From assembly GCA_048213135.1 (NCBI GenBank), contig PS015164.1, positions 1 to 64,000 of the forward strand: DNA of 64,000 nucleotides, read 5' to 3'. This document shows, one piece after another, positions 1 through 64,000 of this stretch. The DNA is from Reclinomonas americana ATCC 50394. Lineage: Eukaryota. The notes beneath the pieces are model-generated. The model was given only the letters and a program-made list of their open reading frames with translations. It ran no database searches and was not told the DNA's origin. Numbering within the stretch: the stretch's first letter is position 1; the number at the start of each line of letters is the position of its first letter. The position numbers and the translations under genes were made by a program.

Positions 1-3000
1 TGGTGTGATTACTGGCGGCAGCGTGACGACCGCTGGCTCGCTGCAAGGTGGTAGCGTCAGCACTCTCGGCGTGATCAACGCTGGTGGCGTGATTACTGGC
101 GGCAGTGTAACGACCGCTGGTTCTCTGCAAGGCGGCAGCATCAGCACTCTCGGTGTGATCAACGCTGGTGGTTTGATCACTGGCGGCAGTGTGACGACCG
201 CTGGCTCTCTTCAAGGCGGCAGCGTAAGCACTCTCGGCGTGATCAATGCCGGTGGTGTGATTACTGGCGGCAGTGTGACGACAGCTGGCACTATGCAGGG
301 TCTGTCTCTGAGTGCATCTGGCGTCATCAGCGGCGGAAGTGTGACGGCTGTGGGTTCGCTGCAAGGCGGCAGCATCAGCACTCTCGGCGTGATCAATGCC
401 GGTGGCTTGATCACGGGCGGCAGTGTGACGACAGCCGGCTCTCTGCAGGGCGGCAGCATCAGCACTCTGGGTGTGATCAGTGCCGGTGGTGCGATTACTG
501 GCGGCAGTGTGACGACTGCTGGTTCTCTGCAAGGCGGTAGCGTCAGCACTCTCGGCGTGATCAACGCTGGCGGTCTGATCACTGGCGGCAGTGTGACGAC
601 CGCTGGTTCTCTGCAAGGCGGCAGCGTCAGCACTCTTGGTGTGATCAATGCCGGTGGTGTGATTACTGGCGGCAGTGTGACGACAGCTGGTTCTCTTCAA
701 GGCGGCAGTGTCAGCACCCTCGGCGTGATCAATGCTGGCGGTTTGATTACTGGCGGCAGTGTGACAACCGCTGGCACTGTGCAGGGCCTGTCTTTCAGCG
801 CATCTGGTGTCATCAGTGGTGGCAGTGTGACCACTGTGGGTTCCCTGCAAGGCGGCAGCATCAGCACTCTCGGTGTGATCAACGCTGGTGGTTTGATTAC
901 TGGCGGCAGTGTGACAACCGCCGGCTCTCTGCAAGGCGGCAGCATCAGCACTCTTGGTGTGATCAATGCCGGTGGCTTGATCACTGGCGGCAGTGTGACA
1001 ACCGCCGGCTCTCTGCAAGGCGGCAGCATCAGCACTCTTGGTGTGATCAATGCCGGCGGTCTGATTACTGGCGGCAGTGTGACGACCGCTGGTACGGTGC
1101 AGGGCCTGTCTCTGAGTGCATCAGGAGTCATCAGCGGTGGCAGTGTGACGACAGCTGGTTCGCTGCAAGGCGGCAGCATCAGCACCCTCGGCGTGATCAA
1201 TGCCGGTGGTCTGATTACCGGCGGCAGTGTGACGACAGCTGGCACTATGCAGGGTCTTTCTATCAGTGCATCTGGCGTCATCAGCGGTGGCAGTGTGACG
1301 GCTGTGGGCTCTCTGCAAGGCGGCAGCGTAAGCACTCTCGGTGTGATCAATGCCGGTGGTCTGATTACTGGCGGCAGTGTGACGACAGCTGGTTCTCTGC
1401 AAGGAGGCAGCGTCAGCACCCTCGGCGTTATCAACGCTGGCGGTCTGATTACTGGCGGCAGTGTGACGACCGCTGGTTCGCTGCAGGGCGGCAGCATCAG
1501 CACTCTCGGTGTGATCAGTGCCGGTGGTGTGATTACTGGCGGCAGTGTGACGACTGTGGGTTCTCTGCAAGGAGGCAGCATCAGCACTCTCGGCGTGATC
1601 AACGCTGGCGGTCTGATTGCCGGTGGCAGCGTGACGACAGCTGGCACGGTACAGGGTCTGTCTCTCAGCGCATCTGGCGTCATCAGCGGTGGCAGTGTGA
1701 CGACTGTGGGTTCTTTGCAAGGCGGCAGCGTAAGCACCCTCGGCGTCATCAACGCTGGCGGTCTGATTACTGGCGGCAGTGTGACGACCGCTGGTTCTCT
1801 GCAAGGCGGCAGTGTCAGTACTCTCGGCGTGATCAACGCTGGCGGTCTGATTACTGGCGGCAGTGTGACGACTGCTGGTTCTCTGCAAGGCGGCAGCATC
1901 AGCACTCTCGGCGTGATCAACGCTGGCGGTCTGATTACTGGCGGTAGCGTAACGACAGGTGGCACGGTGCAGGGCCTGTCTCTCAGCGCATCTGGTGTCA
2001 TCAGCGGCGGCAGTGTCACCACCGTGGGTTCGCTGCAAGGCGGCAGCATCAGCACTCTCGGCGTGATCAATGCCGGTGGTCTGATTACCGGTGGCAGTGT
2101 GACGACAGCTGGTTCTCTGCAAGGCGGTAGCGTCAGTACTCTCGGCGTGATCAACGCTGGCGGTCTGATTACTGGTGGCAGTGTGACGACCGCTGGTTCT
2201 CTGCAAGGCGGCAGCATCAGCACTCTCGGCGTGATCAACGCTGGCGGTCTGATTACTGGCGGTAGCGTAACGACAGGTGGCACGGTGCAGGGCCTGTCTC
2301 TCAGCGCATCTGGTGTCATCAGCGGCGGCAGTGTGACCACTGTGGGCTCACTGCAAGGCGGTAACGTCAGCACTCTCGGCGTGATTAACGCTGGCGGTTT
2401 GATCACCGGTGGTAGTGTGACGACAGCTGGTTCACTACAAGGCGGCAGCATCAGCACCCTCGGCGTGATCAATGCCGGTGGTCTGATTACCGGTGGCAGT
2501 GTGACGACAGCTGGTTCGCTGCAAGGAGGCAGCGTCAGCACCCTCGGCGTTATCAACGCTGGCGGTCTGATTGCTGGCGGCAGTGTGACGACAGCTGGTT
2601 CGCTGCAAGGAGGCAGCATCAGCACTCTCGGCGTGATCAATGCTGGCGGTCTGATTACTGGCGGTAGCGTAACGACAGGTGGCACGGTGCAGGGCCTGTC
2701 TCTCAGCGCATCTGGTGTCATCAGCGGCGGCAGTGTGACCACTGTGGGCTCACTGCAAGGCGGTAGCGTCAGCACTCTCGGCGTGATTAACGCTGGCGGT
2801 CTGATCACCGGTGGTAGTGTGACGACAGGTGGTTCACTACAAGGCGGCAGCATCAGCACCCTCGGCGTGATCAACGCTGGCGGTCTGATCACCGGTGGTA
2901 GTGTGACGACCGCTGGATCGCTGCAAGGCGGCAGCATCAGCACTCTCGGTGTGATCAATGCCGGTGGTCTGATTACCGGTGGCAGTGTGACGACAGCTGG

Positions 3001-5745
3001 TACGGTGCAGGGCCTGTCTCTCAGCGCATCTGGTGTCATCAGCGGTGGCAGTGTGACGACTGTGGGTTCGCTGCAAGGCGGCAGTATCAGCACTCTCGGG
3101 GTCATCAACGCTGGTGGCTTGATCACTGGCGGCAGTGTGACGACAGCCGGCTCTCTCCAAGGCGGCAGCATCAGCACTCTGGGTGTGATCAATGCTGGCG
3201 GTCTGATTACTGGCGGCAGTGTGACGACCGCTGGTTCTCTGCAAGGCGGCAGCATCAGCACCCTCGGTGTGATCAATGCTGGCGGTCTGATTACTGGCGG
3301 CAGTGTGACGACAGCTGGCACTGTGCAGGGTCTGTCTCTCAGCGCATCTGGTGTCATCAGCGGTGGCAGTGTGACGACTGTGGGTTCTTTGCAAGGCGGC
3401 AGCATCAGCACTCTCGGCGTGATCAATGCCGGTGGTGTGATTACCGGCGGCAGCGTGACGACAGCCGGCTCTCTCCAAGGCGGCAGCATCAGCACTCTGG
3501 GTGTGATCAATGCTGGCGGTCTGATTACTGGCGGCAGTGTGACGACAGCTGGCACGGTACAGGGTCTGTCTCTCAGCGCATCTGGTGTCATCAGCGGTGG
3601 CAGTGTGACGACTGTGGGTTCGCTGCAAGGCGGCAGTATCAGCACTCTCGGCGTGATCAATGCCGGTGGCGTGATTACTGGCGGCAGTGTGACGACAGCT
3701 GGTTCGCTGCAAGGAGGCAGCGTCAGCACCCTCGGCGTTATCAATGCCGGTGGCGTGATTACTGGCGGCAGTGTGACGACCGCTGGTTCTCTGCAAGGCG
3801 GTAGCATCAGCACTCTCGGCGTTATCAACGCCGGTGGCTTGATTACTGGCGGCAGCGTGACAACCGCTGGCTCTCTTCAAGGCGGCAGCGTAAGCACTCT
3901 CGGCGTTATCAACGCTGGCGGTCTGATTACTGGCGGCAGTGTGACGACCGCTGGTTCGCTGCAAGGAGGCAGCGTCAGCACCCTCGGCGTTATCAATGCC
4001 GGTGGCGTGATTACTGGCNNNNNNNNNNNNNNNNNNNNGGCAGTGTGACGACAGCTGGTTCGCTGCAAGGAGGCAGCGTCAGCACCCTCGGCGTTATCAA
4101 CGCTGGCGGTCTGATTACTGGCGGCAGTGTGACGACCGCTGGTTCGCTGCAGGGCGGCAGCATCAGCACCCTCGGCGTTATCAACGCTGGCGGTCTGATT
4201 ACTGGCGGCAGTGTGACGACAGCTGGCACTGTGCAGGGCCTGTCTCTTAGTGCATCTGGCGTCATCAGCGGTGGCAGTGTGACGGCTGTGGGCTCTCTGC
4301 AAGGCGGCAGCGTAAGCACTCTCGGTGTGATCAATGCCGGTGGTCTGATTACCGGCGGCAGCGTGACGACAGCTGGCACTGTGCAGGGTCTGTCTCTCAG
4401 TGCATCTGGAGTCATCAGCGGTGGCAGTGTCACCACCGTGGGTTCGCTGCAAGGCGGCAGTATCAGCACCCTCGGCGTGATCAATGCCGGTGGCGTGATT
4501 ACTGGCGGCAGTGTGACGACCGCCGGTTCTCTGCAAGGCGGCAGTGTCAGTACTCTCGGTGTTATCAACGCTGGCGGTCTGATTACTGGCGGTAGTGTGA
4601 CGACCGCTGGATCGCTGCAAGGCGGCAGTATCAGCACTCTCGGTGTCATAAATGCCGGTGGCTTGATTACTGGNNNNNNNNNNNNNNNNNNNNNNNNNNN
4701 NNNNNNNNNNNNNNNNNNNNNNNNNNNNNNNNNNNNNNNNNNNNNNNNNNNNNNNNNNNNNNNNNNNNNNNNNNNNNNNNNNNNNNNNNNNNNNNNNNNN
4801 NNNNNNNNNNNNNNNNNNNNNNNNNNNNNNNNNNNNNNNNNNNNNNNNNNNNNNNNNNNNNNNNNNNNNNNNNNNNNNNNNNNNNNNNNNNNNNNNNNNN
4901 NNNNNNNNNNNNNNNNNNNNNNNNNNNNNNNNNNNNNNNNNNNNNNNNNNNNNNNNNNNNNNNNNNNNNNNNNNNNNNNNNNNNNNNNNNNNNNNNNNNN
5001 NNNNNNNNNNNNNNNNNNNNNNNNNNNNNNNNNNNNNNNNNNNNNNNNNNNNNNNNNNNNNNNNNNNNNNNNNNNNNNNNNNNNNNNNNNNNNNNNNNNN
5101 NNNNNNNNNNNNNNNNNNNNNNNNNNNNNNNNNNNNNNNNNNNNNNNNNNNNNNNNNNNNNNNNNNNNNNNNNNNNNNNNNNNNNNNNNNNNNNNNNNNN
5201 NNNNNNNNNNNNNNNNNNNNNNNNNNNNNNNNNNNNNNNNNNNNNNNNNNNNNNNNNNNNCGGTAGTGTGACGACCGCTGGCTCGCTGCAAGGCGGCAGC
5301 ATCAGCACCCTCGGTGTGATCAACGCTGGCGGCCTGATTACTGGCGGCAGTGTGACGACCGCTGGTTCTCTGCAAGGCGGTAGCGTCAGCACTCTGGGTG
5401 TGATCAACGCTGGCGGTCTGATTACTGGCGGCAGTGTGACGACAGCTGGCACTATGCAGGGCCTGTCTCTCAGCGCATCGGGAGTCATCAGTGGTGGCAG
5501 TGTGACCACTGTGGGCTCACTGCAAGGCGGCAGCATCAGCACCCTCGGCGTCATCAACGCTGGCGGTCTGATTACTGGCGGTAGCGTAACGACAGCTGGC
5601 ACTGTGCAGGGTCTGTCTCTCAGCGCATCTGGTGTCATCAGCGGCGGCAGTGTGACGACTGCTGGTTCTCTGCAAGGCGGCAGCATCAGCACCCTCGGCG
5701 TGATCAGTGCCGGCGGTCTGATTACTGGCGGTAGTGTGACGACAT
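1..5745 (+). repeat. Coding tandem repeat array of 84-bp (GGSVTTAGSLQGGSISTLGVINAGGLIT) and 66-bp (GGSVTTAGTVQGLSLSASGVIS) units
   Basis: Dozens of near-identical units directly visible, interrupted by N gaps at 4019-4038 and 4674-5260. Confidence 0.97.
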
Positions 5746-6916
5746 CTGGTTCCGTGTCAACGTCGACACTCAGCGTCGCATCCACGACAACAATCAACGG
5801 TCGGCTGCGCCTGAAGCAGGACAATACTAACTATACGGTTTCCACACCCGATGGATATGGCTTCCTGCAGTACACGTCGACGCAGAAAGTTTCGTGTTCG
5901 TTTCCCGGTCGAAGTTTTTCTTGCTTTGTACTCATCATTGATGCTGCCGCCAGTTGTACTTGCTCGGTGACGATGGAACGTACTACAGCATGACAACCAC
6001 GGTCAGTTCATGTTTTTGTCGATTCTGCTCTGCTCGCTGTGCTCACCTTGCTCGTTCTCCGATGCAGACGGGTTCTACGCCCTCGGACGCCCGCCTGAAG
6101 CAGAACGTTCAGCCAATCGCAGGCGCCAATAGCCTCGTCCGTCGACTCCGTGGCCGTACGTTTGAGTGGAATACGGTGGGTATTGCCATGTGGCTGTGTG
6201 TGCGTGTGCGTCTGTGGACATTTGTGAGACTCATGACGTCGATTCGTTGTATTGCAGGCCGCCAAAGCATTCGGGTTTGAGCCAGGCGAGAAGTCGATCG
6301 GCTTCATCGCCCAGGAGCTCGAAATGTTGGTTCCTGAACTGATCGAGACCGAGCGTCACCCCAGTGGCTTGGTGAGTCTTGCTGCCCCAGTGTGGCAGTC
6401 GAAATGATCGCTCACGTATCTACATTACAGTCTGTTAAGCGAGTTGCTTACGGCCCGGTGGTGGCCATTCTTGTTGAAGCGCTGAAAGAGCAGCAGTTGA
6501 CACTGGAGCAGCAGCAGTTGACACTGGAGCAGCAGCAGTTGACACTGGAGCAGCAGCAGTTGACGGTGGAGCAGCAGCAGAATGTGCTCACCGTCTACGA
6601 TGCCGAGTTTGCGAATCAGCGGCTGAAGATGGCTGATCAGGAACGTATTAATCGGGAGCAGGAGTTGAAGATGGCTGAACAGGAACGCGTGACCCAAGAG
6701 CAGCTTGCCGAGCAAAAGCGCATCACACAGGAGCAGGAGCTGAAGGTGGCTGAACAGGAGCTGAAGCTCGCGGAACAGGAACGCGAGTTGACCGAACTTC
6801 GTCGTCTTGCCGAGGTGCACTCGCAGCAAATCGCCGAACTGAGCCGTTTGATGGCCACGCTGGCGGCAGCACGTTCCAGCAACGAACTTTCCCAGCAAGA
6901 CAACAAGCCAATGTAA
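1..6916 (+). CDS. Giant G/S/T repeat fibre-like protein with C-terminal peptidase S74 / intramolecular chaperone (ICA) domain and coiled coil; 5' partial
   Basis: Repeat exon to 5888 (two N gaps), then exons 5954-6001, 6068-6175, 6258-6371 and 6431-6916 joined by GT-AG phase-0 introns. The spliced product has PSDARLKQNVQPI, GFIAQELEMLVPELI and VAYGPVVAILVEALKEQQ, which are classic S74 motifs. Confidence 0.9.
6488..6580 (+). repeat. 21-bp coding repeat (EQQQLTL x4) in coiled coil
   Basis: gagcagcagttgacactg-type unit repeated; heptad period. Confidence 0.9.
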
Positions 6917-6972
6917 CAACATGCAGTGTTTTATTGACAATCTCTCCAACAATGGTTTGGCACCTCTATTCT

Positions 6973-9900
6973 TCAGGGAGAGTGACTGTCTCGGTTGATG
7001 AGCACATGCGGACTCTTGTAAGGGTCGGGGCGTGCACAAGGAATCACATGCCAGATTTGCTCGGCATACTGCAATAGATCTCGATTAGTAGTGACACACG
7101 CAGTTGCATATGCAGGCTCTGCACGCCGCACCTCGCGCACACTGCGATCGGAGGAAAAGTAGCCGCTGCGAGCAGTCGAAGTCAGACTCTTGCGAATCCA
7201 CTCTCGTGGATTCTTGTACAGCTCGTCCACATTGCCCTGAATCCGGAGATAGTCGGCAAAGTCATATGCTGCAATGTACTGTCATTGTCGCACGATGAGC
7301 TCAGCAAGTGAGCAAGCAACAACAGGTGCACCGGCGGGGGAGCATAACGCACCTTGTTGAAGATGGTGCCGACAAAACGATCAAATCCGAACTGCCGATA
7401 ATCGCCAAACGTGCCACTCCGAATGAGATCCAGCACGCGAGTTAGCCGCTGGTCCTCGCGGAAGCTGCCTGAACGCACTGAATCCCAGGCGGATTGCACC
7501 TGATCACAGCGGCAGCCAAAGATGAACATGTTGTCCTCGCCGATTTGCTCCGCAATCTCCACATTAGCGCCATCCATCGTGCCGATAATCAGGCAGCCGT
7601 TCATGGCAAACTTCATGTTGCTGCAGCGATGTGATGAGTGGCCACCATTCTTCTTGCACTATTCTGCATGGCGGCTCTGACGCAAACAAACCTGGTACCG
7701 GAAGCCTCATAACCGGCAGTTGAAATCTGCTGGCACACATCCGCTGCCGGGATGATGATCTCGGCCAGTGACACCTTGTAATCCGGCAGGAACACCAGTT
7801 TCAAGTACGCATTTGTCTCAAGGTCGTGATTGATCACCGCGGCCACGTTGTTGATCAGCTTGATTGTGATCTTGGCGACCTCGTATCCGGGGGCGGCTTT
7901 TCCGGCAAAAATCACGGTTCTCTTGACCGTTCGCGCACGCTCCTCGGCCGACATTCGCTTCAGCTCGTCCCACCGATGAATCACACTACAACGCAAGCCA
8001 CGGGCATGAACACAACCGCCATGGAAAGTATGCATGCACAGTCCATGTCACACACCTCAGCAAGTTGAGCGACTGCCGCTTGTACTCTGCCAACCGAGAG
8101 CGCACCATTGAGCACTGCTGTGAGTATCGACGGCGAGCGGTCCACCACCACCACCACCACCAAGAACTTACCGTGAATGCGCTTCACGTGCACATCAAAC
8201 AGCGACGACCGATCGACGACGATGCCAGTCTCGTCCTCGATGTGCAGTGCTGCATGGGTTGGAATGGTGCGTGAGCGGCGGATTCAGTCACGCAGCGCGC
8301 TCGTGTTGCGACAAACCCAGAATCTCCTTGTTGTACCGCCGCACTTCTTGCCACTCGCGCTCCAGTTCCGGATCACCAATCACATCGAGCAGGGCCGTCA
8401 GTTTTGAGAGCTTGGTCATCCAGTGATGGTCATCGCACCACTTGCACACCAGTTCGGTGTACTTGGGATTCGCGAGAGCCATCCACCTGTGGGGCCGGGG
8501 GAAATTGTCGTGGTGGTAGTGAGTGCGAGAGGAAGAGAGAGAGAGAAAACATGTGGAAGTTCTCACCGCCGCGGTGTCACTCCGTTCGTGACATTGACAA
8601 AGCGATCCGGAAACATGCTGGCAAAGTCGGCAAAGAGCGAATCACGCAGAATCTCCGAGTGCATTCGCGAGACACCGTTGACTTTGAAGGAGCCGACGGC
8701 TGCCAAGTGAGACATGCGAACCCACTTGGGCTCACCCTCCTCGATGAGACTCATGCGAGCCAGCTTGTCGCGATTGCCAAAGTGTGCCTCCACGTCGATC
8801 AGGAAGCGGCGGTTGATTTCGTAGATGATTTGCATGTGACTGAGCACAAGAACACAAGAGGCGACTGTGAGGTGGTGGCAACTCGGGGACGATGACGCAG
8901 CACACGGACGCACCGAGGCAGCAAGTTCTCCATCAGCGACACGCGCCATTTCTCCAGCGCCTCAGGCAGCACGGTGTGGTTCGTGTACGCAAACGTGTTG
9001 CGCGTGATCTCCCAGGCCTCCTCCCATCCGAGGAACTCTGCGTGTACGTGTGCGTGTGGCAAGACATGAGCTGCTGTCAAGCTGCGTGGTGCGCACGGGC
9101 GCACGTACCTTCGTCGAGAAGAATGCGCATCAGTTCGGGAATGGAAATGGTGGGATGGGTGTCGTTCAGTTGAATCACCACCTGCGGAATCAATGAGTAC
9201 CCTCATGGTGAAAAGAAAGAAATACTGGGCTATGCGAACCTTGTTTGGCAGCTCGCTCAACGGCAGCGACAGCTTTTTGAATCGTCGCAGAATGTCCTGG
9301 ATGGTGGCACTCGAGAAGAAGTATTGCTGCTTCAGGCGAAGCTCGTTTCCTGGGGCGGGAGAAACAGTGAGAGGGGGAAGCGAGAACAATAGAGGTGCGC
9401 CTCACGTACCTCGGTACTGGTGGTCATTCGGGTACAACACCGACGTGATGGTCTCCGACTTGTTCTTCTCTCCAATGGCACCAACATAGTCGAATCTACA
9501 CGAACCGCATCGTGATGAGCGACGGAAGCAGTGAGAGGCGCGTGGAAGTGGGCGGACTGACGAACGAGTTGAACAGGTCGTAGTCAAACTCGCGAGATGG
9601 CTTGGCCTTCCACAGGCGCAGATTGTTCACATTGAAGGTGTCGTAGCCGGGGATCGGGTTGTCGTAGGCACAGGCAAACACGCTTTCGCCACCTTGCCAG
9701 TGCACCTATTCTTCCCCCGCATGAGAAACACCGTGTCACAAGAGGGAACGAAGCAGCTGCAGTGCCATGCAACAAACCCTCATGCACCCGAGCTCGTCCT
9801 CGTACCACGATGTCTCGCCGTAGAAACGAACTGGATAGTACACGTCGAGTCGCTCAATCTCCCACGGGTTTCCGCGAGAAAGCCTGCCACAATAACTAAG

Positions 9901-11567
9901 ACCGACGGCGCAGCGCGAGAAGGATGATGATCCGTGTCTCACCAGTAATCAGGACGCTCCTTCTGGAACCCGTCGACGATGCTCTGCGCAAACATGCCGT
10001 ATGTGTAGCGGATGCCGTATCCCCACGCCGGCAAGTTGGCCGTGGTCATCGAGTCCTACACACGCAGAGGGGGAGAAATGGTCAGCCCAGATGCCCTCCG
10101 CATAACGGTGCACGACAGCAGCAGCAGCAGACCAGATAGCATGCCGCCAGACGCCCGAGGCCGCCGTTTCCGAGTGCTGCATCCTGCTCTTCGTCGTACA
10201 GCTCCTCCAGCGCGTACCCAAAGTCAGTCATCGCTGTGAAACAAGGAGGTGAGTGCTGAGGAGTGCCCATACGCAGCGGGATACGCACACACACCTTGTC
10301 CGTACTCGGAGGTGAGATCGAGATTGAAGAGTGCGTTTTGCAGGCTGCGGCCCATCAGGAACTCCAGACTCATGTAGTACACACGTTTGCCTGCATGCTC
10401 GGTGATGTACTGCGGGGTGGGGATGGAAAGAGAGGTGAGGGGGGTAGGGAGGGCGAGGGAGAGAAGGGGAGGGAGAGGGAGAAGGAGAGAAAGAGAAGTG
10501 GAGGGAGGGGGAGACGAAGAGCGGATGGGTGTGAGGCGCGGTGTGCGCGAGAGAGAGAGAGGAGGAGGAGAGAAGGAGAGAGCGCCACAAGCCTGCACTC
10601 AACATGAGGTCATGAGACCCACAGGAATAAGTCAAACAACACACAGGAGGACTACAACTGTCGCGTCCAGACAACGGCCACCACCAACACACACAACGAC
10701 GAAGGCAAACCTGCTGCGTGTCATTCCAGCTCTCGATCAATCGATCGCGCACACTCAACGCCGTGGCCATGTACGTCGCCCACGACTCAATGTTGAAGCG
10801 AGTGCGTGCCAGCGTGTATTCGACATGGTTGACCACGTACTGCTCAATGTCACGCGGGTCCTTGGACAAGTACGTCGACATGAGCTCCCACATGCGACTG
10901 GTGCCGATCGGATTGCGCAGGTCCGCAGGTCTGTGCAATTACAGTGATAGGCGATCAGTATAGTCGACCAGTAACATGATGGCACGTAGCGCAAGACGCC
11001 GTACCGATACGCGATCTCGTTCTTGGCTGATGGTGACGCGCGATGTGACCAATGTGAGACAACACGCAGCGCAGCGATTCGGACGTGTCCGCATCGACAT
11101 GACGACTTACCGTGACTGCGTCGGCGTTTGAGATGAGGCGTCTTGCGCGGAATCACCGCCATGGAGGTGGGCGAACCTCCTCCACTGTAGGTGACCTCCA
11201 CACGCGCAGTCGGGCTGCTTCCATCGAAGCTGTCGACCACGGGCGGAAATCCACTGTCGCAGAGATGAGAAAAAGCACAGTGAAAGAAGAAGGTGGAGTG
11301 AGGAAGCACTCTGACCAGGGCGACTGCGGCGTGCTACTGAACTGTGTTGTTTGCGAGTGAGCGAGAGAGAGGAAGAACGCACATTGTGAGTTACGCAACA
11401 CGAGATTCCTCAGTGTCGGGCATTCCGCCACTCAGCGAGTTGCGTCGGCGTCGCTCACGTGGTGACATGCTGCCTCCTGCGCCTTGAGTGCCTGTGACTG
11501 ATGCAGAGGCTGGTGTACCACTCATCATCTGCTGTTGTTGTTGTGCGACAAAGTCCAACGTGTTCAT
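6973..11567 (-). CDS. glgP: Glycogen phosphorylase (multi-exon)
   Basis: Spliced motifs [71 protein letters not shown] (PLP lysine) and FSSDRSV. The start codon is inferred. Confidence 0.95.
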
Positions 11568-12137
11568 CGCTCCGCAACAACAACACAAAGGAAAACGATT
11601 GGCAAGGAGCGAATCTTGAACCGAATCTTTTCACGCACTCGTTCCCTCTCTCTCTCTTTCTCTGTGTGTTGCGTGCATGCCGCGTGCTGTTGTGACCGGT
11701 GGTGATTGGATACGACGAGGAAAAAAATCATCGTTCACTCATGAAGGTGGCGGGATTGGTAAGCAGTTGTGCGATTATTGGTTGTAGAAGTCGACATTAT
11801 GGTGTGAAACCTTCTTGCAGTGCGATACGAACGCGTGCCGAAACACAGAAGGCGAGAGGATGAGGTGTGTTGATACGCAAGTGTGCAGCGGGCAGGCGCC
11901 ATGTTCAACATGCAGTCTCCCAATTCGGACAGACCACATGGCCATGGATGCTGGCTGTGAAGAGAAGAGGGCAAGCGGTGTGCGGGCAGCACACAGCTGG
12001 GCCGAGGCGTTAGAGAGGCGCACACAAGCACACTGTGACAATGAGACTGCAGCAGTGCGTGAATCCGAACCGGCGCGAATCCGAACGCGCGGTGATTGAA
12101 AGAAAAAGTACGAATACGGCGAGAACATAAGGCGGCT

Positions 12138-13663
12138 TCATGACTCGCAGAGAGTGGCGTTGAAGGCCACAGTGGCCTCGGAGTGTGGGTGATGGCCGAC
12201 TCCTGTGCCGCTGTGAGTGAGGGGCGCGAGAGTGGCAAGCGAAGTGAAAACAAACCTTGCAACTCGATGACTTTGAAGTTGGGAGACTTGTTGCAGAGGG
12301 CGCGCATGTGCGGCCCGAAGGATGGATCGACAAACGGGTCGTCTCTGGTGGCATGCAAGAGCGTGAGGCGCGACTGTGTTTCACCAAACAACGACGCAGG
12401 CAGGCAGGCACTCACCGTCCGTAAATTACAGTGACCTGCAATGCGGGTGGAGCGTGAGTGGAGCGGCAAGGAGGGCGAGAGAGGAAGGGGATAAAGAGCG
12501 CACCGGTATGGTCAACGAGGGGAGATCTTCCTCCAACGGGTGCGTCCTGCGTTGGCCGTTGAATACAGTGTGTGTGCATGAAGATCCAGCAGACGAATAC
12601 ATACCATGGACTGTTTCGCGGCGACGGCAGCAACCGCGTCCAGGCGACTTCACCGCTGGCCGGCATAGCGGAAATATGGTACAGATACTCGGCCTGCCAA
12701 CGCACATGTGAGCCGGCGGGCGTAATAAAGCACCGGGAAAATTGAAGGCGAACCAGTCGATTGTCAGACCACGGGAAGCGGCCGCGATCCTGCCATCGAG
12801 CCGTGGACACCACCAGGTAGCCTACACAGAGGACTTATGAGCACACAGAGCCTAACGTGCGGGAGAAAGACCTGCAAGCAATAATCTCCCGTTGTGAGCA
12901 CTCTCACCAAAGTGAGGTCCGAGCGACCGAACGACATCCTGCGGGGTGATGCCGAGCACGCCAAATCCACCGGCGTCGCGGTCCAGATCGCCCGACTGCA
13001 TGTACTCGTGAAGGAACTGATCGAGTCGAGGGCTCTTGCGCAGGCCTGCGAGACGCAGTTAGTCACCAGAATGTCTCACGGCCGACAGCCACTCACCAAC
13101 AGGCGCATTCAGTATCAGCCGCCGAACTCGTTGCGGGTGCTCCAGAGCATACGACGCGGCCTGCACGACGAGTGAGAGAAGGAGAAGGAAAAGGAGGAGG
13201 AGGAGGAGGAGGAGGAGGAGGAGGAGGAGGAGGAGGAGGAGGAGGAGGAGGAGGAGGAGGAGGAGGAGGAGAGGAGGAGGAGGAGGAGGAGGAGGAGGAG
13301 GCGAAGGAGGAGAAGCGGAAAAGAGAAGGAAGAGAAGAAGAAGGAGAAGAAGAAGAAGACGAAGAGGGAGGAGGAGGAGAAGAAGAAGAACAAGAAAAGA
13401 TGATGATAAAAAAAGAAGAACAAGAACAAGAAGAAGAAGAAGAAGAAGAGGAAGAGGAAGAAGAACAAGAACAAGAACAAGAAGAAGGAGAAGAAGAACA
13501 AAACAAAACAAGAAGAAGAAGAAGCCAAGGAGGAGGAGGAGGAGGAGGAGGAGGAGGAGGAGAAGAAGAAGAAGAAGAAGAAGCAGAAGGAGAAGAACAA
13601 GAACAAAAAGAAGGACAAGAAGAACAAGAACAAGATAAAGAAGAAGAAGAAGAAGAAGAAGCA

Positions 13664-13695
<32 letters not shown>

Positions 13696-14352
13696 AGAGG
13701 AAGAAGAACAAGAAGAACAAGAAGAACAAGAAGAAGAAGAAGAAGAACAAGAAGAAGAAGAAGAAGAAGAAGAAGAACAAGAACAAGAAGAAGAAGAAGA
13801 AGAAGAAGAAGAGGGGAAGAAGGAGGAGAAGGAGGGGGAGGAGAGGAAGAAGAGGAGAAGAAGAAGAGAGTGCTGCGTGCGCGCCTCACTCAATCACTCT
13901 TGCACTCTCACTCTTTCACTCACTCACCAACGATCTTTGCCACACTGCCTGGTGGCTCGTTGCTGTGTGAGCAGCTGCACCCCATTCTCTCACACTCACT
14001 CACTCACAGATATCGCGAGCTCTGTCTCTCTCTCTTATCTCTTTATTTTGTGATGGATTTTGGGGCGGAGGTTGCATCGACACTTGCGGGTGGTGAGAGT
14101 GAGTGGCCGACGATCCGCGTGCAGGCGGTGGATGTCAGTGCGACTCCGGAGGCGATGCCGCTGAGTGTGTTGATGGCGAGGGTGGAGGAGGCGGTGGAGA
14201 AGAATGTTGAGGAGAGAGGGAGGAGAGAGGAGAAGGGAAGGAGAGCAAAGGCAACACGCACACACACACGCGAAGAGAGAGAGAGAGAGCTTCTCAATGC
14301 ATGCATTCTGCTCCAGAGAGACAGCAATCATGTCACTCTCTCTTTTTCTTTC

Positions 14353-14392
<40 letters not shown>

Positions 14393-15132
14393 GCTTTCTC
14401 TACTCACTGAATCACCGAGAGAGACAGACATACAAGCATTCCTCTTTCTTTCTTTCTCTTTCGCTCTCTCTTTCTCTCTCTTTCTCTGTCTTTCTCTCTC
14501 TCTTTCTCTCTCTCTNNNNNNNNNNNNNNNNNNNNNNNNNNNNNNNNNNNNNNNNNNNNNNNNNNNNNNNNNNNNNNNNNNNNNNNNNNNNNNNNNNNNN
14601 NNNNNNNNNNNNNTGAGTGACAGCGGAAGGAGGGAGAGTGGACTAGACAAAGCACGCAACGTGCTGTGTCAGTGTATCAATCTGCTTGGTCCACAGTCCC
14701 GAGCCACCTCCCCAGCCTGTCGCCACAATGCACTGAGTCTCTCTTGTCTGTCTCACTCCTCTCTGTCACACTCACACACCATGCAGCAACACAATGGTTC
14801 CTCCAGGCTCTCTCTTGCCCTCCACCTCTCGCACTCGTGAGCATCGCACAGTGTGCAAGAACAGAGACTCGCCCGCTGCTGCCACTCCATCCACTGAGTC
14901 ACGAGGAATCCGCACGTTCTGCACCTGCACGAGGCTCTCCAGACCTGACAAAGGCGACTGAGTGAGAGAGGGAAAGAGCAGAGACACAGAGAGAGACAAG
15001 GGGTGACTTGCCCTCAAACAAGCGCATTTCGGCTTCTGCGGCTGTCTGTGAGACCATGGTGCCTGCGCGTGCTCTCGCAAAGCCATAGGCGGCCGCGGCA
15101 AGAGTGCCCAGTGCACCAAAGCCCAACCACAT
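12138..15132 (-). CDS. Alpha/beta hydrolase, ABHD4/ABHD5-like (multi-exon; central exons not found)
   Basis: Exons encode IVLLHGWGGGSGLW, AASYALEHPQRVRRLILNAPVG and KVIELQGVGHHPHSE. The nucleophile-elbow exon was not located and may lie in the gap at 14516-14613. Confidence 0.7.
13193..13868. repeat. (GGA)n/(GAA)n purine microsatellite in intron
   Basis: Direct; it produces spurious poly-E/L/S ORFs. Confidence 0.95.
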
Positions 15133-15316
15133 CTCAGACAATCAACGAGAGGACAACTTGTGGGTTCTTCCGTGAAGTCGAAGGGATTGCACAACGCGTT
15201 TACTGCCCGCCCAAGTCAGGCAGGCACAACAGAGACCTTAGCTGTTGCATCTCTGTGGTTGCTGGACAACCTGCTCGACAGCTCATTGCTCGTCGAGCTT
15301 CTCTCGTTCTCTGGCA

Positions 15317-17986
15317 TCAATCGGCGGTGACGAGAAGTTCCGGTGACAAGAGATCCAACCGCAGTGTCTCGCGCGGTATCCGGTTGCCGTAGATCAGCAG
15401 CGATCGCAGTGACTTTGGCAGTGCCTCCGTGTCGAGCGAGCTGATCTTGTTGTGCGACAACTGCAGCGTGCGCAGCGTGCGTGGCAGGCCGCCCGTGTCG
15501 AATTCGCGCAGCTTGTTGCCGTGCAGCTGCAAGTGGATGAGTGGAATGTCTGCCGGCAGCTGGCGCGTGTTGAAGCGGCGCAGGCGATTGCCGGGCAGCA
15601 TCAGCGACGTCAGCTGCGGCGGCAGGGCGGCCAGATCCAGCTCCTCAATGTCGTTGCACGACACGTCGAGGACGCGCAGCGTGCGCGGCAGCAGGCTAAT
15701 GTCGAGGCCGAGCAGTGCATTGTCGAGCAGGTACAGCTCACGCAGGCCCGGACACAGCGTGCACAGCGGTGCGGTGCCTGCGAAAGGGGGAAGAGGAAAG
15801 AGGGCGCAGGGGTGAGGCGGGAAGAGCGAACGGGGGAAGAGCGAAGGGGGACGACGGAAGGGCGGTAGCGAAACAGGAGAAGAGGAAGGGGGTATTACAG
15901 GGGGAAGAGCGAAGGGAGAAGCGCAAAGGAAAAGCCAAGGGGGGAAGAGGGATGGAAGGGAGAAGTGCAAAGGGAAAGGCAAGGGGGTAAGGCAAGGGGG
16001 GAATGGCAAAGGGGAAAGGCAAGGAGTAATGAGCAAGAAGGATAGGGGAAGGAAGTAAGGAGCACAGGGGGGTGGAAGAGCAAAGGATGAAGAGCGAAAG
16101 GAAGAAGGAGCAAACGGAGAAATAGCAAGGGGAATGGCAAGGGGAAGACCAAAGGGCAGTGCTCTCACGCAACTCAACCCCAGCGCCTTCCCGCCATCCA
16201 AAAACGTCGGCGCAAACTCGTGCTCCGCCGCAGGCCTCCAGCTCTGCATGCACAACGAGCGCAGCTTGCTCGACAGCGGCACATACAGTGACATGGTCTT
16301 GTTGTCGGGATTGGGCACGGGCGGGAACACTGTCGGGTTCGGCGACGGCGCCGACGGCACCACCGGCAAGAAAATGACAAAGGCCGTGGTGGAGGTCGGC
16401 TCCGACGAGCAGCAGGCGCGTGACAGCGATTGCGGGTGGTGCAGCTCGTGCACCAGGCCGTCAAAGGCATACAACCAGTCGTCGCGGAACAAGTACATGC
16501 CAAAGTCGACCGACAGGGAGGTGAGCGAGGGGAACACTGTACGCGGAAGAGTGAGGAAGGCCGGGCGCGCGGGGAGGAGACAGAGGGAGCGACCACTGAC
16601 CGTGTTGTGCCACGAGAAACGTTTTCCGAACAGAAAAGAAGTCTGTGAGCGCAGTGAGTGTGAGAGGGCAGCATGTGCAGGCAAGAGCAACGCACCAGTG
16701 TCCAACGACTGCACCGACTGCTCGATCATGGCGCAGAACTGTGGAAGACGTGAGTTGTCTTTCACATGATCTTGCTCTCTCTCTCGTTGACTCACTCACC
16801 CACGAGCTCACTCGCCACAACGAATGTGGTCGCTGGTAACAGTCGCCAACGCTGAGGAACGACAGCACCTGATCTCCATGAGGTGAGGAACAGAGAGTGA
16901 GAGAGAAGACAAAGAGACACAGACGACACACCTCACTGACGAGCTCCGTAGGCAGATCTGTGAGCACAAGAGTGAGCAAGTGAGGGATGTGCAGTGTGTG
17001 AGCGTGAGAGACGCACCTGTGAACTGAAGCATCGTCCTCTCTCTCCCTTCTCTTGTGGCAAAGATCGAAACGAAGGTTTTTACGATCGCGCGCGCGAAGT
17101 CGTTTGTCCGCAAGAGGCGGGGTAACTGTGGGGGAGGTGGCGATGGTGGTGGAATAACGCAGCCAACAAGGCAAGGCAAGGAAGGAGGAGAGTGTCGTGA
17201 CAGGAGGCAGCAAAGCCAGCTGCAGGCGATCGAACGTCGACGATCGATTGTGGATCAGCTGCAAAGCGATCGCCACATGCAACTGCTGAGTTTCTAAAGC
17301 CCGCTTTAGGCATATCTCTTCTGCTAGATCCAGCCAGTGTGAAGAGGCAGCCATCGATCGATCATGATAGAGCACAAGCCAGTGTGAAGAGGAAGACATC
17401 GACTGCGAAGTTGTCAATCGCGATCCGTCAATGACCATGCTGCAGTGCCCGGGGATCGGCTACAACTTGCTGCTGCATAGTTCTTCTTGCCACGAGCCCA
17501 CTCTCATGCACGAGTCAACAACAGGCGATCGCTGCGATCAACACTTCTCAAACAACACATCGCCTGCATTCTTCACCTCTCCTTCTCCCTCAATGCGCGG
17601 GCCACCACTGGTGCCGCGACCAGAGGAGGTGGCGATGGCACCTCAGACGACGCCACCTGCAGTGGTGGAGGCGGTAATGGTCTCCACTGCTCTGCCTCTC
17701 CTCCTCCTCCTCCCTCTTGCTCATGCAATCCGGAAAAGATCGACACTTGCGGTGGTCTCAACACAACGCCCGACGGGAGCGTGATTGACTCCGTGTGCAC
17801 CGCAGTGAGGAAGCGAAGGAGAGAGAGTTTGACGTGTCTGTGCGCGATGAGCATGCAAAACGAGAGAGGCAGTGAGAGAATGAGCATGCGCAACTCATTG
17901 TGCTGCCGGTGTCGTTGTCGGCGTCGACGCAAAGCCTCCACTGCTCTGTGGCGAATCACAGCGGCCACCACAGAGTCGCTCTCCAT
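15317..17986 (-). CDS. F-box / leucine-rich-repeat protein (multi-exon)
   Basis: F-box-like DLPTELVSEVLSFLSVGD; C-terminal LPxxLxxLxLxxN repeats (LPRTLRVLDVSCN, LPPQLTSLMLPGN, LPRTLRTLQLSHN). The N-terminal exons and start are tentative. Confidence 0.75.
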
Positions 17987-18041
17987 CAATCAATCAAACA
18001 AACAAGAGAGGGACAGGAGGACTGTCTGCAGTCTTGGCAGT

Positions 18042-19564
18042 TCATTTGAAATAGTACACGAGGAGCGTGACGGCCAGCACCAGCAAGAGGAACGGCAAAA
18101 ACGTGGCCAGCAGTGCCGCCGTGGAGGTGAACTTTCCGCGACACACAATGTTGGTGCCGATGCGTGCGGCGTTCCAGTCGGTGCGCCCGGCGTAGCGCAT
18201 CCGTCGCAGCGCGTACGCCACGTGCGAGTGGCAATTGTCGCAGCAAATATTGTGCACTCGTCGACTGTACTCTCGATTGGCGGCACGCACTGCCGCGTCC
18301 CACGCCTCCGCCTTGCTGCCGTGCGCACCGGCGTCGTCCGGGATGAGCGCAGGGTCCAGTCGCCACACCCTGCACCACACTCAATCAGTACCCCGACTCT
18401 GCAGTGGAAGCAACAAGCAGAGAACGGAACCGCAGAGTCGGGCCAAACACAAGCCGCCCCGAGTTGATGTAGTACGGGCCGGCAAAGTCGTAGATCACCC
18501 CGCGGCTGTCGCAAATGCCCGCGTGGCCGACGAGAGGGAACAGCCAACTGCGAGGGAGGGGAGAATGATGGGAGAGGAGAGAGAGGGAAGAAGGGGAAGA
18601 GAAGGAGAAAGACGAGGAGGAGGAGAACAAGAACAAGAAGAAGAAGACGAAGGACAGGAAGAAGAAGAAGAAGTAGAAGAAGCATGATGAGGAAGAAGAA
18701 GAAGAAGAAGAAGAAGAAGAAGAAGAAGAAGAAGAAGAAGAAGGACAAGAACTACAAGAACAACAGCAAGAGCAAGAACAAGAACAGAACAAGTGGAATG
18801 ACGAGAAGAAGAAAGAAGAGCCAAAAGCAGGAGGAGAAGGGGAAGCAGGAGAAGACAGGTGTGAGTTAGGCGTCGCCTTATCCATCGCCTGGAACACACT
18901 CTTCTCCTTCCCTTTCCTCTCTCTCTCTCTATCTCTGTACCTCAAGCACGGCAACGCCGTCCACACCACCGAGTACGGAAACAGCCGGTTGGCCGGCGGC
19001 AGCGGCTCACTCTCCGGCCACAGCATATCCCCGCTTTCAATCTCACCACCAAACATCGGCGTCGCATCCTTTCATTATCACACAGTCAGCACGGAGGATA
19101 GTACAAGAAGAAGAAGGAGGAGGAGGAGGAGGAGGAGGAGGAGGAGGAGGAGGAGGAAGAAGAAGAAGAAGAGAAGGAGGAGGAGAAGAAGGAGAAGAAG
19201 AAGCAGAAGAGGAAGAACAAGAGCAAGAACAAGGAGAAGAAGAAGAACAAGAAGATGAACAAGAAGAACAAAAACAAGAACAACAAGGAGAAGAACAAGA
19301 ACAACTAGAAGAAGACAGAGAGGAGGAGGAGAACAAGAAGAAGAGGAAGAAGAGGAAGAAGAACAAGGAAAAGAACAAGGAGAAGAACAAGAACAAGAAC
19401 AAGAACAAGAAGAAGCCAAGAAGAAGACAGGAGGAAGAGGAGAAGAGGAGAAGAAGAAGACTGATTGCATGTCTTTGTGTGCGCGCAACTGCATCACTTT
19501 CAAACATGTCAGCAGCGACTGTGCGACTGCCGCCCATGGGTGCCACAGAGGGACCGCCACTCAT
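18042..19564 (-). CDS. TMEM222: TMEM222 / RTE1-like (DUF778) membrane protein
   Basis: FPYSVVWTALP, GHAGICDSRGVIYDFAGPY and HNICCDNCHSHVAYAL across 4 exons. Confidence 0.9.
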
Positions 19565-19638
19565 TCTCACTGACAAGACAGCGACGGAATGAGTGAACCT
19601 TTGATCAATCAACTCTTGACAGGCCTTGACAAGATAAG

Positions 19639-21144
19639 ATGTATGTCGAGAAAGGCGAGGTCACCAGTGTGCGTCCGCGCTTTGTGAGCAGTGTGAGTGG
19701 CGATGTGAGTAGTAGTGTGGTTGCTGGTGCGGCGGCGCCTTCGCCGGATCGACGGGCGGATGAGCGGCAGCCGGAGGAGTGCAGACCACTCTGTTGCGTG
19801 TGTGTGTGTGTGACATGTGCCACAGACGCACGCACGCACGCACGCACGCATTCACGGAGAGTGCATAGAGAGAGTACACACACAGAGAGCAGAAAGAGCA
19901 CAGAGAAGAGCACACTGACTGCATTCTTGCAATTAATCACTCTCATTGCATTCGCTGCATTCACTCAGTCTCCCTTTCTCTTTGCCTGCTTCGTTCTGTG
20001 CCTCTTGCGCACGCTCACTCACTGCTTACCTCCTTCCCTGCCTTCACGTCTCTCGTGCGNNNNNNNNNNNNNNNNNNNNNNNNNNNNNNNNNNNNNNNNN
20101 NNNNNNNNNNNNNNNNNNNNNNNNNNNNNNNNNNNNNNNNNNNNNNNNNNNNNNNNNNNNNNNNNNNNNNNNNNNNNNNNNNNNNNNNNNNNNNNNNNNN
20201 NNNNNNNNNNNNNNNNNNNNNNNNNNNNNNNNNNNNNNNNNNNNNNNNNNNNNNNNNNNNNNNNNNNNNNNNNNNNNNNNNNNNNNNNNNNNNNNNNNNN
20301 NNNNNNNNNNNNNNNNNNNNNNNNNNNNNNNNNNNCGCTCTCATTCACCCTCGCTGTAGCCTGCTTCCTTTCCGGCCCCTTGTGCTCACTGCATCCACTA
20401 CAGATCACTCGTGCATTCACTGCCTCACTTGCTGCATTCACTCGCTAATCGCCCTCGCTCGTGCTTCATTGTCTGCCCTCCCATCACTCGTGCACTCGCT
20501 GTATCCACTCACTCCTCATCATCCACTCGCCTTTCTCACTCCCTCACTGCCTGCCTCTTTGCGTGCCTCCTTGCTCACTCATTCTGTGTGCTCATGTTCA
20601 GTCCTGAAGCTCGGCGTGGTGGAGAAGAGTCGCGGATCGGCCTACATTGAGCTGCACAACACCAAAGTCATGTGCTCAGTGTTGCGTCGCTCACTTTGCG
20701 CTGCGTGTCTCTCTGCTCGTGTTCTCCCGGCTGCTCATCTTATTATTGCGCTGCCAGGGTGGGTCCTCGCCCGACTGCGCGCCCCGAGTTCACCGAGCAA
20801 GGCCAGTTGCATTGCAGTGTGCATGTGGCTCCCTTTGCCACCCCTGTGCGTCTCGTGCCCAACTCTGTTGCGTCCCCTCGGTTGCGCTATGTAGAAGAGG
20901 GGTGCTGCCCTGCTGACGCTTTGTGCAGTACGAGTCGCGTGAGTTGGATCGGCAGCTGTCGCTGCAGCTGTATCAGGCGCTGGAGGCGTGTGTGCGGCTC
21001 GATCGCTTCCCGAAGTCCGTCGTCGATGTCAATGTGGTGGTCATGGAGTCGGATGGAGGTGTGTGAGGGAGGGAGGAGGAGGAAGGCAAAGAACAAGAGA
21101 GCAGCAGCAGCATGAGAGAGCGTGCAAGAAAGCAGAGAGTGAGG

Positions 21145-21232
<88 letters not shown>

Positions 21233-21256
21233 TAGTAGTAGTAGTAGTAGTAGTAG

Positions 21257-21329
<73 letters not shown>

Positions 21330-21792
21330 NNNNNNNNNNNNNNNNNNNNNNNNNNNNNNNNNNNNNNNNNNNNNNNNNNNNNNNNNNNNNNNNNNNNNNN
21401 NNNNNNNNNNNNNNNNNNNNNNNNNNNNNNNNNNNNNNNNNNNNNNNNNNNNNNNNNNNNNNNNNNNNNNNNNNNNNNNNNNNNNNNNNNNNNNNNNNNN
21501 NNNNNNNNNNNNNNNNNNNNNNNNNNNNNNNNNNNNNNNNNNNNNNNNNNNNNNNNNNNNNNNNNNNNNNNNNNNNNNNNNNNNNNNNNNNNNNNNNNNN
21601 NNNNNNNNNNNNNNNNNNNNNNNNNNNNNNNNNNNNNNNNNNNNNNNNNNNNNNNNNNNNNNNNNNNNNNNNNNNNNNNNNNNNNNNNNNNNNNNNNNNN
21701 NNNNNNNNNNNNNNCGACGACGAAGACGTAGACGTACGTACGAGAGAGAAGAGACGAGTAGAGACGCGACGAGAGAGTAGAGAGACGAGAGA

Positions 21793-21838
<46 letters not shown>

Positions 21839-22728
21839 CTTGTGTGCATCAGTACGTGTATGGATGGAGAGAGTGAGAGCAAAAGGCGACGAGAGTGCGG
21901 ACGAGAGGAGAAGTGCAGGGAGTGAGATGCAGGGAAAGAACAGAGACTGGGACAACGCGGCCAGAAGACCACAGATTTAAGCTGCACGAAAACATCGGCG
22001 ATGGAGTCCACAAAGAGAGAAAGAGATGAACGCCGAGGAAATGAGGCCAACAGCAAGAGCGAGGAGAGGAGGACAGAAGCACACCTTAAGTGCACCATCT
22101 GAGCGAGAAGCGGAAAGTATGAAATGGAGAGACTAGACTTTGCTGCACGACGGCAGCTGAGATTCATAGAGCGCAAGACAGTGAGTACAGCAAGGCAAAG
22201 GAAAGTGACTTCTCCTCCCTCTTGTCCCTCTCTCCTCCCTCTCTTCTCCATTCGCTGACCGACCGCGTCACAGGCACTCTGAGTGCCATTATCAACTGCG
22301 CATCACTGGCGCTGGCCGACGGCGGCTTTGAGATGTACGATCTAGTCGCGGCGTGTCAAGCAGTTTCGCAGCCTTGTTTTTTTTCACTCCACCTCTCCTT
22401 CGCACATGCTCACTCCCCCCTCGCGCAGTGTGAACTGCAACGCAGCATTGTGCTCGACCCCACTGCCGTGGAGGAGCGCTACCAGACCGGCAGTATGTGT
22501 GTGGCCTACATGCCGTCGCTGAGCGAGGTCACACTGATGACACAATCGGGCGAGATGAGCGTCACCAAGGTGATGGAGGCCATTGATCTGGCACTCGACG
22601 GCTGCTCTCGAATCCACGAATTGCTACGCTCGCATCTGCTGGCGTCGCTGGTGGAGCAGGAGGAGAGAAGAAAGCGGGAAGAGGAGGATGACGATAGAGC
22701 AATGATGGCGGTGGATGGAGCAAAGTGA
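19639..22728 (+). CDS. EXOSC6: Exosome RNase PH subunit, Mtr3/EXOSC6-like
   Basis: GSAYIELHNTKVMCSVVGPR, RFPKSVVDVNVVVMESDGG, ASLALADGGFEMYDLV, VLDPT. Confidence 0.8.
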
Positions 22729-22776
22729 ACGACGGACAACGAAGAGCGACGACGCTGTGTCCTGCAATCATTTAAC

Positions 22777-23976
22777 ATGATGCTGTTTGTGCGAAGAGCA
22801 GCACCACTGCTGCCACTCACTCGTCGACTCACCTACAAGCCAGCTGCACCAGTGCAACCCACCAACATTTCATACAAACGCGCAGAAAAGGCATCGTGTG
22901 CATACTCTTTCTCTCTTTCTCCTTTGCTTCTCTCTCTCATTGACACAGACGTTGCATGTGGACTTTGAGGATGGGCGGAGGTTCCGGTTCCTGGCCGAGT
23001 TCCTGCGCGTGGAGAGTCCGTCTGCGGAGACAAAGGGATATGGAGCGGCTGCAGGGAAGGCGAAGGTGCGATGAGAGAGAGAGAGAGAGAAGAAGAAGAA
23101 GAAGAAGTAGAGGAGAGGAGAGGTGAGGAGAGGAGAGGGAGGGTCTCACTCCACAGCTCGCGCTGCATTATTCACCTCGTTCATCGCCAAGTTGTCCAAG
23201 CAGGATTTATCCTGCTTCTCTGCATTGTGGTGTCCCCACTCTCCTTGCTCGCCGTCTGCAGTTCAGTTGTGATCGTGCTGCTCTTCCCTTTTTGCAGACC
23301 GTGACACATGGCGATCATTCCTCTTGCCCTTGCCTCTCTGCAGTCTTCTTCACGAATCCATTCGGCTCTCCTTTCATCCCGCTCGTACTGTTCTCTTCCT
23401 CCACTGCAGACCGCGACACACCTTGGCGATCTTTGCATTTGCCTCTCTGCCTCGCCATGTCCAGCATTCCGCTCTCCTTTCTCACTGTCTGCAGTCGTGA
23501 TCATGCTGCTCTTCCCCTGTTGCAGACCGTGACACGCCCTTGGCGATCATTCTCCTTTGCCCTTGTCTTTCTGAAATCCATTTACAGTATTCCGCTCTCC
23601 TCCTTCGCCCTTCTCTTCTGCAGACCTCGGCGCCTCACCTGTCTTTCCTTCTCGTTCGCGTTCCGCTCACCTCCTTCCCCTGTTCCTTCCCCCTTGCCCC
23701 TTCTCCCTTTCCTCCTCCTCGCAGATCGTGACCGCCCGTCGCGGCGTCTCCATCATCGGCATGGAGCAGACTGGTCGCTACGGCCTGCGCATCACCTTTG
23801 ACGATCTGCACGAGACGGGCATCTACTCATGGGAGTACTTGTACTGGCTGGGCCTCAACAAGACGCGCCTCATGCGCGAGTACGTGCGAGAACTGCGCGC
23901 CCGCGGTCTTTCGCGAGATCGACGGCAGCGCAAGTCATCTTCTCCTTCTCCAACACCACCGGGAGTCGTCAAGTGA
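22777..23976 (+). CDS. DUF971 / GBBH-like N-terminal domain protein, probably mitochondrial
   Basis: Exons 22777-22890, 22949-23065 and 23725-23976; AEFLRVESPSAE, GRYGLRITFDDLHETGIYSWEYL; Arg-rich presequence-like N-terminus. Confidence 0.88.
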
Positions 23977-24016
23977 AATATATAGAACTCGCCATTGTCG
24001 TCGTCGTCGTCGCCCC

Positions 24017-26448
24017 TCATGCCTGGAAGAACTTTTTCCACGCCTTGGCCTTGTCGGCAAGCGTCTCGCGAGCCGATGCCGACTGTTCGGGGGCGGATGC
24101 ACCAATTGACCAGTCGGGCGGCGTTGCACCGACGTGAGACATGGCACTGGCGACGGCGTTCTCGTACGTGGTCACCGTGTGATCGGAGATCATGGTCGGC
24201 GACAGGCGGATGCGCAGGTACTCGCCGCGAGACGACACTCGTGGTCGCCAGGAAACCGGGGCGGGGGTGGTGCTGCTGCTGCTGCTGCTCGCAGAGGTGT
24301 TGGAGGCGAACATGGGCGACGACAACTGGTTACGCGCCGTGGCGACTGCATTGGCCACGGCGGCGGCCGAGCGTTGGAGCACGGGGACGGGCGTCGCCAC
24401 GTCACCCGTGTTCGGATCAATGCCACCAGTGGCTTCAGCAGCAGCACCGGCGGCGGCGGCGGCATCCTTGTTGAGGGTCGCCGCCATGGCCGCCTGGCGC
24501 AGCTTGGAGATGCGCTCCGTGACGTTGGTGACTAGGGCGCTCAGCTCAAACCCGGCTGTAGATGTTGACGCGGCGTTGCTCTTGGTGGTGGACGTGGCGG
24601 CCGCAAAGGGGTTGTGTGGCAGCTGGATGGGAACCGGCGCGGGTGGAACCACAGTGTCTGTGCGGGGGAGAGAGTAAGAGAGAGAGATGGAGAGAGCATT
24701 GCAGGAAGAGAAGCGTGAAACTCACCTGGAATCACGCGCGCCAGCTGAATGATGCGACCGGGCACGCCCAGTGTGGTGGAATCTGTCTCGCTCCACTGGC
24801 CCAGACTGCGGTGCGAGAGCACAGAGATATGACAGTGGAAGGAAGTCGTGCGACAAAAACGAGAAGAGTATTACCTATAGGTCAGCGTGAGCGGCACGAG
24901 GTCGCGCTGCACGCGTGAGAACTCGTCCACAAATGTGTTGAGGGAGGAGATGGAGAGGCGCGGAATGATATCGTCACCCGCCACCACCGACACCACGTGA
25001 TCCTGCAGTACTTCGCTCACAGCAGCCGAGCCGCAGGGTGGGACTGTGTGGGACACAAGAATGAGCGGGGGTGCGAAGAACAAGGGATGGGGGAAATATA
25101 TGGCACTCAACTGGCAAATGCGTAGCACTTGACTTTGCACTGCACGTGCTCCTCTGCGAAGAAAGCACAGTGAGATGGAAAGGAGGGCGCAGAAGTGATG
25201 CAGGTCAACGCACGCAACTCTGCACAATCAGGTATGCTGCGCAATGACAAGGGTGAGCAAAAAAGCATGATCTCAGCAAAGGGTACGCGCGACGCAACTC
25301 AAGAGCGCCGCCACTCCGCCACCCAATGAGTGCCCACAAATGTACAGAGTCTCATTCGGGTTCTGGGTGAGCGACTGGAACCACGGCTTCTCCTCGATCT
25401 GCTTGTACACGAACACGGCAGCCTTCCACACACCCCAGTGAACCCACACATCGCCGTCGCCCACATGTGCCTCCTGCACAGATGGAAAAAGTGAGAAGTG
25501 CGGAGCATGCACTTTCCGCCTCCCGCTCCCAGACGCACCTCCAGTGGCTCTTCTCCCGAAAACCGCAAATCCGTAACCACATCGTGCACACTCTCCGTTC
25601 CTCGAATCGTCAGTACCACGCGCTCTTCACCGAGCTTGCCGGGGATGCCCTCGCCCACCTGCTCCCGCACCACGCAGAATACTGGCTGTAGCGCAGAGTT
25701 GCGCTTCTCCTCTTGCAGCACCACTCCCAGCGGACCGTGACCGGTGCGATACAAGGTGCGCGCATGTCGGAAAAACCACCCGACCTCGTACATCTCCTCG
25801 ACGGTTGGCGTCAGCTTGCTAAACACTCCGAACACATTGTCGAGCAACTCGGAGCGCTTGTCGCGGTACGCGGCCAGCGCTCGCATCCACACACAACGGT
25901 CCATCCAGTCTTGCAAGTCGCGCACGTCGCGCACCGTCACGTGCATGAGCGACAGCAGATCCAACATGGTCGCCAGCTGACTCTGCCCGACACTGCGTGG
26001 CGGGAGTGAGAAGGTGGAGAGAAAGAGGAAGAGTGGAGGAGGGAAAGGAGAGAGACGCAACAACGACGCCGCAATGTCGTACAGCCAGCTGACACTCTTT
26101 TGCACTCTGCAGAGCACGGTAAGAGCGCGTCTCCAGCCCTGCGTGTTGGTGAGCATCGCAACTGTGGATCCGCGACTGCGACTGTCGGTGGTGGTGCCTG
26201 ATTGGTGGTACTGCTGCTGGTCAGCGTGGCACTCAGTGCCTGCTCCCACTTTTTTGTCAGAAACGCGCTGGCTCCACGGGCCTGCGAACAGCATGTTAAC
26301 TACAAGCAGCGACAACGGTGCATGTGGAGGTCAAGGTGAATGCTCACCTTGACCGTGAGCTTCTCCAGGGCGACGGGTGGCGAGGCGAGGCGGGAGGCCT
26401 GTGGAAACGGAGCATGAGGAAAGGAAGGAGAGCGGCTTGTCTCGACAT
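24017..26448 (-). CDS. Class 3 lipase (DAG lipase-like), multi-exon
   Basis: IRGTESVHDVVTD, VHWGVWKAA, GHSLGGGVAALL, CYAFAIPP, GDDIIPRLS; start approximate. Confidence 0.88.
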
Positions 26449-26717
26449 TGTTCTTCAATCAACACGCAGCGTCCTCTCTCAGTCTGATCCAAGCTTCTGG
26501 TCACACATCCCTTGCTAATCTTGTCTCTTCACGCTGTTCTTCTGTTTCTGATCAATGCCGTCTGCCTTCCTCTCGCCAGTTCATCGCTTGCCTTCTGCAT
26601 CCTCCACTCTCTCCTCTTTCTTTCTCTCTTTGTTGTTCCTGAATGACCGATTCTGATCGTCGTTGTCTGCCTTCCTCGCTCACATGTGTTCTTACCAGAC
26701 CATCACTTGCTTCCTCT

Positions 26718-26760
<43 letters not shown>

Positions 26761-26984
26761 CTCTCTCTCAATCTCTGCAGTTCCTTATCTGCGATCCTGA
26801 TCATCGTCGTCTGCCTTCCTCTCACATATCCCTTACTGCGCATCCCCTTCTGCATCCTCCTCTCTCTCTCTCTCTCTCTCTCTTCTCTTCTCTTCTCTTC
26901 TCTCCGCCCTCTATTTCCGAACACTCTGCAAGAATATCCTCCCACTCTCTCTCACCTTTGCTGCAGCATCCTCCGTCGCCGGCG

Positions 26985-27107
26985 ATGCAGCAGCCGGAGC
27001 ACTGCGTCGCACAAAAGACATGCGCGACTGTGCAAACACCCGCCAAAACATTCACACAAGAAGAAGCAGTGANNNNNNNNNNNNNNNNNNNNTCGTCCTT
27101 CCCTACC

Positions 27108-27146
<39 letters not shown>

Positions 27147-30100
27147 GGACTCTGCACTTCCGGGCGAGGGCATTGAGCTGTCGTGTCGACCGACCTTCTA
27201 TCTGCAAGCTGAAGGCTCTGCGGTGGCCGGCACTCTGCTGGTGACTCCGTTCCGCTTGGTGTTCCTGCCTGAGGTGAGCAAGGAGAGAGACAGGAGAAGA
27301 TGGAGGCGAAGAAGACGAAAGAAGAAGAAGGGGGAGGAGGAGGAGGAGGATATGAAGAAGAAGGGAAAGAAGCAAGAGACAACGAAGGGGAAGCGCAACA
27401 ACTGACAGACTGCCAGTGCATGCCAGTTGACTCCCTCGCTTCTTCGTCTTCGTTCGTCTTCTTCGCCTCCTCTTCTCCTTCTTCTTCTTTTTGTTGTTCT
27501 TGTTCTTCTTCTTCCTCTTCTTCTTGTTCTTGTTCTTCTTCTTCTCCTCCTCCTTCTCTCTCTCTGTCTTCTTCTTCTTTTTCTTCTTCTTGTTGTTCTA
27601 GTTGTTCTTCTTCTTGGTTTTTCTTGTTCTTCTTCCTGTTCTCCTTCTTCTTCTCTTCTTCTTCTTCTTCTTCTTCTTCTTCTTCTTCTTCTTCTTCTCC
27701 TTCTTCTTCCTCCTCTTCTTCTTTTCCTCTCCCCTCTCTCCCACCCTCACCATCTCCTTCTCCCTGACTGGTCTTTTGGTGATAGGATCGTGCGGCGGCT
27801 GNNNNNNNNNNNNNNNNNNNNACGGTGCAGTTGGTCTGTCGATTCCACTGCTGTCGATCTACTCGTGCAAGAAAGTGGGCGGGCGCTCGAGTCGTGGCGA
27901 TCATTCGTATCAGTTGGTGATCAAGAGCAAGGATATTCGCATGGCGCGCTTCTCGTTGGATTCGCGGCAGAGGACTCGCAAGGTGTGTGCGAGGAAGGAG
28001 GGTGCAATTTGAGTCGGCAGTTTGGTTTCCTTCGTGAGTCTGTCGAAGACCTGCGACTCTGTTCCTGTCTTCGCTCTTCTCTGCATCCCGCTGTCGCTGG
28101 ACTCATTGTTCTCTCTGTTGTGGTCCGCCTTGTCACGACCTTTTTTGTCCTGTCCTCCTCTCACCACTTCCCCCTTCCCCTCACTACCCCTCCATCCCAC
28201 CAGGGCCTCTGCGCGCTCGTCAAGCGCCTCATGCGCCCAAGCCGCATCGACGACACGTTTGCCATCAAGTACGCGCGCGGCGCGCGGCGGAACACCGGTG
28301 ACGTGGACGGCTGGACGCTGTATGTGCCGGAGGTGGAGTTTGCGCGCCAGCGTGCCGTCACGGGCGGCGGCGGGTGGCGGGCGTCGGACGTGAATCGCGA
28401 GTTTGCGCTGTGCGAGACGTATCCGGAGGTTCTGATTCGTTGCGTGATGTGACCAGAACTCAAGGAGGTTCTCTCTCTCTCTCCGGCGCTCACCGCGGAT
28501 TGCATCGCCACACAGAGCCGATCCCTGCCGACAATGAGTTGCTGTCGGAGGTGGCCGGCTTCCGCTCCAAGGCACGCATCCCTACGCTGTCGTGGATGTC
28601 GCGAGAGACAGGCGCCAGTATTTGTCGCTGCTCGCAGCCGCTGGTGAGTGCGTGCGCAGCCGAGAGAATCCATGCCGACGACTGCTCACGTCCTCCAACC
28701 AGGTGGGAGTCTTCAAGCGCACCTCGGAGGCCGATCAGCGACTCCTGACGCTGATTCGGCAGGCCAATCCGCAGGGAGCAGTGGAGAAGCTGCTGGTGAT
28801 TGATGCGCGGCCGCAGGCAAGCGCCACCGCCAATCGGGCGTTCCGTGGTGCCGGCGCCGAGTCGACCTCCGCCTACAGCGACATTGAGATTGAGTTTATG
28901 GACATTCAGAATATTCACGCCATTCGCGATAGTTTCCGCAAGGTGAGCGTGGAGGGGGAAGGGAGGAAGGGAGGAGAGAGAGTGACGATAACAGTGGATT
29001 GTGAAAGCAAAGGGCAGGTTGTCATCAACCTGTGAAGAACAATGAGATCGGCAGATTGAGAGAGAAAGAGAGGAATATGGAGGCGGGTACCACGAGAAAT
29101 CCTGAGCAACAGAACAAGCACAGAGACTGGAAGATGTGAGAGAGAGGGAGAGAGTGGCGATAACAATAAGGGCAGATTGTGATGTGACTCGGAAGATCGA
29201 GGGAGATGAATAATGAGATCGGCAGATTGATAGAGTTGAGAGAGGGGGACAAAGAGAATGAGCAAGAGACAGTAATGAGACTGGAAGACTAGAGGGAGAG
29301 AGTGATGAGTGGCAAAGCGACAGCACAGATACTCGAGTTGGAAGACCGTAGATTGTGAAGAAGGCGGAGATGTGAGTGGTGAGAGAGATACTTGAGAGAG
29401 TGTGTGAGAAAAATAGCAAGAGACTACGTTTGAGAACGAAAAGGAAAAANNNNNNNNNNNNNNNNNNNNGCTCTCTCTCCTCCCTCCTCTCCTCCCTCCT
29501 CTCTCTCTCTCTCTCCCTCTCTCCCTCCCTCTCTCTCCCCTTTGCTCACCGTTGCCCTTTCCATTCCCCCCCCTCTGGCAGATCATCGACCTGTGTGAGG
29601 CCGACTCGAATGCGGTGCTCGACAGCTTCATGAAGGACGTGGACGACTCGGGATGGTTGCGGCACATTCGCTTCATCATGTCGGGTGTGCGCCGCATTGT
29701 GAACGCCGTGCACCTGCAACGTCAGTCGGTGCTGGTGCACTGCACGGACGGGTGGGATCGGTGAGTGGCGAGGAGATGGCCTTCTCTCCCCCTTCTCTCT
29801 CTTCTCGCTCACGTGTCACGTACAGAACCTCGCAATTGACGTCGCTCGCGGAACTGTGCATGGACCCTTTCTACCGCACCATGGAGGGCTTTTGCATTCT
29901 GATCGAGAAGTCGTGGTTGAGCTTTGGACACAAGTTTGGCGAGCGGCATGGTTTGCTTTGATCCACGCACACCCCCTGTTCTCTCTGTCCATGTTCTTCT
30001 CTCACACCATTCTCGTCATCGGCAGCGCACGGCATGAAGGACTTTTTCCACGACCAGAGTGCGCCGATTTTCCTGCAATTCATCGACTGTGTGTGGCAAA

Positions 30101-31124
30101 TCATGCAGCAGTATCCGGCCTCGTTCGAGTTTGACGAATCCATGCTCATCATTGTTATGGATGAGCTGTACAGCTGCCGCTTCGGCACGTTCTTGTTGAA
30201 TTCGATTCGCGAACGCAAGCAGGTGTGGTGGTGACTGAAATCACCCACGATGGAATTTGTTCTTGTGCTCACAACCGGCGACGACCAGGCACAACTGTCG
30301 GAGCGCACCGTGTCGCTGTGGACGTACATTCTCGGCCGGCGTGACCAGCTGCTGAATCCACTGTATGTGGACTCGCAGTCGCCGGCGGCGCTTCCGGAGG
30401 CCAGCAATGTGCTGCTGATTGACACGAGGTGAGCGATGATGTGTGATGAGGAGAGACTCGTCGATTGTGAAGCTCATTGCTTTCCTAGTATGTCATCACT
30501 GCGCTTCTGGACGCGGTACTACATGCGGTGGAGCTCGCAGCGCAGTCGTGAGGGTGCCGAAGGCGCTACATATCACTCTCGCGCGCTGCACAGTGTGCGC
30601 TACTTTAGGGAGCAAGGTGTGTGGCAGAGAAAGAAAGGGAGAGCCTTTACTGGGAGTTCACTGACTGAAAGCGCTGCGCAGCTGATGCGGCCGAGGGAAA
30701 GGTCGCACGATTGCAGGCACAGTTGGACACTGTGACGCGGTCGCACGAGCGAGTGCTCGATGTGGTGAGTGCGATGCCGTGTGGAGTGCCGTGTTGTTTG
30801 CTCATACTTCGTGCACAGCTCTCGGCGGTTCGCCAGCAGACCGCGGAGCACATGGATGCCGCGCTCGCCGCGCAGGTCGACTCGTGCCTCATCAGCGACG
30901 TCCCGCGCAATGTCAATGGGCAGAGCTCCGCGGCGGCGCCGTCGAGCAGTCCGCGTATGAGTGCCGCCGGGGCCATGGCTGCCGTGACTCACATTCCGCT
31001 GAATAGCAGCGGTGGCTCGCCGCGTGCTCCACGGCGGTTGCCGCAGACGTTGCCGGCGCCGCAACAGCATGCACTGTTGAATGGTGCGAGTGGCAGCGGT
31101 GGTGCAGCTGACCCGGCAAGGTGA
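26985..31124 (+). CDS. Myotubularin-family phosphoinositide 3-phosphatase (catalytic motif intact)
   Basis: [75 protein letters not shown]; start approximate. Confidence 0.93.
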
Positions 31125-31875
31125 TGCGGTGGGGTGGGGGTTTTTTAACAGCAGAGAGAGAGAGAAAGGGGGGGGGGGGGGGGCGGTTTCCGTGGTGAAA
31201 GTTGCTTGGCTGAGAGGAGGAGATGAGGGGAGGGAGATTTGGCGTGTGCGCGTTTCCTCCCACAGAAATGGCAACGCCCGCCAGGTTCGTCTTTGTAGAT
31301 ACCACCGACTAACGGTGTGTTTCTCCAACAATTCGATCGCGTCGCAGTTTCGCGATCGGCTTTGAACGCAGATACGGCGATTTGACACACAAATCTCCGA
31401 TCGCGGTTTCAGAAGCACGTGCCTGTTGCCGCCAGTCGTCGTCTGTGTGGGCTTGGTCGTCATCATTGCCTGTTTGACGTTGCGCCACTTTTGAGCCAGC
31501 ACGCCATGACAGGCCACGAATCATGTTGCAGAAGAAGAAAAAAGACAAACCCGGCCTCGCCATCAGCAGCTCGATCCAGGCGACGTTTCCAGCAGAATCG
31601 AGTGCGTATGACAGCGCGCATCGCAGCCAGGTGTCCCGCGGGGCCCCAGCGAAGGAGACAATCGAAATTGCCGGACTGGCTGGTGGGTTGTCCCGTTTCA
31701 CCGATGCACATACATGACAAACCCGGCGACATCGCAGCGGGCGAGCGCCATTCGGGGATGAACAGCCTGGTATTAAACAATCAACGCTTTGTCGGAGACG
31801 AGACCACCTCGACTCTCCACCTCACTTCCTCATTGTTTCCGCCTCTCAACAAGTCACAGTTGAGAGCACCCTGAG

Positions 31876-33717
<1,842 letters not shown>

Positions 33718-34384
33718 GGATTGCCTCTTTTTTTTCTGCTTCTGCTTCTTCTTTTTTCGTTTCCACTCTTTTCTTTGTTTTGCACGTGTTTGTGGTGGAG
33801 TTTTTCTCCATCAGGTCTGCTTGACCATCATCCTCGTTGGCTTCCCAGCATCTTCCGGCCGAGTGGTGAACTCGTCGGTGTGGCGGATGCGTCGGAGTGC
33901 TTCGTGCTGTTGCCGACGGATATTCCACTCACTGGAGACATTGTGCCGTTTGTTGATCCGCCCAAGTCTCTAGTGGTTGCAGTGGTGTGTCCGCACGGAG
34001 AGTACGTTAATCTCTACCATGCCCGGGAAACAGGGCCATCTCCTCTTTCTTTCGTTTCACAATCTTATGACGCGCAGTGTCTGCGCGTCGATTGCGTGTT
34101 TTCCTCTCGTATCTGTCGTGTGGGATTTTCTCTCTATCACCATCATCTTCATCTTCTCCGCCGTTTTCATTCGTTCTCTCTCCCACTGTCTTTTTGCCTC
34201 GTGTGTCTTCCGTCGCCGAGTGCAATGAATCGCAAACTTTGATCGATCTGGATCAATGACGACGCCTCCACTGCTTTGCTTGCTTCACGGATCCGGACTC
34301 GGCTTTGCTTTGTTTGCCTGGCTTATGGCCTTTTCCCGAATTCGATTTGCCGTGTATGATCGCAGAAAACGATGTCTGTCTGCA

Positions 34385-34570
34385 TGCAAGTGCGTCAAAT
34401 CCGCTGTATAACCACGCTTATGAGGTGAAGATCGCAGTTCTCGACTTGTTCGGAGCTCCGAGAGCAAACACATACACACATGGAACCTGCTGCTGCCTCA
34501 AGATTGGTGTCTGTGTTGATATTTTGTACGGTTGTACATCAAGACAGCTGTTGCTAGCTTGTTTGAAATC
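34385..34570 (+). repeat. Dispersed repeat, copy A
   Basis: ggtgaagatcgcagttctcgacttgttcggagctccgag, gcctcaagattggtgtctgtgt and catcaagacagctgttgct also occur on the minus strand at 56570-56926. Confidence 0.85.
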
Positions 34571-34994
34571 AGGACAACCCGAACAAAGACAACTGTCAGC
34601 TGCACTCACCGCACTGCGGCTGTGACGCAGCAGACACGAGCGTGTGCGTCATATCCAACGACCAGCCGAAGTGCAACCCGATCCTGCAGTGGAAACAAAT
34701 ATCGAAATTGTTCGATATCTCTGTTCTCGAGTTGTCGCGCGCTGAATTCGAGGGATGCGTTGCATCGGTAAAGACTGGCGTATTTCCTACTTGCCCATCG
34801 AAGCAACAGAAGGCGCTTGCTTCATGCAGCGTATTTCCGAACATATTGCACCGGTTCATCCGATAGATTTGTGGACCCAAAATATGTCAGAAACTTATTT
34901 GACGTGTTGTCGTGAGAGGGCGCACACAGCCGAGCATTGCGGTCTCTCGTCCGCCGCGTGTCTCCTCAACGTCACAGTTGAGAGCACCGCCGAG

Positions 34995-36787
34995 ATGTCG
35001 TTGCGTTTTTGTGTGTGTGAGCTGCGATGTTGATCTCTCTTTTCCACCCTTTTTTTTGTGCATGTGTGTGTCCTTTTTTCTCGTGCTCCACTCTACTCAT
35101 TGGCACCCACAAAAACTTTCACTTTTCTGTGTGTCTTCTCTCGCGCGTCAACGTGTGACATGTCTGTTATTTGAACTGCATCACCGACGCGCGTTGTCTC
35201 GCTCTCTTTTTCTCTTTCTCACTCTCTCTCACTCTTTGTCTCGCTGTGTGTGTGTGTGTGCGGATGTAACTGTGTCTTTTCTTTCACTTGCTTCATTTTT
35301 TCTAATCTCTCTCTCCCCCGCTCCCCCACCCCTCCTCTCTCTCTCTCTCTTGTGCACGCACACTCTCTCATGCACCTCTCTTCTTGACATCCGCGCCATG
35401 ATCAACGTGCGACTTGTCTGTCTCCCGCAGTGCATGATTTTCCTTAAAATGACCCCACACACACTCACATTTTCGCCCCCACTCTCTCTCTCTCACACAC
35501 ACACAGTGGCCCACGCAAGAGTCGAAACTCGCAGTCGGGCCAGCAACTCCCTCCACCTCCTCTGGTTTGCGCACTGCCTGATTCGCGTGACTCCTCTCTC
35601 GCACACTGTCACTCACTTGTCTCTACAATCAGCATGTGATTCGAATCACCGCGCACGGAGATGGCTTTGCGACAATCCACGCTCCATCCGGCCGACTGCA
35701 CCTCTCCTTGGTCGACATCAACGGCTACGAGGTTCCACTATGGCGAGCATGCCGTGTCAGCGTCGATGACGCTGACCTCGCGGCCGTTGCGCTCCTCAAT
35801 CGGCGCATCAACTCGACCATGATCGTGTCGGCGAGTGGCGGTAGTTCGTTTGTCGTGCGTCTGATGGGCATGAACGGACATTCTGTGGATGTGCGAGTGG
35901 TGCTGACGCCGGAGCCGCCGCTGCCGCTGCCGCCACCGATCCAAGTTCGGGATCTGGGCGTTGGGTGGACCGACTTCACCGAGGGACCGCCGCGTGCGCG
36001 TGCGTTACTGACGTCGTTGCGCTATGTGCACCGAAACGTTTCCGACAAGAAGAAGAACAAGCGTGGGAAGCGTCCGAGCGATGGGCCTGCGGATGGCGAG
36101 CCGCCCGTGCGGCGCCAGCGGACAGACGCTGGTCAGGAGTCAATGGATGTGGATGCGCCGCGCCGGGCCGCGCGTTCTGTCGGCGATCTGCTGTTTGGAG
36201 ACAAGATCGAGGGCATGCGCGACGACAAGCCCGATGCCGAGGTCATCCTCGACCGTGATGAACCAGTGGCGGAAGAGTCTACTCGGAATCACCCGCCAGT
36301 TGCACCCAAGGACGCGGCATTTGCTTATGTGGACCCCCGTCTTGTGCGACTCCCAGACTGCGAAGGAGAGGACGCGGATGTTGCGAAGAGTCTGGTGACG
36401 GGCTTGCAGCTGCTCGCGTACTCTCCTGCCGAGTCGCCGCGATGGACACCACGACGTCAACAGCCGCCACCACCACCGCCGCCGCCGCCACCAATGCAGG
36501 CATTGCCGCCACCGCCGCCGCCGCCGCCGCCACCACCACCACCACCACCACCACCTCCGCCACCAATTCAGGCATTGCCGCCGCCGCCGCCACCACCACC
36601 ACCACCGCCGCAGCAAGTGTCGCGCGCCACCAACTTATTCGACTTCTACCGAGAGTCGTCGCCGCTGCCGCCACCACCGCCACCGCGAGCACAGCGCCAG
36701 CAACCGCAGCCGCAACCACAACCACAGCCACAGCCACTGCCACAGCCACAGCCGCTNNNNNNNNNNNNNNNNNNNNGTGTGCGTTAG
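34995..36787 (+). CDS. Orphan protein, paralog B
   Basis: Exons 34995-34999, 35507-35564 and 35633-~36787 (N gap near end); GRLxLSL, VPxWRAxRV, RALLxSLRY and EPPVxRQR shared with paralog A. Confidence 0.75.
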
Positions 36788-37529
36788 TTGATTTGTTCCG
36801 CCTGTGTCTCCATGGCTGCAGTGGTGCGTCCGCTCGGTGAGTACGAAAAACTCAATTGTGCCCAGGAATAAGGGCCGTATTCTCTTTCTCCTTCTTGTCT
36901 TCTCTTTCGTTTTATCGCGTCTTCTGACGTGCACGTCAACTGCATGTTTCTTCTCGTTACCATCTCCCGATTGCTCGTATATACTGCATTGTGGGGGCTT
37001 TCTGTCGATATCTTCTTCCTTTTTCCCCTCATCTTCTTCCTTCCTCTCCTTTCGAATTCTCGTTCTTCATGGTGTTGTGTTGTGTTGTGTTGTGTTCTCT
37101 TTGCCATTCTCCCTCCTGTGTTGCCTCGTGTACATGCGTTTTCCGTCACCGAGTGCAATGAACAGCTGAAATCGATTGCCATGTTCTACACTATGAATCC
37201 TTCTGCTCTCACACTGACAGTCGAGAGCTCTCCAGCAAACGATCGCCTCCCGATTCGTACACACCGAACGACAGACAACCCCAAGCTTTTGCGACTGCGA
37301 CACCACTTTGCCACCCCCGCGTATCACGCAATACCGTGCTGCATCACACGCATGTTGTTGTCTGTTGTTACGTGCACAAGAAAAAACACAACGACACACA
37401 GGGCGCGATTCACCGCACGCCCCCGAGAATCCGAACCTAATTAAGAAAAGATGCGCCGCTCAATCACTCAATCACTCCTCGTCACTCAGTGAGCGCACGC
37501 ACACACACACACACACACAAGCAACGGAA

Positions 37530-40500
37530 ATGGCCGTGCGTCGCGCCTTTCTCTTCACCCTCGGTCAGTCCATCCGTCCTTCATGCTGCTGCTCTTTCGC
37601 TCACTGACTGACTGTGTGTCGCAGTGTTGGTGAGCACGTTTGTCATTGCTGGCCTGCTCTTCTCATGGCCTCTGCTGGTCGACCTGTGGCAATCAGAGAC
37701 ACCAGAGTTGCGTGTGCGTGTCATGACAAGTTTTCGTGCGCACAACAACAGTCGCTCAAGTGCATCATGATGACAGCTTGGACTTGGAGTATTTCAGCAA
37801 TGTTTTGTCTCGTTGTTGTGGTGTGGTTTAGGTTGTGTTTATGTGTGCTTATGGTGGTGGTGTGCATAGGTGTTTGCGATTGCCAACTCGACGAGAATGA
37901 TTGCCACGTTGTTGTTGGGTTTTCTGTTGGATAAGCTGGGCCCGCGGTTCATGTTGCGTGGCGCGGTCTTCTTCTCCTCCTCAATGGAGTCTCTGTGCCT
38001 TTCTCTCTTTCAACCAGTTCGACTCTTCCTTCTTCTTTCTTCTCTTTGTTGTTCGTTCCCTTCTCCTTTCTCGATCGATTGGTGCTTGCCTCGGCAACTT
38101 GTCTATCGTGAGCGCTGGCAGCTCGGCTCTGCATTCTCTCTTTCTTGTCACCTCTCCTCGCTTGCTGGGCCTTCGATTCACACTTCGTCGCTTCCCTTCC
38201 TCTCTCCTGCAACCAGCTCTTCTCTTCCCTTTGTCGTTCGTTGCCTTCTCCTTCTCAGTGGATTGATGCCGGCCTACACTTGTCTCTCCTGAGTACTGGC
38301 ACCTCGATGTCTGCACTCTCCTCGCTTGCTGGGTCTTTGATACACATTCCGTCGCAACCTTCTTGCATTTCGCTGCACTCGTGAAAGCGACTCATGATCC
38401 CTTCCTCTCTATCTCTGCCCTCCCCTTCGACTATTTCTTCTTCTTCTTCTTCCCATTGTCGATCGTTCCTTCGTTGGCCTCAGCACTTGTCTCTCTGTGT
38501 TTGTTTTCCTTTGAGTCTGTGTTCTCCCTCTTGTCACCTCTCCTCGCTTGCTGGGTCTTTGATTCACATTCCATCGTCTCTTCTCTTTCCTGTGTCGTTC
38601 CTTGCATTTCGCGGCACTCTTGAAAGCGACTCTGAATTCCTTGCCCCCTAATCTCTCTTTCCACCAGTTCTGGTTTCGTCGACTTTTCCTCTTCTCTTCT
38701 CTTCTCTTTTTCGTTCGTTCCCTTCTCCTTCTCGATGCATTGGTGCCGGCCTCGGCACTTGTCTCTCGCCACTCCATCTTACTTTNNNNNNNNNNNNNNN
38801 NNNNNNNNNNNNNNNNNNNNNNNNNNNNNNNNNNNNNNNNNNNNNNNNNNNNNNNNNNNNNNNNNNNNNNNNNNNCCCCTTGCACCGCAGGATGAGCGTG
38901 TGCGCCTCGCTGGCCGTCGTCGGCATCTACCTGCTCTCCTTCCACGAGTCCAAGATGCTGGTGCTGTTCGGAGCGTGTCTGCTGGGCATTGGCGGCAATG
39001 CCATTGGCTATGGAGGTGCGTGTCCGGGAGAGGGGGAGGGGGGAGTCACGAGTTTGACCATTGGCAGCGAGATGAATCTGCATGAAGGGAAAGATGATCT
39101 CCGGACTCTTTGTGAGCAGCGAGGCATTTGGTGGAAGAAAGAGGGAGGAAGAGCGGGATGGAGAGAGTGAGAAATGCGTGTGTGTCCCATCCGCACTCGG
39201 CAGACGAAATCCTTTCTCACTCTCTTCTTCTTCTCGTTCTCTCCCGCAGGATTCAAGGTACACTCGGAATCCGCTGTGCTTCTCTAATTACCTCTGCCAG
39301 TCCCCTCACTCATGGGTCTCGCACAGGTCGGTCGTCTGTTCCCTGGGCGCGAAAGCACCATCATCAGCGTCAACTCGGCACTGTGGGAGCTCTCATTTTG
39401 CATGGGGTGAGTTCGATCTCTCTTTCTTTTTCCCCTGCTGTGCTCTTGTCCGTTCTGTTCCTCATGCGTTCTTTCGATTGTGCATTATTGTTTAACGCTC
39501 TACCCACTATCTGCCTCCCGCTCTCTTTCAACTATTCCGAGATGTCTCCCTCCTCTCGCTTTTCCTTGCCCTCCCTTCCGCTCCCTTCCGCTCCCTTCCC
39601 CTCCTCCCTTCCGCTCCCTTCCGCTCCCTTCCCCTCCCTCCCATTCCTCCCTCCCTTCTCATCCCCTCCCTTCCCCTCCCTTCCCCTCCCTTCCCCTCCC
39701 TTCCCCTCCCTTCCCCTCCCTTTCCTTCCCCTCCCTTCACCTTCTCCTCCCTTTCACTTCGCCTTCCACTTCCCCCTCACCCTCCCTTCCCCCTCACTCA
39801 CCCTTCCTTTTTTATAGCCTCATCTTGCGCGGCATCAAAGCCGTCACCGGAGCCGCCATGGCCACCATCTTCCTGTGGTACGCCGTGGTGGTGGCGGCCC
39901 TGCTGGTGCTGCTGTGGATCGGGTGGACGATCAACCGCGAGTCGCTGATGGACAACACCAAGTTCAAGGCGCCGAGTGCCGTTCGCGGTGCCAGTGCCGC
40001 CATCGTAGAGGCCGCGGCCGCGGCGGCGGCGCAAAACGGCGGCGCCCCTCCCAACCACGTGGAGATGAAGCGCCTGATGCGTCGCGCCATGCACAGTGCC
40101 GCCGACGTGCAAGGCATCGGCCTCATGCACGGTAAGCCGTCGTCCGACGACGTGCGCACGCACATTCACGTGTCGGCCTCCGCGCCGTCGTTCCACGCCA
40201 AGGGCAACAAGTCGCCGACGGTCACCTTTGTCGACGTGCCACCTCGGCGCGGCGCCAATGCCAACGCCACGGTCGTCGCCGACGTTGGTTCCGGTCAACT
40301 CAACACCAACAACAACAGCAACAACAGTGGCGCGGTGTCCGGGTCGGCGGCCACTGGGGTTGGAGCTGCGGCGACCGCCACCACCACTAACTCGACGGCG
40401 CTTGTGGTCGGCCAGGAGCGCACAGCACCGTCGCAGGCCTCGTCGCCCGGCGACTCCGAGTCGTCCCCCGTCACGCCTGCATCTCCACTCGGATCGCCCA

Positions 40501-41890
40501 CGGGAGCCAAGTTCCTCAACGACGACCATTCTCGCCACGTCGACCACGACCACGACGATGAGGAGGAGGAGTATGATCCCGAACTCGCGGCGCTGGAGCA
40601 GGTGGAGGAGCAAAAGGGCCCAGCGGCGCACATTGACTCGCTGCAGGATCTGAAGGAGCACTTCCACTCGGACAAGGTGGTGTTTGGGTTGTACACGGTC
40701 ACGTCGTGGCGCCTGCATGGTCATCACACGGCGGATGAGGTGGGTAATGAGAGGGAGGGGAAGGGAATGGAGTGAGTGAGAGAGAGGAGGGAGTGAATGA
40801 GAGAGAGAGAGGAGGGCAATGACTGCTGACCTCGAGTGAGTCCACTGAGAATGCTAATCACACGCCTCACAGCTCACCACGGTACGACGCGGCCTCTTCT
40901 CCTGGGAGTTCGCCACCCTGACGGCCATTGGTGCCATTGTCAGCTTGGTCACAAGGTGGGGGGTGTGAGCAATCTTTATCTCTCTATTCTCTCTCGTCGC
41001 TGACGTGAGGTTGCACACGCACAGCATGTACCTGGGCACGCTAAATGCGTTCTACCAGAGTTTGGCCCCGAAAGACGTGGCCGACAAGTACATCACTGGC
41101 TACTCGGTCGCGTATCCGTTGCGTTTTCTGCTGCCGGGTGAATAGTGAGCATTGAGAATGTTGCTGACCAAGAAAGTGTGCAGGTTTACGGCGCTGACGG
41201 TGGTCATTGCCGACTGGATGATCCGGAAGAAGGTCAGTGCAATGCGCACGGGTGTTGCAAGGAGACTTGATTTACTCACAGAGAGAGTGGTGGATGGATG
41301 CATGCAGGGCCTCGCCATGTCCATGCTCACCATGGTCGTCATCGCGCTGGGAGTGTGCGCTCTGTGCATGATCCCATCCATCGAGGCACAGATCGGCAGC
41401 CTCATCATGCTGATCCTGCTGCGCGGACAGGTGAGTGTGGTGGTAGTTGTGTGCATTTTGGAACTGCAGTGGGAACTCACCATCGTTGTTGATGGCAGTT
41501 TTCCGCCGGCGTCATTGTGTGGTTTGCCGAAATGTTGCGTCTTGTCGTGGGCGTGGAAGCATCTCTGTGGTTGCTGACAACCCGCTGCAGTTACCCGCCT
41601 GCCATGTTCGGTCGCATTGTCGGCATCTTCAATGTGTTCATGGCGGGCTTTGCGTACGCCCAAGTCGGTGAGTGTGCATGCGCCGCTGCTGCTGTTATGG
41701 TGTGTGGGCGATGCGACTCACATGCTTGCGTGTGCACACAGGCCTCGTGTGGCTCACATATCACGCGTACGGCGAGCACTTCGCCCTCACGTGGCTGACC
41801 ATTGCCGTGCCACTGGCGCTCACCATTTTCATGGTGCTGCGGTTGAAGAAAATCAGTCCCAGTGTGCTGCAGCCGACACAGTTGCGTTGA
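37530..41890 (+). CDS. MFS transporter, SLC43/LAT3-like, with large cytoplasmic loop
   Basis: LLGFLLDKLGPR (MFS motif A), GRLFPGRESTIISVNSALWELS, YPPAMFGRIVGI; many hydrophobic exons. Confidence 0.82.
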
Positions 41891-42983
41891 TCGATCTACT
41901 ACTGCTTGGCGAGGAGGAGGAGAGGAGTGACAACTGACATGTGACCGCGCGCAGGATTTACAAATACATTATCACCCATGCGCCCAACGTGCATGACGCG
42001 CATCATCACCAGACGGTGCACCTGTGAGCGCAGTGGAGGTGTCATCATACATTTTACCACAATTTGCAGAAGAGAGAGAAGGAAAAAAGAATGTTGTTTA
42101 TTGAAAAGAATCATCTAGATGTTTGCGAAAAAGGGGCAGAAGAAGGAGTTGTGAATAACCACGGGACCGCACTTCTTCTTCCTTCCTTCCTTCTTCTTCC
42201 TTCCTTCCTTCTTCCTCCTCCTCATCCTCATCCTTCTTCTTCTTTTCCCTCTCCCCCTCCCATCTCCTTCTCCCTCCCTCGCTTCTCTTTCTTCATCTCC
42301 TTTCTTGTCCTTCTTTCTTTTGAACCCCAAGGTTGCCAAGAGCCTCAGCAAGTCAAGAACGCATTCATCATCAGTGCATATCTGAAAGAAACGCTCGTGA
42401 GAACGTTATGTACACTGGTTTACAGTGAACTGTTTTTTCGCAATGGACGACGTGACGAGCGCAGTGCCCGACGTGCCACAGGAGCGCAGTGCCGCAACGC
42501 AGGAGACCAGCGACGAGACGATGCCAGCAGGAGGTGAGTCTGAGTGAGTGAGAGTGCTTTGGCCATTTCTTCTCGCGCGCGAACGATTCACTCACACAAC
42601 GACTGCGACGCTGGGCGGGGGGATGTGCAGGCTGGGCGCCCTGGTCACCGTGGAGTTGCGTGAGAGACAGCGAGAGCAAGGGAAAGGGAGGACAGATTGA
42701 GAAAATAGACAATGTGTGCGAGAGAGGGAGTGAGAGAGAGAGAGAGAGAGGAGGGAGAGAGAGAGAGTGTGTGTGTGTATGTATGTGTGTGAGAAGAAAA
42801 AGAGAGAGAGAGCGAAGAGAGAAACTTTGAAACTTTCGATATTTGTCATCTTTGCACTCATTGCTCTCTCCATTCTTCTGCAGATCCATGGCCGGTGTAT
42901 TAACGCATGGCCATCTTGGCAAATATGTCTCTCTTTCAGTGATGTCTGGCGTAAATAAGACCAATTGCTCCTCTCTGAAAACC

Positions 42984-43067
42984 TTAGGCCTGAACGCCCT
43001 TGCCGTGCACGTACAGGTTCCACAGCACGTACCTGCACAGAGAGAGAGAGAGAGAGAGAGTCGAGGG

Positions 43068-43111
<44 letters not shown>

Positions 43112-44826
43112 GCGAGTCAGGCAACAGCAATCTGCGAGCTGTTCAACTGGGGAGTGTACGCAACGGCAGCGCAGTGGCGTAGGCCAGCAGGGAGAAGCCG
43201 ACAACTGAGGTGAGGGTGCGGTGCGGATCGGCTGAGCCTTCCTCTTCCACCTTGGCGACCTGGCAAGCGCGGATGATTTGCTGTGCGAAGAGAGTGAGAG
43301 GGTTGTTGTTTGGCGGTGGCGAGGTGGAGGTGGTGGGTACGCAACGACGCCGCTGTCCCACAGGAGAGCGCACGGGATCGTCACCCACACCATGTTCATG
43401 AGGAAGAGGTAGATCCACAGCTTGATCTGCAGGGGGGAAAGATGAGTGAGTCGAAGCAGGCTTTGTGTTCCTCTTGTGCCACACTTGGTGTGAGGCAAGG
43501 TCATGACTGAATCCTTCAGTCACGCGCCTTCCCCTCCAGCTTGCTTATCTCTTCCTGCTGCCCCGTGCTGCATCGCTGAACCTGAAGCACATACCCGCCA
43601 GCAATGCTTTCTCTTTCTTCTGTGTCTCTTTCGAGTCTGTTTGTCTCTTTCTCTTTCTCTTTCTTTCTCTTCTTCTTATTCTTCTTCTTCTTCTTCTTCT
43701 TTTCTTACTTCCTGTCTCGTACCGTACTATCCGCGTTCGGCCTAGACGTACTCGGACCAGGCTACCGACNNNNNNNNNNNNNNNNNNNNNNNNNNNNNNN
43801 NNNNNNNNNNNNNNNNNNNNNNNNNNNNNNNNNNNNNNNNNNNNNNNNNNNNNNNNNNNNNNNNNNNNNNNNNNNNNNNNNNNNNNNNNNNNNNNNNNNN
43901 NNNNNNNNNNNNNNNNNNNNNNNNNNNNNNNNNNNNNNNNNNNNNNNNNNNNNNNNNNNNNNNNNNNNNNNNNNNNNNNNNNNNNNNNNNNNNNNNNNNN
44001 NNNNNNNNNNNNNNNNNNNNNNNNNNNNNNNNNNNNNNNNNNNNNNNNNNNNNNNNNNNNNNNNNNNNNNNNNNNNNNNNNNNNNNNNNNNNNNNNNNNN
44101 NNNNNNNNNNNNNNNNNNNNNNNNNNNNNNNNNNNNNNNNNNNNNNNNNNNNNNNNNNNNNNNNNNNNNNNNNNNNNNNNNNNNNNNNNNNNNNNNNNNN
44201 NNNNNNNNNNNNNNNNNNNNNNNNNNNNNNNNNNNNNNNNNNNNNNNNNNNNNNNNNNNNNNNNNNNNNNNNNNNNNNNNNNNNNNNNNNNNNNNNNNNN
44301 NNNNNNNNNNNNNNNNNNNNNNNNNNNNNNNNNNNNNNNNNNNNNNNNNNNNNNNNNNNNNNNNNNNNNNNNNNNNNNNNNNNNNNNNNNNNNNNNNNNN
44401 NNNNNNNNNNNNNNNNNNNNNNNNNNNNNNNNNNNNNNNNNNNNNNNNNNNNNNNNNNNNNNNNNNNNNNNNNNNNNNNNNNNNNNNNNNNNNNNNNNNN
44501 NNNNNNNNNNNNNNNNNNNNNNNNNNNNNNNNNNNNNNNNNNNNNNNNNNNNNNNNNNNNNNNNNNNNNNNNNNNNNNNNNNNNNNNNNNNNNNNNNNNN
44601 NNNNNNNNNNNNNNNNNNNNNNNNNNNNNNNNNNNNNNNNNNNNNNNNNNNNNNNNNNNNNNNNNNNNNNNNNNNNNNNNNNNNNNNNNNNNNNNNNNCT
44701 TCTTCGTTCTCTTCTTCTTCTTCTTCTTCTTCTTCTTCTTCTTCTTCTTCTTCTTCTTCTTCTTCTTCTTCTTCTTCTTCTTCTTCTTCTTCTTTCTTCT
44801 TCTTCTTCTTTCTCTCTTCTTCTTCT

Positions 44827-44858
<32 letters not shown>

Positions 44859-45403
44859 TCTCTTCTTATTCTTCTTCTTTATCATACTCTCACTCTTCCA
44901 CTGTCTACCTTCCCCCTTTCTCTCCGCCCTTCCCTCCTCTCTCCTCCTTTTCCCTCCCCTGACTTCCCACCCACCGGATCATCCACCACCAAGTTCGGCG
45001 AGCCAATCAGCCACTCAGGGGCAAAAGTCATCTGCAACCACCTCGTACCATCAGCACCGACACCCTTGCCGAGTCAGACAAAAATCGCAACCACGCAACC
45101 CAGCCGCCGTACAGCTCGCCGACGCACACCAACGTCTGCACAAAGTGACGCCACGGCTTGCGCGCAATGATTCTGCCACGAGATATGCGCACAACACAAA
45201 GAGCAGCGCACGAGCGATCACAACTCACCCGTACAGGCACATCAGTGCACCAGGTCCCTCCAGCAGCACAGTGACACTGCCTCGCACACAGTCAGAACAG
45301 CGAAGAAGAAGAAGAAGGATGAGGAGGAGACGAAGAAGAAGAAGAAGAGATGCATGCAAAGCGAGATGCATAGAGAGAAGGAGAAAAGAAAAAGACAGAG
45401 GAT

Positions 45404-45438
<35 letters not shown>

Positions 45439-46312
45439 ACAAGAAGAAGAAGAACAAGAACAAGAAGGAAAAGAAGGAGAAGAAAGAGGAGAAGAACAAG
45501 ATCAAGAACAAGAACAAGAACAGGAAGAACAAGAACAAGAAGAAGAAGAACAACAACAAGAAGACGAACAAGGTCAGGAAGAACAGGAAGACAAGTGGAA
45601 ATAGAAGAAGAACAAGGAGAAGAAGAAGAGGAGGAAAAGGAGGAGGAGAAGAAGAAGGAGAGAACAACCACAACAACAAGAAGAAAAAGATGCATGCAGA
45701 GCGAGATGCAGAGATCAAGAGGAAGAACAAGAAGAACAAGAAGAAGAACAGGAAGAAGAAGGAGGAGGATGAGCAGCACTACGCAACAGCTCCAGCGACA
45801 GCGTCGTGGGGTCAAACACTCCCCAGCGCTTGTCAGCCTTCCCATACTCGCGCCCTAACCATGCATGGCGCAAACGTGAGAACAACACTCGTTTTCCAGA
45901 GCAGAGAAAAAGCGCAGTTTACAAACGCAACACATCAAGGCAAACGGCGAGTCACTGGTGTTGGCACCACCGTGCGCGAACGACACTGAGAGAGAGAGCA
46001 AAGAGTGTGAGAAAAAACATGCATTTTTCGTGTTATTCCGTGCATGTCAATCTGCATGTGAGAGCGTGTGTCTGTGTGTTGAACAGCACTCTTCTCTCTC
46101 TCTCATACACACACACGCACACACAATCACTCTCTCTTCCCTTTTCCTTTCTCTCTTCTCTCTTCTTCTCTCCTCCCTTTCTACCTCATCTCTCTTTCTC
46201 TCCTCTTCTCCCCACCCCCTCTGTCACTCCCTCCCTCCGTCACTCTCTCCCTCGCTCCTTCTCTCTTCTTCTCACTCACTCACTCCCTCTCTTTTCTCTT
46301 CTCCCTCCCTCA

Positions 46313-46343
<31 letters not shown>

Positions 46344-46359
46344 ACTCACTCCCTTCCCC

Positions 46360-46396
<37 letters not shown>

Positions 46397-46577
46397 NNNN
46401 NNNNNNNNNNNNNNNNNNNNNNNNNNNNNNNNNNNNNNNNNNNNNNNNNNNNNNNNNNNNNNNNNNNNNNNNNNNNNNNNNNNNNNNNNNNNNNNNNNNN
46501 NNNNNNNNNNNNNNNNNNNNNNNNNNNNNNNNNNNCTCTTCTCTCTCTCTACTCCTCCTCCTCTTCTTCTCTCCTCC

Positions 46578-46617
<40 letters not shown>

Positions 46618-46808
46618 ACTCCTCCCTTCCTCTTCCTTCCTCTCTCTCTCTCTCTCTCCCTCTCTTTGCACCCACCATACAAGTACGACGCCTCCACCAC
46701 CAAATGCGTGATGCCATCCAGTGCAAACCACAACACACACAACCACTCATACACAGACAGCTTGCTGCTGCTGCTGTTGTTGCTCTTCTTGGTGGGCGCG
46801 TGACGCAT
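42984..46808 (-). CDS. EBPL: Emopamil-binding protein-like (EXPERA domain)
   Basis: [71 protein letters not shown]. Confidence 0.85.
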
Positions 46809-47196
46809 GTTTTTCGTCGTCAGAGTGAGAAGAAAAAACGAAAATGCAGCTGCGGAAACTTCTCACACGTCGACGTCGCACTCTCTTCCTCTCACATTCC
46901 GTCTTGCATGCACTAGTACTGCTACCAGTGCACTGCTCACCAGTCACACTGTGGCACATCATTTACTACCTCGGAAAAACTGAGTGCATTTTTGTGCATG
47001 TTTCATCGTTCGCCACCCATGCCCGGATGATCTCAAGATAGACTCCTGCTCTCCCCCCATGCTGGACAACAACAAAAAGTGCCACGTGGAATCACCGCAT
47101 GCGCACGTCGCAGTGACCTGCGGCTATTTATACACCGACTCACCCCCACACATCCCATTTATCGCCTCGTTCTTGCGAGAAAACAACAACAACAAC

Positions 47197-48273
47197 ATGG
47201 AGCCTGCTGCTGTTGCGTGTCTCCTCTGCACTGTCTCCTCATAAGCCGCTCATTCCCGTCGCGTGCAGAAGGAAGAAGCCCGCGGTAAGGTATCTCTCTG
47301 TGTCTCTCTGTTCTCTTCTCCCCTCTCTTCACGCTCACTCCACCACAGAACGACGACGTGTACGTGTGCCCAGTGCAAGTCTGTCGCCGATGCGCTGCGT
47401 TCTATGGCACAATCGAGCTGGATTTCCTCTGCTCTCAGTGCGCGCGAGGAGGTTCATATGCTTCTTCCTCTCCCTCTTTCGCGCGCGCTATCTGCTCTCT
47501 CACACACACACGCGTGTACATGTAGAGGAACCGCAGTCACCGCGCACTCGTGCTCAGAGCTGGCTCGATGAGGCCGTGGCCAGTGGCGAAATGGTGCCGT
47601 TTCCGGACGATCTCTGTTGCGTTTCTCTTCTTCCTTCCTCAAGGCAATCAACGACCATTGCTGACTTCTTCGTGTGCAGACGAGCGACTGAAGAGTTCCG
47701 CTGGACTCCGCCTCCTCACTGCTCATTTCCAGCATCACTGACTCGAGAATGCAGGCATTGTGCAGCGACAGCGAGATATCGAGCCGGCGTACCTGTGGCG
47801 ACTGATCAACAACGCGGAGGTGGTATGTGTGCAAGGCCAGGCGTCGCATCAGCGTTTTTTTTCTATGCTGCCAGTCTCACCCCCCCGCCCGTTTGCTCCG
47901 TGCAGGCCTTCCCGCACGAGACGCCGAACCGCCAAGTGTGCTTCATGTTGTCGGCGGCGCAAGCCGACGAGCTGATTGAGGAACTGGGCAAGCGCGGCAT
48001 GAGCGATTACAAGTACGAGCAGTTGCGTTCCTCTCCTGCACTGTCACTCACCCTCCCTCCCCCTTTTGCTCACTTCGCACACACAGTGCCGTGTGCTCCA
48101 ACGTGCTGGATCCGTGGCGTATCCGCTGCAACGTCGGCTCATGTTACCACGGAAACTTTGGTGAGCCGCCGCTCCGCAAGGATGAGTTCCTGCAGGTGCC
48201 GCGTTGGGGACGAGGTGACGACACGGTGATTGGCGAGGTGCGCAGCTTTATCCACAGCGCGCGCAAGCGGTGA
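47197..48273 (+). CDS. A20-type zinc-finger protein with unrecognised C-terminal region (8 exons)
   Basis: A spliced exon encodes VCRRCAAFYGTIELDFLCSQC; the remaining exons splice in frame to the stop at 48273. Confidence 0.65.
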
Positions 48274-48397
48274 AAGAATGAATGGAAAAAAGAGTATCAT
48301 TCACTCATCGTCTCACGCACGATATCTGCCGCACACAAAGAGGGCGAGTGAGCGCCTGATCATCACGTGTGCACGTACACGCGCGACTCACCTCGGA

Positions 48398-49356
48398 CTA
48401 CTCATCATGCGTGAACTGCGTGGGGTCGNNNNNNNNNNNNNNNNNNNNNNNNNNNNNNNNNNNNNNNNNNNNNNNNNNNNNNNNNNNNNNNNNNNNNNNN
48501 NNNNNNNNNNNNNNNNNNNNNNNNNNNNNNNNNNNNNNNNNNNNNNNNNNNNNNNNNNNNNNNNNNNNNNNNNNNNNNNNNNNNNNNNNNNNNNNNNNNN
48601 NNNNNNNNNNNNNNNNNNNNNNNNNNNNNNNNNNNNNNNNNNNNNNAGAAGGGGGGAGAAGGGGGAGAAGGGGGGAGAAGGGGGGAGAAGGGGGAGAAGG
48701 GGGGAGGCAACGAGAGACTGGTGAGGAACGAGGGAGCAAAAGAGTGCAAGCACCGAGGGACTGGAGAGTGGAAAGAATGAGGGTCAGGGGAGTGGCAAAG
48801 AGAGGGACTAGAGCGGCAATGAAGGAGGGAACCAATGAGCGCAAGCAGCGAGAGACTGGGAAATGGAAAGAATGAGAAATGGGTGTTCAAGGAGCAAGGG
48901 CCAGGGCAGATAGACAAAGAAGTGGAATGGGGAAAGGCATCAAGAGAATGGAAGGAGCGGCGCAAAGGAGTGGAACGATCGACTGCAAACGAGAAACAAG
49001 CGCGAGGTAGCGAGAGAGAAAGCAAGGCAGCGGCGGTTGACGCACCGTGGATTAATGGCCAGAGCGCGATCAAAATCGATGCGAGCGAGTCCCTCGTGCC
49101 CCACCTTCATTCGCACCAAACCCCTGCGCAGACACCATGCGTCACGCACAATGCAAGCAAAATGCTCAACGAACAGCAGAGGCGCCAGACCTCTTGTTAA
49201 ATATTTCAGCGTTGTGAGGATCCAGCGATGCTGCTCGATCGTAGTCCTCGAGAGAATCACTGCAACGGACAGAGGGTGAGGGCCAAGAAACGCAAGGAGA
49301 CAAGCGCTATCGTGGATAGACGATACATGACGCCACNNNNNNNNNNNNNNNNNNNN

Positions 49357-49410
<54 letters not shown>

Positions 49411-52400
49411 TTGACGCCAGAGAACAACAAAGAGTGTCACGGTGAAGCAAGCGTGGTCACGACGACCGCCACCACGGCTCCCCGTGTCAGCCAACAGCCA
49501 CCACCACGCAACTGCCACCGTGAGAGCGCATCCAAAATATCCGCGCGCACGACGAACGCATTCGGGTCGCTTGGATCCAGCTCCAACGCTCTCGTCTGCG
49601 CCAAACCAGTCCAGTCAGCCACTCAGCACTTCGCACCCCGCACAAACACTCACTCACTCACCACATCCTCCAGCGCCAGAGTCAGCATGTTGACTGTGAG
49701 TCGCTCGACTGCACGGCCCACCAGCGTGTCGGCGCGATTTGGCTCCAGTTCCAGTGCGAGGCTATAATCGTGAATCTAACAAAAGGTGTGAGACAGCAGC
49801 GACCGCAACAGACACGAACACCCAACGCAACTGCCTCCTCGTGTCGTTGCATGCTCGACAGCACTTTTGCGCGGTTGTACAGCGTGGCGGCGTCGTCGGG
49901 TTTCAGATGCAAGGCGAGATTGTAGTCCTCCAGGGCCTGGCACTCGACGGTTGAGAAACAAGCAGAATGCACGACAAGGGGGATTGAAAGCGCGCAAGGT
50001 CACCTGTGGGAGCGAGCCAAGAAGCTGGCGCAGGTAGCCGCGTCCCGCAAGTGCCTCGGCGTAATGCGGTTGCAGTTGAATTGCTCGGTCGCTGTTCGCC
50101 AACGAATGAGAACAACAGAAGCAGCAACGATGGCCAATGACAGCTGCACTCACTAGTCCGCCAACGCCTCCAGCCGCTTGCCCAGTTGCAGATTCGCGCC
50201 GGCACGATTGTGGTAGCCGACCGCATGCGTTGGATTCAAGTACAGCGCCACATTGTAGTCCTCGATTGCCGCGTCGTGGTTGCCGAGTGCCTGTCGGGCG
50301 AACCCTCGATGCTGCACGTCACACACGATCAGTATAACAGATCTTCCACCGTCAAGCCGGGATCAGGGCTCTCTAACTTCGATCCCGAGCACAAGGATCG
50401 GCCACTATCTATTCCACTCCGCTGATCACGACACCAAGCAAAAATCACAGTCTTCTCTCTCCTTCTTCCTGAAGAACGGAGGGCACAACAATTCCATCTC
50501 TCGCTCTTCTTCCTGACTCGCACACAGCTTGATTTCCCCGATCGTAACAGCAACCAAAGACCACAGTCTCTTCCCGCTAGAAGGAGCGCACAACAATTCT
50601 CTCCCCCCGACGCTCTCTCTCTCTCTCTCTCACTCACTCACTCACTCACTCTCTCAACCACGTTACCATTTCCCCGACAAAACACTAAGCAAGATCACAG
50701 TCCTCTGTCTCTCCAAGTTCCCCTTTGCCCCCACTCCCTCCCCCTTTCCTCCCCCTTCCTCACCAAGTGCGCTTGCACATCATCGGGATTCAGTTCGAGG
50801 GCCCTACGGACCGCGTCAAAAAATCGATACCCCTCACAGACCGGACCCAACAACACTCAACGGCACCTCTCAAAATCCGACAGCGACCGGTCAAAGAACC
50901 GTAGCCTCGTGTGCAGCATGCCACGCAGCGTATGCGCCGCCGCGTCAAACGGATTCCATTCAATGGCCTGATCGGTGGACCGGAGGGCCTCCCAGAAATC
51001 CTGCAGTCCAAACAGCGCCACCGCCCTCGCCATCAGCGCCGCCGCACGCTGCACATACAGTGAAGACAGCACCCCGTCAGCTGCTGCAACGCACGGGCAT
51101 ACACACGCTCTTCTCCCTTCTATGCTGGCGCAACTGCATTGGCCTCGACATCGTTCATCGGCTCACGCGGTGCCAGTTCCACCGCCTGATTCGCATCGCG
51201 GACGCCCTGCATGTAGTCGCCCCGATCATTATAGGCCCGCGCTCGCAGTACCAGGCTCTCCACTAGGCGCCCCCCCCCTCAGAGTGAGTCACGAGAGTGA
51301 GAGGGAAAAGGAACGGAAAAGCGGCACCTCTCTGCGCATTGTTGGTGGTGATCGCCAACGCCTCGGTCGCCAGCGAACAGGCCCGCACCAGATCGCCCTC
51401 CCGCAGCGCCCGATCGCCATCCGCAATGAGCTGCTCGGCTCGGATCTCCGGGTTCTGCAGTGTCACAAAGCGCGACTTTTCTAGCGACCCTATATACCAA
51501 ACAAAGGGCGTTCAGTCACCTATGACAGAGATCAGAGACTTCAAGGCAAGCACATGCCTCGTGGAGACGACGATGAGCGCGGGGAACTGCTGCTGCGCGC
51601 AGGCACCGAGGGTGGTGCAGGCAGGCGCAGACGGACTCCGCTAGCGGTGATCACTTCGTAGGTGCGACGGCGACTGATGGGAGGGAGAGAGGAGAAGGGT
51701 GAGAGAGCGATATGAGAGAGGAGGAAGAGAGAGAGGAGAACGAGAGAGGTGAGCGCGAGGGAACATGGGGAGAGAGAGGAGTGGAGAACGAGAGAGAGGG
51801 AGAGAGAGAGAGAAAAAGAGGAGTGGGAGGGAGCAGGGTGAGAGAGAGAGCAGGGAGAGAAGAGCAGGGAGAGAAGGAGAGAGAGGAGAGGAGAAGAGCA
51901 GGGAGAGAAGGAGAGAGAAGGAGAGAGAGAGGGAGAGAGAGGGTGAGAGAGAGAAAGAGGAGTGGGAGGGAGAAGGGTGAGAAGGAGAGGAGAGGGGAGA
52001 AGAGCACGAGAACGAGAGGAGCAGAAGGAAGAGAGGAACATGACAAAAGGTCTTCTCAGCATGATAGCAGGTCTCGCACACACACACACACACACTTCAC
52101 TCTTTTCTCTCTCTCACACACACACTTCTCTCTTCACTCTCTCTCTCTCTCTCACACTCACCTTGACAATCCACTGACGACATGCTGTTGCTGCTGCTGC
52201 TCATGCTGGTCTTGCTGCTGCTGCTGCTGTCGCCTCCGACTGCTGCGAGAGCGGCGACGCGGAGATGCCGAGGTCTCCTCTCTCTGNNNNNNNNNNNNNN
52301 NNNNNNNNNNNNNNNNNNNNNNNNNNNNNNNNNNNNNNNNNNNNNNNNNNNNNNNNNNNNNNNNNNNNNNNNNNNNNNNNNNNNNNNNNNNNNNNNNNNN

Positions 52401-52492
52401 NNNNNNNNNNNNNNNNNCTGTTGCATGTGTGCCTCTGCAGCAGGCGCAGGATGATGATCGTCTGCGCTGCTGTTGCTCTGCGTGCAACCCAT
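48398..52492 (-). CDS. TPR-repeat protein with N-terminal MGC myristoylation/palmitoylation motif
   Basis: Many TPR exons (ALEDYNLALHLKPDDAATLYNRA, DRAIQLQPHYAEALAGRG, DYDRAASLDPHNAEIFNKRG); starts MGCTQS; last exon tentative. Confidence 0.8.
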
Positions 52493-52659
52493 GGTCGCTT
52501 CCTCCTTCCTCCTCCACTCACACACAGACTGCACACAACGAAGGCGCCTGTGAAGGACGGAGGGGCGATTTCCACTCATCAGGGACCTGCAATCAATGGA
52601 CCGCCAACAGCTCCATTGGCGGGATCGACATTGGACGACAGATGGTCTTCAGCTGCCAA

Positions 52660-52752
52660 ACAACAATTCATTCACCAACAAACAAGCAACAGCTGTCTTG
52701 ATGACCAGGTCCAACCATATCCAAAACACACCAACGCAAACACCAATCTTAA
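52660..52752 (-). repeat. Dispersed repeat, partial copy C
   Basis: aagcaacagctgtcttgatgacc...ccaaccatatccaaaa shared with 56571-56614; acaccaatctt shared with copies A and B. Confidence 0.75.
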
Positions 52753-53008
52753 GCTTGAGCTCCACGCGTATAGGGGCAACTCAGAATCTGCGAAGTGAAA
52801 GTCGCGTATGTTCCTTTCCGTATTCAAACAGCAGCACAACCATCTTCTAGAGTGAGCACCAGAAAGACATTCGCTGAAACAGGAAGAGAAATCTGCAGTC
52901 GAAATCGACCTCCTCCCTCCCTCCCTCCCCCTCTCTCACCCCCTCTCTCGTTCCCCACACTGATCACCTCGAATTCTGGTGCCATTTTCTCCTTCATTCA
53001 CGCACCAA

Positions 53009-56000
53009 TCACAGCTCGCGAGTGAAGCCTCCCAGTTTCTCGCGCACTTCGCGCATCATTTCTCGGGCGTCGATTGAGGTGGGGCGTGATTCGTCGTACA
53101 GTGACATGCACCTGTGGGTGGCGGTTGGTCAAAGGCTCCATCTCCCTCGTACATCCACCGTTGGTGCTCTCCGCAAATCGCTCACTCTACTGCGCTTCCC
53201 TTGATGTGCTGCGCCAGATGCAAGGCGTGCGCCTCTCCTCTCGTTCTCTCTCCCCTCCATCTCCTCTCCGTCCCTCTCCTCCCATCAACTTCACGCAACT
53301 GCACCCCCAAATGCAACATTCCCCGCGCCACATCCTCCGGCCACTCGCCAGCATCCCGGTCGACCTCGGCCAGTGCATCCACGGTGGACGGGTTGCGCTC
53401 CCATCGCGGCGCCTGGGTCACGAGCACGCGCGCCTCTCGTCCAGTCAACAACTGCAACAGAATCAAGCCGAACGCGTGCATATCCATCGACTTGCGGATC
53501 TCGCCAGAGCGCAGGAACAGCGGGTCGACGTAGTGCGGCGAACCAGAGTGCGTGCCAGTGTATCGGTGAGTCTGTCGCGATCGAGGGAGAAGGAGAAAAC
53601 AAAAAACAAGTTGAGCTTTGCATAGTTGGTCGTCGACGAGTCGTCACCCACGCCGCACCTCCCCCTTGTCAAACATGCGCGCAATGCCAAAATCGGCTAG
53701 TCGCGGTTCACAGCGCCGATCAAGCAGGATATTTGACGGCTTGAGATCGCGGTGCACCACCTCGGTCTGTGCCACCCGGTGGTTGCATGAGCAACAACAA
53801 CAGCCGCCGAGCGGGCAGTCGGACGCACACATACCTCGTGCAAGAAACAGACACCCTCGGCCACGCCGAGTCCGATTTGCACGCGCTCCATCACCGTGAG
53901 TGGCACCATGTCGGCTTTCCGTTTCAACAGCCGCACCTCCAGGTCGTGCCCACTGCAGCAGGAAATAAATGAGAAACAAAGTCCGGCAGGCGTGCAGGGT
54001 ACACAAGAGCGCGCACCGCATGGCCTGATACACAAGACACCGCTCACGAATCTCGTCCTCTGCCAGTGCGGCGTAACCCAGCAACGGCACGAGACGACGG
54101 TGACGCAGCCGGCCAAGTGTGATGAGCTGCACAACGGTGGTCAGGAAGTTTCCTCTTATTCCACGCTTCTCCTCTCCATCTTTTTCCTTCTCATTCCCGT
54201 GCTGTCATCGCCTGCTCTCCCTTTCACCTCCTCTCCCCTCTCCTCCTCACCTCCACTTTTCTCTCTTCTGGCATTACTCTCCGCTGCTCTCTTCTCTCTC
54301 TTTCCTCTCATTTTCCTCCGCTTTCTCTCTGCCTCCCCTCCATTCCTTTCCTCTCTTCTCATCCCCACGAATCTTCATCTCATCTCTGTCCCCCTTTCTC
54401 TCCTCCACTTTTCTCTCTTCCGCATTACTCTTCATTGCCCTCCTCCGTCCTTTCCTCTCATTTCCCTCCGCTTTCTCTTTGCCTCCCCTCCATACCTTTC
54501 CTCCTTCTCATTAATCTTAATCTCCTCTCCTCTCCCTCTCCTTGTGTGGCCTTTCATCTCCTGCTCTAACCTCCTCTCCATCGTTGCTACCCGCCTTCTC
54601 CTTTCCCCTCCCCTCACCTCTCCTTTCCCCTTCCCCCCTCTCTCTCTCTTTCGTTCCCCAGACCTCTCTCCCTTTGCCTTCCCTTCTCCCTCCACTCACC
54701 CCTATCCTCCTTCAATTTCTTCTCCTCTCACATCCTCTTTTCCTTTCCATCTCCCTCTCATTTCTCTTCTGCTCCCTCTCTCCCTCCCTTTCTCCCTTCC
54801 CTTTCCCTCACCTCTCCCTTCCCCTTCCCCTCCCTCTCTTCCTTCCCTTTCCCCACCTCTCCCTTCCCCTTCCTTCCCCTCGCCTCTCCCTCTCCCTCCC
54901 CCTTCCCTTCCCCTTCCCCTTCCCCCTCTCCCTCTCCCCTTCCCTCTCCCTTCCCCTTTACACACCTCGGCCTCATACGACTCACTGGCCCACGGCACCT
55001 TGACATCGAGTCGCTTGATCGCCACATCCTCTCCGTCCAGCACCGTCAGGTACACCTCACCCTGCCCGCCCTCGCCGGCCTTGTAGCGGGCCGAGAACGC
55101 CTCGGTGGCACGCACGATATCGGCCCAGTCGTACTTGCGCAGACAAATGCCGCCAAAGCCTGCACACACACAGTGAAGAGCGTCAACCCTTGCTGAACAC
55201 AAAGCCACTCCCCCCCTCATCACGCGACTGCAGGTCGTGGCAAGCTGCACGCGCAAACGGGCGACTTCGCGAGAGAGCTCCTCACACTGCTGCTGCAGCG
55301 TGTGCGTCTGTTCGGCCGCCGCAGTTGCCGCCTGACGTGCATTCTCCTGCGCCGCCGCCAACTCGCGTCGCAGCTCGACCGCCTCCAGTGCACTATGCTG
55401 CGCCAGTGCACTCGCGACACGCTGCTCCTCGGCTGCACGCTCGCGCTCCTCCACTGCCGCCGTCAGCTCGCGTCGCAGCTCTGCAATAGTTTGATCTCTT
55501 TCCGCCAGCTGCCGCGCCATGGCTGCCACCTCTGCCGCCTGAGCAATCACATACACACACAAAATGAGGAGGGATGACTTTTGATTCCGCTACAAAAACG
55601 ACGTACTCCTGCAGCCTCCGCCGCTCGTGGTGCCGCCAGCTGCCGCAGCTTCTGCCTGGCACGCTCCAGCTCCTGCACCGTCTCCTGCGTGTGCATATGA
55701 TCTCGCGATGTGCACCGCTCTCGCAGCGTCACCGTCTCTGACAACAGCTGCACCGCCTCGGCCACCTCATCGACCGTGTTACCGTGCGCCAGCGCCACGC
55801 CCAGTGCATGCGCCGAGTGGAGTCGCGTGCGACTGCGCGCGCCCCACGCTGCAGTGCGCTCACGCAGCGCAATGCGTCCCACTCGCACCGCCTCCTCGTG
55901 CATGCCACTCAGCGTCAAGGCGCGCGCCAGCACCGTCTGCACATGCGTAATGGGCCACGAACGGCGGTCGAGCACTGCGCTTGCACGCTCGAGCACCTCT

Positions 56001-56365
56001 TGCAGCTGCACGACGGCCTCTTCGTGACGGCCGACACCGCACAGTGCGTCGCCGAGCAGCGCCACTGCATTGACACTGTGCTCATCGTTCTCTCCGAGTA
56101 CCGCATTCATCGACGGTAACAGTTCCTCCAGCAGGCGCACTGCTCGCTGCCACTCGCGCAAGTCTAACACAGCGTCGGCATGACATGCGCACATGCGCAG
56201 GTACTCGGCGTCGCGACTGCCGAACCCAGCAACGAGCAGAGCGCAAATGTCACTATAGGCGCGCTCCGAGGTCACGTCGTCACCCCGTCGAATGGCAAGC
56301 TGCGCTTCCGCAGTCAGCTCGTCCACGCGCCGGGCGAGGTTGACGGGGTTGGCGTTGTTCTCCAT
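53009..56365 (-). CDS. TPR-coiled coil-RLK/Pelle (IRAK-like) Ser/Thr kinase fusion
   Basis: In-frame splicing links the TPR exon (56365-55597), coiled coil and kinase: YDWADIVRATEAFS, GEGGQGEVY, VAIK, LRHRRLVPLLGY, HRDLKPSNILLD, DFG, GSPHYVDP, FGLILLQLLTGR, AGEWP. Confidence 0.88.
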
Positions 56366-56569
56366 CTGATGTGCAAGTGTGCGTCGGTGACGGGATTCGT
56401 GACAGGACATTATCATCATGTACACAATTGTTTACAAAATGGTGGTAGCCGAGTCCAACCACAAGCAGCCAGTAGATTTTTTCAAGAAACGGACGTCGAC
56501 CACCGGCTTGACTTTGCTTCCTGGCCTTGGAAGAGAAGATATCGATACACCAATAACTTTACATGCACA

Positions 56570-56926
56570 TAAGCAACAGCTGTCTTGATGACCCAAGGCC
56601 AACCATATCCAAAATAAACAAACAAAACACTTCATTCACCACATTCCACGCCCGCAAATCCCTTGCCGACAATGACCAAGGCACAACTATCATAAACTTC
56701 TCCAAACAGTCATCTTCCCTTTCAGGAGACAAAGCCAAGCAATTGCAATCACGCGTGCTGGCCGGTACACAGACACCAATCTTGAGGCAGAAGCAGGTTT
56801 TCTTGCCCTCGGAGCTCCGAACAAGTCGAGAACTGCGATCTTCACCGCATAAGCGTTTGTCGCATTATTGGAATGTGGTGAATGAAGTGTTTTGACGTGG
56901 TTGAACAGTGGATTCGACGCACTTGG
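56570..56926 (-). repeat. Dispersed repeat, copy B, containing a 26-bp perfect inverted repeat
   Basis: Homology to 34385-34570; caaaacacttcattcaccacattcca (56623-56648) is the exact reverse complement of 56869-56894. Confidence 0.85.
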
Positions 56927-57070
56927 AGTGTGCTTAGCACTGCCAACTTTGAGGTCGCAAAGGGATTTGTTCCGGATGAAGTGCTTCATTTTCTTTTTTC
57001 CATTCTGCTGGCACCGCTGCCCTGCTGCTGTGCTGCACTCCTCCTCAAGGGTCATCTTCGTCCGTCACAA

Positions 57071-61006
<3,936 letters not shown>

Positions 61007-61449
61007 TGTGTCTGCGCTCTCTCACTCGCTCTTTTGGAACTGAATCCTTGTCCGCAGCACAGCACAGCAGAACCGATCCTCGGACGGGCAGTAGAATCTC
61101 ACTGTTGGAGCATAGCTACATTGGCCCCTTGTGCTTCCACTGTCTCTATGATTCTATGATTGCTTCTCGCACACCACGCCCTCTCGACAGTCTCCCTTGT
61201 TGGCGCGCGGCAGAGATGGTTGAGTGTACATACTTCCGCCATATGCGGTTGGCGAGTGAAGCATTCTGTCTTGGGAGAACGTTTCCTTTGAAAAGGGGTT
61301 TCATTCGTGCATGAAGCATGCTACAGGTGGGGAAACAAGAAGAAGAATCTATTGGTGGTTGGTGTTAGTGGTGCTGGTGACAGTGATGCTCGTCGTGTGC
61401 TGTCCGCACAGCTGCTCCATTGAATCACACGGCACTCCCGCCCGTCGTC

Positions 61450-63963
61450 TTACACCACGGTGCGCGGGTCCGAGCAGTAGAACTTGCCCTGGTTGAGCGT
61501 GTCGATCAGACGCATCTCTTGGTCTGTCAGCTCAAAGTCGAAGATATCAAAGTTCTCACTCCGGTGATCCGAGTCCGCCGTGCGCGTCAGCACCACTGCA
61601 CGTGTGTGCAGGTGAACCACTGAGAGCACGCAAGAAGCACAAATACAACACGCACCGTTGCCTTGCTGCAGGTTCCAGCGCAAGAAAATCTGCATGCGCA
61701 ACCAAGAGAGAGAATCAGTCATTACTCACACCAATTCATGGTTGTCTGTGATGATGTCACCTGCGCGAGCGTCTTGCCGTGCCTCTCGCCAATAGTCTTC
61801 ACGTCGTCGTTCGAGACGTCAACCAGCTGCGCAGCACGGCGATCGTGAGCATTCATGATCATATGCATGATAACAACGTGTTGTGCCTACGCACGTTGCC
61901 AGTGCCGAGCGGCGAGAATGCTTCGACCACGATGCCACGGTCGCGGCAGTAGCGCACCAGAGCGCTAGGTGACAGGTGTGAGTTCGTGGCGGTCACAATA
62001 ATGAGTGAAGATCTGCAACATACAAAAGACACTCACCGCCGAGTGAGGCGCGGATGCACCTCCACCTGGTTCACCGCAGGCGGCACCACACACTCGTGGA
62101 TCAGCTCCTCCAAGTGAGAGATCTCAAAGTTGGAGACGCCAATGGCACGGGCGCTGCGCAAGCATGATCATGACTCAGTGGACTCATCACATGAGCTGTT
62201 CATGTGTCTGTAACAGCATCAGCAACACTGACCGGCCGGTGGAGTGGATTTTCTCCATCGTCTTCCACGTCTCCAGACGGAGGAGTGAGTTCCTCGAGTC
62301 CGTCTCGTCGCTGTAGCTCAATTAATAGCTGAAGACCCATACACAAGTGAACTGCGATAAGACAACACCCTGACGCACAGATCATGGGCGCCTGTGTGCA
62401 TCGAGTGAGTGAGTGCTGACTGCTGACAAGTAGGGTGTGAATGAATTGCCTCACCAGGCCAGCCAATCAGGTACAGGTCGACGTAGTCCACCTGAAGGCG
62501 CTCGAGCGAGTTGTGGAAGCACTCCATGGCCTTGCCGCGACTGCAAGAAAAGTGTCAGTGGGGTCATCCTTTCAGGAGCTTACACACCGGTTCCACTCGC
62601 ACGCAACCCCAGGTGCTTGTCATCCAAGCGAGTGGTCAGGAAGATCTCGCCACGAGGCACTCCGGAGTCGCGAATGGCGCGGCCCACTGTCACCGCCAGG
62701 ACAAGTTAGCGTGATTTCGCACCAAGGACGCTATTGTACGACTCACCCTCCTCCTCATTGTTGTACTCGGCAGCCGTCTGCGCAGATTCACAACAGCACT
62801 CGTCAAGCCTCTCAACCTCACAGTCGCGTGCATCTCTCACTCACTCACATCAATGAGGCGGAAACCGGAGCGCAGAGCGCCCAGCTGTTTTGCATCGTCA
62901 CAAACATCAGTATCGTTCTTGTCGACAACTCGATTCTGCCACCACTCACCACCGCATCGTAGCAGTCGTCACCAGTCAGGTTGAGAGTGCCAAAGCCGAG
63001 GACTGGCATGCGCACTTGGCGGCCGTCGCGCACACTCGGCGTCTTGAGCGTCACCATCGGCTGGTGCATGAAAGAGTAGCGCGTGCCGAGACCGCCTCCT
63101 CCCACTCCGCCGGTGCCACTGGTGCCGTAGATCTGCGACCCGCCTCCCTGCTGGTAGCCGCTGGTGGGGGTGCCGTAGATCTGGGAGCCCTGCGGGTACC
63201 CCGAGGTGAAGCCACCACTCACCGGGATCTGCGGTGACAAGCACCACAGAATGAGAAGAATTCGAACGAGTCATTAGTGACGGGCGACGGCACGACTCAC
63301 CGAGCGCACGCCACTGCGCAGTGGCACGCCGCTGCCGGAGACGTTCGACAGGCCAGTCGTGCCGGCGCCGCGCGTGTAGTCTTGCGAGAGCGGCACGCCC
63401 TGCTGCTGCTGCAACTGCTGCTGCTGGCGCCAGACGTCGCCAGAGCCCACTTGCTGGTGCTGCAACGGGCGCTGCGGATAGTTGACCGACTGCTCCGGAA
63501 CGGAGAAGGGATAGGGGCCAGTGTTCTGCTGTTGCTGTTGCTGGCCCTGGCCCTGGCCCTGGCCCTGCGCCCACTGGCGTTGGTACTCGTACGCCGGCAT
63601 CTGCTGCGTCTGCTGCGACGACTGCGCCCACTGGCGCTGGTACTCCGGCTGCTGCTGCTGCTGCTGCGACTTGAGGTACGTGTACTGCGGCTGCTGCAGC
63701 GTCTGCGACACCGGCTTCATCTGCTGCTGCTGCTGCACGTACTCGGGCACGTCGCGGCCGAGCGTCGACGACGACGTCACACCGGTGCCGGTGGTGGTAA
63801 TCGGAATCGCACGGCTCGTCGACGTGGTCGACACCTTTTCACGCGTCTGTGCGTACATACCAGTAGCAGAAGGAGCAGTAGAGTATTAGGCATGATGTGC
63901 AGGTGTGATGCGAAGAGGCAAGCGCTTGAGAAACAGATCTACTCGCAACGCAACATACGACAT
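61450..63963 (-). CDS. Aldo-keto reductase-like paralog 2 with long Q/G/Y-rich N-terminal extension; catalytic K and H substituted
   Basis: [55 protein letters not shown]; start inferred (63963, alternative 63858). Confidence 0.88.
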
Positions 63964-64000
63964 GGCGAAGTAGAAATGAGGAGAGGGTGGTGGCTGGTCT

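Follow-up and report, generated by a model that had tools for sequence, protein, structure and literature searches.

Among phage tail fibres and tailspikes that end in an intramolecular chaperone (the Peptidase_S74 or ICA domain), K1F endosialidase is the model. Such domains serve phage and protist-virus fibres as modules for folding and cleavage. To our knowledge MYRF is the only case in eukaryotic cells, and there the fibre context has been lost. A Ser/Lys dyad and trimer-dependent cleavage have been described for both K1F endosialidase and MYRF; in MYRF the ICA domain directly follows a DNA-binding domain and is itself followed by a transmembrane helix (PMC3742443). Polinton-like viruses, from most eukaryotic groups, are reported to carry Peptidase_S74 at the C-terminus of modular fibres of up to 3.9 thousand aa, and those integrated in protist genomes carry giant fibre genes with S74 at the C-terminus (PMC12220804). 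A 1,529-aa S74 protein with an FhaB-like region is reported from a Heterosigma giant-virus genome (PMC13659346).

Here we describe a gene at the start of a 64,000-nt stretch of the Reclinomonas americana genome (hereafter the window). We think it probable that this is a resident nuclear gene encoding a giant self-cleaving homotrimeric fibre, of which the window shows the 3′ part (∼2010 codons). In the original prediction, made from the same DNA, the gene was described as eukaryotic and intron-containing, with phage-tail-fibre-like repeats, an S74 cap and no viral genes on the visible side. These elements hold; a ‘shifted donor’ proposed for one of the introns does not.

Repeat array of the fibre gene

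A single open frame on the forward strand (2–5749), open at the window start and broken only by two N gaps, encodes 1712 stop-free aa of visible repeats. Segment 1 of the array (2..4018, +; 1339 aa, 28-aa and 22-aa units) runs in from the window start and is separated by an assembly gap of 20 N (4019..4038), across which the frame is uninformative since the true gap size is unknown, from segment 2 (4039..4673, +; 211 aa). Beyond a second gap of 587 N (4674..5260), segment 3 (5262..5749, +; 162 aa) carries the last repeats. The large exon ends in a non-repeat ‘neck’ (5750..5888, +), with the first charged and aromatic residues.

The array was parsed into a 28-aa unit, GGSVTTAGSLQGGSISTLGVINAGGLIT, with 45 clean and 2 edge copies (47 in all), and a 22-aa unit, GGSVTTAGTVQGLSLSASGVIS (n = 15); these copy numbers are uncertain, as two of the 16 N runs of the draft assembly fall in the array. 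Tandem Repeats Finder gave an 84-nt period with higher orders of 150, 234, 318 and 402 nt. Among the 1712 residues there is no Asp, Glu, Lys or Arg, no Pro, no Cys and a single aromatic residue; the earlier claim of ∼1700 aa of repeats with almost no charged residues is correct, the number of charged residues being zero.

Comparison of the 45 clean 28-aa units showed 0.049, 0.023 and 0.335 differences per site at codon positions 1, 2 and 3, respectively, with pS of 0.40 and pN of 0.028 (pN/pS 0.07). When the same units were read in the other two frames the ratios were 2.5 and 3.2. Since copies of the unit vary almost solely at third codon positions, we conclude that the array is translated and that purifying selection acts on it. 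The fibre gene is coding and selectively maintained.

A piece of 209 aa from the end of the large exon, which includes the last repeats, gave a poor monomer prediction (AlphaFold2, pLDDT 50). A trimer prediction with three copies of the same piece, run without controls, scored 0.00 and is evidence neither way.

Intron–exon structure and the S74 domain

At the 3′ end of the gene four introns are required, of 59–82 nt, all GT–AG and all in phase 0. Intron 1 (5889..5953, +; 65 nt) is predicted from the GT–AG signals, from the frame and from an in-frame stop at 5991–5993 that would otherwise end the protein. It would be followed by exon 2 (5954..6001, +; 16 aa), putatively the last strand ahead of the cleavage site, which aligns weakly to two fetched proteins (P0041 and P0056), and by intron 2 (6002..6067, +; 66 nt). 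Exon 3 (6068..6175, +; 36 aa) carries the N-terminal half of the S74 domain as detected with Pfam. Intron 3 (6176..6257, +; 82 nt) interrupts the S74 domain between profile positions 31 and 36, and the second half of the domain lies, by Pfam and alignment, in exon 4 (6258..6371, +; 38 aa). Intron 4 (6372..6430, +; 59 nt) contains an in-frame stop. In exon 5 (6431..6916, +; 161 aa and TAA) the S74 domain ends at ∼6490 and a long Q/E-rich helix follows. Introns 2–4 are backed by the uninterrupted alignment of the computed exon join to intronless S74 proteins; the splicing pattern, that of intron 1 above all, is a model drawn from sequence signals. Removal of the four introns restores the Peptidase_S74 domain, as expected from the original claim that the C-terminus is split by four spliceosomal introns; the shifted donor is unnecessary, with a plain GT at all four donors.

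The same prediction had named an S74 domain with a Ser/Lys motif and had pointed to the Pfam profile PF13884 as a check. The profile matched exon 3 (6068–6175) with 28.2 bits over positions 1–31 (gathering threshold 22) and exon 4 (6258–6371) with 17 bits over positions 36–56, below gathering alone; the coordinates are consecutive, and the scores are those of single exons, not of the spliced protein. The S-x-x-x-x-K spacing of the Peptidase_S74/ICA dyad is present as SDARLK (nt 6083–6100), a motif that occurs only once in the window when all six frames are read. The predicted nucleophile is the Ser at codon 6083–6085, with the Lys at codon 6098–6100, and cleavage is predicted immediately before the Ser.

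The computed exon join matched 13 of the 165 fetched proteins by phmmer and 12 of the 165 by blastp. The closest S74 domain was that of P0075, a 677-aa protein from a public run assembly, with 39% identity over 97 aa and no gaps, spanning the exon junctions after residues 52 and 90. Seven PHROG tail-fibre families matched exon 3 and one matched exon 4, at the C-terminal end of their profiles. A PDB sequence search with exon 3 gave no matches at E ≤ 10, and a word-based protein search with the S74 exon gave 10 candidates, none of them scored.

AlphaFold2 folded exon 5 into one helix (residues 8–157, nt 6452–6901; pLDDT 91), Q/E-rich and with four exact 7-aa repeats. The C-terminal 141 aa of the protein are polar and helical and run to the stop codon. 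Of the ‘long coiled coil’ proposed earlier the 150-residue helix stands; the coiled coil is only putative, as is a role of the helix as the leucine zipper that forms the trimer core in the Peptidase_S74/ICA family, since the hydrophobic residues of the exon 5 helix show no clean a/d heptad pattern. The 3′ end of the gene encodes a bona fide S74 (ICA) domain with a Ser-x4-Lys motif, followed by the 150-residue helix.

Relatives of the shaft

A search with the shaft among 1.84 billion representative proteins returned 243 proteins at E ≤ 1e-3, the best at 1e-58 with 39% identity. Matches down to this E-value were at 37–42% identity, but in a low-complexity sequence; the closest database proteins, at most 39–42% identical, were mostly marine phage-type tail fibres. 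The best shaft matches were long fibre proteins, and some of those fetched have an S74 domain at the end. A protein atlas gave look-alike clusters labelled Uroviricota and Chlorophyta (scores 0.90–0.92, low recognition), at most a hint of lineage. No match for the shaft was found in PHROGs, and none for the 209-aa piece of the large exon by tblastn against named phages; a scan of IMG/VR with the same 209 aa gave 77 pattern matches, of which none was confirmed. A C-terminal module with the motif YADLAE is conserved in 35 of the 165 fetched relatives; its assignment to a known autoproteolytic family was dropped, as no Pfam family was found for P0016.

Like the window gene, P0075 has uncharged 11-aa repeats with an S-hydrophobic-T-T-x-G pattern and a GC-rich composition. 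It differs from the window gene in being much shorter, with one predicted open frame and no long C-terminal helix. It has an N-terminal hydrophobic helix ahead of the repeats and a C-terminal S74 domain (47.2 bits in Pfam), and only four other proteins matched it. Scanning IMG/VR with P0075 led to one locus (L001), with similarity confined to the S74 end; judging by the neighbouring ORFs, this locus is an ordinary phage tail fibre.

Genomic neighbourhood

The fibre gene is adjoined by a convergent, intron-bearing alpha-glucan phosphorylase gene (6973..11000, −; the upper limit of ∼11 kb is approximate), whose product is closest to a plant cytosolic enzyme among solved structures. The phosphorylase stop codon (6973–6975) lies 56 nt from that of the fibre gene. 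One phosphorylase intron was mapped (7621–7691; 71 nt, GT–AG), and the fibre gene introns of 59–82 nt resemble it; GC3 is 0.70 in both genes. The interval 5261–14515 has no N gap, so that the last repeats, the split S74 exons and the phosphorylase gene are contiguous.

In the remaining 57 kb downstream we scanned 20 ORF pieces with Pfam: 15 were named, all of them as cellular families, five had no family and none was viral. The names in the rest of the window include RTE1, RNase_PH_C, GBBH-like_N, Lipase_3, Myotub-related, Pkinase, TPR, LRR and Phosphorylase. The earlier statement that no viral genes flank the fibre gene on the visible side is therefore true of everything Pfam could name downstream. 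A search with Rfam over the whole window gave no matches.

Origin and likely function

By analogy with other members of the S74 family (phage endosialidase, tail fibres and MYRF), three chains would be held together at the C-terminus by the S74 domain and the helix, and the trimer would nucleate folding of the uncharged beta-repeat shaft. The shaft appears to have a basic unit of 11 residues, combined as 11+11+6 and 11+11. With the trimer correctly folded, the Ser in SDARLK would, as in the family, be activated by the Lys five positions further along and cut just before itself; this would free a 230-aa chaperone–helix module and leave at least 1780 aa as the mature fibre. Both the formation of a trimer and the cleavage are suggested here by family membership only. 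The gene may have started as a virus-type fibre gene, of a phage, polinton-like virus or giant-virus lineage, and would later have been assimilated, acquiring introns and the codon bias of the host and becoming closely packed with host genes. Export of the fibre, or its anchoring in a membrane, is probable, through an N-terminal element upstream of the window, by analogy with the hydrophobic helix of P0075. As a tentative and more specific reading, one that we hold to be possible and short of probable, the product is a domesticated virus-type fibre with a self-cleaving chaperone: an uncharged trimeric surface or extracellular hair or adhesin, encoded by an intron-bearing nuclear gene. Its length would be on the scale of ∼100 nm, a rough figure taken by analogy from phage long fibres. 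The roles proposed earlier (surface hair, adhesin, extrusome or prey-capture component) are hypothetical.

Introns alone are no proof of a function in the cell, because some nucleus-dependent giant viruses carry short spliceosomal introns. With the N-terminus and the upstream context outside the window, the gene may serve the cell or an endogenous virus. In the second case it would still be viral, the outermost gene of an endogenous insertion upstream of the window (a polinton-like virus, virophage or giant virus), encoding an attachment fibre for virus particles; we regard this as unlikely but give it real weight, since the best relatives of the shaft are virus-type fibres, the side on which a viral element could sit (upstream) lies beyond the window, and S74-capped giant fibres are reported from polinton-like viruses (PMC12220804) and the Heterosigma giant-virus genome (PMC13659346). 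It has to be set against four host-sized GT–AG introns within the last 1 kb, a GC3 the same as that of the host neighbour, a spacing of 56 nt between the stops, too short to hold a terminal repeat or flanking viral sequence, and the count of zero viral families in 57 kb downstream. The passages on introns in PMC12220804 make no mention of spliceosomal introns in such fibre genes. Nor is the window gene an uninterrupted viral-type open reading frame; its S74 domain can be read only after the four introns are removed.

An origin in a joining error or in decay appears most improbable. A relic (a dead viral gene), or the false joining of viral or bacterial sequence to a eukaryotic scaffold through misassembly or contamination, would fit a draft assembly with 16 N runs, two of them within the array; still, the gap-free interval 5261–14515 joins the last repeats and the split S74 exons to the host phosphorylase gene, raw DNA of a phage or bacterium could not carry the introns, and decay is disfavoured by pN/pS of 0.07 along with 1712 stop-free codons. 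Just as little credit can be given to a membrane-tethered regulator of the MYRF kind, in which S74 would release an N-terminal effector and the repeats would be a spacer. At least 1780 aa of fibre repeats precede the ICA domain, what follows it is a polar helix and then a stop, and a Pfam scan of 2–1501 and 5262–5888 turned up no Ndt80-type domain, even though the N-terminus of the fibre gene lies beyond the window and MYRF is described as the only well-studied cellular eukaryotic use of ICA (PMC3742443).

A resident fibre gene, the reading that we prefer, would mean that one nuclear gene, with spliceosomal introns, the codon bias of the host and strong purifying selection, holds the whole fibre-plus-chaperone design, and would show that eukaryotes are able to keep and express a viral structural machine. 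If it is indeed domesticated, a eukaryotic cell would for the first time be seen to use ICA in its original fibre-folding role, not in that of MYRF. With zero charge in a shaft of >1700 residues, the protein could offer a tractable test of chaperone-templated folding, and the gene a marker to tell fibre genes that have been assimilated from those of endogenous viruses that are still mobile. Should the gene belong to an upstream viral element, the result would be more modest: it would document that a viral fibre gene gained introns and ameliorated towards the host.

Comparison with known systems

With phage tail fibres the window gene shares, in this order, a long Gly/Ser/Thr-rich beta-repeat shaft, a short neck, an S74 domain with the Ser…Lys pair and a C-terminal helix. 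The S74 ends of several marine phage-type fibres (P0002, P0003, P0041 and P0150) resemble named cyanophage tail-fibre genes. Marine phage-type long fibres (P0001–P0004 and P0016–P0019) have an N-terminal attachment domain in common and 17-aa Gly/Asn repeats, and this phage unit and the 11+6 sub-unit of the window have a G-x-I-T-G-G and S-T-x-G pattern in common. Unlike phage tail fibres, the window gene is nuclear, has four spliceosomal introns and adjoins host genes; its shaft has no charged residue and is made of 28-aa and 22-aa repeats, and the helix after S74, of ∼140 aa, is far longer than in the phage proteins. Identity to phage-type fibres is only 28–42%.

Fibres of polinton-like and giant viruses are, like the window gene, reported as giant, with a single C-terminal S74 domain, and found in eukaryotic genome assemblies (PMC12220804; PMC13659346). 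They are described as modular, with laminin-G, collagen, BppL_N and similar domains, and as lying inside viral elements (PMC12220804; PMC13659346), whereas the window gene has a single uncharged repeat type, introns and a cellular flank on the visible (downstream) side.

MYRF and MrfA, membrane-bound transcription factors that use ICA for self-cleavage upon trimerisation, are like the window gene encoded by eukaryotic nuclear genes with an ICA domain in which the Ser/Lys motif is conserved. The MYRF-type Ndt80 DNA-binding domain was not found by Pfam in the pieces scanned (2–1501 and 5262–5888). The contrast with MYRF drawn in the original prediction is borne out: the window protein is not of the MYRF type, with at least 1780 aa of repeats and neck before the ICA domain and no transmembrane helix after it, and, unlike in MYRF and MrfA, its ICA domain caps a fibre as it does in phages.

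Repeat array

The window is nuclear DNA of a eukaryote at draft quality, with 16 N runs and a GC content of ∼0.5–0.6. On the forward strand a single open frame, made of repeats throughout, extends from the first bases to nt 5749; assembly gaps lie within it at 4019–4038 and 4674–5260. Tandem Repeats Finder gave an array period of 84 nt, with higher orders of 150, 234, 318 and 402 nt. At the protein level the array was parsed into two unit types, a 28-aa unit present 47 times (45 clean copies and two at segment edges) and a 22-aa unit present 15 times. Their order is irregular, commonly three or four long units and then a short one; both types share an 11-residue sub-unit (28 = 11+11+6; 22 = 11+11). 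The original prediction described at least ∼1700 aa of almost uncharged fibre repeats. We counted 1712 visible repeat residues, composed of G, S, T, V, L, I, A, Q and N plus three Met and one Phe, with no charged residue, Pro or Cys among them. The monomer structure model of the shaft (its last repeats) was poor.

The repeat array is real coding sequence. In pairwise comparison of the 45 clean 28-aa units, differences per site at codon positions 1, 2 and 3 were 0.049, 0.023 and 0.335; in the coding frame pS was 0.40 and pN 0.028 (ratio 0.07), while the identical calculation in the other two frames gave ratios of 2.5 and 3.2. A low and frame-specific pN/pS means that the unit copies are old at silent sites and the protein has been held nearly constant. 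This rules out a non-coding satellite and speaks against a pseudogene that died long ago.

Introns and the S74 domain

After the last repeat a neck of 67 aa bears the first charged and aromatic residues; if unspliced, the open frame past the neck would end at the stop at 5991–5993. A model with four introns on the same strand, at 5889–5953 (65 nt), 6002–6067 (66 nt), 6176–6257 (82 nt) and 6372–6430 (59 nt), all GT–AG, in phase 0 and with GC of 0.48–0.52, restores one continuous frame through the S74 domain up to the TAA at 6914–6916. Four introns had indeed been predicted, one of them with a shifted donor; the latter is unnecessary since every donor in the model is a plain GT. The alignment of the joined exons to the database protein P0075 crosses the junctions of introns 3 and 4 gap-free, and alignments to P0041 and P0056 also span the intron 2 junction; intron 1 is a model placement, the alignment support being for introns 2–4.

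Intron 2 has a length divisible by three and no in-frame stop, so its retention would add 22 residues just before the predicted cleavage site and leave the frame intact. All internal exons are multiples of three as well; skipping of exon 2 would also keep the frame.

The C-terminus of the gene product belongs to the S74/ICA family, as seen from the profile match together with the Ser-x4-Lys motif. The Pfam profile Peptidase_S74 (PF13884) gave 28.2 bits on exon 3 (cut-off 22; profile positions 1–31) and 17 bits on exon 4 (below the cut-off alone; positions 36–56), which places an intron exactly at the profile break. The predicted complete domain with its Ser/Lys motif is thus borne out: the Ser codon of SDARLK starts at 6083, and this is the sole such motif in the six frames of the window, which also has no further copy of the repeats outside the array. 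The joined exons match 13 of the 165 fetched proteins by phmmer and 12 by blastp, the best being P0075 (39% identity over 97 residues, no gap). PHROG tail-fibre/baseplate families match exon 3 (seven families) and exon 4 (one), in each case at the extreme C-terminal end of the profile.

Exon 5 completes the domain and continues into one helix (residues 8–157; AlphaFold2, mean pLDDT 91), Q/E-rich and with four exact 7-aa repeats at its start. Of the long coiled coil proposed earlier, the long helix stands; a clean a/d pattern of hydrophobic residues was sought in it and none was seen. A coiled coil is plausible, and we prefer the term ‘long helix’ because the pattern is not clean.

Neighbouring genes

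A convergent alpha-glucan phosphorylase gene has its stop at 6973–6975, 56 nt from that of the fibre gene, so the 3′ untranslated regions of both genes must overlap or be extremely short. One of its exons scores 111 bits with Pfam Phosphorylase, and the best solved relative of the enzyme is a plant cytosolic form; the gene has short introns, one of which was mapped at 7621–7691 (71 nt, GT–AG). GC3 is 0.70 in the phosphorylase exons examined, and the fibre gene outside its repeats has the same value. Between 5261 and 14515 the sequence has no N gap, so the stretch from the final repeats across the S74 exons into the host gene is contiguous.

As had been stated for the visible side, Pfam found no viral family when another 20 ORF pieces, taken from elsewhere in the window, were scanned; it assigned cellular families to 15 of them and no family to the other five. 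The named families were RTE1-like, RNase_PH_C, GBBH-like_N, Lipase_3, Myotub-related (three pieces), protein kinase, TPR (two pieces), LRR and Phosphorylase; also counted among the named pieces are two weak sub-threshold matches, to an aldo-keto reductase and a myosin-tail-like coiled coil.

Long purine-rich low-complexity tracts lie at 12950–14050, and also about 18400–18750 and 26900–27500. Several of their frames translate to poly-Gly/Glu/Lys/Arg, and the AT skew reaches 0.5; the tracts are candidates for intergenic simple sequence or acidic protein tails. Many N gaps are flanked by CT and CA microsatellites. The neighbouring ORFs at 32281–33714 (+) and 35591–36784 (+) share a conserved block (…GRL-L-SL-…-PLWRA-RV…) and look like tandem paralogues; Pfam names no family in either.

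Relatives in protein collections

HMMER was run with the final 209 aa of the large exon against the full set of 1.84 billion representative proteins. It gave 243 matches at E ≤ 1e-3, of which 40 reached E ≤ 1e-10 and four E ≤ 1e-30 (best 39% identical); among longer proteins, a word-based search returned 15 matches (best 42%). Given such best identities, the fibre protein and its close orthologues are absent from the collections searched.

The top matches are fibre proteins of 1200–2000 aa that share an N-terminal domain, contain extended stretches of 17-aa Gly/Asn/Thr repeats and differ in how they end at the C-terminus. P0002, P0003, P0041 and P0150 end in S74, that of P0002 resembling genes annotated as tail fibres in named phages, cyanophages among them; another conserved C-terminal module, with the motif YADLAE, is present in 35 of the 165 fetched proteins and has no Pfam name (P0016 scanned). 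The phage-type fibres P0001, P0016, P0017 and others combine one N-terminal domain and a 17-aa-repeat shaft with either cap. S74 and the YADLAE module are interchangeable caps at the C-terminus of a single type of shaft.

The nearest S74 is that of P0075 (677 aa, from a run assembly), which has a Pro/Ala/Arg-rich N-terminus followed by a 23-residue hydrophobic helix. An uncharged repeat of 11 aa occurs ∼17 times in it, and its C-terminal S74 scores 47 bits. P0075 shares with the fibre gene the repeat pattern S-hydrophobic-T-T-x-G. Only four other proteins match P0075, and its one IMG/VR match is a locus whose neighbouring ORFs point to an ordinary phage tail fibre. Possibly, P0075 is a membrane-anchored fibre from a GC-rich organism.

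Origin and proposed mechanism

S74 domains end giant modular fibre proteins of polinton-like viruses integrated in protist genomes (PMC12220804), and a Heterosigma giant virus has an S74 protein with an FhaB-like region (PMC13659346). The fibre gene might similarly be the terminal gene of an ancient viral insertion lying upstream, still viral in role; we regard this as rather unlikely. Assimilation into the host genome is favoured by the four introns of host size, by a GC3 like that of the host, by the strong purifying selection on the repeats and by the 56-nt spacing to the host gene stop. The intron passages in the main text of PMC12220804 concern group I introns only, and the literature searched for S74/PF13884 in eukaryotes or algae yielded no description of an intron-bearing cellular S74 fibre gene. 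ICA is also present in MYRF (PMC3742443). A MYRF-like reading of the gene has very little probability, and an artefact is just as improbable. On balance we lean towards a resident gene for a self-cleaving trimeric fibre.

The mechanism of such a resident fibre gene can be proposed from its S74/ICA membership. In this family the C-terminal domain forms a trimer and helps the segment before it to fold; the Ser/Lys dyad cuts the chain only in a correctly folded trimer, and the chaperone is then released (PMC3742443). By analogy, the S74 domain here would trimerise and support folding of the shaft, with cleavage in the correctly folded trimer only. The part released would be 230 aa, S74 plus helix, leaving a mature fibre of at least 1780 aa, plus the content of the gaps and of the upstream region. 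One could speculate that the unusually long helix is an added trimerisation or registration device.

The earlier molecular reading, an intron-split fibre gene capped by S74, was largely right; the domestication and the cell roles proposed with it are hypotheses. An S74-capped fibre is of an already known kind; what is unusual here is its genetic setting, nuclear and intron-split.

What the first reader, a model, noticed from the sequence alone, without database searches (positions are those of the whole stretch)
5889..63954. Major class of +1-shifted 5' splice sites (GTTGCGT / GTTGAGT)
Seen: hand-splicing of conserved genes gives about 35 donors where the usual motif (GTGCGT, GTGAGT) has one extra base after GT, which puts the conserved G at +6. 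gttgcg[t/c] occurs at 11399, 14660, 16173, 17894, 19489, 19793, 20681, 25218, 25298, 28439, 31881, 35000, 37953, 41118, 43164, 43345, 45099, 45787, 47212, 47616, 48022, 49512, 49831, 51134, 53299, 57453, 59778, 62607 and 63954. gttgagt occurs at 25111 and 57292. gtttcg/gttccg/gtcgcg occur at 5889, 22363, 18430, 47695 and 55228. Many are fixed by protein motifs (HID|TAS, YGGW|MTF, CSV|VGPR, YAFA|IPP). These donors usually lack exonic -1 G and often have -1 A, and they are mixed with ordinary donors in the same genes. Known: shifted or bulged U1 pairing of GTTAAGT-type sites has been described as a rare exception in mammals. Inference: here it is a mainstream class, which may imply a variant U1 or U6 snRNA or an altered spliceosome.
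Basis: partly seen in the sequence, partly recalled or inferred. Interest (0 to 1): 0.85.

Follow-up and report, generated by a model that had tools for sequence, protein, structure and literature searches.

The report
Second intron-start class, shifted one base
In this unidentified, intron-rich eukaryote a sizeable minority of introns seem to start with CA|GTTGCGT instead of the usual G|GTNNGT, which would make a rare mammalian oddity a routine way of marking intron starts.

Summary
All 36 claimed coordinates carry the stated motif. GTTGCGT occurs 36 times against 9.2±3.5 in shuffles. Inside predicted gene spans it lies 16 times on the sense strand and never on the antisense strand.

A gene finder that knows only "GT" at donors used 13 of the 36 copies. 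GTTGCGT was its commonest donor heptamer, 13 of 87 introns. 24 of 87 donors have G at +6 and no G at +5.

Five such junctions are fixed to the residue: by aldo-keto reductase homologues, by Pfam profile continuity and by exact 34-residue TPR spacing.

The class has its own consensus, C-A|G-T-T-G-C-G-T. It almost lacks exonic -1 G (3/24 against 41/51, p=2e-8). Intron length, branch motif and CAG acceptor match ordinary introns.

Best reading: ordinary U2-type introns whose donor is read one base out of register, with the intron's first G in the usual -1 G slot.

Not testable here: whether a variant U1 or U6 exists. No genome, snRNA gene or RNA run was available. The organism is unknown, so an earlier description cannot be excluded.

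The parts
59772..59778 (-). GTTGCGT donor, aldo-keto reductase copy B, junction HID|TA, phase 0, 72-nt intron
   Evidence: 16 of 20 external AKR homologues place the intron exactly here (mean 9.8 identities within +-8 residues, 0.1 gaps). The paralogue has an ordinary GTGAGT donor at the same position, 62848.
57286..57292 (-). GTTGAGT donor, AKR copy A, phase 1, 76-nt intron
   Evidence: 18 of 20 homologues place it exactly here. Paralogue C has a GTGCGT donor at the same position and phase, 61655.
57447..57453 (-). GTTGCGT donor, AKR copy A, phase 0, 61-nt intron
   Evidence: Used in the agnostic parse. Paralogue C has GTGCGT at the same position, 61894. Only 4 of 20 homologues choose it; 9 of 20 prefer a GC donor 3 nt downstream, in a variable loop.
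62601..62607 (-). GTTGCGT donor, AKR copy C, phase 2, 67-nt intron
   Evidence: Used in the agnostic parse. 7 of 20 homologues choose it, and alternatives get 3 and 4 of 20, in a variable region.
28439..28445 (+). GTTGCGT donor, myotubularin-like phosphatase, phase 1, 77-nt intron
   Evidence: The upstream exon ends at Pfam PF06602 position 61. The split codon takes 62. The downstream exon, extrapolated from its residue 4 = position 66, starts at 63. A GC donor 3 nt downstream would give an in-frame stop.
49825..49831 (-). GTTGCGT donor, TPR protein, phase 0, 56-nt intron
   Evidence: TPR_1 profile positions 1-20 end the upstream exon and 21-33 begin the downstream exon. The 34-residue repeat spacing is kept exactly.
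49506..49512 (-). GTTGCGT donor, TPR protein, phase 2, intron about 253 nt containing a 20-N gap
   Evidence: The 34-residue spacing of the D-Y motif (24, 58, 92, 126, [160], 194) is kept across this junction. It is not used by either parse.
25292..25298 (-). GTTGCGT donor, class-3 lipase, phase 1, 62-nt intron
   Evidence: Used in the agnostic parse. Together with 25218 and 25111 it leaves 21 residues for Lipase_3 profile positions 81-102, which is 22 positions.
25212..25218 (-). GTTGCGT donor, lipase, phase 1, 65-nt intron
   Evidence: Used in the agnostic parse. The GC(+3) alternative gives a stop. Profile length check as for 25298.
25105..25111 (-). GTTGAGT donor, lipase, junction YAFA|IPP, phase 1, 68-nt intron
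   Evidence: Used in the agnostic parse. The downstream exon starts at Lipase_3 position 103.
26055..26061 (-).
   Evidence: Agnostic parse only.
20681..20687 (+). GTTGCGT donor, exosome RNase PH subunit, junction CS-V-VGPR, phase 2, 77-nt intron
   Evidence: The upstream exon ends at RNase_PH profile position 31. The two introns here and at 20867 leave 38 residues for profile positions 32-68/69, agreeing within 1. The upstream exon aligns to the end of its last residue with human MTR3. Donor-aware parse only.
20867..20873 (+).
   Evidence: Donor-aware parse. Profile length check as for 20681.
22363..22369 (+). GTTTCGC donor, RNase PH subunit C-terminal part, phase 0, 66-nt intron
   Evidence: Donor-aware parse only. 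The flanking exons hit RNase_PH and RNase_PH_C, but the junction lies between the domains.
45093..45099 (-). GTTGCGT donor, EBP/EXPERA sterol-isomerase-like gene, junction YGGW|MTF, phase 0, 68-nt intron
   Evidence: Used in the agnostic parse. The upstream exon ends at EBP profile position 73 (E=0.011). The downstream exon gave no Pfam hit.
45925..45931 (-).
   Evidence: Low-threshold agnostic parse only.
43339..43345 (-). GTTGCGT donor after the end of the EBP domain, phase 0, 65-nt intron
   Evidence: Used in the agnostic parse. The upstream exon covers EBP profile positions 90-113. The junction itself is not conserved.
41118..41124 (+). GTTGCGT donor, multi-pass membrane protein gene 39810-42024, phase 2, 66-nt intron
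   Evidence: Donor-aware parse only. The exons gave no Pfam hit.
41534..41540 (+).
   Evidence: Agnostic parse.
41881..41887 (+).
   Evidence: Agnostic parse.
47616..47622 (+). GTTGCGT donor, gene 47555-48267, phase 1, 64-nt intron
   Evidence: Agnostic parse.
47695..47701 (+). GTTCCGC donor, same gene, phase 1, 60-nt intron
   Evidence: Agnostic parse.
48022..48028 (+). GTTGCGT donor, same gene, phase 2, 65-nt intron
   Evidence: Agnostic parse.
51128..51134 (-). GTTGCGC donor, second TPR gene, phase 0, 86-nt intron
   Evidence: Agnostic parse. The Pfam TPR hits do not span the junction.
55222..55228 (-). GTCGCGT donor, coiled-coil/kinase gene, phase 1, 69-nt intron
   Evidence: Agnostic parse. 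This is the only one of these parts with C instead of T at +3.
16167..16173 (-). GTTGCGT donor, leucine-rich-repeat gene, phase 1, 396-nt intron
   Evidence: Agnostic parse. No homology check was made.
18424..18430 (-). GTTCCGT donor, RTE1-like gene, phase 2, 61-nt intron
   Evidence: Agnostic parse. The flanking exons hit RTE1 profile positions 26-56 and 89-149, and the stretch between is unaligned, so the junction is not fixed.
5889..5895 (+). GTTTCGT donor, repeat protein with Peptidase_S74 domain, phase 0, 65-nt intron
   Evidence: Agnostic parse. The junction is not conserved.

Best explanation
These are genuine U2-type GT-AG introns of one nuclear genome, removed by the same spliceosome as their neighbours. 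Their 5' splice site belongs to a second, sharply defined consensus, C-A|G-U-U-G-C-G-U.

Read against the ordinary site of this genome, (C)-A-G|G-U-N-N-G-U, it is the same string with U where the usual +1 G stands. So the first G of the intron occupies the slot that normally holds exonic -1 G. The exon's last bases occupy the -2 and -3 slots. The conserved G-U falls at +6/+7.

Inferred mechanism:
- The 5' end of U1 snRNA pairs one base out of register. This is the 'shifted register' known from a few human sites.
- The chemistry still starts at the only available G-U, one base upstream of where the U1 register would point.
- U6 then has to accommodate one extra base between the G-U and its pairing with G+6/U+7.

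The near-obligatory C at +5 is not explained by a standard U1 5' end. It suggests that the U1, or one of several U1s, of this organism differs at the positions facing +4/+5.

What is shown and what is inferred:
- Shown: the motif excess, its strand specificity, its use as a donor, exact junctions for five sites, and a distinct exon-side composition.
- Inferred: the pairing register.
- Untested: the snRNA sequences and RNA-level junctions.
For: - Excess: 36 against 9.2.
- Strand: 16 sense and 0 antisense within gene spans, p=3e-5.
- Use: 13/36 copies used as donors by a parse blind to donor sequence, against 1.3% of all GT sites.
- Exact junctions: 59778 in 16/20 homologues and 57292 in 18/20; 28439 with Pfam positions 61|62|63; 49831 with TPR_1 positions 20|21; 49831 and 49512 keep the 34-residue TPR period.
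- Three AKR paralogue pairs have the same intron position and phase with an ordinary donor in one copy and a shifted donor in the other.
- Same machinery: median length 65 against 68 nt; a CTSAY-type branch motif found in 24/25 against 49/56; CAG acceptors.
- Register: -1 G in 3/24 against 41/51 (p=2e-8); -1 A in 16/24 against 3/51 (p=5e-8); -2 C in 11/24; +3 T in 20/24. A at -1 and C at -2 are what the usual -2 and -3 slots prefer. T at +3 is what the usual +2 slot requires.
- RNAduplex with a standard U1 5' end most often pairs +1 G with U1 position 9, the shifted register: 9 sites at position 9 against 3 at position 8, of 25.
Against: - No RNA evidence: no RNA run was listed and no genome is held.
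- Most of the class rests on my own gene finder, which recovered only 11-14 of the 17 reference phosphorylase introns.
- Two junctions checked with homologues are ambiguous: 57453 in 4/20 and 62607 in 7/20.
- With a standard U1 the shifted pairing is very weak (mean -1.9 kcal/mol). In 13 of 25 sites the best duplex pairs +1 G with neither position 8 nor position 9.
- GTTGAGT would pair better than GTTGCGT with a standard U1, yet it is far rarer (2 against 13-15 used as donors). A standard U1 in shifted register is therefore not the whole story.
- A at -1 in the shifted class (16/24) is stronger than A at -2 in ordinary donors (18/51). That needs an added compensation argument.
- The best-conserved gene, phosphorylase, has none (0/16).
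Confidence: 0.6

Rival explanations
1. The donors are the same, but they are recognised by a dedicated, co-evolved U1 snRNA variant. Its 5' end would be fully complementary to C-A-G-U-U-G-C-G-U, differing from the standard at the positions facing +2, +4 and +5. It would work beside a standard U1 that serves the ordinary donors.
For: - The class has nine strongly preferred positions, including C at +5 (21/24 against 17/51 for the equivalent +4 position of ordinary donors, p=1e-5).
- A hypothetical U1 changed at three positions gives -10.2 kcal/mol for this class and pairs +1 G with position 9 in 24/25 sites. The standard U1 gives -1.9.
- Co-evolved U1 5' ends exist in Entamoeba and Mastigamoeba. 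Physarum is said to hold both standard and modified U1s (Roy & Bowser 2022, bioRxiv 10.1101/2022.06.08.495308, abstract and sections 15, 16 and 22 read).
Against: - No U1 gene of this organism could be examined.
- The duplex energies use invented U1 variants and prove nothing.
- Thecamonas and the Mamiellales keep a standard U1 although they prefer C at +4.
Confidence: 0.3
2. Bulged register. U1 pairs +1 G and +2 U as usual, one of the two U's at +2/+3 bulges out, and pairing resumes at G+4. This is the human 'bulge +2/+3' register.
For: - The sequence G-U-U-G-N-G-U fits this register as well as the shifted one.
- It is a validated register in human cells (Tan et al. 2016, PMC4856993, passages read).
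- Paralogue pairs differ as if one T had been inserted after GT.
Against: - This register keeps -1 paired to U1 position 9, so -1 G should stay favoured. It is instead depleted (3/24) and replaced by A (16/24).
- A bulged base need not be T, yet +3 is T in 20/24. GTAGCGT, GTGGCGT and GTCGCGT supply 0, 0 and 1 donors from 0, 10 and 10 copies.
- RNAduplex pairs +1 G with position 8 in only 3/25 sites.
Confidence: 0.12
3. The junctions are mis-called. The true donor would be the GC three bases downstream (GTT|GCGT..., a GC-AG intron adding one residue), or another nearby site. GTTGCGT would then be an exon/intron composite.
For: - The shift is in frame.
- At 57453, 9 of 20 homologue alignments prefer that GC donor.
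- Within phosphorylase, a GC donor (7343) was preferred by 31/40 alignments over the GT donor 9 nt upstream, so the aligner does pick GC sites.
Against: - The GC alternative gives an in-frame stop at 25218 and 28439, 2 of 18 tested.
- It would add a residue to H-I-D-T-A, where 16/20 homologues place the GT site with 0.1 gaps.
- It would break the 34-residue TPR period at 49831 and 49512.
- It would require an exonic GTT in all three phases; the class has phases 0/1/2 = 5/11/8.
Confidence: 0.04
4. There is no separate class. The donor consensus is merely degenerate, and G at +6 is what is left when +5 G is missing.
For: - Ordinary donors here are loose at +3/+4.
- Two verified donors have neither +5 G nor +6 G: CAG|GTGACC at 50003 and CAG|GTGACA at 61760.
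- 12 of 87 agnostic donors fall in neither class.
Against: - One heptamer supplies 13 of the 24 donors in the class.
- Positions +3, +4, +5 and +7 are each 75-88% one base, and the exon side differs from ordinary donors at p<1e-7.
- The heptamer shows a fourfold excess and complete strand bias.
Confidence: 0.03
5. The class marks introns descended from a mobile intron family (introner) that carried GTTGCGT at its end. It would reflect common descent, not a special mode of recognition.
For: - The distribution over genes is uneven (chi-square p=0.0017).
- There are none in the conserved phosphorylase gene.
Against: - Intron interiors are no more alike within the class than between classes or after shuffling: mean local score 5.74 within the class, 5.74 among ordinary introns, 5.74 across classes, and 5.54 shuffled.
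- Three such introns sit at positions shared with ordinary-donor introns in paralogues.
- Descent would not explain the exon-side C-A.
Confidence: 0.04

Closest known systems
Shifted-register recognition of atypical human 5' splice sites by U1. I recall it as Roca & Krainer 2009; it is reference 10 in Tan et al. 2016, PMC4856993, whose passages I read.
   Same: GU is followed by an extra U, so the conserved G sits at +6. All U1 base pairs are moved by one position. Cleavage is still at the GU. No -1 G is required.
   Different: In humans all validated noncanonical registers together are estimated at 1.5% of sites. Here the class is 14-30% of donors in the window. It has its own rigid nine-base consensus, and it prefers C at +5, which a standard U1 cannot pair. 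Pairing was not tested here.
One-nucleotide bulge registers (bulge at +2/+3). These are reference 16 in Tan et al. 2016; I recall it as Roca et al. 2012.
   Same: The donor string GUU-purine-N-GU is the same.
   Different: The bulge register keeps the exon side in place. Here the exon-side preference moves by one base, with -1 A and not G.
Co-evolved U1 snRNA 5' ends in Entamoeba (pairing with GUUUGUU) and Mastigamoeba (G facing +4 C). Roy & Bowser 2022, bioRxiv 10.1101/2022.06.08.495308.
   Same: There is a lineage-specific donor consensus with pyrimidines at +3/+4. Ordinary donors of this window also allow T at +3 (6 of 16 in phosphorylase) and C at +4.
   Different: Those genomes have one transformed consensus in the normal register. 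Here two consensus types, one base apart, coexist within the same genes. No U1 could be examined.
Strict GYGCGY donors of the Mamiellales and the +4 C preference of Thecamonas, both with a standard U1 (Roy & Bowser 2022, section 16). Earlier scan notes on Ostreococcus also bear on this.
   Same: The G-C-G-T core follows the GT.
   Different: Those sites are in the normal register with +5 G. No GTT class is reported in the sections I read.
GC-AG introns and tandem donors 3 nt apart. The STAT3 tandem-donor paper, PMC11162779, was seen in the search listing only.
   Same: GTTGCGT contains a GC three bases after the GT, in frame.
   Different: The GC site is excluded at 25218 and 28439 by stop codons, at 59778 by homologue alignment, and at 49831 and 49512 by repeat spacing.

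Membership tests
U2-type GT-AG spliceosomal introns | GT at the 5' end and AG at the 3' end, with removal restoring an open, homologous reading frame | tested here: met
   Five shifted junctions are exact by homologue alignment, Pfam continuity or repeat spacing. 24 are in the agnostic parse.
U2-type GT-AG spliceosomal introns | Branch-point motif a short distance upstream of a YAG acceptor | tested here: met
   A CT[ACG]A[CT] motif lies 7-45 nt from the 3' end in 24/25 shifted introns and 49/56 ordinary introns. Median distance is 16.5 against 19 nt. The acceptor is CAG in 21/24.
U2-type GT-AG spliceosomal introns | Spliced junctions seen in RNA | not testable with these tools
   No RNA run was listed.
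Shifted-register 5' splice sites | Complementarity to the U1 5' end is better one base out of register, with +1 G facing U1 position 9 | tested here: inconclusive
The mean is -1.9 kcal/mol. The organism's own U1 is unknown.
Shifted-register 5' splice sites | Exon-side preferences move with the register: the -1 base behaves like the usual -2 | tested here: met
   -1 A in 16/24 and -1 G in 3/24, against -1 G in 41/51 and -2 A in 18/51 of ordinary donors.
Shifted-register 5' splice sites | Rescue by compensatory U1 mutants in the shifted register only | not testable with these tools
   This needs an experiment.
Bulge +2/+3 register 5' splice sites | Exon side and +1/+2 paired as usual, with one intronic base looped out | tested here: not met
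   -1 G is depleted (3/24). +3 is T in 20/24 although a looped-out base need not be T.
U12-type (minor) introns | Long conserved donor (RTATCCTT type) and a rigid branch site. Both motifs are recalled from memory. | tested here: not met
   The donor is GTTGCGT, and the branch motifs are the same CTCAC/CTGAC as in ordinary introns.
GC-AG introns | The intron begins with the GC at positions 4-5 of the motif | tested here: not met
   Stop codons arise at 2 of 18 sites. One residue too many would result at 59778, 49831 and 49512. It remains possible at 57453, where 9/20 alignments prefer it.
Genomes with a co-evolved U1 snRNA | A U1 gene whose 5' end is complementary to the atypical donor | not testable with these tools
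   No genome is held and no U1 is in the window.
Introner-type mobile introns | Sequence similarity among the introns beyond the splice signals | tested here: not met
   Interior local alignment scores are equal within the class, between classes and after shuffling.

The most novel reading that the evidence does not exclude
This organism runs two parallel 5' splice-site codes on its major spliceosome. One is a standard U1 for G|GUNNGU. The other is a second, co-evolved U1 whose 5' end is perfectly complementary to CA|GUUGCGU, changed at the positions facing +2, +4 and +5. About a quarter of its introns would then be defined one base out of the universal register, and cleavage position would be uncoupled from U1 register genome-wide.
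Probability: 0.3. Interest if true: 0.85.

Novelty: new variant of a known kind. Interest (0 to 1): 0.68.

Why it matters
In humans, noncanonical U1 registers are thought to serve about 1.5% of sites and had to be proven one minigene at a time. A genome in which a shifted site is a standard, sharply defined class would be a natural system for several open questions:
- what fixes the cleavage position when the U1 register and the GU disagree;
- how U6 tolerates an extra base before its pairing;
- whether snRNAs co-evolve with splice sites in intron-rich genomes, as they do in Entamoeba.

Practically, gene finders trained on GTNNGT would mis-splice up to a quarter of the introns of this organism.

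Tried and rejected
- RNA evidence: no RNA holder was listed, so read laying could not be used.
- Whole genome: none is held, so no U1 or U6 search was possible.
- Rfam on the window: nothing at the gathering threshold. At E<=5 there were only low-complexity look-alikes of miRNA and UTR families and no snRNA. No tRNA was found.
- 3'-anchored enrichment test: with a position-specific acceptor matrix, GTTGCGT lay 45-110 nt upstream of 'strong' acceptors 11 times out of 36. It also lay downstream 9 times in the control. The matrix was too weak and the test is uninformative.
- First version of the gene finder: only 47 introns.
- The search for homologous proteins with an RNase PH exon and with a myotubularin exon: no hits.
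- PDB search with RNase PH exon b: no relevant hit.
- Pfam gave nothing for the membrane-protein exons, the exons of gene 47555-48267, the exon downstream of 45099, the exon between 45931 and 45787, the exons around 53299 beyond a weak kinase hit, and the exon upstream of 37953.
- RTE1 junction at 18430: not fixed, because profile positions 57-88 are unaligned.
- Organism: not identified. The best phosphorylase relatives are about 60% identical and include two Heterolobosea. Andalucia was checked and excluded as intron-poor.
- Literature: four searches found no description of a GTTGCGT or GUUGCG donor class. Heptamer searches return mostly primers, and supplements were not seen.
- Earlier scan notes: none on this genome.

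Full report
WHAT THE WINDOW IS

The window is nuclear DNA of an intron-dense eukaryote. GC runs from 41% to 61% in 4-kb bins. There are 16 N gaps totalling 3,722 bases. No tRNA and no Rfam family was found. No whole genome is held, and no RNA run was listed. Everything below therefore rests on the 64 kb itself and on homologous proteins.

The organism could not be named. The best relatives of its glycogen phosphorylase are only about 60% identical. They include Pharyngomonas kirbyi and an unnamed heterolobosean.

ORDINARY DONORS

I wrote a protein-to-genome aligner that allows only GT/GC-AG introns. I aligned 40 of the 120 listed phosphorylase homologues to 5300-11600 on the minus strand.
- Sixteen introns were placed identically by 29-40 of the 40 homologues.
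- A seventeenth was ambiguous: GT at 7352 in 7/40 against GC at 7343 in 31/40.
- All 16 have G at +5, and none is GTTGCGT.
- +3 is free, with T in 6 of 16 (GTTTGT, GTTCGT and similar).
- Counting the ambiguous 7352 as the 17th, -1 is G in 16 of 17.
- Introns are 58-85 nt long (one is 301 nt), with CTCAC/CTCAT/CTGAC branch motifs and mostly CAG acceptors.

IS THE MOTIF THERE, AND IS IT MORE THAN CHANCE?

All 36 claimed coordinates carry the claimed motif. GTTGCGT occurs 36 times against 9.19±3.49 in shuffles, and none of 100 shuffles reached 36.

IS IT A DONOR?

I built a gene finder that scores codon usage, a branch/acceptor heuristic and intron length, and knows nothing about donors beyond GT. 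It recovered 11-14 of the 17 reference phosphorylase introns, so it is imperfect.

Its final run gave 87 introns.
- GTTGCGT was the commonest donor heptamer, 13 of 87. That is 36% of all copies of the heptamer, against 1.3% of all 6,532 GT sites.
- 51 donors have +5 G.
- 24 have +6 G without +5 G.
- 12 have neither.

Within its gene spans, GTTGCGT is on the sense strand 16 times and on the antisense strand 0 times (p=3e-5). GTGCGT (23 against 13) and GTGAGT (26 against 20) show no such bias.

A low-threshold run used 18 of the 36 claimed sites. Adding a two-class donor model gave 83 introns: 56 ordinary, 25 shifted and 2 other.

An earlier test was uninformative. It looked for the heptamer upstream of 'strong' acceptors defined by a position matrix, and found 11 of 36 upstream against 9 downstream.

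EXACT JUNCTIONS

(a) Aldo-keto reductases. Three tandem copies lie at 57-63 kb. I aligned 20 external homologues chosen from the 150.
- 59778 was placed exactly by 16/20 (H-I-D|T-A), and 57292 by 18/20.
- 57453 was chosen by only 4/20, with 9/20 preferring a GC donor 3 nt downstream. 62607 was chosen by 7/20.
- The copies share intron positions and phases but not donor type: 59778 (GTTGCGT) against 62848 (GTGAGT); 57453 (GTTGCGT) against 61894 (GTGCGT); 57292 (GTTGAGT) against 61655 (GTGCGT).

(b) Myotubularin-like gene. The exon before 28439 ends at Pfam position 61. The split codon takes 62. The next exon, extrapolated from its residue 4 = position 66, starts at 63.

(c) TPR gene. TPR_1 positions 1-20 end the exon before 49831, and positions 21-33 start the next exon. 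The D-Y motif recurs at residues 24, 58, 92, 126, [160] and 194. That is exactly every 34 residues, across five introns that include 49831 and 49512.

(d) Lipase and RNase PH. Three shifted introns in the lipase leave 21 residues for 22 profile positions. Two shifted introns in RNase PH agree with the profile within one residue.

(e) Not fixed: 18430 and 45099. For 45099 the upstream exon ends at EBP profile position 73, and the downstream exon gave no hit.

THE IN-FRAME ALTERNATIVE

A GC donor three bases downstream would also keep the frame. Several results argue against it.
- It gives a stop codon at 25218 and 28439, 2 of 18 sites tested.
- It adds one residue too many at 59778, 49831 and 49512.
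- It would need an exonic GTT in all three phases.

ANATOMY OF THE CLASS (agnostic set, n=24 against 51)

| Position | Shifted class | Ordinary class | p |
|---|---|---|---|
| -2 | C 11/24 | | |
| -1 | A 16/24 | A 3/51 | 5e-8 |
| -1 | G 3/24 | G 41/51 | 2e-8 |
| +3 | T 20/24 | T 8/51 | 2e-8 |
| +4 | G 19/24 | | |
| +5 (ordinary: +4) | C 21/24 | C 17/51 | 1e-5 |
| +7 | T 18/24 | | |

- GTAGCGT, GTGGCGT and GTCGCGT give 0, 0 and 1 donors from 0, 10 and 10 copies.
- Length (median 65 against 68 nt), branch motif and acceptor do not differ from ordinary introns.
- Intron interiors are not related to each other.
- The class is unevenly spread: 0/16 in phosphorylase against 25/67 elsewhere (p=0.002).

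HOW IT MOST LIKELY WORKS

Written out, C-A-G-T-T-G-C-G-T equals the ordinary C-A-G-G-T-G-C-G-T with T in place of the usual +1 G. Three features follow if the whole recognition helix is moved by one base, so that the intron's first G sits in the usual -1 slot:
- the loss of -1 G;
- the gain of -1 A and -2 C;
- the near-obligatory T at +3.

They do not follow if one U simply bulges out. This is the 'shifted register' described for a few human sites. Cleavage must still use the only GU, one base upstream of the register's junction.

Tan et al. 2016 (PMC4856993, passages read) put all validated noncanonical registers at about 1.5% of human sites.

The strong C at +5 is unexplained by a standard U1.
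- It would favour the rare GTTGAGT over the common GTTGCGT.
- Roy & Bowser 2022 (abstract and sections 15, 16 and 22 read) show that U1 5' ends have co-evolved with donors in Entamoeba and Mastigamoeba, but not in Thecamonas or the Mamiellales.
- A changed U1, or a second one, is therefore a live possibility that I could not test.

NOVELTY

Four literature searches found no description of such a class. The organism is unknown and supplements were closed, so a prior description in a genome paper cannot be excluded.

I rate it a new variant of a known kind: the mechanism has precedent, and its scale and its own consensus do not.

VERDICT

- 'Mainstream class' is supported for this window, at 14-30% of donors depending on the intron set.
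- A variant snRNA remains untested.

Noticed in passing
window 7069-10710, minus strand: Ordinary donors of this genome leave +3 free. T stands at +3 in 6 of 16 homology-fixed phosphorylase introns (GTTTGT, GTTCGT, GTTCGC, GTTTGC). This recalls the GTTTGT donors of Entamoeba.
   Followed up: partly
window 50003 and 61760, minus strand: Two donors have neither +5 G nor +6 G: CAG|GTGACC and CAG|GTGACA. The first is fixed by TPR spacing. The second is placed by 13/20 AKR homologues, and paralogue A lacks this intron. In both, a full CAG on the exon side seems to compensate.
   Followed up: partly
all predicted introns: The first base of the downstream exon is T after 11/24 shifted introns against 9/51 ordinary ones (p=0.014 in the agnostic set, 0.06 in the donor-aware set). 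This is unexplained.
   Followed up: no
window 7129-11258 against the rest: Shifted donors are unevenly spread over genes: 0/16 in phosphorylase, 5/8 in the lipase region, 3/4 in gene 47555-48267 (chi-square p=0.0017). This could reflect intron age, expression level or regulation.
   Followed up: partly
window 1-6865: There are several kb of tandem coding repeats. On the plus strand they run into a gene with a Peptidase_S74 (endosialidase chaperone) domain at 6068-6199 and a long Q/E-rich coiled coil. This is a tail-fibre-like architecture in a eukaryotic, intron-bearing gene.
   Followed up: partly
window 56950-63350, minus strand: Three tandem aldo-keto reductase paralogues have conserved intron positions. 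Copy A lacks one intron that copy C has (61760). Copy C carries a long Q-rich N-terminal extension.
   Followed up: partly
window 32755-33714 and 35624-36421, plus strand: Two intronless ORFs of 320 and 266 residues look like paralogues of each other by eye. They were not searched against any library.
   Followed up: no
window 13000-14500, 19100-19400, 27300-27600: These are long low-complexity stretches (poly-E/K-like in several frames, with GA and CA microsatellites). They attract spurious coding and miRNA/UTR Rfam scores.
   Followed up: no
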